NCBI RefSeq assembly: GCF_054482525.1
Contig: NZ_CM137006.1
Reading direction: 5' to 3' (one strand)
DNA: 64,000 nucleotides
Part shown: piece after piece, positions 1-64,000 of the stretch
Numbering within the stretch: position 1 is the stretch's first letter
Layout of the letters: every line of letters starts with the position of its first letter
The notes under the pieces: generated by a model
The model's database searches: none
Seen by the model: only the letters and a program-made list of their open reading frames with translations
What the model was told of the DNA's origin: nothing
Made by a program: the position numbers and the translations under genes

Positions 1-513
1 CGTTTTCAGCAGACGAAATTCCGCAGGCGTCAGGTCAAGCATTTTTCCGCGCCAGGAAGCCTGAAAACGACCTTCGTCGATAATCAACGGGCTTTCAGCA
101 TCCTGTTGCTGCAACTCACGCTGGGGTTTGCAACGGCGCAAAATGGTTTTGACGCGCGCTACCACTTCCCGTGGGCTGTACGGTTTGCAGATGTAGTCAT
201 CAGCGCCAATTTCCAGCCCCAGCAGGCGGTCGATCTCTTCGATTTTTGCTGTCACCATCACGATCGGAATGTCAGAAAAACGACGAATTTCCCGGCACAG
301 CGTCAAGCCATCGGTGCCAGGGAGCATCAGATCCAACAGGATCAGATCCGGTGGTGTCTGGCGCACATACGGCAGTACCTGATCGCCGTGGCTGATAAGC
401 GTCGGCGCATAGCTCGCAGCACGCAGATAATCAATGAGTAACTGCCCCAGCTTCGGTTCATCTTCCACGATCAAAATACGCGGTGTGTTTTCGTCGATTG
501 GTAACTCGGTCAT
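1..513 (-). CDS. baeR: Response regulator BaeR, N-terminal 171 codons; the gene continues past the left edge of the window
   Basis: Reverse complement from 513 reads [26 protein letters not shown]..., a receiver-domain N-terminus. The ATG (511-513) overlaps the baeS stop (510-512). Not in the ORF track because it runs off the edge. Confidence 0.85.
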
Positions 514-1913
514 ACTTCTCTCTGTAAATCCCGTTCCAGCGGTAACTCTACTGTAATGCTTACCCCGCCAAAAGGCGAATGGGCAGCAATAATGCGGCCA
601 TTATGTGCTTCAACAATGTTCAGGCAAATCGCCAGCCCCAGCCCGGAACCGCCGCTGGCGCGGTTCCGGGAACCTTCGGTGCGATAAAAACGTTCAAACA
701 ATTTTTGTAGCTGATCGTCACTGACGCCCGGCGCGCTGTCAGCAAAGGTCAGGCGCACCGTTTTGTCGTGCTGCTCGGCAGAGATTTTCAGGCTGCCGCC
801 GCTGTCAGTGTAGCGCAGGCTGTTTTCCAGTAAGTTATTGAATAACTGCATTAAACGGTCGCGATCGCCAAATACAGTAATACTGTCTGGCAGGGAAAAT
901 TGCAGTTTCAGGCCACGGCTGGCGAATCGTTCGCGAAATGCGCCGCCCGCCACTTCCAGCAGTGGGATCAAATCTACCGGTGCTTTTTGATAGGCGAGAG
1001 CGCCTTCATCAGACATCGACAACTGATGCAGATCGTCAACCAGTTTGGTCAGTGTACCGACCTCCGCCTGTAAAGACGCCACCGTCTCCGGCGTGAATTT
1101 ACGCACGCCATCCTGAATGGCTTCCAGTTCACCGCGCAGCACCGCTAATGGCGTACGCAGTTCGTGAGAAATATCGGCCATAAAATCGCGGCGCATTTGC
1201 TGGTTTTTCTCCAGCGTGCTGGCGAGCTGGTTGAAGTCTTGCGCCAGTTTGCCCAGTTCATCTTCACTGGTGGGCGTCACGCGGGTAGTGAAATCGCCCG
1301 CCGCCAGTTTGTGCGTGCCGTCCACCAGCCGTTTTACCGGTGCCAGCAAACCACGCGCCAGCAGAAAGGTAGCGAGTGCCGCGAGTAACGTTGCCAGAGC
1401 GACAATCAGCCAGCTGGTTTGCCGCTGTTGTTTATCGAAATTGATATCAGTATTGCGGGTCAGTCGCTCAACAGGGGAGGCAATCACCGCACCCACTTCC
1501 GCACCGTTGACCAGAATGGGTCGCCGTGTACCGTCAGGTGGAATCGGCGCTCGCGGACCAACCAGCACTTTGTTGTTTTGATCAACCACCCAGAACTGGG
1601 TACGCCAGCCGTGCGGTGGCATACCCGGGCCGGGTTTATCTTCCGAATTATCGTGTTCAAATGAACGCAGGATCTGAAAGACAAAGCGATCATTGTTGCG
1701 CAGGAAGCGCCAGTTACCATGCTGCGCATACTGCTCGCCAAGCGCATCACTTAACAGTTGTAATCGCTGTTCATTACCATGCTTGATGTAATCAATAAAG
1801 CCACGCTCAAAACTGATACGCACCGCCCAGTGCATACTGATCAGCAAGACAATGCAGGTGGCGAAAATCGCCAGAAACAGTTTGCCGGTAATACCGGGTC
1901 GCCAGAACTTCAT
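510..1913 (-). CDS. baeS: Envelope-stress sensor histidine kinase BaeS
   Basis: 467-aa ORF with two hydrophobic segments, a HAMP-like linker, the H-box ([12 protein letters not shown]) and an ATPase domain (GGSGLGLAI). Same length as E. coli BaeS; sits between mdtD and baeR. Confidence 0.92.
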
Positions 1914-3325
1914 TGCGCGCTCCTTTTTCGCCGCGAAATAGCTACATTTTGATGCGTATCGTTCGGCACTCTGGCAAAGATGAACGCCGGAAGGGCGATG
2001 ATAAACGCCATGCTAAGCCAGGTGTACATAAAGACGGTTTGTGTGGTGCCGCTGTCGACGCTGACATGCTGTGAACCAAAAAGTCCCAGCAACAGCCCGG
2101 CGATAGTGACGCCGATACTCATCGACAATTGCATAATCATCGACAGCAGGCTGTTTCCGCTGCTCGCCAGATTGTCCGGGAGATCTTTCAGCGTCAGGGT
2201 GTTCATGGAGGAGAAACGCGTCGAGTTGACCATCCCTTGTAAAAACAGGACGAACGGCAAAACGTAGTACCAGCCCAGCAGAGCAGTGGTCATAAACAAC
2301 AGGGTGACCAGCGACAGACCCAGCGTGGTCGCCACCAGTACCCGACGATAACCAAAGCGATTCACTACCTGTACCACAATTCGCTTCATCCCCATGCTGC
2401 CGAGCACCATCGGGATCATCATCAGTCCGGCATGAAACGGTGAGAAGCCAAGGCCAATTTGCAGGAAAACCGGCGTCATAAAGGGCAACATGCCGCTACC
2501 GATACGTCCGGCAAAGCTCCCCGCCAGGCCCAGCGAAAAGGTACGAGTGCGGAACAGTTTCAGACTGAACAGGGCGCGGTTGTTATTTCTGGCGTGCAGC
2601 AGATAAAGCACCAGTGCCACCACGCCAACTGCGACCAGGCCAGCAATCGCCAGCGGCGATAAACCTGTACCTTTACTGCCGTCCAGCGCCAGGGTTAATA
2701 CCGCCATGCCAACCGCCAGCAATAAAAAGCCGGAGAGATCAAAGCGCCGCGTCTGCATGGTGTAGTTCGGCATTAACATCAGTGTGGCGATCGCACCGAT
2801 AATCCCCACCGGAATGTTGATCAAAAAGATCCAGTGCCAGGAGGCGTACTCCACCAGCAGGCCGCCGAGCGCCGGACCGAGCAGCGGCCCGACCTGACCG
2901 GGTAACGTGACAAAGGTCATCGCCGCCATATATTGCTCGCGCGGTACGATTTTCATCACCGTAAGCCTTCCGACCGGCACCATCATCGCACCGCCAACGC
3001 CCTGTAACGCGCGTGCCAGCAACAGTTCGTTCAGCGTGCCGGAAAGCGCGCAAAACAGTGAACCGAGAGTAAACAGCACGATGGCGGTAAAGAAAATATT
3101 GCGCACGCCGACTTTGTCCGCCAGCCAGCCGCTGGCGGGCAGCATCACCGCCACGGTCAGTACATAAGAGACAATGACCATGTGCATATGCAACGGACTT
3201 TCCCCGAGACTTTGCGCCATTGAGGGAAGCGCGGTGTTAACGATGGTGGTGTCCAGCGACTGCATAAAGAAGCCGAAAGCCACAATCCACAATTGCCAGC
3301 GGGTGCTGTCGGGAAGATCTGTCAT
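1910..3325 (-). CDS. mdtD: MFS transporter MdtD
   Basis: 471-aa polytopic membrane protein; its stop overlaps the baeS start. Position and length match mdtD of the mdtABCD-baeSR operon. Confidence 0.9.
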
Positions 3326-6300
3326 TTACTCGGTTACCGTTTGTTTAGGTTTACGCGAAAAACGCAGCCGCAGACGGTCGAAAAAGAGATACACCACCGG
3401 CGTGGTATACAGCGTCAGAAGCTGGCTCATTACCAGACCGCCGACAATGGTGATCCCCAATGGTTGCCGCAGCTCCGAGCCGTCACCGCCCGACAATACC
3501 AGCGGCAGCGCACCAAACAGCGCCGCCAGGGTAGTCATCATAATCGGGCGAAAACGCAGCAGACAGGCCTGGAAAATAGCTTCCTGCGGCGTCAGGTTAC
3601 CGTGCCGTTGGGCTTCAAGCGCAAAATCGACCATCATGATGGCGTTTTTCTTTACGATGCCGATTAATAGCATGATCCCTATCAGGGCGATTAGGCTGAA
3701 CGGGGCATTGAACAGTTCCAGCGCCAGCAGCGCTCCAACGCCCGCCGAGGGCAGGGTGGAGAGAATCGTCAGCGGATGTACGTAACTCTCGTAAAGGATA
3801 CCCAGCACGATATACACCGTGGCGATGGCGGCGATAATCAGGATCACCTGCGAGTTCATCGTCTCCTGGAACACCTGCGCCGTGCCGGCAAAACTACCGC
3901 GCACCGTCGAAGGCACACCAAGCTGGGTCATTGCGCGATCGATCGCTGCACTGGCGTCCGAGAGCGATTTCCCGGTCGGCAGGTTGAACGAGATGGTCGA
4001 GGCTGCCGATAATCCCTGATGATTCACCGACAGCGGAGCATTCGCCGGTTGCCATTTAGCGAAATACGACAGCGGGATCGCTTTTCCTTCGTTATTGATA
4101 ACGAACATTTTTTCCAGCGCGCTGATGTCCTGGGTATAGCGCGGATCCACTTCCATCACCACTTTATACTGGTTCATCGGCTGGTAAATGGTCGAGATTT
4201 GCCGCTGACCGAAGGCGTTATTTAACAGACTGTTGGCGGCTTGCACGTCGATTCCCAGCCGTGCCATGGTGTCGCGGTCGTAAACCAGATTCATCTCCGC
4301 GCCGTTATCCTGCTGGTCGGAGTTCACGTCCGCCAGTTCCGGCAATGTCGCCAGTTTTTTGCGGATTTTCGGCTCCCATTCGCGCAGTGCCGCCAGGTCG
4401 TCGGATAACAACGTGTACTGGTAGCTGGCGTTCGACTGACGTCCGCCAACGCGAATATCCTGTACCGCCATCAGGAACAGATTCGCCCCCGGTTCTTTCG
4501 CCAGCTTCACGCGCAGACGGTCGATAATTTGCTGCGCCGTTTCGCTGCGTTCGCCGCGTGGCTTCAGCGTGATAAACATCATCCCGCTGTTCACCCGCGA
4601 ACCGCCGGTAAAGCCGGTAACATTATCCACCGCCGGATCGTCACGGATAATTTTCATAAAATCCTGCAACTTACCGCGCATTGCCTGAAACGAAATACTC
4701 TGATCCGCCTGTATCCCACCCATCAGGACGCCGGTATCCTGCTCCGGGAAGAAGGTTTTCGGGATCGAGATATATAGCCAGATATTCAGCGCAATGGTGC
4801 CAAGCAACACCACGCCCACCAGACGGGTATGATTAAGCACCCATTTCAGCGACTTACCATAGCCTTGTTGCAGGGCTACCAACATGCGACCAAAACCACG
4901 TAGTCGCTTTTGCTCGCGCGGCTTGCTGGCTTTTAGCATCCAGCCGCACATCATTGGCGTTAGCGTCAGAGAAACCAGCAACGAAATACCAATGGCGACA
5001 GAAAGCGTCACGGCAAACTCGCGTAACAGTCTGCCCGGCAATCCGCCCATCAACAGCAGCGGCAGAAACACCGCCACCAGTGACAGACTCATCGACAGCA
5101 CCGTAAAACCGACTTCGCGAGTACCTTGCAGTGCGGCCTGTAGTGGTTTTATCCCCGCTTCCAGGTGACGGGCAATGTTTTCCAGCACCACGATGGCGTC
5201 ATCCACCACGAAACCAGTAGCAATAGTGAGCGCCATTAACGACAGGTTATTGAGACTGAATCCGCACAGGTACATCGCCGCAAACGTACCAATCAGCGAA
5301 ACCGGCACCGCAACGGCGGGAATAATAGTGGCGCGACCCGAGCGCAGGAATAAAAACACCACCAGAATCACCAGCGCCACCGAGATAATCAGCGTTTGCT
5401 CGACTTCTTCCAGCGAGGCGCGAATGGTGGGGGAGCGATCCTGGGCAATTTGCAGATCAATCGCCGCCGGAATGGTTTCCTGCAACTCCGGTAATTTTGC
5501 CCGGATGCTGTCAACCGTCTGGATAATATTGGCTTCCGGCAGCTTGCGGATCATCAGCAAAATAGCCGGTTTGGCATTGGTCATCCCGGCGTTACGTACA
5601 TCCTGTACAGAGTCGGTCACCGTCGCCACATCGCCCAGACGAACCGCGCCGCCGTTGTTGTAATGAATAATCAGCGGCTGATATTCAGCGGCGGTTTTTA
5701 GCTCATCGTTGGTCTGGATCTGCCAGCGGTGAGTGCTATCTTCCAGCGCCCCCTGCGGTTTACGCACGTTGGCATTGCTGATGGCGCTGCGCACATCGTC
5801 CAGCGACACGCCCTGATTAAACAGCGCCTGCGGATTCAGCCCGACGCGTACGGCGGGCAGCGAGCTGCCGCCAACATCGACATCACCGACACCGTCGATT
5901 TGCGAAATCGTCGGAGCCAACTGCGTCGAGGCGAAATCGTACAGTTCACCCTGCGAATAAGTATCGGACGTCAGCGTCAGGATCATTATTGGCGCATCCG
6001 ACGGGTTCGCTTTGCGATAGGTCGGACGGCTTGGCATCCCGCTGGGCAGCAAACTTTGCGCGGCGTTGATCGCCGCTTGCACATCGCGCGCTGCGCCGTT
6101 GATATCGCGGTCAAAATCAAACTGCAAAATAATGCGCGTGCTGCCGAGCGAACTGCTGGAGGTCATTTCACTGACCCCGGCAATGCGCCCAAGCGAACGT
6201 TCCAGCGGCGTGGCAACGGAAGACGCCATTGTTTCTGGTGACGCACCGGGCAGCGAGGCGCTGACCATAATCACCGGAAAATCGACCTGCGGCAGCGGGG

Positions 6301-6403
6301 CGACCGGCAGCATACGGAAGCCCAGTATGCCGCACAGGGTAATGGCGACCGACAGTAAAATCGTCGCCACCGGGCGGTAAATGAAGAGGGCAAAAAACTT
6401 CAC
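3326..6403 (-). CDS. mdtC: RND multidrug efflux pump subunit MdtC
   Basis: 1025-aa ORF with RND/AcrB-family topology, directly abutting mdtB (stop at 6404 next to start at 6403). Confidence 0.93.
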
Positions 6404-9400
6404 TTACGCCTCCTCTTCATGACGGGCAAAGCGGCTTTTGGTCCACAATGCCAGGCGGTCGAATAGCAGATAAATCACCGGCGTGGTGAACAGCGTCAGC
6501 ACCTGGCTGACAATCAGACCGCCGACCATGCCGATACCTAACGGACGACGCAGTTCCGCGCCGACCCCGGTACTCAACATCAGCGGCAGCGCGCCAAGCA
6601 GAGCCGCCAGGGTGGTCATCAGGATCGGACGAAAACGCAACAGACAAGCCTGGTAGATTGCATCGCGCGGCGACATGCCTTGCTCGCGCTCAGCAGCCAG
6701 CGCGAAGTCGATCATCATGATGGCGTTCTTCTTCACGATACCGATCAGCAAAATAATGCCGATAATTGCAATCACATCCAGTTCGCTACCGGCAATCATT
6801 AACGCCAGCAGTGCGCCAACACCTGCCGTGGGTAGCGTCGAGAGAATGGTGATCGGGTGAATAAAGCTCTCGTACAGAATGCCGAGCACGATATACATCG
6901 CCACCACCGCCGCGACAATCAGCCAGACAGTGCTGCCCAGCGCCGACTGGAAAGCGAGGGTGCTGCCCTGGAACTGCGTGGTGATATCCACCGGCAGATT
7001 CAGCGTCTTTTCGGTGTCCATAATCGCCTGCACCGCATCGCCCAGCGAATAGTTATCCGGCACGTTAAAGGAGATAGTCGTTACCGGAAACTGATCCAGA
7101 TGGTTGATGGAGAGCGGCGCAAAACGCTGCTCAATTTTGGCAATTGAGCTTAGCGGCACCACGCCGCCGTCGCTGCTGGTCAGGCGAATGGTATCCAGCG
7201 CCGCGAGGCCTGGGGTATTTTCGGTGTTGTGTTCCAGCACCACGCGATACTGGTTAGCCTGAGTATAAATAGTGGAAATCAGCCGCTGACCAAACGCGTT
7301 GTACAGGGCGTTATCGACATCCGCCATGCTGATCCCCAGACGGCTGGCGCTGTCGCGATCAACATTGACATACGCCACCAGCCCTTGGTCCTGCCAGTCG
7401 CTGGAGACATCAGAAAGCTGTGGCAACTGCTGGAGTTTTTCCATCAACTGTGGCACCCAGGTACTGAGCGCATCCAGTGACGTGGCCTGCAAGGTAAACT
7501 GGTACTGGGTGCGGCTGACCTGAGTATCGATGGTCAGGTCCTGCGTTGGTTGCAGGAAGAGATCGACGCCCGGCACTTTATCCACCGCCGTTTGCAGACG
7601 GGCGATGACTTTTTGCACCCGGTCATCTCGTTCATCCAGTGGTTTGAGATTGATCTGTAAACGCGCACTGTTCAGCGACGGGTTAGTGCCATCAACGCCA
7701 ACAAATGAGGTCAAACTTTGCACTGCCGGATCCTGCAAAATCACGTCCGCGACCTGGCGTTGCCGCTGGGCCATATTGGCAAAGGAGCTGGATTGCGGTG
7801 CCTGCAAAGTGCCCTGAATAATGCCGTTGTCCTGCACCGGGAAGAAACCTTTCGGAATGAACACCCACAGCAGCACGCTAAGCAGCAGCGTGCTGAGTGC
7901 CACGCTTAAGGTCAGCCACGGATGATTCAGCACTTTCGCCAGTCCACGACCATAGGCGGCGATTATCCTGTCGAACATTTTCTCCGAGGCTCGGGAGAAG
8001 CGATTCTGTTTACGCAGCGACTCCTGGCTGAGCATCCGCGCGCACATCATCGGCGTCAGAGTCAGCGACACCACGGCTGAGATCAAAATCGCGACTGCCA
8101 GAGTAATAGCAAATTCGCGGAACAGTCGCCCGACGATATCGCCCATAAATAGCAGTGGGATCAACACTGCAATCAGTGAGAAGGTCAGCGAGATAATGGT
8201 AAAGCCGATTTCACCCGCGCCTTTGAGCGCCGCCGCCAACGGTTTTTCGCCTTTTTCGATATAGCGGGAAATGTTTTCGATCACCACGATGGCGTCATCG
8301 ACCACAAATCCGGTGGCGATAGTTAACGCCATCAGCGTCAGGTTATTGATTGAAAAATCGAGAAACACCATGACCGCGAAGGTGCCGATTAACGACAGCG
8401 GCACTGCGACGCCGGGAATGATGGTCGCCGGAATATTACGCAAAAACAGGTAGATAATCATGACTACCAGCGCGATAGCCATCATCAATTCAAACTGAGT
8501 ATCATCGACCGATGCGCGGATGTTGGTGGTGCGGTCAGAAAGCACCGTCACTTTTACCGATTTCGGCAAACTCTCGGTGAGTTGTGGCAGCATCTGCCGG
8601 ATGCTGTCGGCGGTGGAGATAATGTTAGCACCGGGCTGGCGCTGAACATTCATCACAATGGCCTGTTCTTTGTTCGCCCACGCGCCGAGCCAGCTGTTTT
8701 CTGCTCCTTGCTCTACGGTTGCGACATCGCCCAGACGAATCGGCGCGCCGTTCTGGTAGGCGATGATCAGCTGGCGATACTCTTCGGCGGATTGCATCTG
8801 GTCGTTCGCGGAAAGTGTGACCGCACGGGAAGGGCCGTCGAGGCTACCTTTTGCCGAGTTAACGTTAGCGCCGGTAATAGCGGTGCGCGCGGTTTCGCTG
8901 GTCAGGCCGAGGGCGGCAATCGCCTGGGCGTTAAGTTTGACGCGAACAGCCGGACGCTGGCCGCCGGAAAGCGTCACCAGGCCGACGCCGGAAATCTGCG
9001 AGATTTTTTGCGCGACGCGGGTTTCCACCATATCTTCCACCTGGGTCATCGGCATGGCGGTTGAGGTGACGGCGAGCGTCATGATCGGCGGATCTGCCGG
9101 GTTCACTTTGCTATAAACCGGCGGGTTAGGTAGATCGCTCGGCAACAAGTTGGTCGCAGCGTTAATCGCGGCCTGCACTTCCTGCTCGGCGACATCGAGC
9201 GGTAATGTTAGCTGGAACTGCAAAGTGATAACTGACGCACCGCCGGAACTTTGCGACGACATCTGTTTCAGGCCAGACATCTGCCCGAACTGGCGTTCGA
9301 GCGGCGCGGTAACGGCAGAGGTCATGACATCCGGGCTGGCACCTGGGTAGAGGGTGACCACCTGAATGGTTGGATAGTCCACTTCCGGCAGCGCCGAAAC

Positions 9401-9526
9401 GGGCAGGGCGCGATAACCGATAATCCCGGCGAGTAAGATCGCCACCATCAGCAGCGTGGTGGCGACAGGACGCATAATAAACAGGCGCGACGGGCCGCCT
9501 GTGCTGCTCGGGGGTAACACCTGCAT
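6404..9526 (-). CDS. mdtB: RND multidrug efflux pump subunit MdtB
   Basis: 1040-aa RND-family ORF, paralogous to the adjacent mdtC product. Confidence 0.93.
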
Positions 9527-10773
9527 CAGGAGCGTGCTCCTTTTTTCGCGTATTCGCGGCTGGTGGCTTTCTCTTCCGAAGTGGTGGCGCTCTGGGCTTC
9601 CACCACTTCCACTTTCGCCCCTTCGGTCAGGCGATCAATGCCATCCGTCACTACGCGGTCGCCCGCAGAAATACCTGCGCGGATCACCACTTTCTGACTG
9701 TCCTGAATGCCCGGCGTCACCAGATGTTTGCTGACCTTGTTTTCGCTATTCAGCACCCAGACAAAATGGCCTTCGTTGCCCATTTGCAGAGCGGCGGTGG
9801 GGATCACCACGGCGTTTTGTTCGGTGTCGACTAACATACGCGCGTTAACAAACTGATTGGGAAACAGCGCATCATCCTGATTATTAAAGCGTGCTTTCAC
9901 TTTAATCGTACCGGTAGTGGCATCGATTTGGTTATCGAGACTTAACAGCGTGCCTTCACTTAATTTCTTCGAGTTGGTGCGATCCCAGGCTTCAACAACC
10001 AGCGGTTTTCCGGCTTTTTGCGCCTGTACTACGGTAGCGATATCGCTTTCCGGCAGGGTAAAGAGCAAATCGATAGGATGCGTCTGGGTGATCACCACAA
10101 TCCCGGTGGTATCACCACTGGAGATTTGGTTACCAACATCAACCTGCTTGAGGCCAACGCGACCATCGACTGGTGCGGTAATACGGCTCCAGTCGAGCTG
10201 CAGCTGCGCGCTGGCGACGCTTGCTTCATCAGCCTTAATGGTGCCTTCGGTTTCACTGACCAGCGCTTGTTGGGCATCCAGCTCCTGGCGGGAGACAAGA
10301 TTGGTTTTTGCCAGTTGTTGATAACGCGCCAGGTCACGGCGGGCGTTGGCAAGCGTGGCTTTATCTTTTGCCAGTTGGCCCTGGGCTTGTGCTAATGCAA
10401 CTTTGAACTGGCTTGGGTCAATTTCTGCCAGTAAATCGCCTGCTTTGACCTGCTGGCCTTCCTGGAAATGTAACGCCATCAGTTGACCGTCCACGCGGCT
10501 GCGCACCGTAACGGTATTAGCGGCGGTAATGGTGCCAAGCCCGGTGAGATAACGTGGCACAGCTTGTTCTACGGCAGTCGCCGCCTGAACCGGGGCTAAT
10601 GGGCCGGCACGCATACCACGGCGACCACCCGCTGGCGATTGCTGCGCTTGTTTCGTCGCCCCTGGGGCTGCACTCCGGGAGTCATTGCGGCCTTGCCAGA
10701 ACCAGAATGCGGCGATGGCGGCGATAACCACCACGATTACGATTACCCAACGGGATTTATAACTGCCTTTCAT
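9526..10773 (-). CDS. mdtA: Membrane fusion protein MdtA (periplasmic adaptor)
   Basis: The ORF track gives 9526..10920 (464 aa). I place the start at the internal ATG (reverse complement of 10771-10773, [16 protein letters not shown]...), which gives 415 aa and a signal-anchor N-terminus. The upstream extension has no support. Confidence 0.88.
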
Positions 10774-10826
10774 CGTTAAGAGTTTCTCTTCCTGAAACGT
10801 TTCGCGGAATGATACTAGTGTAGCCA

Positions 10827-10844
10827 GCCAATAAGGGAGAAAAA
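10827..10844 (-). promoter_or_regulatory. BaeR-box-like motif in the mdtA promoter region
   Basis: Reverse complement of 10827-10844 is TTTTTCTCCCTTATTGGC, close to the published BaeR consensus TTTTTCTCCATDATTGGC. It lies about 55-70 bp upstream of the mdtA start. Confidence 0.6.
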
Positions 10845-10999
10845 TGGAGGAATTATGAAACACTATCGGGAATCGTCTGAATGGCGGGCACATTTGCGAG
10901 CACGCATCCAGTAATAACACATGAAACTATTTTATCTACGCGTTAGCGATAGACTACGTGCATGGCGAAAGGAGGTAAGCCGATGATTTCAGCGGGACG

Positions 11000-11145
11000 C
11001 TGAAACGGGAAAGCCCCTCCCGAGGAAGGGGCCATAAATAAGGAAAGGGTCATGATGAAGCTACTCATCATCGTGGTGCTCTTAGTCATTAGCTACCCAG
11101 CATACTAAGACTACCAGGGCGGGGGAAACCCCGCTCTACCCTCAC
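11000..11145 (-). ncRNA. sibB: Sib-family antisense sRNA (antitoxin) overlapping ibsB; boundaries approximate
   Basis: A minus-strand promoter-like element lies downstream of the ibs stop (TTGACA as reverse complement of 11174-11179; weak -10 near 11151-11156). A minus-strand hairpin followed by a U-rich tract lies near 11000-11040. The extent is inferred, not mapped. Confidence 0.4.
11052..11108 (+). CDS. ibsB: Ibs-family type I toxin, 18-aa hydrophobic peptide (MMKLLIIVVLLVISYPAY)
   Basis: Hand-translated ORF preceded by the SD-like AGGAAAGGG. The peptide matches the Ibs toxin family. The A/B assignment is from memory of the K-12 peptides and the copy nearest mdtA. Confidence 0.75.
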   Translation: MMKLLIIVVLLVISYPAY

Positions 11146-11329
11146 TCCTGAAAGTATGCCTTCACGATAAGATTGTCAATCTGCAGGCTTTGCAGTCTGC
11201 GATCCTGCCAGCAAATATTCTTTGCGAGACGTTACGCAATAATCACACTGGAAACTATTTTATCCGCAAGTCAGCGATAGACTGCATACAGGGCGAAAGG
11301 AGGTAAGCCGACGATTTCAGCGGGACGCT

Positions 11330-11480
11330 GAAACGGGAAACCCTCTCCCGGAGAAGAGGGCTTTTAATAAGGAAAGGGTTATGATGAAGCACGTCATCAT
11401 ACTGGTGATACTCTTAGTGATTAGCTTCCAGGCTTACTAAGAACACCAGGGGGAGGGGGAAACCTCTCCCTAACCCTCAC
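11330..11480 (-). ncRNA. sibA: Sib-family antisense sRNA (antitoxin) overlapping ibsA; boundaries approximate
   Basis: Same architecture as the first unit: minus-strand -35-like TTGACA (reverse complement of 11509-11514) and the hairpin CCCTCT...AGAGGG at ~11341-11360. Confidence 0.4.
11381..11440 (+). CDS. ibsA: Ibs-family type I toxin, 19-aa hydrophobic peptide (MMKHVIILVILLVISFQAY)
   Basis: Hand-translated ORF in the second repeat unit, with an SD-like GGAAAGGG upstream. Confidence 0.75.
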   Translation: MMKHVIILVILLVISFQAY

Positions 11481-11660
11481 TCCTGAAATTATGTCACTCC
11501 GCCCTTAGTGTCAATCGACGGCTCTCCGTTCTTGCGAGGCGAATAGCAAAATTTTCTGCGCCGCCGGGCCTAATTCTGAAAGTTTCTTCGTTTGCTCTTA
11601 TTTCATTGTTGCAGTCGGTATGATACCGGACCTCGATAATTCTCTAAGAAAGGATTTCTT

Positions 11661-12320
11661 ATGAGCGAACAAATCACGTTTGCCACCAGCGATTTTGCCA
11701 GTAACCCGGAACCACGTTGCCCCTGCATTTTGCTGCTGGATGTTTCTGGCTCGATGAGCGGCAGACCTATTAATGAACTTAATGCCGGATTGGTTACCTT
11801 TCGCGATGAGCTGCTTGCCGACCCGCTGGCCTTAAAAAGAGTGGAACTCGGTATTGTGACGTTCGGCCCGGTGCATGTGGAACAACCATTTACCAGCGCC
11901 GCTAATTTTTTCCCGCCCATCCTGTTTGCCCAGGGCGATACACCAATGGGCGCCGCCATTACCAAAGCCCTGGATATGGTTGAGGAGCGCAAACGTGAGT
12001 ATCGCGCCAATGGTATTTCCTATTATCGTCCGTGGATTTTCCTGATCACTGATGGCGCACCAACCGATGAGTGGCAGGCTGCCGCCAACAAAGTGTTTCA
12101 GGGGGAAGAAGATAAGAAGTTTGCCTTCTTTTCCATCGGTGTTCAGGGGGCGGATATGAAGACTTTGGCACAAATCAGCGTTCGTCAGCCTTTGCCACTG
12201 CAGGGATTACAATTCCGTGAACTGTTTAGCTGGTTATCCAGTTCGCTGCGTTCGGTTTCCCGCTCCACGCCGGGAACTGAAGTTGTGCTGGAAGCGCCAA
12301 AAGGCTGGACGTCAGTGTGA
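11661..12320 (+). CDS. yegL: von Willebrand factor A (VWA) domain protein, TerY-like
   Basis: 219-aa ORF with a MIDAS-type motif ([11 protein letters not shown]) and downstream ...TPMGAAI... / ...LITDGAPTD..., typical of VWA domains. Its stop overlaps the start of the next gene. Confidence 0.85.
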
Positions 12321-13078
12321 GCTGGCGTCTGGTCTATGCATCAACCGTTGGAACGTCGCACATCAGCGCGGACTTGCCTTGCCAGGATGCCTGCCAGATG
12401 CAGGTTGCCTGGTTAAATGACCAGCAGCCATTATTGTCGGTATTTGTCGCTGATGGCGCAGGCAGTGTCTCGCAGGGTGGCGAAGGCGCGATGCTCGCCG
12501 TCAATGAAGCGATGGCTTATATGTCGCAAAAAGTGCAGGGCGGGGAATTGGGGCTTAATGATGTCCTCGCCACGGATATTGTGCTGACCATTCGTCAGCG
12601 ACTTTTTGCCGAGGCAGAGGCCAAAGAATTAGCGGTTCGCGATTTTGCCTGCACATTTCTGGGACTGATTTCATCGCCTGACGGCACCTTGATTATGCAG
12701 ATTGGCGATGGCGGCGTGGTGGTAGATTTGGGTCACGGTCTGCAATTGCCTCTCACGCCGATGGTGGGTGAATATGCCAATATGACGCACTTCATTACCG
12801 ACGAAGATGCCGTTTCCAGACTGGAAACTTACACCAGTACTGAGCGTGCGCATAAAGTTGCAGCATTTACGGATGGTATTCAGAGGCTGGCGTTAAATAT
12901 GTTGAATAATTCTCCGCATGTGCCTTTTTTTACCCCGTTTTTCAATGGACTGGCGTCAGCAACGCAGGAACAACTCGATTTATTACCTGAATTGTTAAAG
13001 CAGTTTTTGTCCGGCCCGGCGGTAAACGAGCGTACCGATGATGATAAAACGTTGGCACTGGCGCTGTGGTTACCATGA
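12317..13078 (+). CDS. yegK: PP2C-family serine/threonine protein phosphatase
   Basis: 253-aa ORF with a GTG start overlapping the yegL stop (GTGA). PP2C metal-binding motifs [15 protein letters not shown] and ...FTDGIQ... are present. Confidence 0.85.
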
Positions 13079-15015
13079 AACCCACTTTATATACTGCTAC
13101 TGGTGAGTGCGTTACGCCAGGCTGTGAACTGGGCAAAGGTGGCGAAGGCGCGGTTTATGATATCGAGGAGTTTGTCGATAGCGTCGCCAAGATTTATCAC
13201 ACGCCGCCACCCGCCTTAAAACAGGACAAACTTGCCTTTATGGCTGCGACAGCTGATGCGCAGTTGCTGAATTATGTCGCCTGGCCGCAGGCAACGCTTC
13301 ACGGTGGACGAGGCGGAAAAGTTATCGGTTTTATGATGCCAAAAGTTTCTGGTAAAGAACCGATTCATATGATCTATAGCCCGGCACATCGTCGCCAGAG
13401 TTACCCTCATTGTGCGTGGGATTTTCTACTCTATGTTGCGCGCAATATTGCGTCATCTTTTGCTACGGTTCACGAGCACGGGCATGTCGTGGGTGACGTA
13501 AACCAGAACAGCTTTATGGTAGGCCGTGACAGCAAAGTGGTATTGATTGATAGCGACTCCTTTCAGATTAACGCCAATGGAACGCTGCATTTATGCGAAG
13601 TCGGCGTGTCGCATTTTACGCCGCCAGAGCTGCAAACATTGCCATCATTTGTCGGCTTTGAACGCACCGCGAATCACGATAATTTTGGCCTTGCGTTGCT
13701 GATTTTTCACGTCTTGTTTGGTGGTCGGCATCCTTATTCCGGTGTACCGCTTATCTCTGATGCGGGTAATGCGCTGGAGACGGATATTGCCCATTTCCGT
13801 TATGCCTACGCGTCAGATAATCAGCGACGTGGTTTAAAACCGCCGCCACGATCGATACCGCTGTCGATGTTACCGGGCGATGTTGAAGCCATGTTTCAGC
13901 AGGCATTCACGGAAAGTGGCGTGGCAACCGGGCGTCCGACGGCAAAAGCGTGGGTATCAGCACTGGATTCTCTACGCCAACAGTTAAAGAAATGTACCGT
14001 TTCGGCAATGCATGTTTATCCTGCTCATTTGACCGACTGCCCGTGGTGTACGCTGGATAATCAAGGCGTTATCTATTTTATTGATCTCGGCGAAGAGGTC
14101 ATTACCACCAGTGGTGATTTTGTGCTGGCGAAAGTCTGGGCGATGGTGATGGCGTCAGTAGCACCGCCAGCATTGCAATTGCCATTACCCGATCATTTCC
14201 AACCGACTGGCCGGCCGCTTCCTTTAGGCCTGTTACGGCGCGAATACATCATTCTGATTGAGATCGCACTGTCAGCTTTATCGCTGTTGCTTTGCGGTCT
14301 TCAGGCAGAACCGCGTTATATTATTTTGGTTCCTGTGCTGGCGGCTATCTGGATTATTGGCAGTCTGACAAGCAAAGCTTATAAAGCAGAAATCCAGCAA
14401 CGCCGTGAGGCATTTAATCGCGCGAAAATGGACTATGACCATTTAGTCAGCCAGATCCAGCAGGTGGGCGGGCTGGAAGGTTTTATCGCCAAACGGACGA
14501 TGCTCGAAAAAATGAAGGACGAAATGCTCGGGTTACCGGAAGAAGAAAAACGTGCTCTGGCAGCACTTCACGACACCGCAAGGGAACGGCAGAAGCAGAA
14601 GTTTCTGGAGGGATTTTTTATTGATGTTGCCTCTATTCCCGGCGTTGGCCCTGCGCGTAAAGCGGCGTTACGGTCCTTTGGTATTGAAACAGCAGCGGAT
14701 GTTACCCGTCGTGGGGTTAAGCAAGTGAAAGGGTTTGGTGATCATCTGACCCAGGCGGTTATCGACTGGAAAGCGAGTTGCGAACGCCGTTTTGTGTTCA
14801 GGCCGAACGAAGCGGTAACGCCTGCAGACAGACAAGCGGTAATGGCAAAAATGACCGCCAAACGACATCGGCTGGAATCGGCGTTGACTGTCGGCGCGAC
14901 AGAGTTGCAGCGATTCCGCCTTCATGCTCCAGCACGGACCATGCCGTTGATGGAACCGTTACGTCAGGCGGCAGAAAAACTGGCTCAGGCGCAGGCTGAT
15001 TTAAGCCGTTGCTGA
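13075..15015 (+). CDS. yegI: Hanks-type Ser/Thr protein kinase-like protein with a predicted membrane segment and C-terminal helix-hairpin-helix-like motifs
   Basis: The ATG at 13075 overlaps the yegK stop (ATGA); the ORF track uses an in-frame GTG at 13066. Kinase-like motifs: glycine loop LGKGGEGAVY, VAK lysine, catalytic loop HVVGDVNQNSF, LIDSDSF. Hydrophobic stretch ...IILIEIALSALSLLLCGL...ILVPVLAAIWIIGSL..., then HhH-like GVGPARKAALRSFG and VKGFGDHL. Confidence 0.85.
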   Translation: MKPTLYTATGECVTPGCELGKGGEGAVYDIEEFVDSVAKIYHTPPPALKQDKLAFMAATADAQLLNYVAWPQATLHGGRGGKVIGFMMPKVSGKEPIHMIYSPAHRRQSYPHCAWDFLLYVARNIASSFATVHEHGHVVGDVNQNSFMVGRDSKVVLIDSDSFQINANGTLHLCEVGVSHFTPPELQTLPSFVGFERTANHDNFGLALLIFHVLFGGRHPYSGVPLISDAGNALETDIAHFRYAYASDNQRRGLKPPPRSIPLSMLPGDVEAMFQQAFTESGVATGRPTAKAWVSALDSLRQQLKKCTVSAMHVYPAHLTDCPWCTLDNQGVIYFIDLGEEVITTSGDFVLAKVWAMVMASVAPPALQLPLPDHFQPTGRPLPLGLLRREYIILIEIALSALSLLLCGLQAEPRYIILVPVLAAIWIIGSLTSKAYKAEIQQRREAFNRAKMDYDHLVSQIQQVGGLEGFIAKRTMLEKMKDEMLGLPEEEKRALAALHDTARERQKQKFLEGFFIDVASIPGVGPARKAALRSFGIETAADVTRRGVKQVKGFGDHLTQAVIDWKASCERRFVFRPNEAVTPADRQAVMAKMTAKRHRLESALTVGATELQRFRLHAPARTMPLMEPLRQAAEKLAQAQADLSRC

Positions 15016-15027
15016 GCCAGTTTTCAA

Positions 15028-16380
15028 TTAACGAAACACCACTTCCGCCCAGCGTGCCAGCCCGGCGGTGACGGAGCCAAAGTCATCGCCACCTGCAATC
15101 GGAATGCCCGGCAACTGTTCTGTCAGCGCTTTTTTAATCAGCGGTGAACGGGCGCTACCGCCAGTTAGGTAGATAACGTCCGGTTTTTCCTGGGCGTTAT
15201 CCAGCGCCAGTTGCACCTGTTCCAGAATCCGCGCCAGTGGCTGGTTGAGGGCGCTTTCCAGCCCTTGCTGGCTAATCAGCGTAGCCAGTTCATCGCTGAT
15301 AAACGGTAGTGAGGCGCGGGTTTCCGCTACGCTTGAAAGGGCGATTTTGCTCTCTTCTGCACTGCGCACCAGGCGATAGCTTAAACGCTGACGCCAGACT
15401 TTCTGTAACAGGGCCACTTTTTCCGGTTCGCGGGCATCGCGTACCAGATCGTTAAGCAGACGACCGTTGGCACTACTGTAGAAATCACTTTGCGCAGGTA
15501 CGTCGTTGATGGCAACCGCATTCCACCACGGCAGAATCGGCAGGGCGATGCCTTTTTCGGTTTCGCCACCCATGCCAAGTAACGGCATCAGGTTTTTAAA
15601 CGCCAGCGCGATATCCAGATCGTTACCACCAATACGGCAACCACTGTGACCCAGCAGGCTGGCTTCACGATCGAGACGCGAACGCCACTGCGGCCCCATC
15701 AGCAGCAATGAACAGTCAGTCGTACCACCGCCGATATCCACCACCAGCACCCGTTTTTCTTCCTGCAAGGTGGCTTCGTAATCCAGCCCAGCCGCGACCG
15801 GCTCGTACTGGAATACCACATCCTTAAACCCGGCACGCTTTGCCGCGCGTTCCAGAATCCCTTGCGCCTGGGTGTTTGCTTCATCGCCGCCCAGCCCCTG
15901 GAAGTTGATCGGGCGACCAATCACCGCCTGAGTAATCGCATCCGGCAGCTGCGCCTGCGCCTGCTGGCGAATGTGCAACATCATTGCGCAGACCAGATCC
16001 TCAAACAGCGCTACCTGCTGCGGTTTTAAGCCGCTGGCACCGAGGAATGATTTTGGTGATTTCACAAACCACACCTCTTCTGGATCATCAATGTACTGTG
16101 CCAGTGAGGAAAGACCGAACTGCACGCTTTTCGCCGTAACATCGATATCTTCTTCGCGGTTATAACGAATCGCCCGACGCAACAGCGCCTGCGTTTCATC
16201 GTCGTCTGCCGGAACATCATGATGGCGGTACAGCCATTCGCTTACCGCTTCACGCGTTGGCGCGCAAAGCATTGAAGGCAGCAGCGTGCTGTCGTTTTCC
16301 ATTTTCAGTAATTGCGGCTTACCGTCGCGCATGACCGCCACTGAACAGTTTGCTGTACCGTAATCAAAACCAATAAACAC
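15028..16380 (-). CDS. yegD: Hsp70/actin-fold ATPase family protein (DnaK-like, lacking the substrate-binding domain)
   Basis: The ORF track gives 471 aa. I place the start at a GTG (reverse complement of 16378-16380) giving 450 aa beginning FIGFDYGTANCSVAV, the Hsp70 phosphate-1 motif; later motifs VVDIGGGTTD and DVIYLTGGSARSPLI are present. Confidence 0.8.
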   Translation of the reverse strand: MFIGFDYGTANCSVAVMRDGKPQLLKMENDSTLLPSMLCAPTREAVSEWLYRHHDVPADDDETQALLRRAIRYNREEDIDVTAKSVQFGLSSLAQYIDDPEEVWFVKSPKSFLGASGLKPQQVALFEDLVCAMMLHIRQQAQAQLPDAITQAVIGRPINFQGLGGDEANTQAQGILERAAKRAGFKDVVFQYEPVAAGLDYEATLQEEKRVLVVDIGGGTTDCSLLLMGPQWRSRLDREASLLGHSGCRIGGNDLDIALAFKNLMPLLGMGGETEKGIALPILPWWNAVAINDVPAQSDFYSSANGRLLNDLVRDAREPEKVALLQKVWRQRLSYRLVRSAEESKIALSSVAETRASLPFISDELATLISQQGLESALNQPLARILEQVQLALDNAQEKPDVIYLTGGSARSPLIKKALTEQLPGIPIAGGDDFGSVTAGLARWAEVVFR

Positions 16381-16513
16381 GAAATAATCCCCATGCCGGT
16401 GAAGAAGGGGCGTGACTTTAGCGAAATGTTGCCGTCGCGACAACCGGAATATGAAAGCAAAGCGTAGCGTCTGAATAACGTTTATGCTGAAAGCGGATTA
16501 ACAAGGAGATGCG

Positions 16514-17371
16514 ATGTATACCCTGAACTGGCAGCCGCCATATGACTGGTCGTGGATGTTGGGATTTCTCGCCGCCCGTGCGGTGAACGGTGTGGAAACG
16601 GTCGCTGACGATTATTATGCCCGTAGTCTGGCGGTGGGCGAATATCGCGGCGTGGTGACTGCTATTCCGGATATAGCCCGCCATACTCTGCACATAAATT
16701 TAAGTGCAGGTTTAGAACCTGTTGCCGCAGAGTGTCTGGCGAAAATGAGCCGCCTGTTTGATCTGCAATGTAACCCGCAGATTGTTAACGGTGCGTTGGG
16801 CAAGTTAGGCGCGGCGCGGCCCGGATTGCGTTTACCCGGCAGTGTTGATGCTTTTGAGCAGGGCGTGCGGGCGATTTTAGGCCAACTGGTGAGCGTGGCG
16901 ATGGCGGCAAAATTGACCGCCAGAGTGGCACAGCTTTATGGCGAACGGCTGGATGATTTTCCGGATTATGTCTGCTTCCCCACGCCTCAGCGGCTGGCTG
17001 CAGCCGACCCGCAGGCATTAAAAGCGTTAGGTATGCCGTTGAAACGGGCAGAGGCACTGATTCATCTGGCAAATGCGGCGCTGGAGGGCACCTTACCAAT
17101 GACAATTCCGGGCGACGTAGAGCAAGCGATGAAAACGCTGCAAACTTTTCCGGGTATCGGGCGCTGGACGGCGAATTATTTCGCCTTACGTGGCTGGCAG
17201 GCGAAAGATGTTTTCCTGCCGGATGATTATCTGATTAAACAGCGATTTCCGGGAATGACACCGGCACAAATCCGCCGTTATGCCGAACGCTGGAAGCCCT
17301 GGCGTTCTTATGCGCTGTTGCATATCTGGTATACGGAAGGCTGGCAACCAGACGGAACGGACGAATTGTAG
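16514..17371 (+). CDS. alkA: DNA-3-methyladenine glycosylase II
   Basis: 285-aa ORF starting MYTLNWQPPYDWSWMLGFLAARAV, with an HhH-GPD glycosylase signature (FPGIGRWTANYFALRG). The 285-aa length agrees with my recollection of AlkA (~282 aa). Confidence 0.9.
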   Translation: MYTLNWQPPYDWSWMLGFLAARAVNGVETVADDYYARSLAVGEYRGVVTAIPDIARHTLHINLSAGLEPVAAECLAKMSRLFDLQCNPQIVNGALGKLGAARPGLRLPGSVDAFEQGVRAILGQLVSVAMAAKLTARVAQLYGERLDDFPDYVCFPTPQRLAAADPQALKALGMPLKRAEALIHLANAALEGTLPMTIPGDVEQAMKTLQTFPGIGRWTANYFALRGWQAKDVFLPDDYLIKQRFPGMTPAQIRRYAERWKPWRSYALLHIWYTEGWQPDGTDEL

Positions 17372-17392
17372 GCCTGATACGCCGCATCAGGC
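17372..17392. repeat. REP-like palindrome between the convergent alkA and dgcE genes; probable bidirectional terminator
   Basis: GCCTGATACGCCGCATCAGGC is an inverted repeat (GCCTGAT / ATCAGGC) immediately after the alkA stop. Confidence 0.6.
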
Positions 17393-17408
17393 GATGGGGA
17401 AGCACGCC

Positions 17409-20400
17409 TTAGTTAATCGCGAAATAACTGCTATTCACCAGCAAATCCAGCGGTTGGGCATCGGCAATCACATCGCCATAAATCAGATCGACGCCGATGC
17501 CAGAAAGCGTATCCATCACCAGGGGTAAAACTACTGGCCCGGCGATGGTCTTCATCCCGAGCCGCTGAGCGTGCCCCTGAATGATCGTAATCAGCATCTC
17601 ATCCATCAAATTTCCCTGCACGTTGGCGCATAACTCACCATCAAGTAGCAGGTAATCTGCCATATTCGCTTTCAGCGAGTTGAAGATTTGCAGATCGCGG
17701 CCCACCTGACTGAATACGATCCGACATCCCGCCAGCCGCAGTTTTTGCACGTTTTCTGCGTGATCTAAAATCGCGTCTGCCGGAATAATCAGATGTAATA
17801 ACCGTGGTGGTAGAGGGCTATTTTCCAGCTGCTCAAGTAGTTCATTCACCAGCGTGGCGCTACTCAAACCGGCAACGGAAAGGGGGAGGGCGATGCTTAA
17901 GCCTTTACTGGCAACCGCTTTTGCGGCCTGCTGGAAAAAATCGTGGAATACCCGTCGGTCAAGAGCATGGCTAAGTGCCGGATCGCTGAAGCTACGACGA
18001 AATGTTTGTTCATCAATAATCTCGCCTTCGCAACTCCAGAGCTTAAGTGAAATCAGCCACAAATTACGTGCTTCCGGGATCCGCGGCGAAGCGACACCGT
18101 GGGCGATCATCATCAACTGATTTTCTTTAATCATCCGCCACTGTTCATCAAGCGATATCGCCGCCCGTTCGCTATGTGTGGCAGCTTGCTGCGGTTCGTA
18201 AATCGTCACCCGGCCCCGTCCACCATTTTTGGAGGCATAACAGGCGATATCAGCCTGCGACATCACTTCAGCTGCCTGATGATTGTTGTCATCAATCAAG
18301 GTAATCCCGGCACTGGCACCTACCCGATGTACTCGTCCTTCCCAGATAAAGTGATAGTCATTCACGGCGCTGATAATGCGTGTAGCGATAAAACGCGCAC
18401 TTTCTACATTACAATCTGGCAGCAGCAGACCAAATTCATCGCCACCGAGTCGCGCCAGCACGTCGCTGGAGCGCAGCATACTCAGCATCAACGACGCCAG
18501 TTCGCGCAGCAAAGCGTCGCCAGCGGCGTGCCCGGCGCTGTCATTCACCGCTTTAAAGCGATCAAGATCGATAAACACCAGTGCATGTCGCTGATGTGTA
18601 CTGTTTACCGTTTGCAGCAGGATGCGTAGTTGCTTCTCAAAACTGGCGCGATTGGCGAGATGCGTCAGTGCATCATGGGAGGCGCTGTAGCTCAGCTGGC
18701 GCAGCATTTTGCGTGATTCGGTGACGTCCTGAATCACCAGAACCGAGCCTATATTGCTGCCGTCCAGAGTACTTAACGGCGTAATACTGTAATGCACGTC
18801 GTAGCTGCCGCCGCTCCGACAGTGCAACACCACATCTTGTTCAATCGCGGAACGTGAGGTGTCGGCACTGTAAATGTTCTCCATTAATGGTCCGTTGTCG
18901 CCAAAAGTAATATGCAACACCGTCAGGAGCGGAACACCTAATGCTTCTTCCTGCGTCCAGCCGCTCATCTTCTCCGCCACCGGATTCATAAAGGTAATTT
19001 TCATCGCCATATCAATACAGACCACGGCTTCACCGATGGAGTCCAGCGTAATGTGCAGGCGCTCTTTTTCCTGAAACAATGCCTCGTTAAGCTGTTTCAC
19101 TTCGGTCATATCCATATTAATGCCGAGCAGGCGTTCGACTTCGCCTTCTTTATTCAGTACCCGGTTAGCGAGGGCGCGGATATGGCGGATGCCATCTTTC
19201 ACGGCAATGCGAAATTCCAGCTTAAAGGGCGAGCGTGATTGCAACGAATCACGAATCACTTTTTCGGCATGCTGGCGATCTTCCGGCAGCACGCACTCGT
19301 ACCACACCTGCCAGTTCGGTTTGATATGTGGAGGAATTTCATACAGCTCGAACATCCGCTTATCCCAGCTAAAAATATTCGGCTTCAACTCCCACTCCCA
19401 GATGCCAATCCCGCCCGCTTCGTTAGCCAGCGTGATGCGCTCCATCAGTTGCTGGTTCACCTGTTCGGTGCGTTTTAGCTCGTTAATGTCTTCAATCTGA
19501 GCGATAAAATAGAGCGGCGTACCATCGGTGTGGCGCACCAGTGAGACGGCAAGCAACGCCCAGACAACATCGCCATTGCGGTTGTAGTAGCGTTTTTCCA
19601 TTGAATAGGTGTTTATTTCACCGCTGATCAGCTTTTCAACCTGTTGCAGATCTTTATTGAGATCCTCCGGCCAGGTCAGTTGCTGAAAGGTGAGTCCGCG
19701 CAGTTCTTCCTGACTGTAACCGAGAAACTGGCAGAGCGCTTTGTTGGATTGCAGCCATTGCCCCTCGGTGCCCACTAATGCCATGCCGATGGCGGAATAT
19801 TCCATCGCGTTACGAAAGCGGGTTTCGCTTTCAGAGATGTGTTTGCGTTCCGCACGAAAGGCATACATCACCATCGTCATGATGTTGGCGGGCAGCAGGA
19901 TCAGCAAAAACGGTAGCCACGGCATATGGCTCATCAGGTATGTACGCGGCGTAGCAAGCAGGGAGGGATCCGCGGCCATCATCAGTGACACCATCATCAC
20001 CGTGGTAAGGAAGATCAAAAAGGCTTCCATTCGTGGCAGGCGCACGGCGCTCCACATCAACAGCACAATAATGAAAGTAAAAGGCCACGGCAGATACAGC
20101 ATCGAAAGCCAGCTTAACGTCAGTGTGATGGCCAACGTGAGCAGCGACTCAAAAAGCAACCGTGGGTTGCGATGGCGCAGCAGATAGTGTGGTTTAAATA
20201 ACAATCCCAGTGGCACCAGTGCCAGTGCGCCGATGGATTCTGACAGTACCCATATCAAAAATGCCCTGAGAGGATCGTCTCCGGGCGTCAGCAGGATAAC
20301 CAGAACACCCCCTAACAGAGGTGGAACAATGGCGCTGCCGAGTGCCAGACGCAGCCAGTCAGCCAGATTTTGCAATGGGTTATACCACGGCAGCAATATA

Positions 20401-20726
20401 CGCAGTAGCACTGCTCCGACCACGGCTTCAACAATATTGATGGTCGTCCAGGTCATGTTCAGCGAGCTGGTGGAAAAAAGCAGGATGGATGCGGCGATAT
20501 TTCCCAGCGAGCAGCTCAGCGCAATCCCCGGCCACATGCGCCCGGCATGGCGATAAAACGCCACCATCATGATGGACGTCGGGAACCACAGTGGGGCGAG
20601 TTGGGTGCCAAATTGCGAAAGCTCAAGCGAGAAAAGGGTAAAGATAAACGAGACTAAACCTAAACTGACCAGGTGAAGCAGCGGGTGGGGCAGGGCAATT
20701 AATACATGCTGTGATTGTTTGCTCAT
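17409..20726 (-). CDS. dgcE: Diguanylate cyclase DgcE: membrane sensor domain, PAS domains, GGDEF and EAL domains
   Basis: 1105-aa ORF with a multi-pass hydrophobic N-terminus, PAS-like repeats, a GGDEF motif (RLGGDEFGLLL) and a C-terminal EAL-like region. Length matches E. coli YegE/DgcE. Confidence 0.9.
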   Translation of the reverse strand: MSKQSQHVLIALPHPLLHLVSLGLVSFIFTLFSLELSQFGTQLAPLWFPTSIMMVAFYRHAGRMWPGIALSCSLGNIAASILLFSTSSLNMTWTTINIVEAVVGAVLLRILLPWYNPLQNLADWLRLALGSAIVPPLLGGVLVILLTPGDDPLRAFLIWVLSESIGALALVPLGLLFKPHYLLRHRNPRLLFESLLTLAITLTLSWLSMLYLPWPFTFIIVLLMWSAVRLPRMEAFLIFLTTVMMVSLMMAADPSLLATPRTYLMSHMPWLPFLLILLPANIMTMVMYAFRAERKHISESETRFRNAMEYSAIGMALVGTEGQWLQSNKALCQFLGYSQEELRGLTFQQLTWPEDLNKDLQQVEKLISGEINTYSMEKRYYNRNGDVVWALLAVSLVRHTDGTPLYFIAQIEDINELKRTEQVNQQLMERITLANEAGGIGIWEWELKPNIFSWDKRMFELYEIPPHIKPNWQVWYECVLPEDRQHAEKVIRDSLQSRSPFKLEFRIAVKDGIRHIRALANRVLNKEGEVERLLGINMDMTEVKQLNEALFQEKERLHITLDSIGEAVVCIDMAMKITFMNPVAEKMSGWTQEEALGVPLLTVLHITFGDNGPLMENIYSADTSRSAIEQDVVLHCRSGGSYDVHYSITPLSTLDGSNIGSVLVIQDVTESRKMLRQLSYSASHDALTHLANRASFEKQLRILLQTVNSTHQRHALVFIDLDRFKAVNDSAGHAAGDALLRELASLMLSMLRSSDVLARLGGDEFGLLLPDCNVESARFIATRIISAVNDYHFIWEGRVHRVGASAGITLIDDNNHQAAEVMSQADIACYASKNGGRGRVTIYEPQQAATHSERAAISLDEQWRMIKENQLMMIAHGVASPRIPEARNLWLISLKLWSCEGEIIDEQTFRRSFSDPALSHALDRRVFHDFFQQAAKAVASKGLSIALPLSVAGLSSATLVNELLEQLENSPLPPRLLHLIIPADAILDHAENVQKLRLAGCRIVFSQVGRDLQIFNSLKANMADYLLLDGELCANVQGNLMDEMLITIIQGHAQRLGMKTIAGPVVLPLVMDTLSGIGVDLIYGDVIADAQPLDLLVNSSYFAIN

Positions 20727-21043
20727 TACCGCTTTATCCGCAAGACCAGGTCGCCAGTATTCGTTTCTGTGTTTATGCTAGTACAAAAGTTTTACATTTT
20801 ATATGCGAATTGCTCATAAAGTGACGTAAAGGCGGATAATTTGCGCAACTGCGTATAACATTTTTTACCTTGCATTAAAACTGAACAACGTAATTTGCCA
20901 CCGGGAATTATTCGTCAACAATTACTCTGAGCGCGCGGCAACGCTATTCGACTGGTATCAGGCGGATGAAATCCCTATAATTGCCGCGTTTGGCGCTTCG
21001 TCGCCCCCTTCCTAACATCCAGGTTAATCAGGTCGCTAAATAT

Positions 21044-21685
21044 ATGACTGATCAGTCTCATCAGTGCGTCATTATCGGTATCGCTGGCGCATCGGCTTCC
21101 GGCAAGAGTCTTATTGCCAGTACCCTTTATCGTGAATTACGTGAGCAAGTCGGTGATGAACACATCGGCGTAATTCCCGAAGACTGCTATTACAAAGATC
21201 AAAGCCATCTGTCGATGGAAGAACGCGTTAAGACCAACTACGACCATCCCAGCGCGATGGATCACAGCCTGCTGCTTGAGCATTTACAAGCATTGAAACG
21301 CGGCTCGGCCATTGACCTGCCGGTTTACAGCTATGTTGAACATACGCGTATGAAAGAAACGGTGACGGTTGAGCCGAAGAAAGTCATCATTCTCGAAGGC
21401 ATTTTGCTGCTGACGGATGCGCGTTTGCGTGATGAACTTAACTTCTCAATTTTCGTTGATACCCCGCTGGATATCTGCCTGATGCGCCGCATCAAGCGTG
21501 ACGTTAACGAGCGTGGGCGTTCAATGGATTCAGTGATGGCGCAATATCAAAAAACCGTGCGTCCGATGTTCCTGCAATTCATTGAGCCTTCTAAACAATA
21601 TGCGGACATTATCGTGCCGCGCGGCGGGAAAAACCGCATCGCCATCGATATATTGAAAGCGAAAATAAGTCAGTTCTTTGAATAA
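21044..21685 (+). CDS. udk: Uridine/cytidine kinase
   Basis: I place the start at the ATG at 21044 ([22 protein letters not shown], Walker A), giving 213 aa. The ORF-track extension from 20981 has no support. Confidence 0.9.
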
Positions 21686-21776
21686 GCTTGATAAATTGTG
21701 TACCGTTCAGTGATAACCTGGTATGCCCTTGACGTAATTGGCGTTAAGGGAGTGATGCGCGAAAGGAGAAAATGCC

Positions 21777-22358
21777 ATGCGTCTGTGTGACCGAGATATT
21801 GAAGCCTGGCTTGATGAAGGCCGTTTGTCGATCAACCCACGTCCGCCAGTGGAGCGTATTAACGGCGCGACGGTGGATGTGCGCCTGGGCAATAAATTTC
21901 GTACCTTCCGTGGTCACACGGCAGCGTTTATCGATCTGAGCGGTCCCAAAGATGAAGTGAGCGCCGCGCTTGACCGCGTGATGAGCGATGAGATCGTTCT
22001 CGATGAAAGCGAGGCGTTCTATCTTCACCCAGGAGAGCTGGCGCTGGCGGTGACGCTGGAGTCGGTGACGCTGCCAGCCGATCTGGTGGGCTGGCTGGAC
22101 GGGCGTTCCTCATTGGCGCGTCTGGGGCTGATGGTGCACGTCACCGCGCACCGCATCGATCCGGGCTGGTCTGGCTGCATTGTGCTGGAGTTCTACAACT
22201 CCGGTAAGCTGCCGCTGGCGCTGCGTCCGGGCATGTTAATTGGTGCGCTGAGCTTTGAGCCGCTTTCCGGCCCGGCGGCGCGACCATACAACCGCCGCGA
22301 AGATGCGAAATATCGCAACCAGCAGGGCGCGGTAGCCAGCCGAATCGATAAAGACTAA
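21777..22358 (+). CDS. dcd: dCTP deaminase
   Basis: 193-aa ORF starting [19 protein letters not shown], immediately downstream of udk as in E. coli. Confidence 0.92.
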
Positions 22359-22379
22359 TTCAGGCCCATTGAGGATACC

Positions 22380-24233
22380 ATGAGACGATTTCTGACGACG
22401 CTGATGATACTCCTGGTCGTGCTGGTGGCCGGGTTATCTGCGTTAGTGTTGCTGGTGAATCCGAATGATTTCCGCGACTATATGGTCAAGCAAGTTGCTG
22501 CACGTAGCGGTTATCAATTGCAGCTCGACGGGCCACTGCGTTGGCACGTCTGGCCGCAGCTTAGTATCCTCTCCGGGCGAATGTCTCTCACCGCCCAGGG
22601 CGCGAGCCAGCCACTGGTTCGCGCCGACAACATGCGTCTGGACGTGGCGCTTTTACCACTGCTGAGTCATCAACTGAGCGTTAAGCAGGTAATGCTAAAA
22701 GGGGCAGTGATCCAACTGACGCCGCAGACGGAAGCGGTACGCAGTGAAGATGCCCCGGTTGCACCACGCGACAATACCTTGCCGGATCTGTCAGACGATC
22801 GCGGATGGTCGTTTGATATATCCAGTCTTAAGGTGGCGGACAGCGTGCTGGTGTTCCAGCATGAAGATGACGAGCAGGTGACAATCCGCAATATTCGCCT
22901 GCAAATGGAACAAGATCCCCAACATCGTGGTTCATTTGAGTTCTCCGGGCGGGTTAATCGCGATCAGCGCGACCTCACATTATCCCTTAACGGTACGGTA
23001 GATGCTTCTGATTATCCGCATGATTTAACGGCGGCTATTGAACAAATTAACTGGCAGTTGCAGGGTGCAGATTTACCAAAACAAGGTATTCAGGGGCAGG
23101 GGAGTTTCCAGGCCCAGTGGCAGGAGTCACATAAACGCCTTTCATTTAACCAAATCAGTTTGACTGCCAATGACAGTACGCTGAGCGGGCAAGCACAGGT
23201 CACGCTGACAGAGAAACCGGAATGGCAGCTGAGGCTGCAATTCCCGCAACTGAATCTTGACAACCTCATCCCGCTTAAAGAAACAGCGAACGGTGAAAAC
23301 GGTGCCGCGCAGCAGGGGCAGAGCCAATCAACGTTGCCGCGCCCGGTCATTTCTTCGCGTATTGATGAACCGGCCTATCAGGGACTGCAAGGCTTTACGG
23401 CTGATATTTTGTTGCAGGCCAGTAACGTGCGCTGGCGCGGAATGAATTTTACAGATGTTGCCACGCAAATGACCAACAAGTCGGGTCTGCTGGAAATTAC
23501 TCAACTGCAGGGCAAACTTAACGGTGGACAGGTTTCGCTGCCGGGCACGCTGGACGCGACATCAATAAATCCGCGGATAAGCTTCCAGCCACGGCTGGAA
23601 AACGTTGAGATTGGCACCATTCTGAAGGCGTTTAACTATCCGATTTCGTTGACCGGAAAGATGTCACTGGCTGGTGATTTCTCCGGTGCTGACATAGATG
23701 CCGATGCATTCCGCCACAACTGGCAAGGACAGGCACATGTCGAAATGACTGACACGCGCATGGAAGGGATGAACTTCCAGCAGATGATTCAGCAAGCGGT
23801 AGAGCGTAATGGTGGTGATGTGAAGGCCGCTGAAAACTTCGATAACGTGACGCGTCTTGACCGCTTTACCACCGATTTGACGTTGAAGGATGGCGTCGTG
23901 ACGTTAAACGACATGCAAGGTCAATCGTCAGTGCTGGCGCTGACAGGGGAAGGCATGTTGAATTTGGCAGATCAAACCTGCGACACCCAGTTTGACATTC
24001 GTGTGATTGGCGGTTGGAACGGGGAAAGCAAACTGATTGATTTCCTCAAAGAAACGCCAGTACCGCTGCGGGTTTATGGCAACTGGCAGCAACTTAATTA
24101 CAGCCTGCAAGTTGACCAGCTGCTACGCAAACATCTACAGGACGAAGCGAAACGTCGCCTGAATGACTGGGCCGAGCGGAATAAAGATTCCCGCAATGGC
24201 AAAGATGTGAAGAAGTTGCTGGAGAAGATGTAG
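22380..24233 (+). CDS. asmA: AsmA (outer-membrane biogenesis, AsmA-like family)
   Basis: 617-aa ORF with an N-terminal signal-anchor (MRRFLTTLMILLVVLVAGLSALVLL); position and length match asmA. Confidence 0.88.
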   Translation: MRRFLTTLMILLVVLVAGLSALVLLVNPNDFRDYMVKQVAARSGYQLQLDGPLRWHVWPQLSILSGRMSLTAQGASQPLVRADNMRLDVALLPLLSHQLSVKQVMLKGAVIQLTPQTEAVRSEDAPVAPRDNTLPDLSDDRGWSFDISSLKVADSVLVFQHEDDEQVTIRNIRLQMEQDPQHRGSFEFSGRVNRDQRDLTLSLNGTVDASDYPHDLTAAIEQINWQLQGADLPKQGIQGQGSFQAQWQESHKRLSFNQISLTANDSTLSGQAQVTLTEKPEWQLRLQFPQLNLDNLIPLKETANGENGAAQQGQSQSTLPRPVISSRIDEPAYQGLQGFTADILLQASNVRWRGMNFTDVATQMTNKSGLLEITQLQGKLNGGQVSLPGTLDATSINPRISFQPRLENVEIGTILKAFNYPISLTGKMSLAGDFSGADIDADAFRHNWQGQAHVEMTDTRMEGMNFQQMIQQAVERNGGDVKAAENFDNVTRLDRFTTDLTLKDGVVTLNDMQGQSSVLALTGEGMLNLADQTCDTQFDIRVIGGWNGESKLIDFLKETPVPLRVYGNWQQLNYSLQVDQLLRKHLQDEAKRRLNDWAERNKDSRNGKDVKKLLEKM

Positions 24234-24257
24234 GTTACCAGGTGACCTGTCCTGTAG

Positions 24258-24290
24258 GCCTGATAAGACGCGTGAAGCGTCGCATCAGGC
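24258..24290. repeat. REP (repetitive extragenic palindrome) between the convergent asmA and yegH genes
   Basis: GCCTGATAAGACGCGTGAAGCGTCGCATCAGGC is a classic REP-type inverted repeat. Confidence 0.7.
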
Positions 24291-24525
24291 GTTCGTGGCG
24301 GCACCATTATATTCTGAATATGTAAGTTCGAAGGCTGTTCCGTTCACTTGATGTTCCTCGTTACTATGGAACGCTCAAGCCGGTGAACGTGCCAGGGTGG
24401 CTCAATCTCCACCACCCTGGCAACCCGGACCCACACCCCCGCTGTGATGTCCATGTACCACAGACAACGCTTCATTGCTGAAGTTATAAGGCGTTACGCA
24501 GCATTGGGTAAAATGGCCGATACCA

Positions 24526-26109
24526 TCACACCTCGTATTCCATCTCGCCATCCTTATGCAGCGGAATAATCTGCACCTTCTGCACGCGATGGCTTTCCAC
24601 CTGCAACGTTTTAAGCAAATAATCCCCCACCTGAACTTCTTCGCCAGGTTTTGGAATACGCTGCAAATATTCCATCAGCAGCCCGGCAATGGTGTGATAT
24701 TCACGTTTCTCGTCCAGCGGCAGCGGCACATATTGCACCAGATCTTCCAGTGGCATATGACCATTCGCCGTCCAGGAACCGTCCGCATTCTTCTGAATAT
24801 CATGGCGGGCGTCGATCTCTTCCACTTCGTTCGGTAAGTTACCGGCAATGGTTTCTGTGACGTCACTTAATGTCACAATCCCTTCCACTGAACCAAACTC
24901 ATCCACCACAAAAGCAAAGTGCGTGCGGGCATTACGGAACTGCTCCAGGGCTGGTAACAACGGCAAGGTTTCCGGGAACACCAGCGGCTGGCGAATCAAC
25001 ACCCGCAGGTTGAGCGGTTCGCCGCGCAGTGACTGTTGTAGCAGGTCGATAACGTGAACAACACCGAGCAAATCTTCCGCGTCGTCACCGTCGGTAACCA
25101 CCAGCCGCGTATGCTGATTTCGCTCCAGCAACTGGCGGATTTCCTCTTCCGGCGCGTTGAGATCGATATGCTCAATATCGTGGCGCGACGTCATAATGCT
25201 GCTGACGGTACGCTGGTTAAGATTAAGGACCCGCTCAATCATCCGCCGCTCCTGCGGATTAAAGATCTGCTGGTTACCATGATCCACCAGCATGGACGCG
25301 GTTTCGGCATCCAGTTCCGCATCTTCTTTTTGCCCGCTAAGCAGGCGCATTACCGCTTCGGTAGTCCGCTGGCGCAGTGTCTGGTTAGCGGAAAGAAAAC
25401 GTCGTCGGTTAAAGATAGCCAACTGATTGAGCGCCTCGATCATCACCGAGAAGCCAATGGCGGCGTACAGGTAGCCTTTCGGAATGACGAAGCCGAAACC
25501 TTCTGCCACCAGGCTAAAGCCAATCATCAACAGGAAGCTTAAGCAGAGAATAACGATGGTCGGGTGACTGTTAACAAATTGCGTTAACGGCTTGCTGGCC
25601 ATCAGCATCAGGCTGATAGCGATAACCACGGCGGCCATCATGACCAGTAAATGGTCGACCATCCCGACGGCGGTAATCACTGAGTCGAGTGAGAAGATGG
25701 CGTCCAGTACCACAATTTGTGTCACCACCCCCCAGAACTTCGCACCTTTGCGTTGTGTGGGGTTATTGCTGTCTTTCCCCTCCAGCCGTTCGTTCAGCTC
25801 CATCGTGGCTTTGAACAGCAGGAAGAAACCACCAAACAGCATGATTAAGTCGCGGGCGCTAAAGGTAAACGAGCGGAAGCTGAACAGCGGTTGAGTCAGG
25901 GTGACCAGCCAGGAGATTGACGCCAGCAGTAACAGGCGCATTAACATCGCCAGCAGCAGCCCGGTAACCCGTGCGCGGTCGCGCTGCTTCGGTGGTAGTT
26001 TTTCGGCGAGGATGGCAATAAAGACCAGGTTATCAATGCCGAGGACCAGTTCGATCACAATCAGCGTGATTAACCCGGCCCAGATAGACGGATCGGCAAT
26101 CCATTCCAT
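24526..26109 (-). CDS. yegH: TerC-like membrane domain plus CBS pair and CorC/HlyC C-terminal domain transporter-associated protein
   Basis: The ORF track gives 549 aa. I place the start at the ATG (reverse complement of 26107-26109, [16 protein letters not shown]...), giving 527 aa. Confidence 0.8.
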
Positions 26110-26550
26110 AGTAAGTACAAAACCTATTCGTTGTATGACAAATGTCACAATTCGATCATGGATAAATCGGGGCAAAAATGCAATGTTGCAGCACTATTTA
26201 TCTCATATTATTTGAGGTTTATAACCTCACATTATCCCTGAATTAAAAGTGGTAATAATAAAACATTATTTAAGAAATATCGCATGTGGAGACACTATAT
26301 TAAATATTGTCAACCTAAAGAAACTCCTAAAAACCATATTGAATGACACTTAATATAATTCTTAAAAATAGCCAATTGCCGAATTGTTACCTTGCCTGCT
26401 ATTCCGTTAGCTGTAACACTTCCTCCTGCATTATTGGAGAGCCAATATTCAATTACCATAATGTCACCTTATATTCGGAAGTTAATTTCCGCAATAACCC
26501 TTTCTCATCAACGACTGTATGTTGAGAGGGTTTTAAAAATTAAGCTAAAT

Positions 26551-26589
26551 CAGTGTATTGGTAGCTAAAAAGCCAGGGGCGGTAGCGTG
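26551..26589 (+). promoter_or_regulatory. JUMPstart element with ops site (GGCGGTAGCGTG) in the wza leader; RfaH-dependent antitermination signal
   Basis: CAGTGTATTGGTAGCTAAAAAGCCAGGGGCGGTAGCGTG contains the two GGTAGC half-sites and the ops core at 26578-26589, about 180 bp upstream of the wza start. Confidence 0.85.
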
Positions 26590-26767
26590 TCTGGATGCCT
26601 GAAAGACCAGTCTGAATTATTCTGTCAATAGCCTGCGGATGAAATCAATTTTTTTAGGACTGATGCCAGTTAAATTTTTATTCAATTAACTGCAAGGTAA
26701 ATGTGCATGGCGACATTGCTATTAACAGTGCACAGGATAATTACTCTGCCAAAGTGATAAATAAACA

Positions 26768-27907
26768 ATGATGAAATCCAAAATGAAATTGATGCCATTA
26801 TTGGTGTCAGTAACCTTGATAAGCGGTTGCACAGTACTTCCGGGCAGCAATATGTCGACGATGGGGAAAGACGTCATCAAACAGCAGGACGCTGATTTCG
26901 ATCTCGACAAAATGGTGAATGTTTATCCGTTGACCCCGCGCCTGATTGATCAATTACGACCACGCCCGAATGTAGCGCGCCCCAATATGACGCTGGAAAG
27001 TGAGATCGCGAATTATCAGTATCGCGTCGGGCCGGGGGACGTTCTTAATGTCACCGTCTGGGATCACCCGGAACTCACCACGCCAGCCGGTCAGTACCGC
27101 AGCTCCAGCGACACCGGCAACTGGGTACAGCCTGACGGCACTATGTTTTACCCGTATATCGGCAAGGTTCACGTGGTGGGGAAAACGCTCGCTGAAATCC
27201 GCAGTGATATTACCGGGCGCTTAGCGACGTACATCGCTGACCCGCAGGTGGACGTTAATATCGCCGCCTTCCGCTCGCAAAAAGCCTATATCTCCGGTCA
27301 GGTGAATAAATCCGGTCAACAGGCCATCACCAACGTGCCACTGACCATTCTTGATGCCATCAACGCCGCAGGTGGCCTGACCGACACCGCTGACTGGCGC
27401 AACGTAGTGCTAACACACAATGGTCGTGAAGAGCGCATTTCTTTGCAGGCGCTGATGCAAAACGGCGACCTCAATCAGAACCGACTGCTTTACCCCGGCG
27501 ATATTCTCTACGTGCCGCGTAATGATGATCTGAAAGTGTTTGTGATGGGTGAAGTGAAGAAACAGAGCACCCTGAAAATGGACTTTAGCGGCATGACCCT
27601 GACTGAAGCCCTTGGTAATGCTGAAGGCATCGACATGACCACCTCCAACGCCAGCGGCATCTTTGTCATTCGTCCGCTGAAAGGCGAGGGTGGGCGTAAC
27701 GGCAAGATTGCCAATATCTACCAGCTGGATATGTCCGATGCCACGTCGCTGGTGATGGCGACAGAATTCCGCCTGCAACCTTATGACGTGGTGTATGTCA
27801 CCACCGCACCGGTTTCCCGCTGGAACCGTCTGATCAATCAGTTGCTGCCAACTATTAGCGGTGTCCGTTACATGACGGATACAGCCAGCGACATTCATAA
27901 CTGGTAA
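26768..27907 (+). CDS. wza: Outer-membrane polysaccharide export lipoprotein Wza
   Basis: 379-aa ORF with a lipoprotein signal ([21 protein letters not shown]); first gene of the colanic acid cluster. Confidence 0.93.
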
Positions 27908-27912
27908 TCGTC

Positions 27913-28356
27913 ATGTTTAACAACATTTTAGTTGTCTGTGTCGGCAATATTTGCCGTTCCCCGACGGCGGAACGCTTACTGCAACGTTATCACCCGGAGC
28001 TGAAAGTGGAGTCCGCTGGACTCGGCGCGCTGGTCGGTAAGGGCGCTGATCCTACCGCTATCAGCGTCGCCGCAGAACATCAACTGTCTCTGGAAGGTCA
28101 CTGTGCCCGTCAAATCAGCCGCAGCCTGTGTCGCAACTACGACCTGATTTTGACCATGGAAAAGCGCCATATCGAACGCTTATGCGAGATGGCACCTGAG
28201 ATGCGCGGCAAAGTGATGCTGTTTGGTCACTGGGATAACGAATGTGAAATCCCCGATCCGTATCGCAAAAGCCGGGAAACGTTTGCAGCGGTGTACACAT
28301 TACTTGAACGGTCTGCCCGCCAGTGGGCGCAGGCATTGAACGCAGAGCAGGTATAA
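27913..28356 (+). CDS. wzb: Low-molecular-weight protein-tyrosine phosphatase Wzb
   Basis: 147-aa ORF with the active-site loop CVGNICRSP. Confidence 0.93.
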   Translation: MFNNILVVCVGNICRSPTAERLLQRYHPELKVESAGLGALVGKGADPTAISVAAEHQLSLEGHCARQISRSLCRNYDLILTMEKRHIERLCEMAPEMRGKVMLFGHWDNECEIPDPYRKSRETFAAVYTLLERSARQWAQALNAEQV

Positions 28357-28358
28357 GA

Positions 28359-30521
28359 ATGACAGAAAAAGTAAAACAACATGCCGCTCCGGTAACGGGC
28401 AGTGATGAAATCGATATTGGTCGCCTGGTCGGCACCGTCATTGAAGCGCGCTGGTGGGTGATTGGCATCACCGCCGTATTTGCCCTCTGTGCCGTGGTTT
28501 ACACCTTCTTCGCCACGCCGATATATAGCGCCGACGCACTGGTACAAATCGAACAAAGCAGCGGCAATTCGCTGGTGCAGGATATCGGATCGGCATTAGC
28601 CAACAAACCGCCAGCATCGGACGCTGAGATCCAGTTGATTCGTTCGCGTCTGGTGCTTGGTAAAACGGTGGACGATCTCGACCTCGATATTGCGGTGAGC
28701 AAAAACACGTTCCCGATTTTCGGTGCGGGCTGGGATCGTTTGATGGGACGCCAGAACGAGACGGTGAAAGTGACCACCTTTAACCGCCCGAAAGAGATGG
28801 CGGATCAAGTGTTTACGCTTAATGTGCTTGATGACAAAAACTACACCTTGAGCAGTGATGGCGGCTTTAGCGCCCGTGGGCAAGCGGGCCAGATGCTGAA
28901 AAAAGAAGGCGTCACGCTGATGGTTGAAGCCATTCACGCCAGCCCGGGCACTGAGTTTACCGTCACCAAATACTCCACGCTGGGGATGATCAACCAACTG
29001 CAAAACAGCCTGACGGTAACGGAGAACGGCAAAGACGCAGGCGTACTGAGCCTGACTTATACCGGTGAAGATCGCGAACAGATCCGCGACATTCTTAACA
29101 GTATCGCCCGTAACTATCAGGAGCAAAATATTGAGCGCAAATCGGCGGAAGCGTCGAAAAGCCTCGCCTTCCTCGCGCAACAGTTACCGGAAGTACGTAG
29201 CCGCCTTGATGTTGCCGAAAACAAACTGAATGCCTTCCGTCAGGATAAAGATTCTGTTGATCTGCCGCTGGAAGCAAAAGCGGTGCTCGATTCGATGGTG
29301 AACATCGACGCACAGTTGAACGAACTGACCTTTAAAGAGGCAGAAATCTCCAAGCTGTACACCAAAGTTCACCCGGCGTACCGCACGCTGCTGGAGAAAC
29401 GGCAGGCGCTGGAAGACGAAAAAGCCAAACTTAACGGTCGCGTAACGGCGATGCCGAAAACCCAGCAGGAGATTGTGCGCCTGACCCGCGATGTCGAGTC
29501 TGGTCAGCAGGTCTATATGCAACTGCTGAATAAAGAGCAGGAGCTGAAAATCACCGAAGCCAGCACCGTCGGCGATGTGCGCATTGTTGACCCGGCAATC
29601 ACTCAGCCTGGTGTGCTGAAACCGAAGAAAGGGCTGATTATCCTCGGCGCGATTATCCTCGGCCTGATGCTCTCTATCGTGGGTGTGCTGCTGCGCTCGT
29701 TGTTCAATCGCGGCATCGAAAGCCCACAGGTGCTGGAAGAACACGGTATTAGCGTCTATGCCAGCATCCCGCTGTCGGAATGGCAGAAAGCGCGCGATAG
29801 CGTCAAAACCATCAAAGGGGTTAAACGCTATAAACAGAGCCAGCTACTGGCGGTGGGGAATCCAACCGATCTGGCGATTGAAGCCATCCGCAGTCTGCGT
29901 ACCAGTCTGCACTTCGCGATGATGCAGGCGCAGAACAATGTGTTGATGATGACCGGGGTTAGCCCGTCAATCGGTAAAACCTTTGTCTGCGCTAACCTGG
30001 CGGCGGTGATCAGTCAGACCAATAAACGGGTGTTGTTGATCGACTGCGATATGCGCAAAGGCTACACCCACGAGCTGTTGGGCACCAATAACGTCAATGG
30101 CCTGTCGGAAATTTTGATTGGTCAGGGCGATATTACTACCGCTGCTAAACCGACCTCTATTGCCAAATTTGACCTGATCCCGCGCGGTCAGGTACCGCCA
30201 AATCCTTCTGAACTGTTGATGAGCGAACGCTTTGCCGAACTGGTGAACTGGGCGAGTAAAAACTATGACCTGGTGTTGATTGATACGCCGCCGATTCTGG
30301 CAGTGACCGATGCGGCAATTGTTGGTCGTCATGTCGGAACCACGTTAATGGTGGCGCGTTATGCGGTCAACACATTGAAAGAAGTGGAAACCAGTCTGAG
30401 CCGCTTTGAGCAAAATGGTATTCCGGTGAAAGGGGTGATTCTCAACTCCATCTTCCGCCGCGCCAGCGCGTATCAGGATTATGGCTATTACGAATACGAA
30501 TATAAGTCGGATGCGAAATAA
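28359..30521 (+). CDS. wzc: Tyrosine autokinase / polysaccharide co-polymerase Wzc
   Basis: I place the start at the ATG at 28359 (MTEKVKQHAAPV...), giving 720 aa. Features: two membrane segments, Walker A (GVSPSIGKT) and a C-terminal tyrosine-rich tail (YQDYGYYEYEY). Confidence 0.92.
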   Translation: MTEKVKQHAAPVTGSDEIDIGRLVGTVIEARWWVIGITAVFALCAVVYTFFATPIYSADALVQIEQSSGNSLVQDIGSALANKPPASDAEIQLIRSRLVLGKTVDDLDLDIAVSKNTFPIFGAGWDRLMGRQNETVKVTTFNRPKEMADQVFTLNVLDDKNYTLSSDGGFSARGQAGQMLKKEGVTLMVEAIHASPGTEFTVTKYSTLGMINQLQNSLTVTENGKDAGVLSLTYTGEDREQIRDILNSIARNYQEQNIERKSAEASKSLAFLAQQLPEVRSRLDVAENKLNAFRQDKDSVDLPLEAKAVLDSMVNIDAQLNELTFKEAEISKLYTKVHPAYRTLLEKRQALEDEKAKLNGRVTAMPKTQQEIVRLTRDVESGQQVYMQLLNKEQELKITEASTVGDVRIVDPAITQPGVLKPKKGLIILGAIILGLMLSIVGVLLRSLFNRGIESPQVLEEHGISVYASIPLSEWQKARDSVKTIKGVKRYKQSQLLAVGNPTDLAIEAIRSLRTSLHFAMMQAQNNVLMMTGVSPSIGKTFVCANLAAVISQTNKRVLLIDCDMRKGYTHELLGTNNVNGLSEILIGQGDITTAAKPTSIAKFDLIPRGQVPPNPSELLMSERFAELVNWASKNYDLVLIDTPPILAVTDAAIVGRHVGTTLMVARYAVNTLKEVETSLSRFEQNGIPVKGVILNSIFRRASAYQDYGYYEYEYKSDAK

Positions 30522-30549
30522 CGACGCCTGCATTCGCACCGCCCCGTAG

Positions 30550-30579
30550 GCCGGATAAGGCGCTCACGCCGCATCCGGC
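30550..30579. repeat. REP-like palindrome between wzc and wcaA
   Basis: GCCGGATAAGGCGCTCACGCCGCATCCGGC is an inverted repeat of the REP family. Confidence 0.65.
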
Positions 30580-30613
30580 AAGCAAACCAGCTCATAAGTC
30601 GGGAGAACAACCT

Positions 30614-31453
30614 ATGAAAGACAATCCGCTGATCTCAATCTATATGCCGACCTGGAACCGCCAACAACTGGCGATTCGGGCGATAAAATCGGTCCTGCGC
30701 CAGGACTACAGTAACTGGGAGATGATCATCGTGGATGATTGCTCCACCTCCTGGGAACAGCTGCAACAGTATGTCAGCGCCCTCAACGATCCGCGTATCA
30801 CCTACATTCACAACGACATTAACAGCGGGGCGTGCGCGGTACGTAACCAGGCGATTATGCTGGCGCAAGGGGAATACATCACCGGGATCGATGATGATGA
30901 TGAATGGACACCCAACCGCCTGAGCGTCTTCCTCGCCCATAAACAGCAACTGGTCACTCATGCCTTTTTGTACGCTAACGACTACGTTTGCCAGGGCGAA
31001 GTCTATTCCCAACCGGCAAGTTTGCCGCTGTATCCAAAATCGCCATATTCACGCCGACTGTTCTACAAACGCAATATCATTGGCAATCAGGTCTTTACCT
31101 GGGCGTGGCGTTTCAAAGAGTGTTTGTTCGATACCGAACTGAAAGCGGCACAGGATTACGACATCTTTCTGCGAATGGTGGTGGAGTATGGCGAACCGTG
31201 GAAAGTGGAAGAGGCGACGCAGATCCTGCATATCAATCACGGCGAAATGCAGATCACCTCGTCACCGAAAAAATTCTCCGGATACTTCCACTTTTACCGC
31301 AAGCACAAAGACAAATTCGACCGTGCCAGTAAAAAATATCAGCTGTTTACCCTCTACCAGATCCGCAATAAACGTATGACCTGGCGCACTTTGCTGACGC
31401 TGCTGTCGGTGCGTAACGGCAAACGTCTGGCTGATGGTATTCGGGGGCGCTAA
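30614..31453 (+). CDS. wcaA: Colanic acid biosynthesis glycosyltransferase WcaA (GT2)
   Basis: 279-aa ORF; position and length match wcaA. Confidence 0.88.
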   Translation: MKDNPLISIYMPTWNRQQLAIRAIKSVLRQDYSNWEMIIVDDCSTSWEQLQQYVSALNDPRITYIHNDINSGACAVRNQAIMLAQGEYITGIDDDDEWTPNRLSVFLAHKQQLVTHAFLYANDYVCQGEVYSQPASLPLYPKSPYSRRLFYKRNIIGNQVFTWAWRFKECLFDTELKAAQDYDIFLRMVVEYGEPWKVEEATQILHINHGEMQITSSPKKFSGYFHFYRKHKDKFDRASKKYQLFTLYQIRNKRMTWRTLLTLLSVRNGKRLADGIRGR

Positions 31454-31455
31454 AG

Positions 31456-31944
31456 ATGCTGGAAGATCTGCGCGCCAACAGCTGGAGTTTACGCCCGTGC
31501 TGCATGGTTCTTGCCTATCGCGTCGCTCATTTTTGTTCGGTGTGGCGCAAAAAGAACGTCCTCAACAATCTGTGGGCGGCCCCGCTGCTGGTGCTGTATC
31601 GCATTATCACCGAATGCTTTTTCGGTTATGAAATCCAGGCCGCCGCGACCATTGGCCGACGCTTTACTATCCATCACGGTTACGCCGTGGTGATCAATAA
31701 AAACGTGGTCGTGGGGGATGATTTCACCATTCGCCACGGCGTCACTATCGGCAATCGTGGTGCCGATAACATGGCATGCCCACACATTGGCAACGGCGTC
31801 GAACTCGGTGCCAACGTCATTATTCTTGGTGATATCACGCTTGGTAACAACGTCACCGTGGGCGCGGGCAGCGTGGTGCTCGACTCTGTCCCGGACAACG
31901 CGCTGGTGGTGGGAGAAAAAGCGCGAGTGAAGGTAATTAAATGA
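31456..31944 (+). CDS. wcaB: Colanic acid biosynthesis acetyltransferase WcaB (hexapeptide-repeat)
   Basis: 162-aa ORF with left-handed beta-helix hexapeptide repeats. Confidence 0.88.
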   Translation: MLEDLRANSWSLRPCCMVLAYRVAHFCSVWRKKNVLNNLWAAPLLVLYRIITECFFGYEIQAAATIGRRFTIHHGYAVVINKNVVVGDDFTIRHGVTIGNRGADNMACPHIGNGVELGANVIILGDITLGNNVTVGAGSVVLDSVPDNALVVGEKARVKVIK

Positions 31945-33158
31945 ATATTCTGCAATTTAATGTGCGACTGGCGGAAGGCGGGGCAGCAGGTGTGGCGTTA
32001 GATCTCCACCAGCGCGCGCTGCAACAGGGGCTGGCGTCACATTTTGTCTACGGCTACGGCAAAGGCGGCAAAGAGAGCGTCAGCCATCAAAACTATCCGC
32101 AGGTCATCAAACATACGCCGCGGATGACCGCGATGGCGAACATTGCGTTGTTTCGTCTGTTTAATCGCGATCTGTTTGGCAATTTCAATGAGTTATATCG
32201 CACTATTACCCGCACACCGGGTCCGGTGGTCCTGCATTTTCATGTGCTGCACAGCTACTGGTTGAATCTAAAGAACGTAGTGCGTTTTTGTGAAAAGGTA
32301 AAAAAACATAAACCGGATATCACACTGGTCTGGACGCTGCACGACCACTGGAGCGTTACCGGACGCTGCGCCTTTACCGACGGTTGCGAAGGCTGGAAAA
32401 CGGGCTGCCAGAAATGCCCGACCTTAAATAATTATCCGCCGGTGAAGATTGATCGCGCACACCAACTGGTGGCGGGTAAACGCCAGTTATTCCGCGAGAT
32501 GCTGGCACTGGGCTGTCAGTTTATTTCCCCCAGCCAGCATGTGGCTGATGCTTTCAATAGTCTGTACGGTCCAGGGCGTTGCCGGATTATCAATAATGGC
32601 ATTGATATGGCAACCGAAGCGATTCTGGCGGACTTGCCTCCGGTGCGCGAAACCCAGGGCAAGCCGAAAATCGCGGTGGTGGCGCATGATCTGCGTTACG
32701 ACGGCAAAACTAATCAGCAACTGGTGCGTGAGATGATGGCGCTGGGCGACAAAATCGAACTGCATACCTTTGGTAAGTTCTCGCCGTTCACCGCTGGCAA
32801 CGTGGTTAATCACGGCTTTGAAACTGACAAGCGCAAGTTGATGAGCGCGCTCAATCAGATGGATGCGCTGGTATTCAGTTCTCGCGTCGATAACTACCCA
32901 CTGATTTTGTGTGAGGCGTTATCAATTGGCGTGCCGGTGATTGCCACCCATAGCGATGCGGCGAGGGAAGTGCTGCAAAAATCCGGCGGTAAAACCGTCA
33001 GCGAAGAAGACGTGCTGCAACTGGTGCAGTTAAGCAAACCGGAAATCGCGCAGGCGATATTTGGTACCACGCTGGCTGAGTTCAGCCAACGCAGCCGCGC
33101 CGCCTACAGTGGACAACAGATGCTGGAGGAGTATGTCAACTTCTATCAGAATCTGTAG
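31941..33158 (+). CDS. wcaC: Colanic acid biosynthesis glycosyltransferase WcaC (GT4)
   Basis: 405-aa ORF; position and length match wcaC. Confidence 0.88.
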   Translation: MNILQFNVRLAEGGAAGVALDLHQRALQQGLASHFVYGYGKGGKESVSHQNYPQVIKHTPRMTAMANIALFRLFNRDLFGNFNELYRTITRTPGPVVLHFHVLHSYWLNLKNVVRFCEKVKKHKPDITLVWTLHDHWSVTGRCAFTDGCEGWKTGCQKCPTLNNYPPVKIDRAHQLVAGKRQLFREMLALGCQFISPSQHVADAFNSLYGPGRCRIINNGIDMATEAILADLPPVRETQGKPKIAVVAHDLRYDGKTNQQLVREMMALGDKIELHTFGKFSPFTAGNVVNHGFETDKRKLMSALNQMDALVFSSRVDNYPLILCEALSIGVPVIATHSDAAREVLQKSGGKTVSEEDVLQLVQLSKPEIAQAIFGTTLAEFSQRSRAAYSGQQMLEEYVNFYQNL

Positions 33159-34350
33159 CTACCTGCTGCTGCCGCTGATCTACCTGCTGGTTAACGTCAA
33201 AATCGCCCAGCTTGGCGAAAGTTTCCCCATCACCATCGTCACTTTTTTACCTGTCTTGTTACTGCTGTTTTTAGAACGCATCAGCGTTAAAAAATTGATG
33301 ATTGCCTTAGGGATTGGCGCGGGACTCACGGCGTTTAACTACCTGTTTGGTCAGTCGTTGGATGCCAGTAAATACGTCACTTCAACCATGCTGTTTGTCT
33401 ATATTGTGATCATTATTGGCATGGTGTGGAGTATTCGCTTTAAAACGATTTCGCCCCACAACCACCGCAAGATATTACGCTTTTTTTATCTGGTGGTCGG
33501 GTTGGTGGTGGCGCTGGCGGCGGTGGAGATGGCGCAAATTATCCTCACCGGCGGCAGCAGTATTATGGAATCGATTTCGAAATATCTGATTTACAGCAAC
33601 AGCTATGTGCTGAATTTCATCAAATTCGGCGGCAAGCGCACGACAGCACTTTATTTCGAACCGGCATTTTTCGCTCTGGCATTAATCTCAATTTGGCTCA
33701 GCATCAAACAGTTTGGTATCAAAACCCCTAAAACCGATGCTATGATTCTCGCAGGGATAATATTATCCGGATCGTTTTCAGGGGTTATGACCTTTATCCT
33801 GTTTTATTTGCTGGAGTGGGCATTTCAATATCTGAATAAAGAGGCGATTAAGAAAAAGTTACCGTTAGCATTGATTTCTCTGGCTGTATTCCTGGTTGGT
33901 GTGGTAATCGCGTTTCCTTATATTTCCACCCGTCTGGGCGATTTAGGTACGGAAGGATCGTCATCATATTATCGTATTGTCGGTCCGCTGGTGATGGTCG
34001 GTTATTCTTTGACCCATATTGACGGTGTAGTCAGATTTGGCTCACTTTATGAATATGTCGCATCATTCGGAATATTTAACGGTGCGGATGTCGGAAAAAC
34101 CATAGACAATGGTTTGTATCTGCTGATTATTTATTTTTCCTGGTTCGCAGTGTTTTTATCGCTGTGGTACATGGGGAAAGTGATAAAAATGATGATCAAC
34201 GCTTTTGGTGATAACCGCAATTTTCGCGTGCAATTATATCTTTTTACTCCGGTATCGCTGTTTTTTACCGGTTCGATATTTAGCCCGGAATATGCATTTT
34301 TAATCGTCTGTCCGTTTATTTTGCGAAAAGCGTTAAATATTACGAGGTAA
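33133..34350 (+). CDS. wcaD: Colanic acid polymerase WcaD
   Basis: I place the start at the ATG at 33133 ([19 protein letters not shown]...), giving 405 aa and overlapping the wcaC end; polytopic membrane protein. Confidence 0.85.
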
Positions 34351-34354
34351 GAAC

Positions 34355-35101
34355 ATGTTGCTTAGCATAATCACTGTCGCGTTTCGTAACCTCGCAGGGA
34401 TAGTCAAAACACATGCCTCGCTGGCGCATCTGGCGCAGGCGGACGATATCAGCTTCGAATGGATTGTTGTCGATGGCGGTTCCAATGACGGCACCCGTGA
34501 GTACCTGGAAAATCTCAATGGTATCTATAACCTACGCTTTGTCAGCGAACCAGATAACGGTATCTACGACGCCATGAACAAGGGCATTGCGATGGCACAA
34601 GGCAAGTTCGCGTTGTTTCTCAACTCAGGTGATATTTTTCATCAGGATGCCGCAAATTTTGTCCGTAAGTTAAAAGTACAAAAAGATAACGTGATGATCA
34701 CTGGCGATGCGCTGCTGGATTTTGGCGACGGGCATAAAATTAAACGTAGCGCCAAACCGGGCTGGTATATTTATCACAGCCTGCCCGCCAGTCATCAGGC
34801 GATATTTTTCCCGGTATCCGGCTTGAAAAAATGGCGTTATGACCTGGAATATAAAGTTTCTTCTGATTACGCGCTGGCGGCTAAAATGTATAAAGCTGGT
34901 TATGCATTTAGAAAACTCAATGGCCTGGTGTCTGAATTTTCTATGGGTGGAGTATCTACCACCAATAATATGGAATTGTGTGCTGACGCCAAAAAAGTCC
35001 AACGACAAATATTACATGTGCCTGGCTTCTGGACTGAATTATCCTGGCATTTACGCCAACGTACTACCTCAAAGACGAAAGCCTTATATAACAAAAGCTG
35101 A
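34355..35101 (+). CDS. wcaE: Colanic acid biosynthesis glycosyltransferase WcaE (GT2)
   Basis: 248-aa ORF with [10 protein letters not shown] and [11 protein letters not shown] motifs. Confidence 0.88.
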
Positions 35102-35116
35102 ATATAAGGGAAAACG

Positions 35117-35665
35117 ATGCAGAATTTAAGTGGTTTCTCGGTACCGAAAGGGTTCCGGGGCGGCAACGCTATTAAAGTGCAATTGTGGTGGGCAGTACAG
35201 GCAACATTATTTGCCTGGTCGCCACAAGTATTGTATCGCTGGCGGGCATTTTTATTACTTTTATTCGGGGCAAAAATAGGAAAAAACGTAGTTATTCGTC
35301 CGTCAGTAAAAATTACCTATCCGTGGAAATTAACTTTAGGTGATTACGCGTGGGTCGGCGATGAGGTCAATTTATATACCCTCGGTGAAATAACCATTGG
35401 CGCACATTCGGTGATATCGCAAAAAAGTTATTTATGCACCGGGAGCCACGACCATGCAAGTCAACATTTCACCATTAACGCCACGCCTATTGTGATTGGC
35501 GAGAAATGCTGGCTGGCGACAGATGTTTTTGTTGCCCCTGGCGTCACGATCGGCGACGGCACCGTCGTGGGTGCACGAAGCAGTGTTTTTAAATCGCTTC
35601 CGGCAAATGTGGTTTGCCGGGGGAATCCCGCAGTGGTGATACGCGAACGCGTTGAAACTGAATAA
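35117..35665 (+). CDS. wcaF: Colanic acid biosynthesis acetyltransferase WcaF (hexapeptide-repeat)
   Basis: 182-aa ORF with hexapeptide repeats. Confidence 0.88.
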   Translation: MQNLSGFSVPKGFRGGNAIKVQLWWAVQATLFAWSPQVLYRWRAFLLLLFGAKIGKNVVIRPSVKITYPWKLTLGDYAWVGDEVNLYTLGEITIGAHSVISQKSYLCTGSHDHASQHFTINATPIVIGEKCWLATDVFVAPGVTIGDGTVVGARSSVFKSLPANVVCRGNPAVVIRERVETE

Positions 35666-35690
35666 ATTCAAAAATACAGAGGAATAAGAC

Positions 35691-36812
35691 ATGTCAAAAG
35701 TCGCTCTCATCACCGGTGTAACCGGACAAGACGGTTCTTACCTGGCAGAGTTTCTGCTGGAAAAAGGTTACGAGGTGCATGGTATTAAGCGTCGTGCATC
35801 GTCATTCAACACCGAGCGCGTGGATCACATTTATCAGGATCCGCACACCTGCAACCCGAAATTCCATCTGCATTATGGCGACCTGAGTGATACCTCCAAC
35901 CTGACGCGCATTTTGCGTGAAGTACAGCCGGATGAAGTGTACAACCTGGGTGCAATGAGCCACGTTGCAGTTTCTTTTGAGTCACCGGAATATACCGCAG
36001 ACGTTGATGCGATGGGTACGCTGCGCCTGCTGGAGGCGATCCGCTTCCTCGGTCTGGAAAAGAAAACCCGTTTCTATCAGGCTTCCACCTCTGAACTGTA
36101 CGGTCTGGTGCAGGAAATTCCGCAGAAAGAAACCACGCCGTTCTATCCACGCTCTCCGTATGCGGTCGCCAAACTGTATGCCTACTGGATCACCGTTAAC
36201 TACCGCGAATCCTACGGCATGTATGCCTGTAACGGTATTCTCTTCAACCATGAATCCCCGCGCCGCGGCGAAACCTTCGTTACCCGCAAAATCACCCGCG
36301 CAATCGCCAACATCGCTCAGGGGCTGGAGTCGTGCCTGTACCTCGGCAATATGGATTCCCTGCGCGACTGGGGCCATGCCAAAGACTACGTAAAAATGCA
36401 GTGGATGATGCTGCAACAGGAACAGCCGGAAGATTTCGTTATCGCGACCGGCGTTCAGTACTCCGTGCGTCAGTTCGTGGAAATGGCGGCAGCACAGCTG
36501 GGTATCAAACTGCGCTTTGAAGGCACGGGCGTTGAAGAGAAGGGCATTGTGGTTTCCGTCACCGGGCATGACGCGCCAGGCGTTAAACCGGGCGATGTGA
36601 TTATCGCCGTTGATCCGCGCTACTTCCGTCCGGCTGAAGTTGAAACGCTGCTCGGTGACCCGACCAAAGCGCACGAAAAACTGGGCTGGAAACCGGAAAT
36701 CACCCTCAGAGAGATGGTGTCTGAAATGGTGGCTAATGACCTCGAAGCGGCGAAAAAACACTCTCTGCTGAAATCTCACGGCTACGACGTGGCGATCGCG
36801 CTGGAGTCATAA
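35691..36812 (+). CDS. gmd: GDP-mannose 4,6-dehydratase
   Basis: 373-aa ORF with a Rossmann N-terminus ([17 protein letters not shown]) and the short-chain dehydrogenase catalytic region. Confidence 0.95.
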
Positions 36813-36814
36813 GC

Positions 36815-37780
36815 ATGAGTAAACAACGCATTTTTATTGCTGGCCATCGCGGGATGGTCGGTTCCGCCATCAGGCGGCAGCTCGAACAGCGCGGTGATGT
36901 AGAGCTGGTATTACGCACCCGCGATGAACTGAACCTGCTGGACAGCCGCGCCGTGCATGATTTCTTTGCCAGCGAACGTATTGACCAGGTCTATCTGGCG
37001 GCGGCGAAAGTGGGCGGCATTGTTGCCAACAACACCTATCCGGCGGATTTCATCTACCAGAACATGATGATTGAGAGCAACATCATTCACGCCGCGCATC
37101 AGAACGACGTGAACAAACTGCTGTTTCTCGGATCGTCCTGTATCTACCCGAAACTGGCAAAACAGCCGATGGCAGAAAGCGAGTTATTGCAGGGTACGCT
37201 GGAGCCGACCAACGAGCCTTACGCCATTGCCAAAATCGCCGGGATCAAACTGTGCGAATCTTACAACCGCCAGTACGGACGCGATTACCGCTCAGTCATG
37301 CCGACCAACCTGTATGGCCCGCATGACAACTTCCACCCGAGTAATTCGCATGTGATCCCTGCATTGCTGCGTCGCTTCCACGAGGCGACGGCACAGAATG
37401 CACCGGACGTGGTGGTATGGGGCAGCGGTACACCGATGCGTGAATTCCTGCACGTCGATGATATGGCGGCGGCGAGCATTCATGTCATGGAGCTGGCGCA
37501 TGAAGTCTGGCTGGAGAACACCCAGCCGATGCTGTCGCACATTAACGTCGGCACGGACGTTGACTGCACTATCCGCGAGCTGGCTCAAACCATCGCCAAA
37601 GTGGTGGGTTACAAAGGTCGGGTGGTTTTTGATGCCAGCAAACCGGATGGTACGCCGCGCAAACTGCTGGATGTGACGCGCCTGCATCAGCTTGGCTGGT
37701 ATCACGAAATCTCACTGGAAGCGGGGCTTGCCAGCACTTACCAGTGGTTCCTTCAGAATCAAGACCGCTTTCGGGGGTAA
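36815..37780 (+). CDS. fcl: GDP-L-fucose synthase (GDP-4-keto-6-deoxymannose 3,5-epimerase/4-reductase)
   Basis: 321-aa ORF starting [19 protein letters not shown]... Confidence 0.95.
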
Positions 37781-37782
37781 TG

Positions 37783-38262
37783 ATGTTTTTACGTCAGGAA
37801 GACTTTGCCACGGTAGTGCGCTCCACACCGCTTGTCTCTCTCGACTTTATTGTCGAGAACAGTCGCGGCGAGTTTCTGCTTGGCAAAAGAACCAACCGCC
37901 CGGCGCAGGGTTACTGGTTTGTGCCGGGAGGGCGCGTGCAGAAAGACGAAACGCTGGAAGCCGCATTTGAGCGGCTGACGATGGCGGAACTGGGGCTGCG
38001 TCTGCCGATAACAGCAGGCCAGTTTTACGGTGTCTGGCAGCACTTTTATGACGATAACTTCTCCGGCACGGATTTCACCACTCACTATGTGGTGCTCGGT
38101 TTTCGCTTCAGAGTCGCGGAAGAAGAGCTGTTACTGCCGGATGAGCAGCATGACGATTACCGCTGGCTGACGCCGGACGCGTTGCTCGCCAGTGACAATG
38201 TTCACGCTAACAGCCGCGCCTATTTTCTCGCTGAGAAGCGTGCCGGAGTACCCGGATTATGA
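37783..38262 (+). CDS. gmm: GDP-mannose mannosyl hydrolase (Nudix)
   Basis: I place the start at the ATG at 37783 (MFLRQEDF...), giving 159 aa; Nudix-like fold. Confidence 0.85.
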
Positions 38263-39482
38263 AAATACTGGTCTACGGCATTAACTACTCGCCGGAGTTA
38301 ACCGGCATCGGCAAATACACCGGAGAGATGGTGGAATGGCTTGCGGCACAAGGTCATGAGGTGCGGGTCATTACCGCACCGCCTTACTACCCGCAGTGGC
38401 AGGTGGGCGAGAACTATTCCGCCTGGCGGTACAAACGAGAAGAGGGGGCCGCTACGGTGTGGCGCTGCCCGCTGTACGTGCCAAAACAGCCGAGCACCCT
38501 GAAACGCCTGTTGCATCTCGGCAGTTTTGCCGTCAGCAGTTTTTTCCCGTTGATGGCGCAACGTCGCTGGAAGCCGGATCGCATTATCGGCGTAGTGCCA
38601 ACGCTGTTTTGCACGCCGGGAATGCGCCTGCTGGCGAAACTCTCTGGCGCGCGTACCGTGCTGCATATTCAGGATTACGAAGTGGATGCCATGCTGGGGC
38701 TGGGCCTTGCCGGAAAAGGCAAAGGCGGCAAAGTGGCACAGCTGGCAACGGCGTTCGAACGTAGCGGACTGCATAACGTCGATAACGTCTCCACGATTTC
38801 GCGTTCGATGATGAATAAAGCCATCGAAAAAGGCGTGGCGGCAGAAAACGTCATTTTCTTCCCCAACTGGTCAGAAATTGCCCGTTTTCAGCATGTCGCA
38901 GACGCCGATGTTGATGCCCTTCGTAACCAGCTTGGCCTGCCGGATAACAAAAAAATCATTCTTTACTCCGGCAATATTGGTGAAAAGCAGGGGCTGGAAA
39001 ACGTTATTGAAGCAGCCGAACGTCTGCGCGATGAACCGCTGATTTTTGCCATTGTTGGGCAGGGCGGCGGCAAAGCGCGGCTTGAAAAAATGGCGCAGCA
39101 GCGTGGACTGCACAACATGCAATTTTTTCCGCTGCAATCGTATGACGCTTTACCCGCACTGCTGAAGATGGGCGATTGCCATCTGGTGGTGCAAAAACGC
39201 GGCGCGGCAGATGCCGTATTGCCGTCGAAACTGACCAATATTCTGGCGGTAGGCGGTAACGCGGTGATTACCGCAGAGGCCCACACAGAACTGGGGCAGC
39301 TTTGCGAAACCTTTCCGGGCATTGCGGTTTGCGTAGAACCGGAATCGGTCGAGGCGCTGGTGGCGGGGATCCGTCAGGCGCTCCTGCTGCCCAAACACAA
39401 CACGGTGGCACGTGAATATGCCGAACGCACGCTCGATAAAGAGAACGTGTTACGTCAATTTATAAATGATATTCGGGGATAA
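38259..39482 (+). CDS. wcaI: Colanic acid biosynthesis glycosyltransferase WcaI (GT4)
   Basis: 407-aa ORF; position and length match wcaI. Confidence 0.88.
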
Positions 39483-39484
39483 TT

Positions 39485-40921
39485 ATGGCGCAGTCGAAAC
39501 TCTATCCAGTTGTGATGGCAGGTGGCTCCGGTAGCCGCTTATGGCCGCTTTCCCGCGTACTTTACCCCAAGCAGTTTTTATGCCTGAAAGGCGATCTCAC
39601 CATGCTGCAAACCACCATCTGCCGCCTGAACGGCGTGGAGTGCGAAAGCCCGGTGGTGATTTGCAATGAGCAGCACCGCTTTATTGTCGCGGAACAGCTG
39701 CGTCAACTGAACAAACTCACCGAGAACATTATTCTCGAACCGGCAGGGCGTAACACGGCACCTGCCATTGCGCTGGCGGCGCTGGCGGCAAAACGTCATA
39801 GCCCGGAGAGCGACCCGTTAATGCTGGTCTTGGCGGCGGATCATGTGATTGCCGATGAAGATGCGTTCCGCGCCGCCGTGCGTAACGCCATGCCATATGC
39901 CGAAGCGGGCAAGCTGGTGACCTTCGGCATTGTGCCGGATCTCCCTGAAACCGGTTATGGCTATATTCGTCGCGGTGAAGTGTCTGCTGGTGAGCAGGAT
40001 ACGGTGGCCTTTGAAGTGGCGCAGTTTGTCGAAAAACCGAATCTGGAAACCGCTCAGGCCTATGTGGCAAGCGGCGAATATTACTGGAACAGCGGTATGT
40101 TCCTGTTCCGCGCCGGACGCTATCTAGAAGAACTGAAAAAGTATCGTCCGGATATTCTCGATGCCTGTGAAAAAGCGATGAGCGCCGTCGATCCGGATCT
40201 CGATTTTATTCGCGTGGATGAAGAAGCGTTTCTGGCCTGCCCGGAAGAGTCGGTGGATTACGCGGTCATGGAACGTACGGCAGATGCCGTTGTGGTGCCG
40301 ATGGATGCGGGCTGGAGCGATGTCGGCTCCTGGTCCTCTTTATGGGAGATCAGCGCCCACACCGCCGAGGGCAACGTTTGCCACGGCGATGTGATTAATC
40401 ACAAAACTGAAAACAGCTATGTGTACGCCGAATCTGGTCTGGTCACCACCGTCGGGGTGAAAGATCTGGTGGTGGTGCAGACCAAAGATGCGGTGCTGAT
40501 TGCAGACCGTAACGCGGTACAGGATGTGAAAAAAGTGGTCGAGCAGATCAAAGCCGACGGTCGCCATGAGCATCGGGTGCATCGCGAAGTGTATCGTCCG
40601 TGGGGCAAATATGACTCTATCGACGCGGGCGACCGCTACCAGGTGAAACGCATCACCGTGAAACCGGGCGAGGGCTTGTCGGTACAGATGCACCATCACC
40701 GCGCGGAACACTGGGTGGTTGTCGCGGGAACGGCAAAAGTCACTATCGACGGTGATATCAAACTGCTTGGTGAAAACGAGTCCATTTATATTCCGCTGGG
40801 GGCGACGCACTGCCTGGAAAACCCGGGGAAAATTCCGCTCGATTTAATTGAAGTGCGCTCCGGGTCTTACCTCGAAGAGGATGATGTGGTGCGCTTCGCG
40901 GATCGCTACGGGCGGGTGTAG
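39485..40921 (+). CDS. cpsB: Mannose-1-phosphate guanylyltransferase (colanic acid copy)
   Basis: 478-aa ORF with the nucleotidyltransferase N-terminus ([16 protein letters not shown]) and a C-terminal cupin domain. Confidence 0.93.
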
Positions 40922-41022
40922 CAGTTGAATAATCAACCGGATTAATTCTCCGGTAAATAACGACAAAAACAAAATTGGCCGTTTCGGTCAGGGCCAACTA
41001 TTGCCTGAAAAAGGGTAACGAC

Positions 41023-42393
41023 ATGAAAAAATTAACCTGCTTTAAAGTCTACGATATTCGCGGGAAATTAGGCGAAGAACTGAATGAAGATATTGCCTGG
41101 CGTATTGGTCGCGCCTATGGCGAATTTCTTAAACCGAAAACCATTGTTTTAGGCGGTGATGTCCGCCTCACCAGCGAAACCTTAAAACTGGCGCTGGCAA
41201 AAGGTTTACAGGATGCGGGCGTCGATGTGCTGGATATTGGCATGTCCGGCACCGAAGAGATCTATTTCGCCACGTTCCATCTCAGCGTGGATGGCGGCAT
41301 TGAAGTTACCGCCAGCCATAACCCGATGGATTACAACGGCATGAAGCTGGTGCGCGAAGGGGCTCGCCCGATCAGCGGCGATACCGGACTGCGCGACGTC
41401 CAGCGTCTGGCAGAAGCCAATGACTTCCCTCCTGTCGATGAAACCAAACGCGGTCGCTATCAGCAAATCAATCTGCGTGACGCTTACGTTGATCACCTGT
41501 TCGGTTATATCAACGTCAAAAACCTCACGCCGCTCAAGCTGGTGATCAACTCCGGGAACGGCGCGGCGGGGCCGGTGGTGGACGCCATTGAAGCCCGCTT
41601 TAAAGCCCTCGGCGCACCCGTGGAATTGATCAAAGTGCACAACACGCCGGACGGGAATTTCCCCAACGGTATTCCTAACCCGCTGCTGCCGGAATGTCGC
41701 GACGACACCCGCAATGCGGTCATCAAACACGGCGCGGATATGGGCATTGCCTTTGATGGCGATTTTGACCGCTGTTTCCTGTTTGACGAAAAAGGGCAGT
41801 TTATCGAGGGCTACTACATTGTTGGCCTGCTGGCAGAAGCGTTCCTCGAAAAAAATCCCGGCGCGAAGATCATCCACGATCCACGTCTCTCCTGGAACAC
41901 CGTTGATGTGGTGACTGCCGCAGGCGGCACCCCGGTAATGTCGAAAACCGGACACGCCTTTATTAAAGAACGTATGCGCAAGGAAGACGCCATCTACGGT
42001 GGCGAAATGAGCGCCCACCATTACTTCCGTGATTTCGCTTACTGCGACAGCGGCATGATCCCGTGGCTGCTGGTCGCCGAACTGGTGTGCCTGAAAGGGA
42101 AAACGCTGGGCGAACTGGTGCGCGACCGGATGGCAGCGTTTCCGGCAAGCGGTGAGATCAACAGCAAACTGGCGCACCCCGTTGAGGCGATTAATCGCGT
42201 CGAACAGCATTTTAGCCGTGAGGCGCTGGCGGTGGATCGCACCGATGGCATCAGCATGACCTTTGCCGACTGGCGCTTTAACCTGCGCTCCTCCAACACC
42301 GAACCGGTGGTGCGGTTGAATGTGGAATCGCGCGGCGATGTACCGCTGATGGAAGCGCGAACGCGAACTCTGCTGACGTTGCTGAACGAGTAA
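41023..42393 (+). CDS. cpsG: Phosphomannomutase (colanic acid copy)
   Basis: I place the start at the ATG at 41023 ([14 protein letters not shown]...), giving 456 aa. Phosphoserine loop TASHNP and metal-binding FDGDFDR are present. Confidence 0.93.
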
Positions 42394-42404
42394 TGTCGGA
42401 TCTT

Positions 42405-42428
42405 CCCTTACCCCACTGCGGGTAAGGG
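42405..42428 (+). other. Stem-loop (9-bp stem) in the cpsG-wcaJ intergenic region; no U-tract, so probably a processing or stability element rather than a terminator
   Basis: CCCTTACCC cactgc GGGTAAGGG is a perfect inverted repeat. Confidence 0.4.
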
Positions 42429-42447
42429 GCTAATAACAGGAACAACG

Positions 42448-43842
42448 ATGACAAATCTAAAAAAGCGCGAGCGAGCGAAAACCAATGCATCGTTAATCTC
42501 TATGGTGCAACGCTTTTCAGATATCACCATCATGTTTGCCGGACTATGGCTGGTTTGCGAAGTCAGCGGACTGTCATTCCTCTACATGCACCTGTTGGTG
42601 GCGCTGATTACGCTGGTGGTGTTCCAGATGCTGGGCGGCATCACCGATTTTTATCGCTCATGGCGCGGTGTTCGGGCAGCGACAGAATTTGCTCTGTTGC
42701 TACAAAACTGGACCTTAAGCGTGATTTTCAGCGCCGGATTGGTGGCGTTCAACAATGATTTCGACACGCAACTGAAAATCTGGCTGGCGTGGTATGGGCT
42801 GACCAGCATCGGACTGGTGGTTTGCCGTTCGTGTATTCGCATTGGGGCGGGCTGGCTGCGTAATCATGGCTATAACAAGCGCATGGTCGCGGTGGCGGGG
42901 GATTTAGCCGCCGGACAAATGCTGATGGAGAGCTTCCGTAATCAGCCGTGGTTAGGGTTTGAAGTGGTGGGTGTCTATCACGATCCGAAACCGGGCGGCG
43001 TTTCTAACGACTGGGCGGGTAACCTGCAACAGCTGGTCGAGGATGCGAAAGCGGGCAAGATTCACAACGTCTATATCGCGATGCAAATGTGCGACGGCGC
43101 GCGAGTGAAAAAGCTGGTCCATCAATTGGCGGACACCACCTGTTCGGTGCTGCTGATCCCCGATGTCTTTACCTTCAACATTCTCCATTCACGTCTTGAA
43201 GAGATGAACGGCGTTCCGGTGGTGCCGCTTTACGACACGCCGCTTTCCGGGGTTAACCGCCTGCTCAAACGTGCGGAAGACATTGTGCTGGCGACGCTTA
43301 TCCTGCTGCTGATCTCCCCGGTGCTGTGTTGCATTGCGCTGGCGGTAAAACTCAGTTCACCTGGGCCGGTTATTTTCCGCCAGACTCGCTACGGCATGGA
43401 CGGCAAGCCGATCAAAGTGTGGAAGTTCCGTTCCATGAAAGTGATGGAGAACGACAAAGTGGTGACCCAGGCGACGCAGAACGATCCGCGCGTCACCAAA
43501 GTGGGGAACTTTCTGCGCCGCACCTCGCTGGACGAATTGCCGCAGTTTATCAATGTGCTGACTGGCGGGATGTCGATTGTCGGGCCACGTCCGCACGCAG
43601 TGGCGCATAACGAACAATATCGCCAGCTCATTGAAGGCTACATGCTGCGCCATAAAGTGAAACCGGGCATTACCGGCTGGGCGCAGATTAATGGCTGGCG
43701 CGGCGAAACTGACACGCTGGAGAAAATGGAAAAACGCGTCGAGTTCGACCTTGAGTACATCCGCGAATGGAGCGTCTGGTTCGATATCAAAATCGTTTTC
43801 CTGACGGTATTCAAAGGCTTCGTTAACAAAGCGGCATATTGA
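42448..43842 (+). CDS. wcaJ: Undecaprenyl-phosphate glucose phosphotransferase WcaJ (initiating transferase)
   Basis: 464-aa ORF with N-terminal membrane segments and the C-terminal sugar-transferase domain (PRPHAVAHNEQY...KPGITGWAQI). Confidence 0.92.
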   Translation: MTNLKKRERAKTNASLISMVQRFSDITIMFAGLWLVCEVSGLSFLYMHLLVALITLVVFQMLGGITDFYRSWRGVRAATEFALLLQNWTLSVIFSAGLVAFNNDFDTQLKIWLAWYGLTSIGLVVCRSCIRIGAGWLRNHGYNKRMVAVAGDLAAGQMLMESFRNQPWLGFEVVGVYHDPKPGGVSNDWAGNLQQLVEDAKAGKIHNVYIAMQMCDGARVKKLVHQLADTTCSVLLIPDVFTFNILHSRLEEMNGVPVVPLYDTPLSGVNRLLKRAEDIVLATLILLLISPVLCCIALAVKLSSPGPVIFRQTRYGMDGKPIKVWKFRSMKVMENDKVVTQATQNDPRVTKVGNFLRRTSLDELPQFINVLTGGMSIVGPRPHAVAHNEQYRQLIEGYMLRHKVKPGITGWAQINGWRGETDTLEKMEKRVEFDLEYIREWSVWFDIKIVFLTVFKGFVNKAAY

Positions 43843-43843
43843 T

Positions 43844-45322
43844 ATGAGCTTACGTGAAAAAACCATCAGCGGCGCGAAGTGGTCGGCGATTGCCACGGTG
43901 ATCATCATCGGCCTCGGGCTGGTGCAGATGACCGTGCTGGCGCGGATTATCGACAACCACCAGTTCGGTTTGCTTACCGTGTCGCTGGTGATCATCGCGC
44001 TGGCAGATACGCTTTCTGACTTCGGTATCGCTAACTCGATTATTCAGCGAAAAGAAATCAGCCACCTTGAACTCACCACGCTGTACTGGCTGAACGTCGG
44101 GCTGGGGATCGTGGTGTGCGTGGCGGTGTTTTTGTTGAGTGATCTCATCGGCGACGTGCTGAATAACCCGGACCTGGCACCGTTGATTAAAACATTGTCG
44201 CTGGCGTTTGTGGTGATCCCCCACGGGCAACAGTTCCGCGCGTTGATGCAGAAGGAACTGGAGTTCAACAAAATCGGCATGATCGAAACCAGCGCGGTGC
44301 TGGCGGGCTTCACTTTTACGGTGGTTAGCGCCCATTTCTGGCCGCTGGCGATGACTGCGATCCTCGGTTATCTGGTCAATAGTGCGGTAAGAACGCTGCT
44401 GTTTGGCTACTTTGGCCGCAAAATTTATCGCCCCGGTCTGCACTTCTCGCTGGCGTCGGTAGCACCGAACTTACGTTTTGGTGCCTGGCTGACGGCGGAC
44501 AGCATTATCAACTATCTCAATACCAACCTTTCAACGCTGGTGCTGGCGCGTATTCTCGGCGCGGGCGTGGCAGGGGGATACAACCTGGCGTACAACGTGG
44601 CCGTTGTGCCGCCGATGAAACTGAACCCAATCATCACCCGCGTGTTGTTTCCGGCATTTGCCAAAATTCAGGACGACACCGAAAAGCTGCGCGTCAACTT
44701 CTACAAGCTGCTGTCGGTGGTGGGGATTATCAACTTTCCGGCGCTGCTGGGGCTGATGGTGGTGTCGAATAACTTTGTACCGCTGGTCTTTGGTGAGAAG
44801 TGGAACAGCATTATTCCGGTGCTGCAATTGCTGTGTGTGGTGGGGCTGCTGCGCTCAGTGGGGAACCCGATTGGTTCGCTGCTGATGGCGAAAGCGCGGG
44901 TCGATATCAGCTTTAAATTCAACGTATTCAAAACCTTTCTGTTTATTCCGGCGATTGTTATTGGTGGGCAGATGGCGGGCGCGATCGGCGTCACGCTCGG
45001 CTTCCTGCTGGTGCAGATTATCAACACCATTCTGAGTTACTTCGTGATGATTAAACCGGTGCTCGGTTCCAGTTATCGCCAGTACATCCTGAGTTTATGG
45101 CTGCCGTTTTATCTCTCGCTGCCGACGCTGGTGGTCAGTTATGCGCTGGGCATTGTGCTGAAAGGGCAACTGGTGCTGGGGATGCTGCTGGCGGTGCAAA
45201 TAGCCGCAGGCGTGCTGGCGTTTGTGGTGATGATTGTGCTGTCGCGCCATCCGCTTGTGGTGGAAGTGAAGCGTCAGTTTTGTCGCAGCGAAAAAATGAA
45301 AATGCTTTTACGGGCGGGGTGA
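43844..45322 (+). CDS. wzxC: Colanic acid repeat-unit flippase WzxC
   Basis: 492-aa polytopic membrane ORF; position and length match wzxC. Confidence 0.9.
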   Translation: MSLREKTISGAKWSAIATVIIIGLGLVQMTVLARIIDNHQFGLLTVSLVIIALADTLSDFGIANSIIQRKEISHLELTTLYWLNVGLGIVVCVAVFLLSDLIGDVLNNPDLAPLIKTLSLAFVVIPHGQQFRALMQKELEFNKIGMIETSAVLAGFTFTVVSAHFWPLAMTAILGYLVNSAVRTLLFGYFGRKIYRPGLHFSLASVAPNLRFGAWLTADSIINYLNTNLSTLVLARILGAGVAGGYNLAYNVAVVPPMKLNPIITRVLFPAFAKIQDDTEKLRVNFYKLLSVVGIINFPALLGLMVVSNNFVPLVFGEKWNSIIPVLQLLCVVGLLRSVGNPIGSLLMAKARVDISFKFNVFKTFLFIPAIVIGGQMAGAIGVTLGFLLVQIINTILSYFVMIKPVLGSSYRQYILSLWLPFYLSLPTLVVSYALGIVLKGQLVLGMLLAVQIAAGVLAFVVMIVLSRHPLVVEVKRQFCRSEKMKMLLRAG

Positions 45323-45393
45323 GTTGTTGTTTTAGGCACTGGCAATAAAAACAACAACATAACCTCACCTGGCATCAAATTTATGAGGAAAAA

Positions 45394-46674
45394 ATGAAAT
45401 TACTTATTCTGGGCAACCACACTTGCGGCAATCGTGGCGACAGCGCCATCCTGCGAGGCTTACTTGATGCCATCAACATCCTCAATCCACATGCCGAAGT
45501 GGACGTGATGAGCCGCTATCCGGTCAGTTCTTCCTGGCTACTCAACCGCCCGGTAATGGGCGATCCGCTGTTCCTGCAAATGAAACAACATAACAGCGCG
45601 GCGGGCGTTGTCGGGCGCGTTAAAAAAGTCCTCCGTCGCCGCTACCAGCATCAGGTATTGCTCTCACGCGTCACCGACACTGGCAAGCTGCGTAATATCG
45701 CCATCGCCCAGGGATTCACCGACTTCGTGCGCCTGCTGTCAGGTTACGACGCCATTATTCAGGTCGGCGGATCGTTTTTTGTCGATCTCTACGGCGTGCC
45801 GCAGTTTGAACATGCGCTTTGCACGTTTATGGCGAAAAAGCCGCTGTTTATGATTGGTCACAGCGTCGGCCCCTTCCAGGATGAGCAATTTAACCAACTG
45901 GCGAACTACGTTTTCGGTCACTGTGACGCGCTGATCCTGCGCGAGTCGGTTAGCCTCGATCTAATGAAACGCAGCAATATCACCACTGCAAAAGTGGAAC
46001 ATGGCGTCGATACCGCGTGGCTGGTCGATCACCACACAGAAGATTTCACCGCCAGCTATGCCGTCCAACACTGGCTGGACGTTGCCGCACAACAGAAAAC
46101 GGTGGCAATTACCCTGCGCGAACTGGCACCGTTCGACAAACGTCTCGGCACCACTCAACAAGCGTATGAAAAAGCCTTTGCCGGGTTGGTCAATCGCATT
46201 CTCGACGAAGGGTATCAGGTGATTGCGCTCTCCACCTGTACGGGCATCGACAGCTATAACAAAGACGACCGCATGGTGGCGCTCAACCTGCGCCAGCACA
46301 TCAGCGATCCTGCCCGTTATCACGTAGTGATGGATGAACTCAACGATCTGGAAATGGGCAAAATTCTCGGTGCCTGTGAACTCACCGTCGGTACGCGCCT
46401 GCACTCGGCTATTATCTCGATGAACTTTGCCACTCCGGCAATTGCCATCAACTATGAACATAAATCCGCCGGGATTATGCAGCAGCTGGGGCTGCAAGAG
46501 ATGGCGATTGATATCCGTCATTTATTAGACGGCAGCCTGCAAGCGATGGTTGCGGATACCTTAGGCCAGCTTCCGGCGCTGAATGCGCGACTTAGTGAAG
46601 CCGTCAGTCGTGAGCGTCAGACAGGAATGCAGATGGTGCAGTCAGTGCTTGAGCGCATCGGGGAGGCGAAATGA
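45394..46674 (+). CDS. wcaK: Colanic acid biosynthesis pyruvyl transferase WcaK
   Basis: 426-aa ORF; position and length match wcaK. Confidence 0.88.
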   Translation: MKLLILGNHTCGNRGDSAILRGLLDAINILNPHAEVDVMSRYPVSSSWLLNRPVMGDPLFLQMKQHNSAAGVVGRVKKVLRRRYQHQVLLSRVTDTGKLRNIAIAQGFTDFVRLLSGYDAIIQVGGSFFVDLYGVPQFEHALCTFMAKKPLFMIGHSVGPFQDEQFNQLANYVFGHCDALILRESVSLDLMKRSNITTAKVEHGVDTAWLVDHHTEDFTASYAVQHWLDVAAQQKTVAITLRELAPFDKRLGTTQQAYEKAFAGLVNRILDEGYQVIALSTCTGIDSYNKDDRMVALNLRQHISDPARYHVVMDELNDLEMGKILGACELTVGTRLHSAIISMNFATPAIAINYEHKSAGIMQQLGLQEMAIDIRHLLDGSLQAMVADTLGQLPALNARLSEAVSRERQTGMQMVQSVLERIGEAK

Positions 46675-47891
46675 AGGTCGGCTTCTTTTTACTGAAATTC
46701 CCGCTGTCGTCAGAAACCTTCGTCCTCAACCAAATCACTGCGTTTATTGATATGGGCTTTGAGGTGGAGATTGTCGCGCTGCAAAAAGGCGACACCCAGA
46801 ACACCCACGCGGCATGGACGAAATACAACCTTGCCGCCAGAACCCGCTGGTTACAGGACGAACCTACGGGCAAAGTGGCGAAGCTGCGCCACCGCGCCAG
46901 CCAGACCTTACGCGGCATTCATCGTAAAAATACCTGGCAGGCGCTCAACCTCAAACGCTATGGTGCCGAGTCGCGGAACCTGATTTTGTCTGCCATTTGC
47001 GGCCAGGTCGCAACACCGTTTCGCGCCGATGTGTTCATCGCTCATTTTGGCCCGGCGGGGGTAACCGCAGCAAAACTACGGGAACTGGGTGTCATTCGCG
47101 GCAAAATCGCTACTATCTTCCACGGCATTGATATCTCCAGTCGGGAAGTGCTCAACCACTACACCCCCGAATATCAGCAACTGTTTCGCCGTGGCGATTT
47201 GATGCTACCGATAAGCGAGCTGTGGGCCGGAAGGCTGCAAAAAATGGGCTGCCCGAGGGAAAAAATCGCCGTATCGCGCATGGGCGTGGACATGACGCGC
47301 TTTAGCCCGCGTCCGGTGAAAGCGCCCGCAACGCCGCTGGAAATCATTTCCGTCGCACGCTTAACCGAGAAAAAAGGCCTGCATGTGGCGATTGAAGCCT
47401 GCCGTCAGTTGAAAGAGCAGGGCGTGGCATTTCGCTATCGCATCCTCGGCATTGGCCCGTGGGAACGACGCCTGCGCACCCTCATCGAACAATATCAACT
47501 GGAAGATGTGGTGGAGATGCCGGGCTTTAAACCGAGCCATGAAGTGAAAGCGATGCTCGATGACGCGGATGTCTTCCTGTTGCCATCGGTAACGGGTGCG
47601 GACGGTGATATGGAAGGTATTCCGGTGGCACTAATGGAAGCGATGGCGGTCGGCATTCCAGTAGTTTCCACTCTGCATAGCGGAATACCGGAACTGGTAG
47701 AGGCCGATAAATCCGGCTGGCTGGTGCCTGAGAACGATGCTCGCGCACTGGCGCAACGACTGGCGGCGTTTAGCCAACTGGACACCGACGAACTGGCTCC
47801 GGTCGTCAAACGCGCACGCGAAAAAGTCGAACACGATTTTAACCAGCAGGTGATCAATCGAGAACTCGCCAGCTTGCTGCAGGCTTTATAG
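46671..47891 (+). CDS. wcaL: Colanic acid biosynthesis glycosyltransferase WcaL (GT4)
   Basis: 406-aa ORF with the GT4 EX7E-type motif region ([29 protein letters not shown]). Confidence 0.88.
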
Positions 47892-47901
47892 AGGAGAACG
47901 C

Positions 47902-49296
47902 ATGCCATTTAAAAAACTCTCCCGACGCACCTTCCTGACGGCAAGCTCGGCGCTTGCCTTCCTCCATACCCCTTTCGCTCGCGCACTTCCCGACCAACAG
48001 AGCGTTAACATTAACGACTACAACCCTCACGACTGGATCGCCTCATTTAAACAAGCCTTCAGCGAAGGGCAAACAGTCGTCGTGCCTGCCGGATTGGTTT
48101 GCGACAATATCAACACCGGCATCTTCATTCCTCCTGGCAAAACGTTACACATCCTTGGAAGCCTGCGCGGCAACGGCAGAGGGCGATTTGTTTTACAGGA
48201 CGGCAGCCAGGTGACAGGGGAGGAGGGCGGCAGTATGCATAACATCACCCTGGATGTGCGTGGTTCTGACTGCACCATCAAAGGGTTGGCGATGAGCGGC
48301 TTTGGCCCGGTAACGCAGATTTATATCGGCGGCAAAAACAAACGGGTCATGCGCAACCTGACCATCGATAACTTGACCGTTAGCCACGCTAATTACGCCA
48401 TTTTACGCCAGGGATTTCATAACCAGATTATCGGTGCCAACATCACCAACTGTAAGTTCAGCGACTTACAGGGCGACGCCATTGAATGGAACGTGGCAAT
48501 TAACGACAGTGATATTTTGATTTCCGACCACATCATCGAGCGCATCAACTGTACTAACGGAAAAATCAACTGGGGCATTGGCATAGGCCTTGCGGGAAGT
48601 ACCTACAATAACAATTACCCGGAAGACCAGACAGTGAAAAATTTTGTTGTGGCGAATATCACGGGATCGGATTGTCGGCAGTTGATACATGTTGAAAATG
48701 GTAAACATTTTGTTATTCGTAATATCAAAGCCCGCAATATCACACCGGATTTCAGTAAGAAAGCAGGTATTGATAACGCCACAGTTGCTATTTATGGTTG
48801 TGACAACTTTGTGATTGATAATATTGAAATGATTAATAGTGCCGGGATGTTAATCGGCTATGGGGTAATTAAAGGCAAATATCTCTCGATACCGCAGAAT
48901 TTCCGGGTGAATAATATTCAACTGGATAATACTCATCTTGCTTATAAATTGCGCGGCATTCAAATCTCCGCCGGGAATGCTGTCTCCTTTGTGGCGCTGA
49001 CTAACATTGAGATGAAGCGTGCGTCGCTGGAGTTACACAACAAACCGCAACATCTTTTTATGCGTAATATCAATGTGATGCAGGAATCCTCAGTTGGACC
49101 CGCATTGAGCATGAACTTCGACATGCGCAAAGACGTACGAGGTGTCTTTATGGCGAAAAAAGAAACACTGCTATCTCTTGCAAATGTTCATGCGGTGAAT
49201 GAAAGAGGGCAAAGCTCTGTCGATATCGACAGGATTAATCACCATATTGTTAATGTGGAAAAGATTAACTTTAGATTGCCGGAACGGAGGGAGTAG
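47902..49296 (+). CDS. wcaM: Colanic acid biosynthesis protein WcaM
   Basis: 464-aa ORF with a Tat/Sec-like N-terminus ([21 protein letters not shown]); last gene of the colanic acid cluster. Confidence 0.88.
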
Positions 49297-49453
49297 ATTT
49301 GCGACCATTCATAAACTTACTGGATATAATGTTCTAAAAGATTATAATCCTCACACTAACTGTTAAAGCTGGGGCTGGGCAGCATTGACTACTCAGGGAA
49401 GGTACTCATCTTTATCTTGTGTTTCTTACGTAACAACCAGACTAAAGTGATTT

Positions 49454-50449
49454 ATGAACGATAACGTTTTGCTCATAGGAGCTTCCGGATTCGTAGGAAC
49501 CCGACTACTTGAAACGGCAATTGCTGACTTTAATATCAAGAACCTGGACAAACAGCAGAGCCACTTTTATCCAGAAATCACACAGATTGGCGATGTTCGT
49601 GATCAACAGACACTCGACCAGGCGTTAGCCGGTTTTGACACTGTTGTACTACTGGCAGCGGAACACCGCGATGATGTCAGTCCTACTTCTCTCTATTATG
49701 ATGTCAACGTTCAGGGTACCCGCAATGTACTGGCGGCCATGGAAAAAAATGGCGTTAAAAATATCATCTTTACCAGTTCCGTTGCTGTTTATGGTTTGAA
49801 CAAACACAACCCTGACGAAAACCATCCACACGACCCTTTCAACCACTACGGCAAAAGTAAGTGGCAGGCAGAGGAGGTGCTGCGTGAATGGTATAACAAA
49901 GCACCAACAGAACGTTCATTAACCATCATCCGTCCTACCGTTATCTTCGGTGAACGCAACCGCGGTAACGTCTATAACTTGCTGAAACAGATCGCTGGCG
50001 GCAAGTTTATGATGGTGGGCGCAGGGACTAACTATAAGTCCATGGCTTATGTTGGAAACATTGTTGAGTTTATTAAGTACAAACTGAAGAATGTTGCCGC
50101 AGGTTATGAGGTTTATAACTACGTTGATAAGCCAGACCTGAACATGAACCAGTTGGTTGCTGAAGTTGAACAAAGCCTGAACAAAAAGATCCCTTCTATG
50201 CACTTGCCTTACCCACTAGGAATGCTGGGTGGATATTGCTTTGATATCCTGAGCAAAATTACGGGCAAAAAATACGCTGTCAGCTCTGTGCGCGTGAAAA
50301 AATTCTGCGCAACTACACAGTTTGACGCAACGAAAGTGCATTCTTCAGGTTTTGTGGCACCGTATACGCTGTCGCAAGGTCTGGATCGAACTCTGCAGTA
50401 TGAATTCGTCCATGCCAAAAAAGACGACATAACGTTTGTTTCTGAGTAA
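49454..50449 (+). CDS. gne: NAD-dependent epimerase of the Gne/Gnu type (UDP-GalNAc or GlcNAc-PP-undecaprenol 4-epimerase family)
   Basis: 331-aa ORF with a Rossmann N-terminus (LLIGASGFVGTRLLE), located between wcaM and galF. Assignment rests on the fold and this characteristic position. Confidence 0.7.
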   Translation: MNDNVLLIGASGFVGTRLLETAIADFNIKNLDKQQSHFYPEITQIGDVRDQQTLDQALAGFDTVVLLAAEHRDDVSPTSLYYDVNVQGTRNVLAAMEKNGVKNIIFTSSVAVYGLNKHNPDENHPHDPFNHYGKSKWQAEEVLREWYNKAPTERSLTIIRPTVIFGERNRGNVYNLLKQIAGGKFMMVGAGTNYKSMAYVGNIVEFIKYKLKNVAAGYEVYNYVDKPDLNMNQLVAEVEQSLNKKIPSMHLPYPLGMLGGYCFDILSKITGKKYAVSSVRVKKFCATTQFDATKVHSSGFVAPYTLSQGLDRTLQYEFVHAKKDDITFVSE

Positions 50450-50691
50450 TGCAGACGAGTCAGAGAAAAAAGGACCAGGTTAGACTACGATTATTCGGAA
50501 AGAGGTACTGATTAAATTATCAGTATGTGGATTTCCGAGTAATCCGAGTAACCCAGATGCTGATGGTGTGTAGTGTTATCGTAAGGTTTAATCAAAGTTA
50601 TGCGGAGCTAAGCTTTGGTATATAGCCATAACGTTTGGCTAACCTATGGCAATAATTTACGCACTATCAGCCACTTAGAGGTAGGAAAAGA

Positions 50692-51585
50692 ATGACGAAT
50701 TTAAAAGCAGTTATACCGGTAGCAGGTCTTGGGATGCATATGTTGCCTGCCACTAAGGCGATACCCAAAGAGATGCTACCGATCGTCGACAAGCCAATGA
50801 TTCAGTACATTGTTGACGAGATTGTGGCTGCAGGGATCAAAGAAATCCTCCTGGTAACTCATGCGTCCAAGAACGCGGTCGAAAACCACTTCGACACCTC
50901 TTATGAATTAGAATCTCTCCTTGAACAGCGCGTGAAGCGTCAGCTGCTGGCGGAAGTGCAGTCGATCTGTCCACCGGGAGTGACCATTATGAACGTGCGT
51001 CAGGGCGAACCTTTAGGTTTAGGCCACTCCATTTTGTGTGCGCGACCCGCCATTGGCGACAACCCATTTGTCGTGGTACTGCCAGACGTAGTGATCGACG
51101 ACGCCAGCGCCGACCCGCTGCGCTACAACCTTGCTGCCATGATTGCGCGCTTCAATGAAACGGGCCGTAGCCAGGTGCTGGCAAAACGTATGCCGGGTGA
51201 CCTTTCTGAATACTCCGTTATTCAGACCAAAGAGCCGCTGGATCGTGAAGGCAAAGTCAGCCGCATTGTTGAATTTATCGAAAAACCGGATCAGCCGCAG
51301 ACGCTGGACTCAGACATCATGGCCGTTGGTCGCTATGTGCTTTCTGCGGATATTTGGCCGGAACTTGAACGCACTCAACCTGGTGCATGGGGGCGTATTC
51401 AGCTGACTGATGCCATTGCTGAACTGGCGAAAAAACAGTCCGTTGATGCAATGCTGATGACCGGTGACAGTTACGATTGTGGCAAGAAAATGGGCTATAT
51501 GCAGGCGTTTGTGAAGTATGGACTGCGCAACCTGAAAGAAGGGGCGAAGTTCCGTAAAGGTATTGAAAAGCTGTTAAGCGAATAA
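50692..51585 (+). CDS. galF: UTP-glucose-1-phosphate uridylyltransferase paralogue GalF
   Basis: 297-aa ORF starting [41 protein letters not shown]; marks the 5' flank of O-antigen clusters. Confidence 0.93.
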
Positions 51586-51838
51586 TGAAAATCTGACCGG
51601 ATGTAACGGTTGATAAGAAAATTATAACGGCGGTGAGGATTCGTGGGGCTAATTGTACTCATTGCCTCATTCTTTCTTTATACCGTTCTAAATATGAGTA
51701 ACAATAACTTTTCAATAGGCATTTATTGTGGGAGGCTGAGATTTTCTCCATCTCTGAAGCGATTTGGTAAAACGTTCAGAGTTAAGCTTTTCGAACTAAC
51801 CATAACGGTTAATGCTAGTTACAACTAGGACATGCATG

Positions 51839-51877
51839 CAGTACGCTGGTAGCTGTTGAGCCAGGGGCGGTAGCGTG
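51839..51877 (+). promoter_or_regulatory. JUMPstart element with ops site (GGCGGTAGCGTG) in the O-antigen cluster leader
   Basis: CAGTACGCTGGTAGCTGTTGAGCCAGGGGCGGTAGCGTG has the same architecture as the wza-leader element; ops core at 51866-51877, about 80 bp upstream of wzx. Confidence 0.85.
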
Positions 51878-51957
51878 AATTAAATGTTTATCCCATATTA
51901 CTTAACAAATTGTAAACTATCGTGCAAAATAAGACTTGTTAAGTACGTAGGCTCGTT

Positions 51958-53193
51958 ATGTTAAAAAACATCATCTATTTATTAAGCGTTCAAGGTGGCA
52001 ATTATATATTTCCATTGGTCACACTGCCTTATCTTGTCAGGATCCTTGAACCTACAGGATACGGGATATATGGGTATAGTTTTGCTGTGGTCCAATATTT
52101 TATATTATTTATTGATTACGGATTTAACTACTCAGCGCCCAAAATCATATCAATATCAAGGGAAAATACTGATTCCATAAGTAAAGTTTTTTGGAATGTA
52201 ACGTTTATCAAAATAATTGCAGCATCTCTTGGTTTGTTAATTATTTATTTAATTTCGGAATTGAATATCATTGATTACCAAATTAAATTTATCATTCTTG
52301 CATACATATCTGTCGTAGGAAATTTAATATATCCAGTATGGTTTTTTCAAGGGCTGGAAAAAATGTTAGGAATAGCGATAAGTATGTTTTCCGCACGCTT
52401 ACTTACACTATGTTTAACATTTTTATTGGTTAAAAGTGAAAAGGATCTTGGTATAGCGATAACAATACAATCATCAATAACAGTTATTGCAGGTATAATA
52501 TCTACATATTTTTTATTTTCTCTTAAAAAAATAATATGGGTACCACCATCCTTATCCAAAATGAAAGAGTTAATTTATGATGGATGGCATTACTTCATTT
52601 CCTCTGCAGCAATAAGCCTTTATACTACTAGTTCAACAATAATATTAGGTGCATTATCAGGAACAACTGCAGTGGGATATTTTATCGCTGCAGATAAAAT
52701 TAGGCTTGCACTACAAGGCGTTATTGGTCCTATAACCCAAGCTGTTTTTCCTAGAGTAACTTATATAATGAAGGATAATCATGACGATGGACTATTATTA
52801 GCCAGGAAAGTGTTTCGATGGCAATTTTCACTGATGTTCGTACTTTCCATATTTCTTTACTTTTTTGCAGACGATATAATTTTAATCATGTATGGAAAAA
52901 CGTATCATGAATCTTTAGAAATACTCAAGGTTTTAGCTTTTACTCCAGCAATAGTTACGGTAAGTAATTATATTGCAATTTTAGTAATGATCCCTATTGG
53001 TATGAAAAAAGAATTTACAAAAATTATTACTACCAGTGGATTAATAGGCCTACTGATAATTACTTATTTGACTAATGAATACTCAGGAGTTGGTACAGCA
53101 ATAGGAGTTATTTCAACTGAGTTTATAATAATGGCGAGATTTTACTTTTTGATTAAGAAAACAAATAAATTAAATAATTTAAATTTATTGTAG
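51958..53193 (+). CDS. wzx: O-antigen flippase Wzx
   Basis: 411-aa AT-rich polytopic membrane ORF with a PST-family N-terminus (...IFPLVTLPYLVRILEPTGYGIYG...). Confidence 0.8.
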   Translation: MLKNIIYLLSVQGGNYIFPLVTLPYLVRILEPTGYGIYGYSFAVVQYFILFIDYGFNYSAPKIISISRENTDSISKVFWNVTFIKIIAASLGLLIIYLISELNIIDYQIKFIILAYISVVGNLIYPVWFFQGLEKMLGIAISMFSARLLTLCLTFLLVKSEKDLGIAITIQSSITVIAGIISTYFLFSLKKIIWVPPSLSKMKELIYDGWHYFISSAAISLYTTSSTIILGALSGTTAVGYFIAADKIRLALQGVIGPITQAVFPRVTYIMKDNHDDGLLLARKVFRWQFSLMFVLSIFLYFFADDIILIMYGKTYHESLEILKVLAFTPAIVTVSNYIAILVMIPIGMKKEFTKIITTSGLIGLLIITYLTNEYSGVGTAIGVISTEFIIMARFYFLIKKTNKLNNLNLL

Positions 53194-53201
53194 GGCTAAC
53201 A

Positions 53202-53927
53202 ATGAATAAACCAACTTTAACAATAGTTACCGTTGTGTACAATGGCGAAATGTATATCGAAGATACTATAAAAAGTGTCTTATCACAAAACTGCAATGAT
53301 GACATTGAATATATTATAATTGATGGTGCATCAACGGATAATACTCTAAATATTGTTAATTCTTACAAAAATGAAATTTCATATATCATTTCTGAAAATG
53401 ATAATGGTATATATGATGCAATGAATAAAGGTGTGTTAAAAGCATCTGGAAATTATATAGGATTTATAAACGCTGATGATTTTTATAATAAAGATGTATT
53501 ATGTCAAGTAATAAAAGTAATGAAAGAAAATAAATATGATGTTATTTATGGAAATATGTCTTTGGTAGAGGCTGATAGCTTGGATGTTATTCAGGTCCGG
53601 AGGCCTAAAGACTGGAAACTACATATAGATATGAATTTAAGCCATCCGGCCACATTTATTAGAAAAGATATCCACAGAGAAAATTTATTTAATACTAGCT
53701 ATAAAATTGCTTCTGATTATGATCTTTTGCTAAAATTGAAGAAACAAGGTTATATCTTTCATTATATTGATAAAAATATCTCTTCGATGAGAAATGCCGG
53801 CCTTAGCGCTAAAAATGTAAAATTAGCATTGGAGGAAGCGAGACAAATCCGAAAGAAAAGAAACGGGAAATTATATGCGGCGTTAGCAGATATTTACCTA
53901 TTTATGAGAAAAGTTATAAAAAGATGA
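53202..53927 (+). CDS. O-antigen glycosyltransferase, GT2 family (WcaE-like)
   Basis: 241-aa ORF with IIIDGASTDNT and [11 protein letters not shown] motifs shared with WcaE. Confidence 0.75.
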   Translation: MNKPTLTIVTVVYNGEMYIEDTIKSVLSQNCNDDIEYIIIDGASTDNTLNIVNSYKNEISYIISENDNGIYDAMNKGVLKASGNYIGFINADDFYNKDVLCQVIKVMKENKYDVIYGNMSLVEADSLDVIQVRRPKDWKLHIDMNLSHPATFIRKDIHRENLFNTSYKIASDYDLLLKLKKQGYIFHYIDKNISSMRNAGLSAKNVKLALEEARQIRKKRNGKLYAALADIYLFMRKVIKR

Positions 53928-55159
53928 TTAATAGAAACATAAAAATTAGTGCTTCATTTATTTCAATAATTTATTTGCCTTTTGCTTTATTATTAGCAAT
54001 GATTGAAATGATTAATGGGGCCAGATGGAGTGTTTATGTATGTTCATTTATGCTAGGGGTACTAGCATTTTTGTTAATACCTTATGAAAATTGGGATTTG
54101 ACTAGGCATTATGAAACATATTTATATGTTAGTCAAACATCACTAAACAAAGTTTTTGAAAATAGTGACAATAGATATATTACAATAAATACTGTTATTT
54201 ATTTATTTAAATCTTTAGGAATAAAAAAAGAATTTTTACCTTTTTTTTCAACATTTTTATCATATATTTTTTATTTTAATATATATGTTAATCACATTAA
54301 AAAATACAATCCGGAATTATCTCATAGATGTATATATTTATATATTCTAATAAGCGTAATCCCATTTTTTGCTATAGCTAGTTCATTGCGGCAATATCTT
54401 GCATTTAGTATTATGCTTTATATGATCATACAGTATTTCACCAGTGAAAATAATAGGTATAAGTCACAAAAAATTATATTCTCTGCAATTATTTCATGTT
54501 GTATTCATCCCAGCGCAATACTATTGCTAGGTGTTTTTTTTGTTAGCAAATTAATAAGACTTAACAAAACAATATTGTATTTAATAATATTAGTTCTAAT
54601 CCTTAACCATGATGGATTAATATCTTCTTTGCTATTTCAATTGATTAGGCCATTATTGGAAAGCTTAGGTTTTTACTTTCCCGAATATATGGACTCTGTA
54701 ACCATAGGCATAAGCAATAGCTTGCTGAGCACTAATGAATATATCTTGAATAAGATCATATTACCGTCAGTGTTTTTTATTTTTACTTTTATCTATTTAA
54801 TTTTATTTAATAAAAAAATGACGAGGCAAGAGTCACAAATCAAAAATTTTTGCAGTTTACTTCTTTTGCTGATATGCCTTTTATCGTTATCGCCTGATTT
54901 ATTTTATCGATTTTCCATTTTCTGGGTGTTATTATATAGTTATATATTTTTCTCCTACGATATTAATAAAATTAGCAAACTATGTAAGCATCTGATCTTC
55001 TTAATACTCATTACCGCATGTTCAATCATAAATTTGGCACAGGCAAATATGGGTAAAGATATTATTTATGTGTCTTGGTGCGATATATTGTATAAGCCCT
55101 CATTATTCCTATTCAATAAAGAAGTTAAATCAGCAGAATATATAAGAGTGAGTCAATAA
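53924..55159 (+). CDS. wzy: O-antigen polymerase Wzy
   Basis: 411-aa very hydrophobic, AT-rich ORF with many predicted membrane segments and no recognisable catalytic motif, as is typical of Wzy. Confidence 0.7.
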   Translation: MINRNIKISASFISIIYLPFALLLAMIEMINGARWSVYVCSFMLGVLAFLLIPYENWDLTRHYETYLYVSQTSLNKVFENSDNRYITINTVIYLFKSLGIKKEFLPFFSTFLSYIFYFNIYVNHIKKYNPELSHRCIYLYILISVIPFFAIASSLRQYLAFSIMLYMIIQYFTSENNRYKSQKIIFSAIISCCIHPSAILLLGVFFVSKLIRLNKTILYLIILVLILNHDGLISSLLFQLIRPLLESLGFYFPEYMDSVTIGISNSLLSTNEYILNKIILPSVFFIFTFIYLILFNKKMTRQESQIKNFCSLLLLLICLLSLSPDLFYRFSIFWVLLYSYIFFSYDINKISKLCKHLIFLILITACSIINLAQANMGKDIIYVSWCDILYKPSLFLFNKEVKSAEYIRVSQ

Positions 55160-55160
55160 A

Positions 55161-56228
55161 ATGTCCATTGGAGTCTTTAAGCTGTATGAAAATAAAATAG
55201 GTGGCACTGAGAAAGCAGTTGAAAATCTAATTGATATATTAACTAAAAACAGCCTACAAGTGAGATGTTTTTCAGCAATAAACGCACAAGAGATACAAGT
55301 TAGAGAAGATAATCGGAAAACCTACTTATTCCAAGACAATACTGCATATGAAGAAAGCAAATTAAGGTTTTACATTAAATATTTGTTTTTTTTGAGTGCC
55401 AAAAGTAAAGACCTTGAATTAATAATTTCCACGGATATAGCTACATCATCATTATTGTTATTGATTGGTTTTTTTCGGTGTAATAAGAATAAAATTATTT
55501 GCTGGGAACATTATCCATTTGACAAGAATAGTATTTTTTGGAGAAAAGTATTTAAATTTCTTTTGTCTCTTAATAAAAAAGCTGTAGTAGTTTGTAATTC
55601 TCACAAGGAAAAAGATAAGTTTACTTTTTGTAAAAGGGTTGTAATTATACCAAATTCAATCAAAACGCAAAAATATAAGCGCATACATCAAGGAAAAGAA
55701 ACTCTTGATTTGATTTATATTGGTCGGATTGTTAAAGATAAAGGAGTTGAAAGGTTAATTAATGCAGTAATAAATCACCCGTCTACAAAAAAGTATGTTT
55801 TACACATTGTAGGAGGTGGTCAAGAGCTGGAGTATCTCAAATCTAAATATAAGAATAACAACCAAATACACTTTCATGGACCGAGTTTAAACACAGATGT
55901 TTTTTTGGCAAAAAGTGATGTTTTTGTATCCGGTTCATACTTTGAATGTTTTCCTGTTACAATACTTGAAGCTATGTCCTACGGATTACCTGTAATTTCA
56001 ATGGATATATCTGGAGGGACAAGTAGCGTGATTTCTTCATCGGGTGGCGGATTTGTGTGTCAATCTCAAATTGAATTTCAGGAAAAACTAACTTACTTTG
56101 AAGATAATGTTAAACGAACCGAACACGGAAATGCAGGATTCCTATTCGTGAATAGACATTATACAGAAGAAATAGTTAGTGCTCAGTGGATGAGTTTGAT
56201 CAATCGAGCCAATAGTCAAGAAAATTAA
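55161..56228 (+). CDS. O-antigen glycosyltransferase, GT4 family
   Basis: 355-aa ORF with a GT-B C-terminal motif region (...SGSYFECFPVTILEAMSYGLPVIS...). Confidence 0.75.
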   Translation: MSIGVFKLYENKIGGTEKAVENLIDILTKNSLQVRCFSAINAQEIQVREDNRKTYLFQDNTAYEESKLRFYIKYLFFLSAKSKDLELIISTDIATSSLLLLIGFFRCNKNKIICWEHYPFDKNSIFWRKVFKFLLSLNKKAVVVCNSHKEKDKFTFCKRVVIIPNSIKTQKYKRIHQGKETLDLIYIGRIVKDKGVERLINAVINHPSTKKYVLHIVGGGQELEYLKSKYKNNNQIHFHGPSLNTDVFLAKSDVFVSGSYFECFPVTILEAMSYGLPVISMDISGGTSSVISSSGGGFVCQSQIEFQEKLTYFEDNVKRTEHGNAGFLFVNRHYTEEIVSAQWMSLINRANSQEN

Positions 56229-56248
56229 GGTATTGGAGCTATTAAAGT

Positions 56249-57265
56249 ATGAGCATACTTGTGACTGGTGGGGCTGGCTATATTGGCTCACATGCTATAT
56301 TAACTTTATTGCAAAATGGATATGATGTTATATCGCTAGATAATTATTGCAATTCCTCTCCAAAATCTCTAGAACGAGTAGAGGAAATTTGCTTATCTAA
56401 GATAAAAAAATTACGTGGTGATATTAGAGATAGACATATATTAAAAAATATCTTTTCAAAATATAATGTTTCTACTGTAATGCATTTTGCGGGTTTAAAA
56501 TCTGTTAACGAGTCCATTAAAAAACCATTAGAATATTACGACACAAATCTTTTGGGGACTCTAATATTACTTGATGAAATGCAGAAAGCGAATATTTCTA
56601 ATCTAATTTTTAGTTCGTCTGCTACTGTCTATGGCAATCCTCATTATGTTCCAATATCTGAAAAACACCCTGTCGGTGAGGTGATCAATCCGTACGGTCG
56701 TTCAAAGTTTATGGTGGAACATATATTGCGTGATTTTTGTAACGCGAATAGCGACGCAAATATCACAATACTAAGATATTTTAATCCTGTAGGTGCTCAT
56801 AAGACTGGATTAATTGGAGAAGATCCTTTAGGAACTCCTAATAACCTGTTTCCCTATGTTGCGCAAGTCGCAATTGGAAAATTACCCTATCTAAATGTTT
56901 TTGGTAATAAATATATGACAAAAGATGGAACAGGTGTAAGAGATTATATCCATGTAGTCGATTTAGTTGAGGGGCATCTTGCCGCTTTAAAAAATCTCAA
57001 TAGAAACCGGGGGCTTAAAGTTTTTAATTTAGGCACTGGTCAAGGTTATAGTGTGTTAGATATCATCGACGCTTTTAAACTGGAAACAGGACGCGATATA
57101 CCTTTCCGTATCGTTTCTGAGCGAAATGGAGATGTGGCTGAATGTTGGTCCGATCCTTCCTTAGCAAACGAGCAGCTAAGTTGGGTTGCTAAAAGGACTC
57201 TTAATAATATGGTGGAAGATGCATGGAGATGGCAAACAATGAATCCAAATGGATATAAAGAGTAA
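56249..57265 (+). CDS. GalE-family UDP-hexose 4-epimerase (UDP-Glc/Gal or UDP-GlcNAc/GalNAc)
   Basis: 338-aa ORF starting MSILVTGGAGYIGSH..., with catalytic YGRSK. Substrate specificity cannot be told from sequence alone. Confidence 0.8.
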   Translation: MSILVTGGAGYIGSHAILTLLQNGYDVISLDNYCNSSPKSLERVEEICLSKIKKLRGDIRDRHILKNIFSKYNVSTVMHFAGLKSVNESIKKPLEYYDTNLLGTLILLDEMQKANISNLIFSSSATVYGNPHYVPISEKHPVGEVINPYGRSKFMVEHILRDFCNANSDANITILRYFNPVGAHKTGLIGEDPLGTPNNLFPYVAQVAIGKLPYLNVFGNKYMTKDGTGVRDYIHVVDLVEGHLAALKNLNRNRGLKVFNLGTGQGYSVLDIIDAFKLETGRDIPFRIVSERNGDVAECWSDPSLANEQLSWVAKRTLNNMVEDAWRWQTMNPNGYKE

Positions 57266-57333
57266 ATTGAAACAATTATAATCATCCATTTCATTGCTTA
57301 CTGTATTGTTATCTATATATATGAAAACAAAAA

Positions 57334-58341
57334 ATGAAAATATTATATGATGGGATTGTGAAAAGTTTACAATCATATGGTGGTATCACTGTATACTTTG
57401 AAGAAATCATTAAGAGATTAAAAAATGACGAATACAAATTCATTCAATTTAATGATAAAAATGAAAATCACAATGATGATCTCCATCGGCCATGCCGGTT
57501 TTTAGAACGATATAGATGTTTTGAAGCATTAAAAAGTGATTCAGATTACAGTATATTTCATTCTACATATTATCGGGTTCCGAAAGATGGGGAATATGCG
57601 GTTGTGACCACGGTCCACGATTTCACATATGAATTGTATATGAAAGGACTTCGGCGCAATGTTCATAGCTTACAAAAAAGATGGGCTGTGAAACATAGCG
57701 ATGCAATCATTTGTGTCTCTAATAATACAGCCAAGGATTTAATTAATTTCTTTAAGGTTGATGAAAAAAAGATACATGTTATTCATAATGGTGTATCGGA
57801 AGATTATAGACACTTAAATCTAGAAAAAGAAAATTTTGTGCTTTTTGTCGGTGCTCGTTCAGGATATAAAAATTTTGAGCTTGCAGTTAAAGCCGTTTCT
57901 AAACTTTTTGATACTAATCTTAAAATAGTCGGCGGAGGTGGTTTAAATAAAGCAGAAATGAAGTTACTATCTGAATATCTTCCAGAAAGATTCCAGTACT
58001 TAGGGAAGGTATCAAATGAAAAACTAAATATATTATATAATTCGGCTTATTGCTTAATCTATCCTTCAGAATATGAAGGGTTTGGAATTCCCTTGCTTGA
58101 GGCTATGCGAACTGGCTGTCCTGTGATAGCCGTAAATAGATCATCAATACCCGAGGTTGTGGGGGATAGTGCGATTTTAGTCGAAGAAGTATCAATTGAA
58201 AGTTTATTCTCAGCTTTATTAAGTGTAGAAGCTAACGCTAATGAATTAAAAAATAAAGGATTAGCGCAATCTAATAAATTTTCATGGGGGAAGTGTTTCT
58301 CCGAAACATATAATCTATATAAATCACTATCTAAGTTTTGA
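57334..58341 (+). CDS. O-antigen glycosyltransferase, GT4 family
   Basis: 335-aa ORF with the motif region ...[25 protein letters not shown]... Confidence 0.75.
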
Positions 58342-58351
58342 GAGGTTATTT

Positions 58352-59473
58352 ATGTGTAAGAAAGCTTTAATTACAGGAATTACCGGGCAAGATGGTTCCT
58401 ACTTGGCAGAATTTCTGCTTAAAAAAGGCTATGAGGTTCATGGAATAAAACGTCGATCTTCCTTGTTTAATACTGACCGTATTGATCATATATATCAAGA
58501 CCCACACCATCGTAATTTAAAATTACAACTTCATTATGGTGATTTAACAGATACTTCTAATTTGACTCGGATATTATCTGAAGTTCAACCTGATGAAGTT
58601 TATAATCTTGGCGCAATGAGTCACGTAGCTGTTTCCTTCGAATCCCCAGAATATACAGCTGATGTTGATGCTATAGGTACTTTACGATTATTGGAAGCTA
58701 TTCGTTTTTTGGGATTAGAAAAAAAAACCCGATTTTATCAGGCGTCAACCTCTGAATTGTATGGATTAGTTCAGGAAGTTCCACAAAAAGAGACAACGCC
58801 GTTCTATCCTCGTTCACCTTATGCCGTAGCTAAACTGTATGCATATTGGATCACTGTAAACTATCGTGAGTCTTATGGAATGTATGCATGTAACGGTATT
58901 TTGTTCAATCATGAATCCCCACGTCGTGGGGAAACGTTTGTAACACGTAAAATCACACGTGCTATAGCTAATATATCGCAGGGAATAGAAAAATGCTTAT
59001 ATCTTGGCAACATGGATTCTTTACGCGATTGGGGGCATGCGAAAGATTATGTTCGTATGCAATGGATGATGCTTCAACAAGACCAGCCAGAAGACTTTGT
59101 TATTGCCACCGGCAAACAAATATCTGTACGTGAATTTGTCCGTATGTCTGCTAAAGAAGTTGGACTTGAACTTGAGTTTTCCGGTACTGGTGTTGATGAG
59201 ATTGCATTTGTTGTAAATAAAACATCAGATTGCGCCGTTGGTGTTAATATTGGTGATGTTATTGTTCGCGTTGACCCTCGTTATTTTCGACCAGCAGAAG
59301 TTGAAACTCTTCTTGGTGATCCAACAAAAGCAAAAAATGTCTTGGGTTGGGAGCCAGAGATTACAGTTGAAGAAATGTGTGCAGAAATGGTGGCTAGTGA
59401 TTTAGAAAAAGCTAAACAGCATGCACTTCTTAAAAGCCATGGTTTTGACGTGGCAGTCTCTTTGGAGCGTTAA
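58352..59473 (+). CDS. gmd: GDP-mannose 4,6-dehydratase (O-antigen copy)
   Basis: 373-aa ORF with high protein similarity by eye to the colanic-acid Gmd (35691..36812), but with AT-rich codon usage. Confidence 0.93.
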
Positions 59474-59476
59474 AGT

Positions 59477-60442
59477 ATGACCAAGAAGCGAATTTTTGTG
59501 GCTGGACATCGTGGGATGGTTGGTTCTGCTATTTGTCGTCAATTATTAGCACGTAATGATGTTGAGTTAATTGTCAAAACTCACAAAGAACTCGATTTGA
59601 CAGTTCAAAAGGATGTTGAATGTTTTTTTGAGCAAGAGAGAATAGATCAGGTTTACCTTGCAGCAGCAAAAGTAGGAGGAATTCATGCTAATAACACTTT
59701 TCCAGCTGAATTTATTTATCAGAACCTTCTTATTGAAAGCAATATTATTCACTCATCTTACAAAGCGGGCATAAAGAAACTATTATTCTTAGGGTCAAGT
59801 TGTATCTATCCAAAGTTTGCAGAACAGCCAATGAAAGAATCTGCACTTTTGACGGGAACTCTTGAGCCTACTAATGAGCCTTATGCTATTTCCAAAATAG
59901 CAGGTATAAAGCTATGTGAATCTTATAATCGCCAATATGGATGTGATTATCGCAGTGTAATGCCTACTAACTTATATGGTATGAATGATAATTTTCATCC
60001 CAATAACTCACATGTAATTCCAGCGCTTATGCGGCGTTTTCATGAAGCAAAGGAACTTGGTTTAAATGAAGTGGTTGTCTGGGGAACGGGAACTCCAAAA
60101 CGCGAGTTTTTATATGTTGATGATATGGCCGCTGCATCAGTATATGTGATGGAGCTTGATGATGAAATTTATAAAAAAAATACTCAACCAATGTTATCTC
60201 ATATTAACGTAGGTACTGGTGTTGATTGTTCCATACGTGAAATGGCAGAAACAATGGCTTTAGTTGTTGGCTATGATGGAAAAATTGTTTTTGATATAAC
60301 AAAACCAGATGGTTCGCCTCGTAAACTTATGGATGTTACACGCCTTGAGAATTTGGGTTGGAAATATCGTTATAATTTAAAACAAGGACTAGAATTAACA
60401 TATAAATGGTTTATAAATAATCTTGACTCATTTAGGAGTTAA
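59477..60442 (+). CDS. fcl: GDP-L-fucose synthase (O-antigen copy)
   Basis: 321-aa ORF starting [19 protein letters not shown]..., paralogous to the colanic-acid Fcl. Confidence 0.93.
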
Positions 60443-60444
60443 TA

Positions 60445-60900
60445 TTGAACAAGAGATTAGAAACAGAGTTATTTAAATCAATAGTTGAACATACTCCACT
60501 AATCTCGATAGACCTTATTATAAGAAACGAAGATGGTAAGGCGCTGCTTGGTCAGCGCCTTAATCGTCCAGCACAAAATTATTGGTTTGTGCCGGGGGGA
60601 CGGATTCTTAAAGATGAGTCTTTCGAGAACGCATTCAAAAGAGTTACTTTAGAAGAATTGGGTGTTCAAATTAGCATTAATGAAGCAAAATTTCTTGGGA
60701 TTTATGAACATTTCTACAGCGACAATTTTTCTGGGACTTGTTTTTCAACTCATTATGTCGTACACGGATATGAGATTAGTTTGATGCCACATCAAATTAA
60801 CTATCCAACACTACAACATAGTACTTACAATTGGTTCGATATAGCCGAATTGTTAGCTAATTCCTCAGTTCATCAGTACACAAAAAATTATTTTAAGTGA
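60445..60900 (+). CDS. gmm: GDP-mannose mannosyl hydrolase (Nudix; O-antigen copy)
   Basis: 151-aa ORF with an apparent TTG start at 60445, seven nt after an AGGAG; similar to the colanic-acid Gmm core (...NYWFVPGGR...). Confidence 0.75.
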   Translation: MNKRLETELFKSIVEHTPLISIDLIIRNEDGKALLGQRLNRPAQNYWFVPGGRILKDESFENAFKRVTLEELGVQISINEAKFLGIYEHFYSDNFSGTCFSTHYVVHGYEISLMPHQINYPTLQHSTYNWFDIAELLANSSVHQYTKNYFK

Positions 60901-60911
60901 AGGTTATTTAT

Positions 60912-62297
60912 ATGCTACTTCCTGTTGTAATGGCCGGTGGTTCTGGAACTAGATTGTGGCCACTTTCTCGAACACTATATCCGAAGCAATTCCTATCGTT
61001 AACTAGTCGTTTGACTATGCTACAAGAGACCTTAAGAAGGCTTGAAGGGGTTGAACATCGTCCTGCTCTGGTTATTTGTAATGAAGTTCATCGTTTTATC
61101 GTTGCAGAACAGATGCGTAATGTAAATTTAGCGAATAGTGGCATTTTACTAGAGCCGATAGGTCGTAATACAGCCCCCGCAGTTGCGCTTGCTGCTCTTA
61201 AAGCGATTTCATCAGGTGAGGATCCAATACTGCTTGTACTAGCAGCCGATCATGAAATACAAGACCAAAAGCGCTTTATATCGTCAATATTGGCTGCAAA
61301 AGAATTTGCAGAGGAAGGTAAGCTGGTAACTTTTGGTATTGTGCCAACCAAACCCGAAACTGGATATGGCTACATAAAAACCGGAGAAAATTTAAATGAA
61401 TATGGTTTTAAAGTTTCTGCTTTTGTTGAAAAGCCTGAGCTAGATGTGGCCAAAAAATATCTTGAAGATGGAGATTATCTTTGGAATAGTGGAATATTCA
61501 TGTTTAGGGCTTCTGTGTTTATTGATGAGTTGAATAAATTTAGACCAGACATACTAAAAATATGCCAACAAGCATTGAAGTCCTCTACACAAGATCTTGA
61601 TTTTATCCGTATAGATAATGACTCATTTAGTTGTTGCCCTGAAGAATCCATTGATTACGCTGTTATGGAGAAAACAACAGAGGCTGTGGTAGTTCCATTA
61701 AATGCCCACTGGAGCGATGTTGGTTCTTGGTCTGCATTATGGGAAATTAGCAGAAAAGATAAAAGTGGAAATGCAATTAGAGGAGATGTATTAATTCATG
61801 ATTCTTCTGACAGTTATCTTTACTCACAACATAGATTAATTGGTGTAGTAGGAGTTAAAGATTTAGTAGTTGTTGAAACTAAAGATGCTATTCTCGTTGC
61901 GCATAAAGATAAAGTTCAACAGGTAAAAAATATTGTAGAAAAACTTAAAGTTAATAACCGTACGGAATATCTGCAGCATCGTGAAATATTTAGGCCATGG
62001 GGCAGTCATGACTCTATAGCGGAAGGATCTCGATTTGAGGTTAAACATGTCGTTATTCATCCTGGACATAAAACTGCTAAACAGATTCATTACCATCGTA
62101 CTGAGCATTGGATTGTTGTTTCTGGAACAGCAAAAGTCCATTATGAAGATGAAATATTTCTTGTTTCTGAAAATGAATCAACTTATATACCAATAGGTGT
62201 ACCTCATTTTATTGAGAATCCAGGAAAGATCCCTTTGGAGATTATTGAGGTACGTTCAGGTGTCTACTTGGATGAAGATGATGTTGTTAGAATCTAA
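60912..62297 (+). CDS. manC: Mannose-1-phosphate guanylyltransferase (O-antigen copy)
   Basis: I place the start at the ATG at 60912 ([20 protein letters not shown]...); the ORF track uses an in-frame GTG at 60897. Paralogue of cpsB. Confidence 0.88.
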   Translation: MLLPVVMAGGSGTRLWPLSRTLYPKQFLSLTSRLTMLQETLRRLEGVEHRPALVICNEVHRFIVAEQMRNVNLANSGILLEPIGRNTAPAVALAALKAISSGEDPILLVLAADHEIQDQKRFISSILAAKEFAEEGKLVTFGIVPTKPETGYGYIKTGENLNEYGFKVSAFVEKPELDVAKKYLEDGDYLWNSGIFMFRASVFIDELNKFRPDILKICQQALKSSTQDLDFIRIDNDSFSCCPEESIDYAVMEKTTEAVVVPLNAHWSDVGSWSALWEISRKDKSGNAIRGDVLIHDSSDSYLYSQHRLIGVVGVKDLVVVETKDAILVAHKDKVQQVKNIVEKLKVNNRTEYLQHREIFRPWGSHDSIAEGSRFEVKHVVIHPGHKTAKQIHYHRTEHWIVVSGTAKVHYEDEIFLVSENESTYIPIGVPHFIENPGKIPLEIIEVRSGVYLDEDDVVRI

Positions 62298-62380
62298 AAT
62301 GATGCTGGATACTAATGCAACATTATTATTCGTAATGCTGTACTGACGTTATTTAATTATGATTATTATTGGATGTTAAA

Positions 62381-63127
62381 ATGAAAGTCAGTATTATTAC
62401 AGTGACTTATAATAGTGAAAAGACTTTAAGGGATACTTTAGAGTCAATAGAGTTGCAAACCTATAAAGATATAGAGTATATAATTATTGATGGTGGTTCT
62501 ACAGATAATACGTTAAAACTAATTAACGAAGTATCAACAAGAGTAACCAAATGTCTATCAGAAAGCGATAACGGTATCTATGATGCTTTAAATAAAGGTA
62601 TAAATTTATCTACGGGAGATATTATTGGATTCGTTCATTCTGATGACCTTTTAGCAAGACCTGATATTATTGAAACTATTGTAAGCCGTTTCCATGAGAC
62701 AAAAGCGGATGTTGTATACGGTGATTTGGTTTTTTTCGAAAAAAACCAAACTGATATAATCAAACGATACTGGCGTAGTGGTCCTTTTAAACGTTCTAAG
62801 CTATCATTAGGCTGGGCACCACCGCATCCATCTTTCTATATGAGGAGGGAATTATATAAAGACGATGGATATTTTGATTTATCCTATAGGATTGCTGCAG
62901 ACTATGATCAGATGGTCAGGATTTTGAAACGTGATGATATTAAAGTTATTTATGTTCCTCAAGTATTTGTAAAGATGAGATTGGGTGGGGAAAGTACCAG
63001 AATTGATAACGCGATATCAAGTACAAAGGAAATTGTAGAAGTTATGAAAAACCATAATGTAAATTGGAAAATTGCTATCATTATCAGAAAAATCTCAAAA
63101 CTAATGCAATTGTTTGCGCATAAATAA
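62381..63127 (+). CDS. O-antigen glycosyltransferase, GT2 family (WcaE-like)
   Basis: I place the start at the ATG at 62381 (MKVSIITVTYNSEKTL...), with IIIDGGSTDNT and DNGIYDALNKG motifs; the ORF track starts at a TTG at 62369. Confidence 0.75.
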   Translation: MKVSIITVTYNSEKTLRDTLESIELQTYKDIEYIIIDGGSTDNTLKLINEVSTRVTKCLSESDNGIYDALNKGINLSTGDIIGFVHSDDLLARPDIIETIVSRFHETKADVVYGDLVFFEKNQTDIIKRYWRSGPFKRSKLSLGWAPPHPSFYMRRELYKDDGYFDLSYRIAADYDQMVRILKRDDIKVIYVPQVFVKMRLGGESTRIDNAISSTKEIVEVMKNHNVNWKIAIIIRKISKLMQLFAHK

Positions 63128-63151
63128 TTTTATTATTGGTAAGGTTTTTAT

Positions 63152-64000
63152 ATGAAAAAATTAACCTGCTTTAAAGCCTATGATATTCGCGGGAAATTAG
63201 GCGAAGAACTGAATGAAGATATTGCGTGGCGCATTGGTCGCGCCTATGGCGAATTTCTCAAACCGAAAACCATTGTGTTAGGCGGTGACGTCCGCCTCAC
63301 CAGCGAAACCTTAAAACTGGCGCTGGCGAGAGGTTTACAGGATGCGGGCGTCGATGTGCTGGATATCGGCATGTCCGGCACCGAAGAGATCTATTTCGCC
63401 ACGTTCCATCTCGGCGTGGATGGCGGCATTGAAGTTACCGCCAGCCATAATCCGATGGATTATAACGGCATGAAGCTGGTTCGCGAGGGGGCTCGCCCGA
63501 TCAGCGGAGATACCGGACTGCGCGACGTCCAGCGTCTGGCTGAAGCCAACGACTTTCCTCCCGTCGATGAAACCAAACGCGGTCGCTATCAGCAAATCAA
63601 CCTGCGTGACGCTTACGTTGATCACCTGTTCGGTTATATCAATGTCAAAAACCTCACGCCGCTCAAGCTGGTGATCAACTCCGGGAACGGCGCAGCGGGT
63701 CCGGTGGTGGACGCTATCGAAGCCCGCTTTAAAGCCCTCGGCGCACCTGTGGAATTGATCAAAGTGCACAACACGCCGGACGGCAATTTCCCCAACGGTA
63801 TTCCTAACCCGCTGCTGCCGGAATGTCGCGACGACACCCGCAATGCGGTCATTAAACACGGCGCGGATATGGGCATTGCCTTTGATGGCGATTTTGACCG
63901 CTGTTTCCTGTTTGACGAAAAAGGGCAGTTTATCGAGGGCTACTACATTGTCGGCCTGCTGGCAGAAGCGTTCCTCGAAAAAAATCCCGGCGCGAAGATC
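63152..64000 (+). CDS. manB: Phosphomannomutase (O-antigen copy), 5' 283 codons; the gene continues past the right edge of the window
   Basis: Starts [14 protein letters not shown]... Nucleotide sequence is nearly identical to cpsG from the ATG onward and is GC-rich, unlike the AT-rich genes just upstream. Confidence 0.9.

Follow-up and report, generated by a model that had tools for sequence, protein, structure and literature searches.

BaeR recognition at the mdtA promoter

The region upstream of mdtA in this E. coli chromosome carries a motif resembling the published BaeR box, and it raises the question of which sequence BaeR uses there to control the mdtABCD-baeSR operon: the 18-mer alone, or a longer operator of which the 18-mer is a part. 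We approached it in a window of 64,000 nucleotides, the whole stretch of DNA that was analysed (NCBI RefSeq assembly GCF_054482525.1, contig NZ_CM137006.1), by comparison with K-12 MG1655, with other E. coli BaeR targets and with orthologous promoters of other genera.

The mdtABCD-baeSR operon in the window

The stretch is part of an E. coli chromosome: a 701-nt query around the motif was found in 5,419 of 5,426 complete E. coli genomes and is 100% identical to strain 19KM1776. The record of 19KM1776 differs from the window at one of 23,300 compared bases, and its annotation, carried over to the window, provides the gene coordinates:

9526-10773, minus strand: mdtA, first gene of the operon, 415 aa, with its ATG at 10773-10771 (annotated record)
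6404-9526, minus strand: mdtB, 1040 aa (annotated record)
3326-6403, minus strand: mdtC, 1025 aa (annotated record)
1910-3325, minus strand: mdtD/iceT, 471 aa (annotated record)
510-1913, minus strand: baeS, sensor kinase, 467 aa (annotated record)
1-513, minus strand: baeR, codons 1-171 of 240, the gene crossing the window start (annotated record)

The minus-strand order is mdtA-mdtB-mdtC-mdtD-baeS-baeR, with frames that overlap or abut and are free of internal stops. A terminator scan within the operon returned only weak matches, near chance level (18 versus 12.3 +/- 3.6), so that nothing speaks against one single transcript. The regulator part of this autoregulated unit is only partly visible in the window, where baeR is cut at the edge.

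The first-pass annotation had drawn the control region out to 10920. This coordinate is the end of a mechanical, GTG-started open reading frame (9526..10920) and not the start of mdtA: the list of reading frames lengthens the gene by 49 codons to GTG 10920, and both annotation and conservation place its start at the ATG of 10773. The spurious 49-codon extension takes in the mdtA promoter and operator.

Inside baeS, a weak transcription start (18 reads, Kim et al. 2012) corresponds to about window position 543 on the minus strand, 30 nt upstream of baeR; a sigma-70-like match at 627-600 (minus strand) does not coincide with it. An internal promoter in baeS could provide the basal BaeR needed for positive autoregulation.

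An 18-mer matching the BaeR consensus

The motif itself is the following element:

10844-10827, minus strand: canonical BaeR 18-mer TTTTTCTCCCTTATTGGC, with the half-site CTCCCT at 10839-10834 and then ATTGGC at 10832-10827

The BaeR consensus quoted in PMC3799227 and PMC3915751, TTTTTCTCCATDATTGGC, is credited to Nishino et al. 2005. TTTTTCTCCCTTATTGGC agrees with it at 17 of 18 positions, the lone mismatch being C for A at position 10. The BaeR-box-like motif that had been called at 10827-10844 is real; only its count of two or three mismatches was too high. Nowhere else in the 64-kb window is there a match with three mismatches or fewer, and matches with at most one mismatch are expected by chance about 3e-4 times per window and about 0.02 times per E. 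coli genome. Between the mdtA ATG and the 3′ end of the box (10827) lie 53 nt.

Agreement with the consensus is partly circular, since the consensus appears to derive from three K-12 sites, those of mdtA, spy and acrD. When the three upstream regions are fetched, the K-12 sites read TTTTTCTCCATAATTGGC at spy, TTTTTCTCCACGATTGGC at acrD and TTTTTCTCCCTTATTGGC at mdtA; the published consensus is their exact consensus, and the window site is the K-12 mdtA site. All 18 nt, the promoter, the operon and the distance to the ATG are the same in K-12 and in the window, and the site itself shows no difference. The non-circular figures come from the other two sites: the window site is identical to that of spy at 16/18 positions and to that of acrD at 15/18. 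Agreement as close as this would arise by chance in the 150 nt upstream of mdtA with a probability of about 3e-6 for spy and about 5e-5 for acrD. The spy and acrD sites share with mdtA fifteen invariant positions (TTTTTCTCC...ATTGGC).

BaeR occupancy and dependence in K-12

Binding of BaeR at the K-12 mdtA (yegM) promoter is credited to Baranova & Nikaido 2002. The window aligns colinearly with MG1655 through the 260 nt upstream of mdtA, with seven substitutions and no indels. From the ATG to 91 nt upstream (10773-10864) the two are identical; all seven differences lie farther upstream, two of them in the TTCCAGAC block, at 10865 and 10868, and the other five beyond these. BaeR ChIP-exo in MG1655 has two peaks in this region, peak_5 at 2153931-2153967 (S/N 10.96) and peak_6 at 2153972-2153998 (S/N 14.99; PMC7657598 Data Set S2). 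Their equivalents in the window are, without strand:

10858-10822: peak_5 equivalent, TCATAATTCCTCCATTTTTCTCCCTTATTGGCTGGCT, 37 bp, containing the 18-mer and 14 nt upstream of it
10817-10791: peak_6 equivalent, beginning exactly at TAGTAT

MG1655 peak_5 shows that BaeR occupies this stretch, of identical sequence, in vivo in K-12. The peak is wider than the 18-mer, and because it spans both the 18-mer and a distal module adjoining it, it does not tell which of the two BaeR binds. Peak_6, by analogy with peak_1 of spy, may reflect a cross-link tied to the core promoter and RNA polymerase.

The operon depends on BaeR under stress. With 5% ethanol, deletion of baeR lowers mdtA, mdtB, mdtC, mdtD/iceT and baeS by log2 4.0, 3.8, 3.6, 3.4 and 4.6, respectively, a drop of about 10- to 25-fold, and it has no effect in unstimulated cells (PMC7657598). 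BaeR binding to the mdtABCD promoter is stated for E. coli and Salmonella, with BaeR as the primary regulator of mdtABCD and CpxR merely enhancing its action (PMC4107485, PMC3160322, PMC2731931). On envelope-stress control by BaeR and autoregulation of the operon, as proposed from the sequence, peak_5, the drop upon baeR deletion and the literature agree. The reading of a BaeR-activated, autoregulated operon is supported as correct, and it is textbook knowledge already: the motif is the known E. coli mdtA BaeR operator, in a K-12 promoter that is unchanged in the window strain. BaeR control and autoregulation of mdtABCD-baeSR are established, and the proposal as it was first stated matters little.

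Within the species, 5,279 of 5,417 E. coli records carry the 60 nt of 10805-10864 at 99% identity or more; the adjacent upstream 60 nt (10865-10924) reach this level in only 1,548 of 5,110. It is next to inconceivable that the motif arose by chance as a T/C-rich sequence and plays no part in regulation. Such a reading draws solely on the circularity of the consensus, and it would have to accommodate the expectation of 3e-4 per window, the 16/18 and 15/18 identities to spy and acrD, a ChIP-exo peak over the site together with the baeR dependence of the operon, and the near-invariance of the 60-nt core.

Conservation of the promoter across genera

We compared the regions upstream of mdtA in 80 genomes, which represent about 30 genera of Enterobacteriaceae; Salmonella mdtA is not among the 80. 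Escherichia sequences retain the 18-mer with 0-1 change from the window, and those of Citrobacter retain it partly, mostly with 2-3 changes. At the orthologous promoters of the other genera in alignment A1, 20 in number and including Enterobacter, Klebsiella, Raoultella and Kluyvera, its 3′ 13 nt are unrecognisable. These 13 nt carry 0.15-1.0 bit per column, and only the five 5′ T's are invariant. Four other blocks stand out in the alignment:

10862-10840, minus strand: distal module TGTTTCATAATTCCTCCATTTTT, nearly invariant in about 30 genera; peak_5 covers it from 10858
10826-10808, minus strand (CTA onward 10823-10808): invariant block T..CTA(C/A)ACTAGTATCATT, which holds the candidate -10
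10798-10785, minus strand: invariant leader block GTTTCAGGA(A/T)GAGA, that is, GTTTCAGGAnGAGA
10882-10869, minus strand: partly conserved block ATTCAGACnATTCC, overlapping the sigma-70-like -35 TTCAGA, which is paired with CATAAT at 10857-10852

The invariant block TTCATAWTTCCTCCATTTTT (10859-10840, minus strand) shares with the 18-mer only the five 5′ T's of the latter, and the rest of it lies immediately upstream. The invariant -10 block CTAAACTAGTATCATT is at a fixed distance from it: CYTYCAT and TAGTA are exactly 33 nt apart in 75 of 78 unique orthologous sequences, and the spacer between them is gap-free. By this pattern, conservation in the mdtA control region seems to peak just upstream of the 18-mer.

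Going by conservation, the candidate -10 is either TAGTAT (10817-10812) or TATCAT (10814-10809). There is no recognisable -35 hexamer 16-18 bp upstream of it, and none of the sigma-70 calls of a consensus promoter scan uses TAGTAT or TATCAT; an absent -35 is thus found together with the fixed phasing between upstream block and -10. The uninduced data of Kim et al. 2012 contain no mdtA-proximal start, their sole assigned start being the sibA start 646 nt upstream, and the Cappable-seq supplements hold no coordinates that match an mdtA start. The leader block (10798-10785) is probably the ribosome-binding region. GTTTCAGGAnGAGA is invariant in 26 of 26 aligned genera, which exceeds what a Shine-Dalgarno sequence alone requires.

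A promoter placed differently would change the role of the motif. Were TTCAGA (10881-10876) and CATAAT (10857-10852) the true sigma-70 promoter, or a second one, the motif would occupy about +1 to +18 of that transcript and would act in another way, for instance as a roadblock or leader element. The pair is the sole sigma-70-like match in the consensus scan (9/12, 18-nt spacer), but shuffles yield one such match too (mean 1.0). Both hexamers are conserved across genera, yet so are the spacer positions between them, which a plain promoter does not need. A TTCAGA -35 has also been described for the BaeR-dependent bamK promoter of Klebsiella. At mdtA, however, it is CTAAACTAGTATCATT that is fully invariant, and peak_6 starts at TAGTAT much as peak_1 of spy falls on the core promoter there; moreover, BaeR activates the operon, which fits a site upstream of +1. 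We consider a promoter at TTCAGA/CATAAT improbable, though it may be a second, basal one, and retain TAGTAT or TATCAT as the candidate -10.

The distal module and a similar element in spy

The distal module contains CTCCAT (10849-10844), exactly 10 bp upstream of the CTCCCT of the 18-mer, and the adjoining 10-mers TTCCTCCATT (10852-10843) and TTTCTCCCTT (10842-10833) are identical at 8 of 10 positions. Like mdtA, both spy and acrD have extra CTCC half-sites one or two helical turns upstream. A 10-11 bp period of direct repeats is seen, the second CTCC being 10 bp upstream in mdtA, 11 bp in acrD (CTCCTT, upstream of its CTCCAC) and 22 bp in spy (CTCCAT, with TTTCTT between).

The half-site consensus TCTNCANAA reportedly goes back to Yamamoto et al. 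2008. At mdtA two units match it at 5/7 positions and the CTCCAT unit at 4/7; as this is no better than the background density, TCTNCANAA is unable alone to support a half-site model there. In spy it has three exact matches. Work in Salmonella gives CTNCA as the core of BaeR sites (PMC3799227). The lone mismatch of the 18-mer hits the A of this core (C in mdtA), and the CTCCAT copy upstream is intact.

At spy, the 18-mer (1825764-1825781, NC_000913.3) is outside the BaeR ChIP-exo peaks. The operator peak, 60 nt farther upstream (1825823-1825843, CATAATCTCTGCAAAATCATC), lies on tandem TCTTCATAA/TCTGCAAAA, which are exact TCTNCANAA matches. What spy has in common with mdtA is a TTCATAAT-NN-CTNCA module, whose spy copy carries ChIP-exo peak_2; the spy operator peak and mdtA peak_5 start within one base of each other in the common TTCATAAT. 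The pattern TTCATAWT-NN-CTNCA, which was defined post hoc, has one copy in the window and one in the 20-kb spy locus; it is also present in 52 of 80 mdtA loci and at the orthologous spot of two Citrobacter spy loci. The two promoters differ in the position of the box, which is 9 nt upstream of the candidate -10 at mdtA and about 40 nt upstream of the TTGACG -35 at spy.

The other BaeR ChIP-exo peak of spy, peak_1, sits on its core promoter (spy region NC_000913.3 1825764-1825847). The acrD promoter is without a TTCATAAT module and has no peak in the BaeR ChIP-exo data (PMC7657598). TTTACATTAA of acrD might have been a third distal module, but we rejected it: it is 2 nt out of register, and the pattern is absent from the acrD locus.

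Extent of the BaeR operator

The BaeR operator at mdtA probably includes the distal module, and the 18-mer is then neither the whole operator nor its most conserved part. A further reading is somewhat less likely than not: the family-wide ancestral mdtA operator may be the distal module TTCATAWTTCCTCCA (10859-10845), the counterpart of the spy element, and the 18-mer, bar its five T's, may be a promoter-proximal addition of Escherichia, Citrobacter and close relatives. If this is true, the published BaeR consensus describes a lineage-specific accessory site and not the core recognition element.

The opposite assignment, in which the 18-mer (10844-10827) is the only BaeR site and the upstream block is kept for some other reason, such as CpxR, an UP-like element or an A/T-tract element, seems to us rather unlikely. 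It accounts for the near-intact state of the 18-mer in three E. coli BaeR targets and for the ATTGGC half, which is also retained in the Salmonella and Citrobacter spy promoters. It does not account for the loss of the 3′ 13 nt outside Escherichia and Citrobacter, as mdtA is nevertheless BaeR-regulated in Klebsiella and Erwinia: it is up by log2 3.7 in an activated baeS mutant of K. pneumoniae, and in EMSA the BaeR of Erwinia binds DNA upstream of mdtABC; when overexpressed, it raises expression more than 20-fold. Nor does it sit easily with spy, where the TTCATAAT/CTGCA element, rather than the 18-mer, carries the operator ChIP-exo peak.

As for CpxR, its action at mdtA has been reported in the literature, but the best matches to the CpxR box (GTAAA-N5-GTAAA) in 10774-10930 have three mismatches (10839-10853 and 10911-10925), and such matches are common throughout the window (583 found versus about 492 expected in shuffles). 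K-12 ChIP-exo lists no direct CpxR target at mdtA (PMC7657598), and the CpxR of Erwinia failed to bind the mdtABC promoter. We keep to an operator that probably comprises both the distal module and the 18-mer.

A proposed class II model of activation

The motif is, with high confidence, the mdtA-promoter operator by which phosphorylated BaeR, a member of the OmpR/PhoB family, activates mdtABCD-baeSR and hence itself; with baeSR as the last genes of the transcript, this activation is positive autoregulation. In the mechanism that we propose, the promoter would use TAGTAT/TATCAT (10817-10809) as its -10 and do without a -35. Phosphorylated BaeR would bind head-to-tail over about 10861-10823, roughly -55 to -20, and would replace the -35 contact in a class II manner, as PhoB does at pho boxes. 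The operator would be a head-to-tail array of CTCCAT-like units at 10-11 bp, formed by TTTCAT (10860-10855), CTCCAT (10849-10844) and CTCCCT (10839-10834), then ATTGGC. The 18-mer would make up its promoter-proximal part and the distal TTCATAATTCCTCCA the part conserved throughout the Enterobacteriaceae. Both the class II model and the positions relative to +1 derive from conservation and ChIP-exo peak_6.

Class II activation of PhoB at Pho boxes, including its contact with sigma region 4, is general knowledge for the OmpR/PhoB family. The Pho box resembles the mdtA arrangement in being an 18-bp T-rich element about 10 bp from the -10, with no -35 and with direct repeats at 10-11 bp. It differs in its half-site, CTGTCAT as against the CTCCAT-like one at mdtA, and in that both the geometry at mdtA and a PhoB-like contact of BaeR with sigma region 4 are putative.

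A second likeness is offered by the DzrR box at desAB of Dickeya and Burkholderia (CTCCATC-N4-CTCCAT), which has the same CTCCAT direct repeat with an 11-bp period. The footprint of DzrR, an OmpR-family regulator, covers two CTCCAT repeats ahead of an RND efflux operon; DzrR is a regulator other than BaeR and is reported to be BaeR-independent (PMC10052836).

Consequences for BaeR site prediction

What this analysis adds is a small point: the deeply conserved part of the operator would adjoin the textbook 18-mer on its upstream side, a hypothesis that leaves the biology of the locus unchanged. It bears on prediction. Searches for BaeR sites, for example in Erwinia, Salmonella and Klebsiella, have relied on the 18-mer, which appears to rest on three E. 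coli promoters. As the conservation of the mdtA promoter across Enterobacteriaceae lies elsewhere, such scans may miss or misplace BaeR sites in other genera; the predicted efflux-pump and envelope-stress regulons of pathogens would be affected.

Sequence differences and neighbouring genes upstream of the promoter

At 10865 and 10868, the window reads TTCCCGATAGT and K-12 reads TTCCAGACAGT. Position 10865 is T in the window, whereas 91% of the aligned sequences of other genera have C there. The change at 10865/10868 disrupts the direct repeat CAGAC...CAGAC (on the opposite strand, GTCTG-N5-GTCTG).

Next to the mdtA promoter, on its upstream side, are two Sib/Ibs type I toxin-antitoxin loci:

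11037-11179 and 11366-11514, minus strand: SIB RNA genes (Rfam SIB_RNA, 142 and 150 bits)
11052-11108 and 11381-11440, plus strand: ibs toxin ORFs (annotated record)

The ibsB start of Kim et al. 2012 corresponds to about window position 10962 on the plus strand, so that the ibsB and mdtA promoters are divergent and about 150 bp apart.

Follow-up and report, generated by a model that had tools for sequence, protein, structure and literature searches.

Two tandem Ibs/Sib type I toxin–antitoxin modules between mdtA and yegL in an Escherichia coli chromosome

Introduction

In Escherichia coli K-12, five Sib RNAs of ~140 nt are each antisense to a hydrophobic Ibs toxin of 18-19 aa, and, according to the original study as cited in later work, overexpression of Ibs is lethal and damages the envelope, and constitutive Sib RNA represses the toxin (Fozo 2008, via PMC2943612). 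The Sib RNA is abundant and constitutive, and both strands are transcribed; for the Ibs proteins of K-12, toxicity and its relief by the cognate Sib RNA have been reported, with IbsC and IbsD treated in detail, and the ibsC mRNA of ~159 nt extends past the Sib 3' end with an 18-nt overhang (PMC2943612). Reviews describe a translation block together with RNase III-dependent decay of the mRNA (PMC4147584). In Salmonella, IbsA is toxic, reduces both ATP and membrane potential, and binds the a and b subunits of Fo, the key residues being a basic residue at position 3 and Leu11 (bioRxiv 10.1101/2025.05.26.656083, 2025 preprint). The number of ibs copies varies among strains, with, for example, seven Ibs genes in O157:H7 Sakai (PMC2887945).

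Two independent recognition domains, TRD1 and TRD2, have been mapped in SibC (Han 2010, PMC2943612). TRD1 (+46..+68) lies in the P5 loop and targets the ORF, TRD2 (+99..+115) is the single-stranded J1/7 segment and targets the translation initiation region; either domain alone is sufficient for repression, and swapped domains retarget SibC to ibsD (PMC2943612). Repression by Sib RNAs is limited to the cognate toxin, with the exception of ibsA, which non-cognate Sib RNAs apparently repress as well (PMC2943612).

Here, we describe an ibs/sib locus in a stretch of 64,000 nucleotides of contig NZ_CM137006.1 (assembly GCF_054482525.1), referred to below as the window. The mdtA–yegL intergenic region of the window almost certainly consists of two tandem, intact Ibs/Sib type I toxin–antitoxin modules of an E. 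coli chromosome. Such a locus is not new: it has been named, annotated and characterised by experiment (2008-2010), and it is present in nearly all E. coli.

Materials and Methods

The whole window was scanned with Rfam at the gathering threshold, the gathering score of SIB_RNA being 56. Ends of the Sib RNAs were transferred by alignment from the curated MG1655 ncRNA genes, and the curated 5' ends of K-12 served to position the Sib promoters. Coordinates of all features are given in Table 1.

Table 1. Features of the ibs/sib locus, in window coordinates.
Feature	Position	Strand	Basis
Repeat unit 1 (ibsB-type/sibB-type module), mdtA-proximal	10893-11180		direct-repeat families D1-D4 and pairwise alignment
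Repeat unit 2 (ibsA/sibA module), yegL-proximal	11221-11515		direct repeats and pairwise alignment
Conserved hairpin TTTCAGCGGGACGCTGAAA, predicted 5' end of the ibsB-type mRNA	10987-11005	+	unit 2 counterpart at 11315-11333
Ibs-family toxin ORF, 18 aa, MMKLLIIVVLLVISYPAY	11052-11108, including stop	+	WP_001386901.1; translation and exact identity to the PCN033 annotation
ibsA toxin ORF, 19 aa, MMKHVIILVILLVISFQAY	11381-11440, including stop	+	WP_010723109.1; identical to K-12 IbsA
SibB-type antitoxin RNA, 136 nt	11143->11008	-	132/136 identical to curated MG1655 sibB; Rfam 141.7 bits
SibA antitoxin RNA, 144 nt	11478->11335	-	143/144 identical to curated MG1655 sibA; Rfam 149.5 bits
sibB-type promoter: -35 TTGACA 11179-11174, 17-bp spacer, -10 TACTTT 11156-11151, +1 11143	11151-11179	-	geometry relative to the curated K-12 5' end; promoter positions in the Rfam model
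sibA promoter: -35 TTGACA 11514-11509, 17-bp spacer, -10 TAATTT 11491-11486, +1 11478	11486-11514	-	Rfam model and geometry
SibB-type terminator: GC-rich stem-loop, then TTTCCCGTTTC	11002-11033	-	the CCCCT...AGGGG hairpin of the sequence-only reading
SibA terminator: GC-rich stem-loop, then TTTCCCGTTTC	11330-11361	-	the CCCTCT...AGAGGG hairpin of the sequence-only reading
TRD1-equivalent of the SibB-type RNA (SibC +46..+68)	11080-11102	-	alignment to SibC numbering
TRD1-equivalent of SibA	11412-11434	-	alignment to SibC numbering
TRD2-equivalent of the SibB-type RNA (anti-SD and start-codon region)	11033-11052	-	alignment to SibC numbering
TRD2-equivalent of SibA	11362-11381	-	alignment to SibC numbering; 14-nt core ACCCTTTCCTTATT identical in SibB

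Results

Identity and surroundings of the locus

By megablast against 5426 complete E. coli genomes, region 10800-11660 of the window is 100% identical to E. coli PCN033 and 97.1% identical to K-12, and 5311 of these genomes contain 80% or more of the region. The gene order in the window orientation is mdtA(-), ibsB-type/sibB-type, ibsA/sibA, yegL(+), with mdtA and yegL flanking the ibs/sib pair as they do in K-12, PCN033, O104:H4 and N169. Both ORFs are labelled in the RefSeq annotation of PCN033 and K-12, as 'type I toxin-antitoxin system toxin IbsA' (WP_010723109.1) and 'Ibs family toxin', and the curated MG1655 record has at the same mdtA–yegL position two ncRNA genes, sibA, which is 144 nt long and antisense to ibsA, and sibB, which is 136 nt long and antisense to ibsB. 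Comparison with the Rfam Sib model, suggested in an earlier reading of the DNA that was made from the sequence only, yielded full-length matches on the strand opposite to the ORFs for both units: SIB_RNA (RF00113) is matched completely, from model position 1 to 147 of 147, at 11514-11366 (149.5 bits, E = 3e-31) and at 11179-11037 (141.7 bits, E = 3e-29) on the minus strand. The identification of the units as ibs/sib type I toxin–antitoxin systems, proposed in that sequence-only reading, is thus supported by Rfam, RefSeq and the curated MG1655 annotation.

A 464-aa ORF at 9526-10920 (-) is a mere upstream extension of mdtA, whose annotated start is at 10773, hence no coding sequence overlaps unit 1. 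Just upstream of this start, abutting the left end of unit 1, a promoter-like TTCAGA-18-CATAAT is seen at 10852-10881 (-), and it probably belongs to the mdtABCD promoter region. On the other side of the locus, pphC (12317-13078) is directly followed by an ORF of 649 aa, which the PCN033 annotation gives as protein kinase YegI (12317-15015); in K-12, yegJ lies in the opposite orientation just past pphC, a strain difference in the yegL–pphC–yegI cluster (vWA, PP2C phosphatase, kinase). The Rfam scan also reported two JUMPstart elements and an algC RNA motif (26551-26589, 51839-51877, 40969-41018), in agreement with the gene clusters for colanic acid and O antigen that would be expected downstream in this part of the chromosome.

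Repeat units

The two units form a direct repeat, their starts being 328-335 bp apart, with ungapped segments 71-81% identical and a mean column identity of 87% in a consensus-based alignment of the two sequences; the spacer between them is ~40 bp of unrelated sequence. The tandem duplication claimed earlier is therefore real, and, judging by the Rfam E-values of 3e-31 and 3e-29, far beyond chance. The unit length had been put at ~240 bp and is in fact ~290 bp (10893-11180 and 11221-11515); likewise, the interval 10921-11480 assigned to the pair omits the sibA promoter and the leftmost 28 bp of unit 1.

Each unit has on its left edge an octamer, TTTGCG[AT]G (10893-10900 and 11221-11228), that is invariant across all aligned ibs/sib units, including K-12 ibsC, ibsD and ibsE, its surroundings being otherwise unrelated between the A/B and the C/D/E types. 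It is situated 139-159 nt upstream of the ibs start codon, and MAFFT may have anchored the alignment on it. In the search for ibs promoters, no -10-like hexamer was seen at a workable distance from the octamer.

Toxin genes

The 18-aa and 19-aa peptides quoted in the sequence-only reading are present exactly as given, and the Shine–Dalgarno-like motif that it placed before each of them is AAGGAAAGGG (11040-11049 and 11369-11378). Both ORFs are intact, with an SD, tandem ATG codons, K3 and L11, and both lie antisense and wholly within the Sib genes (11052-11108 within 11008-11143, and 11381-11440 within 11335-11478). The IbsA peptide is identical in all four strains examined, and the 18-aa peptide (Y15, WP_001386901.1) differs from K-12 IbsB (F15, WP_001386899.1) by F15Y; the MG1655 record calls IbsB just a 'putative toxic peptide'. 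The toxicity established for the K-12 and Salmonella relatives would be expected for the window peptides as well, the Y15 variant included.

The NCBIfam profile HMM scan of the peptides, padded to 20 aa, gave no match to an Ibs model and only a meaningless 9.5-bit match to entericidin A, such profiles being uninformative for peptides of this length, so membership in the Ibs family is based on exact identity to RefSeq proteins and not on a profile score. To place toxins as small as these in a family, one has to turn to exact or BLAST-type matches and to the model of the antisense RNA.

Given the 18-nt overhang reported for ibsC, the ibs mRNAs would have their 5' ends near 10990 and 11317, at the conserved hairpin CAGCG-GGA-CGCTG, whose CAGC/GCTG core shows no variation among the five K-12 paralogs; the mRNAs would then be ~155-160 nt long, and in their predicted folds the SD region is mostly unpaired. 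A search for sigma-70 promoters of the ibsA and ibsB mRNAs upstream of these predicted starts found only poor hexamers (TAAGCC, 10976-10981), none of them convincing. A leader peptide upstream in unit 1, namely a 6-codon ORF (MISAGR, then stop) with a perfect AGGAGG (10970-10975) and an ATG at 10983, was rejected as not conserved: the ATG is ACG in unit 2 (10970-11003 versus 11298-11331), the two states are swapped between the K-12 copies, and O104 copy 1 has GCA. This ORF also lies upstream of the predicted 5' end of the ibs mRNA.

Sib antitoxin RNAs

The SibB-type RNA spans the entire ibs ORF, the SD and a part of the 5' UTR. The promoter-like elements that had been noticed on the opposite strand were found for both Sib genes in the form TTGACA-17-TAATTT/TACTTT, that is, with a perfect -35 box, a weak -10 and +1 eight nucleotides downstream, all of this at the level of sequence evidence. 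A generic scan for sigma-70 promoters and terminators gave no excess of sites over shuffled sequences. The Sib promoters escaped it, since TAATTT and TACTTT, which serve them as -10 hexamers, match in just three of six positions.

The flanking hairpins, said to differ between the copies, both exist, GCCCCT...AGGGGC at ~11013-11032 and CCCTCT...AGAGGG at 11341-11360, and turn out to be the Sib terminators, since a T-rich tail follows on the minus strand in both units and on the plus strand in unit 2 only. The stems of the two terminators differ by compensatory changes (columns 125/138, CG->UA). The scan had a sole terminator-like match, at 11341-11360 on the plus strand, for which the SibA terminator of the minus strand is the better reading.

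The minimum free energies of SibA and of the SibB-type RNA are -58.5 and -58.9 kcal/mol, with z = -4.91 and -3.45, respectively, relative to shuffled controls. The folds have the P1/P5/P6/terminator architecture, with P1 as the closing stem, one 5' hairpin, one long hairpin in the centre, the single-stranded J1/7 anti-SD stretch and the terminator P7; one of the Sib hairpins is built from AUGAUGA/UCAUCAU, opposite the tandem start codons. In the consensus structure of nine Sib sequences (two from the window, five from K-12 and two from O104:H4), which was derived from the same alignment that it was scored on, 95.5% of cells are paired, and seven pairs are changed on both sides as against 0-1 in slid controls. 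By analogy with K-12, both strands are likely transcribed in the window strain.

Recognition domains

In SibC numbering, SibA and SibB of the window differ in five of the 23 TRD1 columns and in four of the 20 TRD2 columns. The longest perfect non-cognate complementarity between the SibA and SibB modules is the 14-nt ACCCTTTCCTTATT, the anti-SD core of TRD2. Modelled TRD1 duplexes have energies of about -41 kcal/mol for cognate and -22 to -27 kcal/mol for non-cognate pairs, and modelled TRD2 duplexes, -26.5 to -30.9 kcal/mol and -21 to -23 kcal/mol, respectively. As the gap is larger for TRD1 than for TRD2, discrimination between the window copies would, on these modelled energies, be achieved mainly via TRD1. 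The shared TRD2 core fits the published repression of ibsA by non-cognate Sib RNAs. The earlier claim that each antitoxin has to discriminate its cognate mRNA is correct in general; ibsA, here the 19-aa copy, is on record as an exception (PMC2943612).

The mdtA-proximal copy

The SibB-type RNA of the window has four differences from K-12 SibB, at 11090, 11095, 11099 and 11102, all inside the TRD1-equivalent; three of them are synonymous and one yields F15Y. Similarly, in O104:H4 C227-11, where three copies occupy the locus (Y15, F15 and IbsA), all five Sib differences between copies 1 and 2 are within TRD1. Between mdtA and yegL, N169 has one ibs/sib unit (ibsA alone), K-12, PCN033 and the window have two, and O104:H4 C227-11 has three.

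The inter-unit spacer of K-12 is 100% identical to the copy2–copy3 spacer of O104, and that of the window is a mosaic of the O104 copy1–copy2 and copy2–copy3 spacers. This comparison suggests that the window copy is the counterpart of copy 1 in three-copy strains, and K-12 ibsB, of copy 2; two kinds of two-copy locus would then seem to retain different B-type copies, or else the three-copy form would seem to have arisen by unequal exchange between them. Hence, the mdtA-proximal copy is not a strict counterpart of K-12 ibsB, a nuance that may add to the literature. The TRD1 haplotype of the window type is found in 3181 of the 5426 genomes (exactly in 673), and that of the K-12 type, in 2997, which implies that both occur together in at least 752 genomes.

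Discussion

Taken together, the sequence, synteny, predicted RNA structure and identity to annotated genes describe the locus itself, whereas transcription, toxicity, repression, the recognition domains and specificity come from work on K-12 or Salmonella, whose behaviour would, by analogy, hold for the window strain too. On this basis, the plus strand of each unit would give a short mRNA for a hydrophobic membrane peptide of 18 or 19 residues, and a minus-strand promoter with a perfect -35 box would give a Sib RNA of 136 or 144 nt that ends at a GC-rich terminator hairpin and is complementary to the whole ORF, the Shine–Dalgarno sequence and a part of the 5' UTR. The first contacts would be made by the apical-loop region inside the ORF (TRD1) and by the single-stranded anti-SD segment (TRD2); spreading of the pairing would then block ribosome binding and lead to decay of the mRNA, probably by RNase III, so that no toxin is made. 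Ibs, if produced, would depolarise the membrane, lower ATP and arrest growth. No observation spoke against this reading.

A tandem repeat might also be kept after one or both copies have decayed and lost a functional toxin or antitoxin. Expression of ibsA in K-12 lacking ibsA/sibA left survival unaffected (PMC2943612), IbsB is merely 'putative' in MG1655, and some strains hold a single copy, all of which would fit such relics. However, the ibsA result has been interpreted in print as other Sib RNAs cross-repressing the toxin, and not as lost toxicity (PMC2943612); moreover, neither ORF has lost its SD, tandem ATG, K3 or L11, both Sib genes keep the perfect -35 box, the full-length Rfam structure and the terminator, IbsA is unchanged in four strains out of four, and at least 80% of the region persists in 5311 of 5426 genomes. 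Decay is thus highly improbable, and both copies are better regarded as intact modules.

If both modules are intact, the mdtA-proximal one could still form a separate specificity class, in effect a sixth Ibs/Sib type, with TRD1 diverged under selection against cross-talk. The differences do cluster: all four that set the window RNA apart from K-12 SibB, and all five between O104:H4 copies 1 and 2, fall in the 23-nt TRD1-equivalent, with a naive chance estimate of (23/136)^4, about 8e-4, for the former, although the two comparisons are not independent. Three of the four changes being synonymous and one F15Y, the coexistence of both haplotypes in at least 752 genomes, the spacers, by which copy 1 goes with the window copy and copy 2 with K-12 ibsB, and the weakening of the modelled TRD1 duplex between the B types, from about -42 kcal/mol to -27 kcal/mol, point in the same direction. 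On the other hand, the two B-type RNAs have an 82-nt perfect run in common, and their TRD2 is identical over the segment compared; since either domain is enough (PMC2943612), the two B types probably cross-repress each other. The clustering in TRD1 could also result from a short gene-conversion tract, GCTAAT being present in SibA as well, or from drift at the few free sites of a doubly constrained sequence. Taking all this into account, we regard a sixth type as unlikely, if worth considering. That the copy-1 type is a specificity variant distinct from K-12 ibsB/sibB, shaped by selection on RNA–RNA recognition and reducing cross-talk in three-copy strains, seems to us quite unlikely.

As a discovery, a pair of intact ibs/sib modules is of low interest, and the sole point of modest interest is the functional meaning, if any, of the TRD1-restricted divergence. 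Together with the polymorphism of one, two or three copies, this divergence provides natural material for testing how orthogonality is gained or lost by cis-antisense pairs, which extends published ideas and opens no new question. The analysis also shows that a model reader is able to spot a type I toxin–antitoxin module from raw sequence.

Among the named systems, K-12 ibsA/sibA (b4667/b4436) is the closest to the yegL-proximal module, with the same mdtA–yegL locus and orientation, an identical peptide and a Sib RNA matching at 143 of 144 positions. The one different base is in the 3' arm of the terminator stem (C in K-12, G in the window), and in the upstream region, at 11311, K-12 has ATG and the window ACG. 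K-12 ibsB/sibB (b4668/b4437) adjoins mdtA like the window copy and agrees with it in the 18-aa length of the peptide, in 132 of 136 Sib RNA positions and in TRD2; the two differ by the four TRD1-equivalent substitutions, one of them causing F15Y, and have different RefSeq accessions (WP_001386899.1 in K-12, WP_001386901.1 in the window). The K-12 modules ibsC/sibC, ibsD/sibD and ibsE/sibE share the family, the architecture and the consensus structure with the window pair, but are found at other loci (fau–serA, yqiK–hldE), and about a quarter of the alignment columns differ in their Sib RNAs (e.g., 40/147 for window SibA versus SibE); upstream of the CAGC...GCTG hairpin, these modules are unrelated to the A/B types save for TTTGCG[AT]G. 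More distantly, ldr/rdl and zorO-orzO/zorP-orzP resemble ibs/sib in that an RNA antitoxin acts against a small hydrophobic toxin and the genes are duplicated in tandem in one intergenic region (PMC2887945), but their sequences are unrelated and their antitoxins pair with the 5' UTR or with no more than a part of the mRNA; Sib, by contrast, spans the whole ORF and the translation initiation region.

Follow-up and report, generated by a model that had tools for sequence, protein, structure and literature searches.

What does the yegL-pphC-yegI operon do, and to what kind of signalling system does it belong? Escherichia coli has very few eukaryotic-type Ser/Thr kinases, and the enzymology of YegI is solved without a known substrate, signal or phenotype. 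The stretch of DNA analysed here (the window; 64,000 nucleotides of contig NZ_CM137006.1, assembly GCF_054482525.1) carries three consecutive genes that are almost certainly this operon, yegL-pphC(yegK)-yegI. E. coli PCN033 is 100% identical to the window, and its RefSeq gene names there are yegL, pphC and yegI; the K-12 counterparts show 96–99% protein identity to PCN033 YegL, PphC and YegI.

The operon has been described in two studies (Rajagopalan, Nagle & Dworkin, J Bacteriol 2018; Rajagopalan & Dworkin, FEBS Lett 2020; preprints 10.1101/303594, 10.1101/819920). Since earlier work already covers the enzymology of PphC and YegI, the topology of YegI, the yegJ polymorphism and the ATGA overlap, the descriptive part of the present account is not new. 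TerY, helix-hairpin-helix (HhH) motifs, the Cys/His site, phages and a role for YegL are absent from both papers (10.1101/303594, 10.1101/819920). New here are the architecture of YegI past the kinase, the homology of the components to TerY-P systems, the distribution of the genes, their defence neighbours, and their core status and selection in E. coli. The first-pass annotation of this DNA held that the E. coli copy has no established physiological role, and the searchable literature up to 2026 agrees: no such role was found in it, nor any report of a phage or DNA phenotype of the three genes.

Organisation and maintenance of the operon in E. coli

All three genes lie on the + strand. yegL (11661..12320; 219 aa in the ORF list) is a RefSeq "vWA domain-containing protein"; pphC (yegK; 12317..13078; 253 aa, GTG start) encodes a PP2C-type Ser/Thr phosphatase; and yegI (13075..15015; 646 aa counted from its ATG) encodes the kinase. 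Consecutive genes overlap by 4 nt, as read directly from the sequence: GTGA at 12317..12320 joins the pphC start to the yegL TGA stop (annotated likewise in K-12), and ATGA at 13075..13078 joins the yegI start to the pphC TGA stop. The ORFs and the sequence bear out the initial description of three same-strand genes with these stop/start overlaps, which suggest that yegL, pphC and yegI are translationally coupled and co-transcribed. The ATGA overlap and the yegJ insertion of K-12 were described previously, and the PCN033 arrangement, with the ATGA overlap and no yegJ, is that of REL606 and O157:H7 (10.1101/303594, 10.1101/819920). yegJ, on the opposite strand, splits the pphC/yegI junction in 1934 of 5426 E. 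coli genomes (36%), K-12 included.

The flanking genes are likewise much as first proposed. An Hsp70-like gene, yegD (15028-16380, minus strand), lies 3' of yegI. A type I toxin–antitoxin locus is present on the other side, and only its number needs correction: since there are two Sib antitoxin RNAs on the minus strand (11037-11179 and 11366-11514), it consists of two tandem Ibs/Sib pairs, not one.

The locus was matched in 5423 of 5426 E. coli genomes; its position is fixed, with mdtA/ibs on one side and yegD on the other, and its GC content is ordinary, a combination that is unusual for a defence system. With these flanks, the E. coli copy does not sit in a defence island or mobile element. 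All three genes are under sustained purifying selection, both across E. coli and in comparison with E. whittamii; dN/dS against K-12 (yegL 0.025, pphC 0.22, yegI 0.09) resembles that of the flanking housekeeping genes. Expression of the three genes is reported to be very low, with no known inducing condition, and no consensus sigma-70 promoter was found upstream of yegL.

The operon might descend from a mobile defence module that was domesticated, a remnant that is intact but effectively silent in E. coli and has no current natural role. Very low or undetectable expression and the lack of a consensus promoter would fit such a remnant, as would the interruption by yegJ in over a third of genomes, occasional disruptions (split yegI ORFs in two genomes from Escherichia species, and IS150 inserted in one strain), and the PCN033 allele of YegI, in which R17C replaces an otherwise nearly invariant Arg beside the Gly loop. 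The low dN/dS values of all three genes nevertheless argue against it, the catalytic and structural invariants are all kept, the proteins are active in vitro, and expression differences between strains have been published for epithelial-cell infection. We regard a silent remnant as unlikely.

YegL, PphC and the architecture of YegI

YegL and PphC are readily assigned. YegL matches Pfam VWA (1.6e-9), and at least 95% of the 73 family members compared retain its MIDAS residues D27, S29, S31 and T94 and the TDG Asp, in agreement with its first description as a MIDAS-bearing VWA protein; its C-terminal tail is Ser-rich and conserved (checked in 73 homologues). The PP2C assignment of the middle gene is supported by Pfam (PP2C_2, 7.2e-53, residues 11-220). 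The phosphatase activity of PphC is published, and YegI is among the proteins that it dephosphorylates (10.1101/303594, 10.1101/819920).

The YegI kinase domain (13075..13974, + strand; approximately residues 1-300) has the Hanks (ePK) fold, with two lobes. Each motif quoted at first pass is present in the sequence: the Gly loop ELGKGGEG (residues 18-25), VAK (37-39) with its lysine K39, and the atypical catalytic loop HVVGDVNQNSF (137-147), which contains D141 in VGDVNQNS and is followed by D159-S-D161. The canonical HRD and DFG are missing, with VGD and D-S/C-D in their place. G20, G22, G23, K39, D141 and D159 are invariant across 77 sequences. At +5 from the catalytic Asp, 46 of 64 family members have the canonical Asn and E. 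coli has Ser, which marks the "NS" loop of E. coli as derived within its own clade.

Profile searches, suggested at first pass as a check on all three proteins, support the VWA and PP2C calls and miss the kinase: YegI has no match to Pfam Pkinase even at E <= 10, a result that, taken literally, is among those named at first pass as refuting its reading. Precomputed "faint" Pkinase matches exist for two YegI homologues, and a profile built from the YegI family itself matches the kinases TTK (1e-5) and PknE (0.017). The kinase call stands, because structure, family profile and published biochemistry outweigh the Pfam result. YegI is an active Ser kinase that prefers Mn and works with its atypical VGD and DSD loops; activity is lost in the K39D and D141N mutants, and also when DSD is replaced by DFG. 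The kinase switches itself on by trans-autophosphorylation at activation-loop serines, and PphC removes the phosphates (10.1101/303594, 10.1101/819920).

Directly after the kinase, C307, H313, C322 and C325 (13993..14049, + strand) form a candidate zinc-binding knuckle. None of the four varies among family members (64/64 and 77/77), AlphaFold predicts a beta hairpin at 304-316, and the TerY-P kinase of ter clusters has a Cys cluster in the equivalent position.

Past this site the model is helical throughout, comprising a membrane hairpin, a stalk, the HhH segment and a long terminal helix. The hydrophobic segment noted at first pass is present and is in fact double: hydropathy peaks centre near residues 400 and 424, where the AlphaFold model has helices (approximately 389-409 and 415-436; 14239..14382, + strand), separated by the five-residue loop QAEPR. 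PhoA-LacZ mapping agrees with a protein that crosses the inner membrane twice and has both termini in the cytoplasm (10.1101/303594, 10.1101/819920), a hairpin without a sensory ectodomain. It is followed by a cytoplasmic, coiled-coil-like helical stalk (approximately residues 437-512; 14383..14610, + strand), modelled as helices 418-465, 467-485 and 487-511 with pLDDT 88-95.

Two HhH motifs come next (residues 515-572; 14617..14790, + strand). Both strings quoted at first pass are there, GVGPARKAALRSFG at residues 523-536 and VKGFGDHL at 551-558, and the model places helix-loop-helix pairs at 526-549 and 556-571; their assignment as HhH rests on marginal E-values. Pfam HHH_5, the sole Pfam match of YegI, is marginal, at 0.0025 with the whole protein and 1e-4 with the excised segment; across 38 family members it reaches <= 1e-3 in 6 and <= 0.1 in 13. 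The PDB profile matches of the segment are all to HhH elements, among them Pol IV (0.013), REV1, eL32 and the RAD51D N-terminal domain (0.037), and their E-values range only from 0.013 to 0.6. The motifs are a candidate DNA-binding module, as judged from sequence profiles and the predicted fold. The protein ends in a single long AlphaFold helix (residues 583-645, pLDDT 84-96; 14821..15015 with the stop codon, + strand). The C-terminal module of YegI recurs in 1471 clusters (50% identity level) at E <= 1e-10, and approximately 300 residues nearly always precede it, truncated fragments aside.

This architecture sets YegI apart from the well-known bacterial kinase–phosphatase pairs PknB/PstP and PrkC/PrpC. 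Their extracellular (PASTA-like) sensor domain is absent from YegI, in which both termini are cytoplasmic and the intervening loop is five residues long; VGD and DSD replace HRD and DFG, with no Pfam Pkinase match; and YegI has a constant VWA partner and a C-terminal HhH module. The kinase core also gives weak profile matches to the defence proteins PD-T4-6 (1.8e-4) and Mokosh MkoA (5.3e-4), but these are marginal, cover approximately 100-125 core residues, and concern proteins with unrelated architectures and partner genes.

Relationship to TerY-P systems and distribution of the cassette

The description of the TerY-P (TerY-phosphorylation) triad is credited to Anantharaman, Iyer & Aravind 2012. 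It consists, like yegL-pphC-yegI, of three adjacent same-strand genes for a TerY-type VWA protein, a PP2C phosphatase and a Ser/Thr kinase. Its place among reported anti-phage systems, mentioned in the first-pass annotation, is confirmed by published work: defence by TerY-P has been shown by Gao et al. 2020 and in Pseudomonas aeruginosa, and the triads protect from T7-like phages while most infected cells survive.

The proposed TerY-P-like architecture holds for each component when compared with its counterpart in the tellurite-resistance (ter) cluster of an IncHI2 plasmid. YegL matches three TerY VWA proteins of the IncHI2 plasmid pSCE516-1 (BLASTP, 29-35% identity, E 3e-25 to 4e-17), and its non-self plasmid matches listed are VWA or "TerY-C" proteins of ter-bearing plasmids. 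In this comparison with the TerY proteins of ter clusters, YegL belongs to the TerY type of VWA proteins, and its MIDAS is intact. PphC shows a weak but reciprocal match to the ter-cluster PP2C (24% identity over 243 aa, E 8e-5). So does YegI to the ter-cluster kinase, over residues 202-338, which include the C-lobe and Cys cluster (23% identity, E 1e-4); the two kinases have in common an RPTAxxW...AL motif with the Cys cluster after it.

Differences from TerY-P are also clear. The PADLOC check proposed at first pass goes against a formal assignment: the TerY-P models of PADLOC-DB 2.0 detect none of YegL, PphC and YegI, YegL and PphC match no family at E <= 0.01, the best TerY-P score (TerY model against YegL, 0.013) lies above that threshold, and YegI has no match to a TerY-P kinase; PADLOC would not call the triad TerY-P. 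The kinase of the stand-alone, defence-validated TerY-P is reported to end in an OB fold, and the CoCoNuT-linked TerY-P kinase to have a zinc ribbon alone. In YegI this part consists instead of the membrane hairpin, the coiled coil and the two HhH motifs, with no OB fold in the C-terminus of its AlphaFold model. Near-fixed gene sizes (approximately 219, 253 and 646 aa) and core status in E. coli further distinguish yegL-pphC-yegI. A Cys cluster after the kinase is common to both, and copies of the cassette outside E. coli, like TerY-P, often appear to lie in defence islands or on mobile DNA.

The VWA-PP2C-kinase order, adjacent and on the same strand, is found in roughly 72 of the 74 loci that have upstream sequence, representing approximately 70 species of several phyla (Proteobacteria, Planctomycetota, Cyanobacteria, Lentisphaerae) and the archaeon Methanoregula. 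No universal fourth gene accompanies it among the loci compared. Copies occur on mobile DNA: Pseudomonas megaplasmids, a Tn7-like element, an integrase island and a Deinococcus plasmid, where transposases lie on both sides of the cassette. The three genes almost certainly constitute a self-contained, horizontally mobile phospho-switch cassette of TerY-P type.

This distribution also bears on whether the genes form one unit at all. Published work covers the PphC-YegI pair alone, and E. coli has some 100 known Ser/Thr phosphoproteins; PphC and YegI might be a general Ser/Thr pair with many substrates, and YegL an unrelated VWA protein. The VWA gene, however, lies directly upstream on the same strand in nearly all loci, across phyla and in archaea, and ter-cluster and defence TerY-P triads have the same three-part layout. 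YegL is moreover the most conserved and constrained of the three proteins (for E. coli versus Planctomycetota, E is 1e-78 with YegL and approximately 1e-35 with PphC). Independence of YegL from the pair is very improbable.

Outside E. coli, the neighbours of the cassette often belong to defence systems. About 11 of 24 proteobacterial loci adjoin Gabija, Wadjet, type I restriction, TIR or similar genes, a small and uncontrolled count. Pfam-annotated loci show BrxR with Wadjet JetB, AbiH with a KAP NTPase, GmrSD with type I restriction and SymE, type I restriction with Mrr, ScoMcrA/NOV_C with PLD, and type I restriction with HNH. PADLOC matched 6 of 29 nearest-neighbour proteins, at 5 of 15 loci: GajA (3e-215), JetA (3e-184), PDC-S35/TIR (3e-71), PDC-M72A, PDC-S26 and WYL. 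The Planctomycetota and Methanoregula cassettes have conserved housekeeping flanks, which argue against a defence role.

Possible mechanism and role

A mechanism can be proposed from these features. PphC would keep YegI off. Nucleic acid on the cytoplasmic side of the inner membrane, such as DNA entering from a phage or another source, might be bound by the HhH modules of YegI; the bound nucleic acid would gather YegI molecules, and clustering would promote trans-autophosphorylation. Active YegI might then phosphorylate YegL, with the Ser-rich tail as candidate site, and/or phage or host proteins, and the MIDAS of YegL could serve as a metal-dependent adaptor for the target. The cassette would act in defence against phages or other foreign DNA and, by analogy with validated TerY-P systems, this defence might be non-abortive and directed at T7-like podophages. 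A TerY-P-type phospho-switch with such a nucleic-acid trigger and a defence role is the favoured hypothesis and, in our judgement, an even call. The stronger version, a new class of TerY-P immunity, core in E. coli, in which a membrane-anchored HhH kinase senses entering nucleic acid and sets off a non-abortive, phosphorylation-based block, is put forward only tentatively.

If the defence role is true, three "y-genes" found in essentially all E. coli genomes would gain a function, and a core-genome immune system would be added to the best-studied bacterium. The operon would also be a tractable model for infection sensing and targets of TerY-P, which are unsolved family-wide. yegJ splits the operon in K-12 and in about one strain in three, a possible reason for the system having gone unseen in standard laboratory phage work; the choice of K-12 could then mask native immunity.

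The cassette may alternatively be a housekeeping stress-signalling module, reporting or responding to endogenous DNA damage, replication or segregation trouble at the membrane, or envelope or metal stress; we consider this possible but doubtful. It would fit the original idea of a "metal-sensing phosphorylation switch" for TerY triads in ter clusters, to which the cassette is homologous, and a DUF4236 neighbour is common to both settings. The E. coli locus is core, fixed and constrained like its neighbours, and housekeeping flanks occur in Planctomycetota, in Methanoregula and at one metagenomic locus. Patchy horizontal spread, plasmid, transposon and island sites, and frequent Gabija, Wadjet, restriction and TIR neighbours nonetheless fit accessory defence better, and an inducing stress is not known. 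If the stress role is true, the cassette would tie membrane-proximal DNA events to Ser/Thr signalling. The E. coli neighbours alkA and Hsp70-like yegD also point towards stress, although yegD is not a conserved partner outside Escherichia. In a genome-wide screen, overproduction of YegL or YegI increased DNA damage, an overproduction effect common to many unrelated proteins, including MdtA and MdtB; like the HhH motifs, it also counts as a link to DNA under the defence reading. The copy on one Pseudomonas megaplasmid adjoins a umuDC-like pair.

The cassette and its surroundings

Three plus-strand ORFs make up the cassette: yegL (11661-12320; 219 aa), pphC, also called yegK (12317-13078; 253 aa, GTG start), and yegI (13075-15015; 646 aa from ATG). 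RefSeq names their products vWA domain-containing protein, protein-serine/threonine phosphatase and protein kinase YegI, respectively. Reading of the plus strand places the GTGA overlap of yegL and pphC at 12317-12320 and the ATGA overlap of pphC and yegI at 13075-13078, so the ORFs and overlaps lie exactly where the first-pass annotation had put them. The window is 100% identical to the E. coli PCN033 chromosome. A promoter and terminator scan gave no signal above shuffled controls.

The descriptive core of this finding is already known rather than new, because Rajagopalan and Dworkin have described the enzymes, the membrane topology, the gene overlap and yegJ. PphC has PP2C phosphatase activity; YegI autophosphorylates on Ser, prefers Mn and requires K39 and D141. 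In this kinase VGD replaces HRD and DSD replaces DFG; changing DSD to DFG inactivates it. Its kinetics are second-order, it spans the inner membrane twice and has both termini on the cytoplasmic side, and it is dephosphorylated by PphC. The ATGA overlap occurs in REL606 and O157:H7, while in K-12 yegJ lies between pphC and yegI (10.1101/303594, 10.1101/819920). The kinase YegI, anchored in the membrane, autophosphorylates in trans, and a phosphatase of the same operon reverses the reaction. TerY, HhH motifs, phages and a role for YegL are not mentioned in those two reports. The locus is known, and its function is now sharply testable.

The two partner proteins carry the domains proposed for them. 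YegL matches Pfam VWA (1.6e-9), has MIDAS residues that 95% or more of 73 homologues share, and is the most conserved of the three components in the family-wide comparison. PphC matches PP2C_2 (7.2e-53). YegL also has a C-terminal Ser/Thr-rich tail (residues 192-205, window 12236-12275), conserved from E. coli to Planctomycetota, which makes it a candidate site of phosphorylation or docking.

The neighbours were expected to be a type I toxin–antitoxin pair and an orphan Hsp70-like gene; both are there, the former as two pairs. Two tandem Sib antitoxin RNAs (minus strand, 11037-11179 and 11366-11514; Rfam RF00113, 142 and 150 bits) lie between mdtA and yegL, opposite the ibsB and ibsA toxin genes, and therefore represent two tandem Ibs/Sib pairs. 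The Hsp70-like gene yegD is directly downstream of yegI and convergent to the cassette. Its longest ORF (15028-16443, minus; 471 aa, TTG start) exceeds the upstream end of the 450-aa RefSeq gene. According to a 2026 paper, yegJ overexpression in K-12 strongly induces yegD. As a conserved fourth component, yegD is ruled out by its presence only in Escherichia loci.

YegI: kinase core and C-terminal region

Searched against Pfam, YegI yields no kinase domain; its sole match is HHH_5 (E 0.0025). The kinase core has weak matches to PD-T4-6 (1.8e-4) and MkoA (5.3e-4) in PADLOC, and to LanL, a lanthionine-synthetase kinase domain, in NCBIfam (3.3e-6). A profile built from 77 YegI family members finds human TTK (1e-5) and M. 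tuberculosis PknE (0.017). AlphaFold with 24 close homologues modelled the kinase core poorly (pLDDT 67.8); repeated with 77 diverse sequences, it reached pLDDT 89.9, and this model was used. YegI has a genuine Hanks-type fold, which escapes standard sequence models. Structure, family profile and published biochemistry agree, so the Pfam miss was not counted against it. The kinase assignment thus failed the profile-HMM check with Pfam and stood with the family profile, the structure and the biochemistry.

The motifs quoted for YegI in the first-pass annotation were all found at the positions it gave. Across the family, GDVNQGN is the usual catalytic-loop sequence, and 46 of 64 members keep the canonical Asn at position +5 from the Asp; the NS seen at residues 141-147 (window 13495-13515) occurs in Escherichia and its closest relatives. 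Since most members keep the canonical Asn, the E. coli NS loop is a clade-specific derived feature. The PCN033 protein has Cys at residue 17 (window 13123-13125), immediately before the Gly-rich loop, where at least 90% of the family have Arg and other E. coli alleles read GRELG.

Directly after the kinase, C307, H313, C322 and C325 are invariant in 77/77 sequences and sit on a small beta hairpin in the model, where they likely form a zinc knuckle. Further on are two hydrophobic helices linked by a QAEPR loop (from hydropathy and the model), a helical stalk predicted by AlphaFold, two probable HhH motifs recognised by profile matches, and a modelled terminal helix of 63 residues. HhH-like motifs, as claimed, are probably present: the HHH_5 match improves to 1e-4 when the segment is excised from the protein, and HHH_5 scores 1e-3 or better in 6 of 38 family members. 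The best PDB profile matches of the segment are all HhH elements (Pol IV, REV1, eL32, RAD51D N-domain) at a marginal E of 0.013-0.04. For the C-terminal 156 residues, sequence search against PDB gave marginal matches only, and profile search of the C-terminal region gave consistent but weak HhH matches.

Relation to TerY-P and distribution

The ter (tellurite-resistance) cluster of the IncHI2 plasmid pSCE516-1 served as the reference TerY-P triad. Its three TerY VWA proteins align with YegL at 29-35% identity (E 3e-25 to 4e-17), its PP2C protein with PphC at 24% (E 8e-5), and its kinase with YegI residues 202-338 at 23% (E 1e-4); ter kinase and YegI share the motif RPTAxxW...AL followed by a Cys cluster. 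Because each component matches its ter-cluster counterpart, the architecture is, at the level of sequence comparison, that of TerY-P, as first proposed. PADLOC, suggested as a check, did not call the cassette: its TerY-P models gave no TerY-P call on YegL, PphC or YegI. TerY-P triads give protection from T7-like phages, with most of the infected cells surviving. As described in the literature, the kinase tail of OB-fold TerY-P, shown to be defensive by Gao et al., differs from that of YegI, as does the CoCoNuT-linked TerY-P tail, which is a zinc ribbon only.

The cassette is widespread. YegI homologues of the same length and about 60% identity occur in Klebsiella and many Burkholderiales; the C-terminal module is found in 1471 clusters (50% identity level, E <= 1e-10) and, truncated fragments excepted, is nearly always preceded by about 300 residues. 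Scanning one genome per species gave 88 loci, from Escherichia, Klebsiella, Burkholderiales, Pseudomonas, Chromatium, Methylococcaceae, Thiotrichales and Desulfobacterota, and also from Planctomycetota, Spirulina, Lentisphaerae and the archaeon Methanoregula. The neighbourhood survey confirmed the conserved order: VWA, PP2C and kinase genes are adjacent and on the same strand in about 72 of the 74 loci with upstream sequence. The four Methanoregula loci (L055, L056, L071, L075) hold complete cassettes whose kinases share 33-35% identity with YegI and whose flanks are conserved housekeeping genes, so the cassette has crossed between domains of life. Other copies are on Pseudomonas megaplasmids, on a Deinococcus plasmid between transposases, in one Tn7-like element and in one integrase island.

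Comparison of the neighbours of the collected loci found no universal fourth gene. Recurrent downstream genes, namely a GspE-like ATPase in Planctomycetota and an RNase II/R-like gene, an ABC transporter and RecQ in Methanoregula, were judged lineage synteny. An SNase-domain gene closely precedes the VWA gene, in the same orientation, in nine loci (in local coordinates, L002 5719-6474; L009 and L010 7700-8501; L011 1487-2288; also L016, L017, L028, L050 and L066), mostly with a 69-70-aa ORF; it is absent from E. coli. Restricted to a Burkholderiales subclade and one Pirellula locus, the pair is ruled out as a universal effector, and the SNase-domain gene could be an accessory one. A DUF4236 gene also recurs beside triads of this type (L009 and L010 3962-5182; L093 7294-8376; L047 1441-2364; L097 2813-4021), and another closely precedes terW in the IncHI2 ter cluster carrying the canonical TerY-P triad.

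Possible role and the E. coli copy

Clear defence genes lie within 10 kb in 6 of 9 Pfam-annotated non-Escherichia loci. Of 29 nearest-neighbour proteins from another 15 proteobacterial loci, 6 have strong PADLOC matches, namely GajA (3e-215), JetA (3e-184), PDC-S35/TIR (3e-71), PDC-M72A, PDC-S26 and WYL. This enrichment is suggestive, as raw counts from a small sample without a matched control. Planctomycetota and Methanoregula cassettes have housekeeping flanks. The first-pass observation is confirmed and its interpretation sound; given the context, the defence hypothesis is reasonable but unproven, and a role in defence or against foreign DNA has a probability a little short of even. PphC would keep YegI off until nucleic acid near the inner membrane engages the HhH modules, and this binding might cluster YegI and promote trans-autophosphorylation. 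Active YegI might then phosphorylate YegL, with the Ser-rich tail as candidate site, and/or phage or host targets recruited through the MIDAS.

In a genome-wide E. coli overproduction screen, YegL (on the strong-phenotype list) and YegI (at least 5-fold) both raise endogenous DNA damage (10.1101/354589). The phenotype fits a link to DNA, but the list also includes the neighbours MdtA and MdtB and a large number of unrelated proteins. That the cassette responds to endogenous DNA, metal or envelope stress is unlikely, at roughly one chance in four.

A silent domesticated remnant is a still fainter prospect. The YegI/PphC pathway is described in the 2026 paper as still uncharacterised and barely expressed. 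The dN/dS values against K-12 are 0.025 for yegL, 0.22 for pphC and 0.09 for yegI (flanking genes 0.03 to 0.17), so purifying selection acts on each of the three genes, and none is decaying. Among 5426 complete E. coli genomes, 5423 match the locus, whose site is fixed; the 5.6-kb query hit a median of 3 places per genome because of the Sib/ibs repeat. Foreign base composition is ruled out by a GC content of 49-55%, like that of the flanks.

The operon is split by yegJ in 1934 of the 5426 genomes (36%), so the overlapping arrangement of the window is the majority form. The insertion (at window 13075-13078; 3343-4067 in comparison locus L001) alters PphC in its final 2 residues and YegI over its first ~18. 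The PCN033 allele (10900-16500) is unusual: only 3 of the 5426 genomes reach at least 99% identity to it, most showing 95-96%, and at synonymous sites it differs from K-12 by 0.10-0.24, with the highest values in yegL and yegI. Disruption in nature is occasional: two Escherichia species genomes have yegI broken into two ORFs (L013 8671-10620; L014 4500-6450), and one E. coli strain carries an IS150 element within the region.

Follow-up and report, generated by a model that had tools for sequence, protein, structure and literature searches.

Translation starts in an O11-type Escherichia coli chromosome segment: agreement between a sequence-only reading, existing annotation and comparative evidence

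The non-ATG and internal translation starts named in a sequence-only reading of the window (the whole 64,000-nt stretch that was analysed, from contig NZ_CM137006.1 of assembly GCF_054482525.1) are, with high confidence, ordinary bacterial starts that were called correctly and are already annotated. The RefSeq/PGAP starts, read from the complete genome NZ_CP151009.1, coincide with all of the named positions (13 of 13), and annotation-independent evidence concurs for 12 of these, wzc being the remaining one. Alignment to curated homologues, which the reading had proposed as a check, was carried out, and K-12 lengths, family models and cross-species starts all agree with its calls, so that its interpretation is supported by comparison. 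Given which codons stand at the start positions described below and how well these are conserved, we infer that ribosomes probably initiate at these positions and nowhere else.

The window is a segment of an O11-type E. coli chromosome that carries baeSR–mdtABCD, yegL–pphC–yegI, yegD and udk, together with the gene clusters for colanic acid and the O11 O antigen. The possibility that the odd starts stem from a chimeric or misassembled sequence was considered and rejected, the window being collinear with the complete genome NZ_CP151009.1, with 6 SNPs and no indels between them.

Longest open reading frames and annotated starts

The longest-ORF list is mechanical, taking the first ATG, GTG or TTG after a stop, and was compared with the 51 complete CDSs of the window. 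It begins upstream of the annotated start in 11 of them, overshooting by 49 codons in mdtA, 3 in yegI, 21 in both yegD and udk, 22 in yegH, 12 in wzc, 24 in wcaD, 13 in the colanic-acid gmm, 16 in the colanic-acid cpsG, 5 in the O-antigen manC and 4 in the second family-2 glycosyltransferase (GT2-2). Since three start and three stop codons are permitted, a sizeable minority of genes is expected to be overshot by such a rule; each overshoot would reflect an in-frame start codon that happens to follow the upstream stop ahead of the real initiation site. The claim that the ORF track over-extends some N-termini was thus borne out, 10 of the 11 affected genes having been named, and the internal ATGs preferred for mdtA, udk, yegH, wzc, wcaD, gmm, cpsG, manC and GT2-2 are all those of PGAP. 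Every start listed in the reading is right, but the list overlooked yegI, which starts at ATG 13075 and not at GTG 13066. The internal ATGs had been named without coordinates, and an ATG-ATG doublet at the colanic-acid gmm (37780/37783) went unnoticed. The range given for the starts (12317-62381) ends at the ATG of GT2-2, and the mdtA start (10773) falls just outside it. For pphC and the O-antigen gmm, both named in the reading, the longest ORF already begins at the true GTG or TTG.

Roughly one in ten E. coli genes has a non-ATG start. Non-ATG starts are found in 4 of the 51 CDSs, three of them GTG (pphC, yegD and mdtC) and one TTG (the O-antigen gmm), which is within the usual range of the species, and the base rates are normal. 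The third GTG start, that of mdtC, lies beyond the range covered by the sequence-only reading. At yegD, the O-antigen gmm and pphC, a Shine-Dalgarno (SD)-like purine run is found 5-10 nt upstream, and relatives have a start codon (often ATG) at the same position with coding conservation from there on, as expected for genuine non-ATG starts.

In 10 of the 11 overshoot cases, all but udk, the annotated start has the stronger anti-Shine-Dalgarno pairing, and initiation at the annotated starts would be led by these SD sequences. In yegD, wzc, wcaD, gmm, cpsG, mdtA, udk, manC and GT2-2, position 1 of the family models coincides with the annotated start or lies no more than 2 residues from it; the NCBIfam PRK models and the PGAP calls are partly K-12-derived and are not fully independent evidence. 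Among the window genes checked, no clearly better downstream start was seen for a weakly started gene.

Comparison with K-12 and other O11-type genomes

In E. coli K-12 MG1655 (NC_000913.3), mdtA, pphC, yegD, udk, yegH, wzc, wcaD, gmm and cpsG have the same starts and identical lengths (415, 253, 450, 213, 527, 720, 405, 159 and 456 aa, respectively), and the first 12-15 residues of these nine shared proteins show at most one difference. Counted over all shared genes, 10 of 10 match the curated K-12 length. Several of the K-12 protein records have version numbers of.2 or.4, a sign of probable past revision by curators. The upstream regions of K-12 and the window are 97-100% identical for most genes, and a decisive stop codon is found there for gmm only. 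In contrast to K-12, the window has no yegJ and differs at the 5' end of yegI (646 vs 648 aa); K-12 in turn lacks any equivalent of the O11 gmm, manC and GT2-2. In O11-type E. coli genomes annotated by PGAP, such as NZ_CP151009.1 and PCN033 (NZ_CP006632.1), all 13 starts are identical, including the TTG start of the O-antigen gmm (WP_001042472.1, 151 aa) and the ATG starts of manC (461 aa) and GT2-2 (248 aa), and yegI is also called at 13075.

mdtA, yegD, udk and yegH

The mdtA gene (9526-10773, minus strand, 415 aa) starts at ATG 10773 in PGAP and has the same length in K-12, while the longest ORF begins at GTG 10920. In the long ORF, position 3 of the model NF008589 falls on residue 53. The ATG is kept in 23 of 23 species, the extension has in-frame stops in 15, and the SD pairing favours ATG 10773 over GTG 10920 (dG -3.8 vs +0.3).

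The GTG start proposed for yegD (15028-16380, minus strand, 450 aa) was confirmed at 16380, in agreement with PGAP and K-12, the longest ORF starting at TTG 16443. The homologous codon is ATG (86) or GTG (29) in 115 of 118 species, and a stop occurs within the 21 upstream codons in 69 of these species. An SD core is present in 109 of 115 orthologues; in the window it is GGGGA, with a dG of -5.5 vs +2.2 at the upstream candidate. In the long ORF, position 1 of NF008673 falls on residue 22.

PGAP and K-12 also agree on udk (21044-21685, plus strand, 213 aa, ATG 21044; longest ORF from TTG 20981) and yegH (24526-26109, minus strand, 527 aa, ATG 26109; longest ORF from TTG 26175). The ATG of udk is kept in 28 of 28 species, with the upstream frame stopped (10 species) or shifted, and the N-terminus of the Thermus Udk aligns within 2 residues of the start in the window. 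The SD pairing is nominally better at the spurious upstream TTG of udk (dG -4.8) than at the annotated start (-3.2). In yegH, the ATG is kept in 3 of 4 species loci and in a diverged colanic-acid cluster of 76% identity that served as comparator (L133), in-frame stops lie within the extension in relatives, and the TerC domain begins 13 residues past the ATG.

The yegL–pphC–yegI genes

The GTG proposed at 12317 for pphC (yegK; 12317-13078, plus strand, 253 aa) was verified, and PGAP, K-12 and relatives conserving a GTGA overlap agree on it. No other start codon separates this GTG from the in-frame stop before it; it has an AAAGG SD (dG -5.6) upstream and shares 4 nt with the yegL stop (GTGA, 12317-12320). 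The Pfam PP2C_2 domain extends from residue 11 of PphC and the next start, TTG 12374, corresponds to residue 20, so that initiation there would truncate the domain. PphC homologues with 60-66% identity are almost all 253 aa long, the GTG and the GTGA overlap are kept at the pphC homologue of two related loci (L131 and L132), and this arrangement is conserved as far as Betaproteobacteria. An active enzyme was obtained from the 762-bp pphC ORF in a study that worked with an N-terminal tag and in which native expression was undetectable (10.1101/303594).

Downstream, yegI (13075-15015, plus strand, 646 aa; longest ORF from GTG 13066) starts in PGAP at an ATG that overlaps the pphC stop as ATGA (13075-13078). 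The kinase homologues of L131 and L132 are also 646 aa long and their ATG aligns with 13075, but they begin 6-7 nt past the PP2C stop, whereas the yegI of the window overlaps that of pphC. Both junctions, yegL/pphC and pphC/yegI, match the stop/start overlaps of bacterial operons (GTGA and ATGA), an arrangement known here from the sequence, and translational coupling via these 4-nt overlaps may help initiation along the three genes.

As in the TerY-P triad (defined in PMC11090510), a TerY-like VWA protein, a phosphatase of PP2C type and a Ser/Thr kinase are encoded by neighbouring genes. VWA and PP2C_2 Pfam domains are called in the neighbours at L131 and L132, and PP2C_2 is called on the protein of the window. 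The TerY-P kinase carries a C-terminal zinc ribbon, replaced by an OB fold in defence variants (PMC11090510); the profile match of YegI is to HHH_5 only and below threshold. Kinase activity is reported in one study (10.1101/819920). A PADLOC scan of yegL–pphC–yegI gave only two marginal kinase matches (E about 1e-4), which we do not consider meaningful, and none of 120 yegD loci from other species has pphC, yegI or yegL near yegD.

Colanic-acid genes

In this cluster PGAP and K-12 agree on the starts of wzc, wcaD, gmm and cpsG, all on the plus strand. The wzc gene (28359-30521, 720 aa) starts at ATG 28359, and its longest ORF begins at GTG 28323, the 12 additional codons falling inside wzb. 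Two NCBIfam models begin at residue 13 of the long ORF, the N-terminus of the K30 Wzc paralogue aligns within about 1 residue, the K-12 Wzc structures have 720 aa, and the SD pairing favours the annotated start (dG -6.4 vs -2.4 upstream). A frame-specific substitution analysis of the extension against L133 had 6 differences only. The start of wzc is supported mainly by SD strength, the family models and the paralogue.

The wcaD gene (33133-34350, 405 aa, ATG 33133; longest ORF from TTG 33061) overlaps wcaC by 26 nt. Position 1 of TIGR04010 aligns to residue 25, and the dG is -9.3 at the annotated start vs -3.3 upstream. Compared with L133, 10 of the 16 substitutions in the extension lie at sites that are codon position 2 in the extension frame and the wobble position in wcaC, and 19 of 23 amino acids are identical in the wcaC frame vs 14 of 24 in the extension frame; by this pattern, the extension evidently evolves in the wcaC frame.

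For gmm (37783-38262, 159 aa, ATG 37783; longest ORF from GTG 37744), the extension contains in-frame stops in K-12 and L133, and position 1 of NF011963 aligns to residue 14; an extra ATG at 37780 adjoins the annotated one. The cpsG gene (41023-42393, 456 aa, ATG 41023) has its longest ORF from TTG 40975, and position 1 of NF011943 aligns to residue 17. The extension is open in K-12 and L133, and its frame-specific substitution analysis had 10 differences with no clear pattern. DNA homology with a 98%-identical second copy of cpsG (63152) starts exactly at the ATG, stops are found 4 and 9 codons upstream of the ATG of that copy, and the dG is -4.5 at the annotated start vs +0.4 upstream.

O11 O-antigen genes

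The TTG proposed at 60445 for the O-antigen gmm (60445-60900, plus strand, 151 aa, as in PGAP) proved correct: it is the only start of the ORF that keeps the family N-terminus, with model position 3 aligned to residue 5, and an AGGAG SD lies 6 nt upstream (dG -6.8). It aligns with an ATG in three 76%-identity homologues (L005-L007), in which the next codons are conserved. For the O-antigen manC (60912-62297, plus strand, 461 aa), PGAP starts at ATG 60912 and the longest ORF at GTG 60897, which overlaps the stop of the O-antigen gmm as GTGA. Position 1 of TIGR01479 aligns to residue 7 of the long ORF, the ATG and an AAGG SD are kept in all homologues, where the position of the GTG is ACC or ATC, and the dG is -5.2 at the annotated start vs +2.2 upstream. 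In GT2-2 (62381-63127, plus strand, 248 aa, ATG 62381 in PGAP; longest ORF from TTG 62369), several GT2 models begin at residue 5 of the long ORF, the ATG is kept in three homologues (L008-L010), in two of which the position of the TTG has no start codon, and the dG is -3.4 vs +0.6 upstream.

Alternative readings of the starts

The longest ORF could be the true one for one or more genes, the annotated start being an internal Met, and the likeliest cases would be TTG 40975 of cpsG and GTG 28323 of wzc. Indeed, the extensions of wzc, wcaD and cpsG have no stop codon in L133, where the upstream TTG of cpsG is an ATG and a leader of roughly 60 nt is conserved. Nevertheless, the conservation of the wzc extension is explained by its position inside the wzb coding sequence, the family models and the K30 paralogue begin at the annotated Met, both upstream candidates lack an SD by the dG values given above, the second cpsG copy departs from the first precisely before the ATG and carries upstream stops, and the extensions of the other eight genes are excluded by stops or non-start codons in relatives. 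We therefore regard this reading as extremely improbable. A related reading, in which dual starts yield a minor N-terminally extended isoform, for instance from GTG 60897 of manC or GTG 13066 of yegI, is also very improbable, even though GTG 60897 and the gmm stop share the GTGA arrangement of the real pphC start and alternative in-frame starts are reported genome-wide in E. coli (10.1101/520783): the GTG is replaced by ACC or ATC in the manC homologues and has no SD, and the yegI homologues lack a start corresponding to the upstream GTG. There is little chance that one of the upstream candidates is a real minor alternative start giving an extended isoform, the cpsG leader being the best remaining candidate; another possibility is that this conserved stretch of the cpsB-cpsG spacer acts as a regulatory RNA element.

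The doublet at the colanic-acid gmm offers a different choice, in which translation from its first ATG (37780) would give the 160-aa protein beginning MMFLRQ. All four crystal structures (PDB 1RYA, 2GT2, 2GT4 and 2I8T) have this MM N-terminus, and the one-base overlap of 37780 with the fcl stop (TAATG) is compatible with coupling. However, L133 has a single ATG, homologous to 37783 and with CGC and the fcl stop immediately before it, the GGGGG SD lies 2 nt from 37780 and 5 nt from 37783, and the protein has 159 aa in the curated K-12 annotation, in PGAP and in NF011963, so that the longer form seems unlikely. The literature searched on GDP-mannose mannosyl hydrolase yielded no relevant N-terminal data, and these genes do not occur in the TRAINSPOTTER (PMC13245402) and TetRP (PMC4909307) supplements. 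The annotated starts, including ATG 37783, are the reading that we retain.

Significance

The starts are already present in the RefSeq and K-12 annotation, and no new biology follows from them. Their value is as quality control: the raw sequence sufficed for the correct starts in 13 of 13 cases, and a longest-ORF track is unsuitable for N-termini. The comparative tables provide annotation-independent support for the start of yegD (118 species), the equivalence of the O11 gmm TTG to an ATG in homologues, the conserved pphC start with its GTGA overlap and the 159-aa over the 160-aa form of Gmm.

Agreement of the proposed starts with existing annotation

E. coli strain 19KM1776 (NZ_CP151009.1, bases 32019-96018) and the O11 strain PCN033 are both collinear with the window. 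Compared base by base, the window and NZ_CP151009.1 differ by six substitutions, none close to a start codon, and no indels, and RefSeq coordinates therefore carry over directly to the window. Its gene order opens with baeSR and mdtDCBA on the minus strand, followed by the ibsB/ibsA toxins, yegL-pphC-yegI, then yegD, alkA, dgcE, udk, dcd, asmA and yegH, the colanic-acid cluster from wza to wcaM, gne and galF, and finally an O-antigen cluster of the O11 family, which carries gmd-fcl-gmm-manC-GT2-manB genes of its own. Upstream of the colanic-acid operon, between yegH and wza, PGAP calls a 49-aa hypothetical protein (26310-26459, minus strand) where the K-12 annotation has no CDS.

A sequence-only reading had proposed non-ATG or internal ATG starts for several of these genes, and all of its starts are identical to those of PGAP (13/13, yegK being counted once, under pphC). 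The codons were confirmed as GTG for yegK/pphC (12317, plus strand; 253 aa) and yegD (16380, minus strand; 450 aa) and as TTG for the gmm of the O-antigen cluster, gmm(O) (60445, plus strand; 151 aa). The internal ATG starts likewise fell on the annotated ones for mdtA (10773; 415 aa), udk (21044; 213 aa), yegH (26109; 527 aa), wzc (28359; 720 aa), wcaD (33133; 405 aa), the colanic-acid gmm (37783; 159 aa), cpsG (41023; 456 aa), the O-antigen manC, manC(O) (60912; 461 aa), and the second family-2 glycosyltransferase of that cluster, GT2-2 (62381; 248 aa). In length the shared genes equal those of the curated K-12 record, and their N-termini are identical or nearly so. As all of these starts coincide with existing K-12 curated or PGAP pipeline annotation, they are already known. 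When the longest-ORF translations were scanned against NCBIfam and Pfam, model position 1 fell exactly on the annotated methionine of YegD, Wzc, WcaD, Gmm and CpsG, and at most two residues from the annotated start of MdtA, Udk, ManC(O) and GT2-2.

Longest open reading frames and initiation signals

All 51 complete annotated CDSs were compared with their own longest ORFs, which start upstream of the annotated start in 11 of them, adding 49 codons to mdtA, 3 to yegI, 21 each to yegD and udk, 22 to yegH, 12 to wzc, 24 to wcaD, 13 to the colanic-acid gmm, 16 to cpsG, 5 to manC(O) and 4 to GT2-2. Ten of these 11 genes had been named as over-extended, and only yegI had been overlooked. The start codons of the 51 CDSs are 47 ATG, three GTG (pphC, yegD and mdtC) and one TTG (gmm(O)). 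A non-ATG start in about one gene in ten is typical of E. coli, and frequent overshoot is expected when three codons may start an ORF and three may end it; the pattern is genuine yet not unusual. Anti-Shine-Dalgarno pairing, calculated as duplex energies with the 16S 3′ end, was better at the annotated start in 10/11 overshoot cases, the exception being udk. The GTG of mdtC (6401-6403, minus strand), just beyond the range covered by the sequence-only reading, has the strongest such pairing in the window (GAGGAGG, ΔG -12.0 kcal/mol).

From the start positions and their conservation, we infer that ribosomes would treat these as standard Shine-Dalgarno-led initiation sites, with GTG at three and TTG at one. 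A search for N-terminal peptides or initiation-profiling data turned up none for any of these genes.

Conservation of start positions across species

A DNA-pattern scan of species-representative genomes with the back-translated YegD motif GFDYGTANC gave 120 loci. Among 118 evaluable species, the codon homologous to yegD 16380 is ATG in 86 and GTG in 29, the Shine-Dalgarno core is present in 109, and in-frame stops lie inside the 21 codons upstream of the start in 69. The ATG of udk is kept in 28/28 species, with the upstream frame shifted or interrupted by stops, and the udk start is thus settled by conservation, since anti-Shine-Dalgarno pairing is the exception there. That of mdtA is kept in 23/23 species (the extension having stops in 15), and the yegH start is kept in three of four species loci.

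Two short elements accompany these starts. The non-coding motif AATCAGGTCGC, just upstream of the udk start (21024-21043), is conserved in 28 species, and AGGAnGAGA at -20 to -11 of mdtA (window 10774-10793) in most of 23 species. Both are conserved across genera while the reading frame is not, and both lie farther from the ATG than a canonical Shine-Dalgarno sequence.

The yegL-pphC-yegI operon

None of the 120 yegD loci from other species, in which mdtA often lies close to yegD, contains this operon, and pphC homologues were therefore obtained by a separate protein search. These homologues (60-66% identity), from sources including Serratia, Klebsiella, Piscinibacter and Magnetococcus, are nearly all 253 aa long and align from residue 1. 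In two homologous loci (L131 and L132), pphC again starts with GTG, which forms a GTGA overlap with the stop codon of the VWA gene upstream, an arrangement thus kept across classes of Proteobacteria. Starting instead at TTG 12374 (residue 20), the next candidate, would cut into the PP2C_2 domain, because this begins at residue 11 in the Pfam scan. The longest ORF of yegI begins at GTG 13066, and the annotated, homologue-supported ATG 13075 overlaps the pphC stop as ATGA (13066-13078); the choice is settled in favour of the latter by the 646-aa downstream kinase, whose ATG aligns to 13075 in both loci. The 4-nt overlaps (GTGA, ATGA) are typical of translational coupling, which would link the three genes. 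A previous study, in which PphC was expressed from the 762-bp ORF carrying an N-terminal tag, reported native expression as undetectable (10.1101/303594).

The K-12 gene yegJ is missing from the window, leaving pphC and yegI contiguous (window 13075-13130; K-12 locus 37040-39647), and a difference between REL606 and MG1655 has been mentioned (10.1101/303594). Window YegI is 97% identical to that of K-12 except in its first ~17 residues; these resemble distant homologues, and the contiguous arrangement therefore looks ancestral. With a VWA protein, a PP2C phosphatase and a Ser/Thr kinase, yegL-pphC-yegI (11661-15015) corresponds in composition to the TerY-P triad described previously (PMC11090510); there was no meaningful PADLOC match. 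Copies sharing ~65% identity are found next to a phage-type integrase and in Piscinibacter (L131 1-3762; L132 1-3762), which suggests a horizontally mobile cassette.

Candidate alternative starts in the colanic-acid and O-antigen clusters

The colanic-acid genes were compared with an E. coli cluster ~76% identical to the common allele (L133, NZ_CP024147.1, 1-19500 vs window 26768-42393). At the wcaC/wcaD junction, identity to the common allele is just ~76% in the clusters of 75 complete E. coli genomes, and the junction is unmatched in 615/5426 genomes.

In this comparator, the yegH and gmm extensions contain in-frame stops, and the latter has a stop in K-12 too. The window has an ATGATG doublet at the gmm start (37780-37785), and all solved Gmm structures, including PDB entries 1RYA, 2GT2 and 2GT4, use the 160-aa "MMFLRQ" form. 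The comparator has a single ATG, homologous to 37783, and the 159-aa form is preferred for this reason; the annotation, the Shine-Dalgarno spacing and this single-ATG cluster agree in supporting it as the probable product. In the wcaD extension, 10/16 substitutions fall at its codon position 2, the wobble position of the overlapping wcaC frame, which is identical at 19/23 amino acids vs 14/24 for the extension frame. The wzc extension sits within wzb, with a Shine-Dalgarno energy of -2.4 kcal/mol upstream vs -6.4 kcal/mol at the annotated start, which is backed by two family models and aligned within about one residue by the K30 Wzc paralogue. The cpsG extension stays open in K-12 and in the comparator, where the upstream TTG is an ATG inside a conserved leader of ~60 nt. 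This candidate start lacks a Shine-Dalgarno sequence in every sequence compared, and its use as a start seems very improbable. The window also holds its own control for the annotated cpsG start, a second phosphomannomutase gene (manB/cpsG of the O-antigen cluster, start 63152, 63152-64000 in the window) whose start is preceded by stops 4 and 9 codons away. Its DNA homology with the first copy (41023-42393) begins exactly at the ATG.

Among the O-antigen genes, fcl-gmm-manC junctions of other serogroups (93% and about 76% identity) align the gmm(O) TTG to ATG, with the codons after the start conserved, and the manC ATG and its AAGG Shine-Dalgarno are invariant. Upstream of manC(O), a GTG at 60897 forms a GTGA overlap with the gmm(O) stop (60897-60900), mimicking the genuine coupled start of pphC; it is ACC or ATC in homologues, and because this overlap is not conserved, a GTGA overlap cannot by itself be taken as evidence for a start. 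The GT2-2 ATG is kept in three homologues, two of which lack a start codon where the window has the TTG.

The two phosphomannomutases are 98% identical over their first 126 residues; this and the homology boundary at the ATG are consistent with gene conversion or recombination between them. The cpsB-cpsG spacer (40922-41022) contains a hairpin directly behind cpsB, followed by the ~60-nt leader AAATAACGACAAAAA...GGTCAGGGCCAACTATTGCCTGAAAAAGGGTAAC. This leader includes a TTGGCC/GGCCAA inverted repeat and retains ~74% identity in the cluster that is otherwise 76% identical.

The observation that longest ORFs over-extend some N-termini is confirmed and its interpretation is supported, and the value of this result is as a check on first-stage reading from sequence and on longest-ORF tracks.

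Follow-up and report, generated by a model that had tools for sequence, protein, structure and literature searches.

The compact pphC-yegI junction of Escherichia coli PCN033 is the majority and probably ancestral form of a site that carries a yegJ cassette in K-12

The closest described counterparts of the locus studied here are the yegL-pphC-yegI operons of E. coli B REL606 and O157:H7, which have the same gene order, the same ATGA overlap between phosphatase and kinase genes and the same absence of yegJ. The difference in layout between REL606 and MG1655 was described in 2018 (Rajagopalan, Nagle & Dworkin, 10.1101/303594), the pphC/yegI ATGA overlap of REL606 and O157:H7 was reported in 2020 (Rajagopalan & Dworkin, 10.1101/819920), and the layout difference was described again in 2026 in a paper that states that yegJ occurs in K strains only (PMC13232886). 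The layout difference and its ATGA overlap are therefore already known. Regarding the gene products, YegI is an active Ser/Thr kinase of the inner membrane with a two-pass topology (10.1101/819920) and is dephosphorylated by PphC (10.1101/303594), and expression of the locus was not detected in any condition tried (10.1101/303594; PMC13232886). The new elements of the present analysis are the exact boundaries of the exchanged DNA, the apparently chimeric N-terminus of K-12 YegI, the frequencies of both forms in the population, the probable single origin and recombinational spread of the K-12 form, and a polarity backed by outgroups. These details are useful footnotes rather than discoveries, relevant mainly to workers on YegI, PphC or YegJ and of little weight for discovery.

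The second system with which the operon can be compared is the TerY-P triad (Anantharaman, Iyer & Aravind 2012), which also has a version that acts in defence (Gao et al. 2020; both as described in PMC11090510 and PMC7699616). Both are cassettes of three tightly packed genes that are patchily distributed across phyla and encode a vWA protein similar to TerY, a phosphatase of the PP2C type and a C-terminally extended Ser/Thr kinase, the kinase of the E. coli operon being known as such from its published activity. The extension itself differs, since the TerY-P kinase ends in a zinc ribbon or, in the version that acts in defence, in an OB fold (PMC11090510), whereas the C-terminal part of YegI is composed of a two-pass membrane segment and a helix-hairpin-helix region. 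When the TerY-P models of PADLOC 2.0 were used, YegL matched TerY with only E=0.013 (13 bits), PphC gave no match and YegI matched unrelated kinase models only, so that an assignment of the operon to the PADLOC defence systems was not supported. The yegL-pphC-yegI operon thus appears TerY-P-like in design and is at most a candidate member of the validated defence family, and to our knowledge no phage-defence phenotype is associated with it.

The window, which is the whole stretch of 64,000 nucleotides analysed here (contig NZ_CM137006.1, assembly GCF_054482525.1), matches the E. coli PCN033 chromosome with 100% identity between positions 11600 and 16450, and the RefSeq annotation of this chromosome was moved to window coordinates (Table 1). 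The genes yegL, pphC and yegI share a strand and are flanked by the ibs/sib loci and yegD, all genes were recovered by tblastn, and the proteins have 96-99% identity to those of K-12. The original prediction had proposed that the phosphatase stop and the kinase start overlap as ATGA, and this is what the sequence reads, with the pphC TGA at 13076-13078 and the yegI ATG at 13075-13077. The preceding junction is organised in the same manner, with the yegL stop and the GTG start of pphC sharing a 4-nt GTGA (12317-12320). The 4-nt ATGA is the commonest overlap type for co-directional bacterial genes, so the overlap itself is ordinary. The prediction had also placed only 12 bp between the stops of the kinase gene and the convergent yegD, with no room for an additional gene around the kinase, and both points were confirmed: the last base of the yegI TGA is 15015, the TAA of yegD on the reverse strand begins at 15028, and the ORF list of the window contains around the kinase no ORF of at least 40 aa other than overlapping antisense or alternative-frame ones. 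Neither this list nor tblastn revealed a DUF2314/YegJ-type ORF in the window interval. Upstream of yegI the window has no recognisable Shine-Dalgarno sequence, and a promoter scan of the window, which provides consensus-level hints only, predicted no promoter between pphC and yegI.

Table 1. Features of the yegL-pphC-yegI region in window coordinates.
Feature	Coordinates	Strand	Description	Basis
yegL	11661-12320	+	vWA (TerY-like) protein, triad gene 1	RefSeq; Pfam VWA E=6.4e-10, VWA_2 E=3.4e-7
pphC (yegK)	12317-13078	+	PP2C-type Ser/Thr phosphatase	RefSeq; Pfam PP2C_2 E=6.4e-53
Junction segment, 56 bp	13070-13125	+	Probably ancestral; swapped for the 791-bp yegJ cassette in K-12-type strains	Pairwise and multiple alignments
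ATGA overlap of pphC stop and yegI start	13075-13078	+	Putative translational-coupling junction	Read from sequence
yegI	13075-15015	+	Membrane Ser/Thr kinase, C-terminal helix-hairpin-helix region	RefSeq; Pfam HHH_5 weak
Spacer between convergent yegI and yegD stops	15016-15027	.	12 nt	Read from sequence
yegD	15028-16380	-	Hsp70-family chaperone, convergent neighbour	NCBIfam NF008673 E=3.8e-244; Pfam HSP70
alkA	16514-17371	+		RefSeq annotation of PCN033

The domain searches with YegI gave no Pkinase match at E<=0.001, and models that contain a kinase domain matched weakly at best, although PF00069 is present in many YegI homologues. The sole Pfam match of the C-terminal part was HHH_5 with 20.1 bits, which is under the 27-bit cutoff of this model.

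The K-12 layout was taken from the K-12 derivative DH5alpha, where yegJ (462 bp, 153 aa) lies between pphC and yegI on the opposite strand, so that the extra small gene named for K-12 in the original prediction does exist in this neighbourhood; its product belongs to DUF2314 (PF10077, E=2.2e-25). The N-terminus of YegJ and the lipobox of its relatives would suggest a periplasmic location, and an RNase E study took the protein to be cytosolic. The alignment of both intervals is not collinear and contains an indel with defined boundaries that makes the K-12 interval 735 bp longer. In the pairwise alignment, 791 bp of K-12 (L001 2971-3761) stand against 56 bp of the window (13070-13125). On the left, identity stops after a Trp codon that ends at window 13069, and on the right it restarts at GAACTGGGCAAAGG (window 13126), the beginning of the glycine-rich loop of the kinase. 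The swapped segment therefore covers the last two codons of pphC and the first 17 codons of yegI, and the K-12 difference is a replacement and not a clean insertion, with the 5' end of yegI rewritten too. The flanking genes are common to both arrangements, as is the spacer between yegI and yegD, identical in length (12 bp) in K-12, which locates the extra gene upstream of the kinase and not at its 3' end.

Five parts can be distinguished in the K-12 cassette. It begins with the final codons of pphC, which encode Ala-Glu in K-12 and Leu-Pro in the window with the position of the stop unchanged, followed by a hairpin with an 11-bp stem (-21.5 kcal/mol, z=-4.1); the reading of this hairpin as a canonical intrinsic terminator was rejected, since the U-tract is missing. 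The third part is yegJ itself, on the opposite strand, and the fourth an intergenic region of 199 bp with 29% G+C and many promoter-like hexamers; in the scanned cassette region 8 promoter-like sites were counted against 2.3 expected by chance, a scan that offers consensus-level hints only. The last part supplies 19 new first codons to yegI, which in K-12 is not overlapped by pphC and encodes a protein of 648 aa with a different N-terminus of 19 residues. The G+C content is 37.7% for the whole cassette and 51.7% for the surrounding operon and flanks, and the cassette is thus compositionally foreign.

The first 19 residues of K-12 YegI are MKTNIKVFTSTGELTTLGR. A codon-by-codon count on the pairwise alignment gave about 63% DNA identity between the K-12 and the native N-terminal codons. 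The K-12 residues fit the N-terminal pattern of the YegI family, F/Y-T-S-x-G-x4-L/I-G-R, which is found from Frankia to Burkholderiales, and the Escherichia-native N-terminus, with 16 residues followed by R or C, fits it less well. As the K-12 N-terminus follows the family-wide pattern yet departs from the Escherichia-native one, K-12 YegI appears to be a chimera, whose first 19 residues would come from another lineage of the yegI family. The search for such a donor covered the 79 PP2C-anchored loci obtained from 100,044 species genomes, the YegJ homologues with their contigs and the YegI kinase-domain homologues, and did not find the donor of the cassette in any of these sets. Outside E. coli, no locus in them carries a DUF2314 gene beside a yegI-type kinase, and none of these loci has the N-terminus of the K-12 type.

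Of 5,426 complete E. coli genomes, 3,471 contained a full-length match to the 241-bp probe across the compact junction and 1,934 a match to the K-12 cassette (1,899 of them with a coverage of at least 80%), which leaves few genomes outside the two states (sum 5,405). Most E. coli thus have the compact form (64%) and a minority the K-12 form (36%), which means that K-12 is the unusual strain and not PCN033. The O157:H7 locus L093 is compact, as in the window. Many natural isolates of human, cattle, poultry and water origin are among the carriers of the cassette, and with about one third of the complete E. coli genomes carrying yegJ, the published restriction of this gene to K strains (PMC13232886) is too narrow. 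The cassette occupies a median of 1 and at most 2 places per genome; it is always chromosomal and, in nearly every carrier, present as a single copy.

These counts bear on whether the difference between the window and K-12 could stem from faulty assembly or annotation of one of the two genomes, for which we found nothing in favour and which we regard as practically impossible, since each of the two states recurs in well over a thousand complete genomes and the indel is visible in the DNA alignment independently of the annotation. The direction of the change was addressed by a PphC scan in which each of 100,044 species was represented by a single genome. Of the 79 resulting loci, 76, from many phyla, have the PP2C and kinase genes on one strand and were considered triad loci. 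Four non-coli Escherichia lineages, namely Escherichia sp. MOD1-EC7003, Escherichia sp. E1V33, E. whittamii and the divergent 'E. coli E69', have a compact junction in which the genes overlap as ATGA or GTGA; in these lineages the triad has the yegD/alkA context of the window and YegI has an N-terminus of the window's kind. Klebsiella spallanzanii, with about 63% protein identity, also keeps the ATGA overlap; its locus has neither yegD nor alkA. Over the whole set, the kinase starts between -10 and 100 nt from the PP2C end in 74 of the 76 triad loci, with a median gap of 10 nt, and a DUF2314 gene occurs in none of the 76. The overlaps in non-coli Escherichia and K. spallanzanii, the tight spacing of the distant triads and the absence of DUF2314 from them argue that the compact pphC/yegI junction is ancestral and the yegJ form derived, so that the polarity suggested as a possibility in the original prediction now has outgroup support and is no longer an assumption. 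The opposite polarity, in which E. coli would have started from the yegJ-containing K-12 form and PCN033 would have become compact by a deletion of yegJ, could appeal to the diversity of the cassette alleles, which differ by up to about 7% from that of K-12 and imply that the cassette is old, and to the yegJ homologue of Superficieibacter, which occupies the same yegD-mdtA interval. However, such a deletion would need to restore precisely the overlap of 4 nt as well as the N-terminal codons found in the four Escherichia lineages and K. spallanzanii, 74 of the 76 distant triads are contiguous and without DUF2314, and the cassette has a foreign composition. The outgroups effectively refute this alternative, to which we assign a very small probability.

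With the compact form as the starting point, the way in which the cassette arrived and spread was considered. Its AT-rich and self-contained nature, with its own hairpin and the excess of promoter-like sites described above, and the presence in some strains of IS1 insertions at the yegJ cassette would suit a small mobile element, comparable to transposon or integron cargo, inserted at pphC/yegI possibly several times. Nevertheless, the cassette lacks target-site duplications or flanking direct repeats, terminal inverted repeats and a transposase, and its carriers almost universally hold one chromosomal copy. No genuine plasmid carries it: of the three matches to E. coli 'plasmids', two are on records as large as a chromosome (4.9 Mb) and the third is a partial match on a 365-kb record. 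Furthermore, the homologous but divergent yegI 5' end included in the cassette points to recombination with a donor bearing yegI and not to transposition. The boundaries are also identical in every allele examined, namely the four yegJ alleles of K-12, L086, L087 and L088, which lie up to about 7% from the K-12 cassette. Taken together, these observations make a mobile element very improbable, almost as much as an ancestral yegJ, and the shared boundaries indicate that the insert has a single origin. Regarding its spread, the flank haplotypes are unsorted by yegJ status: the yegL-pphC flank of the compact window is nearest to the yegJ-carrying strains L096 and L088 (2.1-2.4% divergence), and K-12 yegI diverges by 2.8% from a compact strain and by 2.1% from another yegJ-carrying strain. 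A clonal explanation of the yegJ distribution was rejected for this reason, and homologous recombination appears to have carried the polymorphism from one E. coli lineage to another.

Superficieibacter-like genomes, which have no triad, encode the nearest YegJ outside E. coli (75% identity) in the same chromosomal interval, with yegD on one side and mdtA on the other. The DNA identity between these genomes and E. coli is about 75% for yegJ and a similar 75-80% for the flanking yegD and mdtA, and the homology of the K-12 cassette to the Superficieibacter yegJ locus is limited to the CDS and about 18 nt upstream. From these comparisons, yegJ may be an old resident of the yegD-mdtA interval, or else this interval may have served repeatedly as a landing site.

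Overall, we consider it highly probable that window positions 11661-15015 correspond to the intact ancestral yegL-pphC-yegI operon and that K-12 and about 36% of E. coli bear a derived cassette allele that arose once and was spread by recombination. Judging by the geometry of the genes, with 4-nt overlaps throughout and no Shine-Dalgarno sequence before yegI, the three genes would most likely be transcribed as one unit, and ribosomes terminating on pphC would restart at the overlapping yegI AUG. The level of the kinase would thereby be bound to the level of PphC, the phosphatase that removes its phosphate groups. The cassette of K-12-type strains would split the operon and abolish the coupling, leaving yegI behind an AT-rich region and in need of its own promoter and ribosome loading, and the kinase:phosphatase ratio should change. 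As the K-12 arrangement appears derived, belongs to a minority and combines a presumably uncoupled kinase with a foreign 19-residue N-terminus, results on expression or regulation obtained in K-12 may not transfer to most E. coli. A more far-reaching and speculative reading, which we hold to be improbable, is that the yegJ cassette is no neutral passenger and represents a long-maintained presence/absence polymorphism that switches the triad between a coupled state, with kinase and phosphatase co-translated, and an uncoupled one, in which an exported YegJ would act as partner or antagonist of YegI; on this view, the K-12-type N-terminus would be what is left of an ancient exchange with a yegI-bearing lineage absent from current samples.

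Finally, PCN033 carries an allele of the compact operon different from those of REL606 and O157:H7. Its DNA at this locus has only about 95-97% identity to almost all other E. coli, and residue 17 of its YegI is a Cys at a position where Arg is near-invariant elsewhere.

In the search with PphC, the closest relatives of the yegL-pphC-yegI triad outside Escherichia were found among the Burkholderiales (Piscinibacter, Herbaspirillum and others), with 55-66% PphC identity, together with one Klebsiella species and no other Enterobacteriaceae (loci L006-L026). Because the closest relatives are distributed in this way, Escherichia probably acquired the operon horizontally, as an island.

Within E. 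coli, pairwise nucleotide diversity across the 3 genes is high, reaching 2-6% when window positions 11661-15015 are compared with the K-12-type locus (L001) and with E. coli loci L086-L088 and L093-L096, and it comes close to the 5-9% that separates E. coli from the cryptic Escherichia clades. Only 3 of 5,425 records show at least 99% identity to PCN033 over 4.85 kb. This pattern fits a locus that undergoes recombination and on which diversifying selection may also act. The pphC gene of L027, from the GTDB species labelled 'E. coli E69', is strongly mosaic, differing from the window by 19% (about 20% over its last 300 bp) vs only 6-7% for the adjoining yegL and yegI, which suggests that pphC by itself was replaced in this lineage. 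At residue 17 of YegI, where Arg is present in most of the relatives seen, whether other E. coli or members of distant phyla, PCN033 carries Cys; the position is well conserved, and the substitution is one at the level of the strain.

Coordinates of features in the window and in the compared loci
Feature	Sequence	Position	Strand	Remarks
SIB antitoxin RNA	window	11037-11179	-	Rfam RF00113, 142 bits
SIB antitoxin RNA	window	11366-11514	-	Rfam RF00113, 150 bits
YegI codon 17, Cys (TGT)	window	13123-13125	+	directly N-terminal of ELGKGGEG glycine-rich loop
yegJ, K-12	L001	3044-3505	-	
pphC, 'E. coli E69'	L027	2980-3738		

The 2 SIB RNAs lie in the mdtA-yegL interval, antisense to ibs toxin ORFs, whose copy number depends on the strain: 1 in GF131, 2 in PCN033, K-12 and the O6:K2:H1 strain, and 3 in L086.

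Comparison of K-12 YegJ with homologues P0017, P0026, P0041, P0052 and P0061 revealed a signal-peptide-like start, MKKILLMLSLLFFTTAGFS/EV, and more distant relatives carry a lipoprotein-type Cys (for example, LLSGC or LVGC); since both features are present, the family looks exported, as predicted from its sequences. This prediction sits awkwardly with the 2026 RNase E interaction study, in which YegJ was taken as cytosolic. If true, export might account for the membrane damage that follows YegJ overproduction.

Across the Enterobacteriaceae, the interval between yegD and mdtA has the look of a variable hotspot. In the Superficieibacter-like genomes L082 and L090, a 75%-identical yegJ is placed immediately between yegD and mdtA, and the vWA-PP2C-kinase triad is absent; in S. 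electus, yegJ is followed by the T6SS-type immunity/effector genes SUKH_5, Tli3, Tle3_C and Imm52. Some yegJ-positive E. coli strains (NZ_CP063473.1 and NZ_CP080075.1; hits H41 and H57/H26) carry an IS1 element at the yegJ cassette, and yegJ is therefore dispensable in them; in NZ_CP063473.1, IS1 cuts the gene into 2 annotated pieces.
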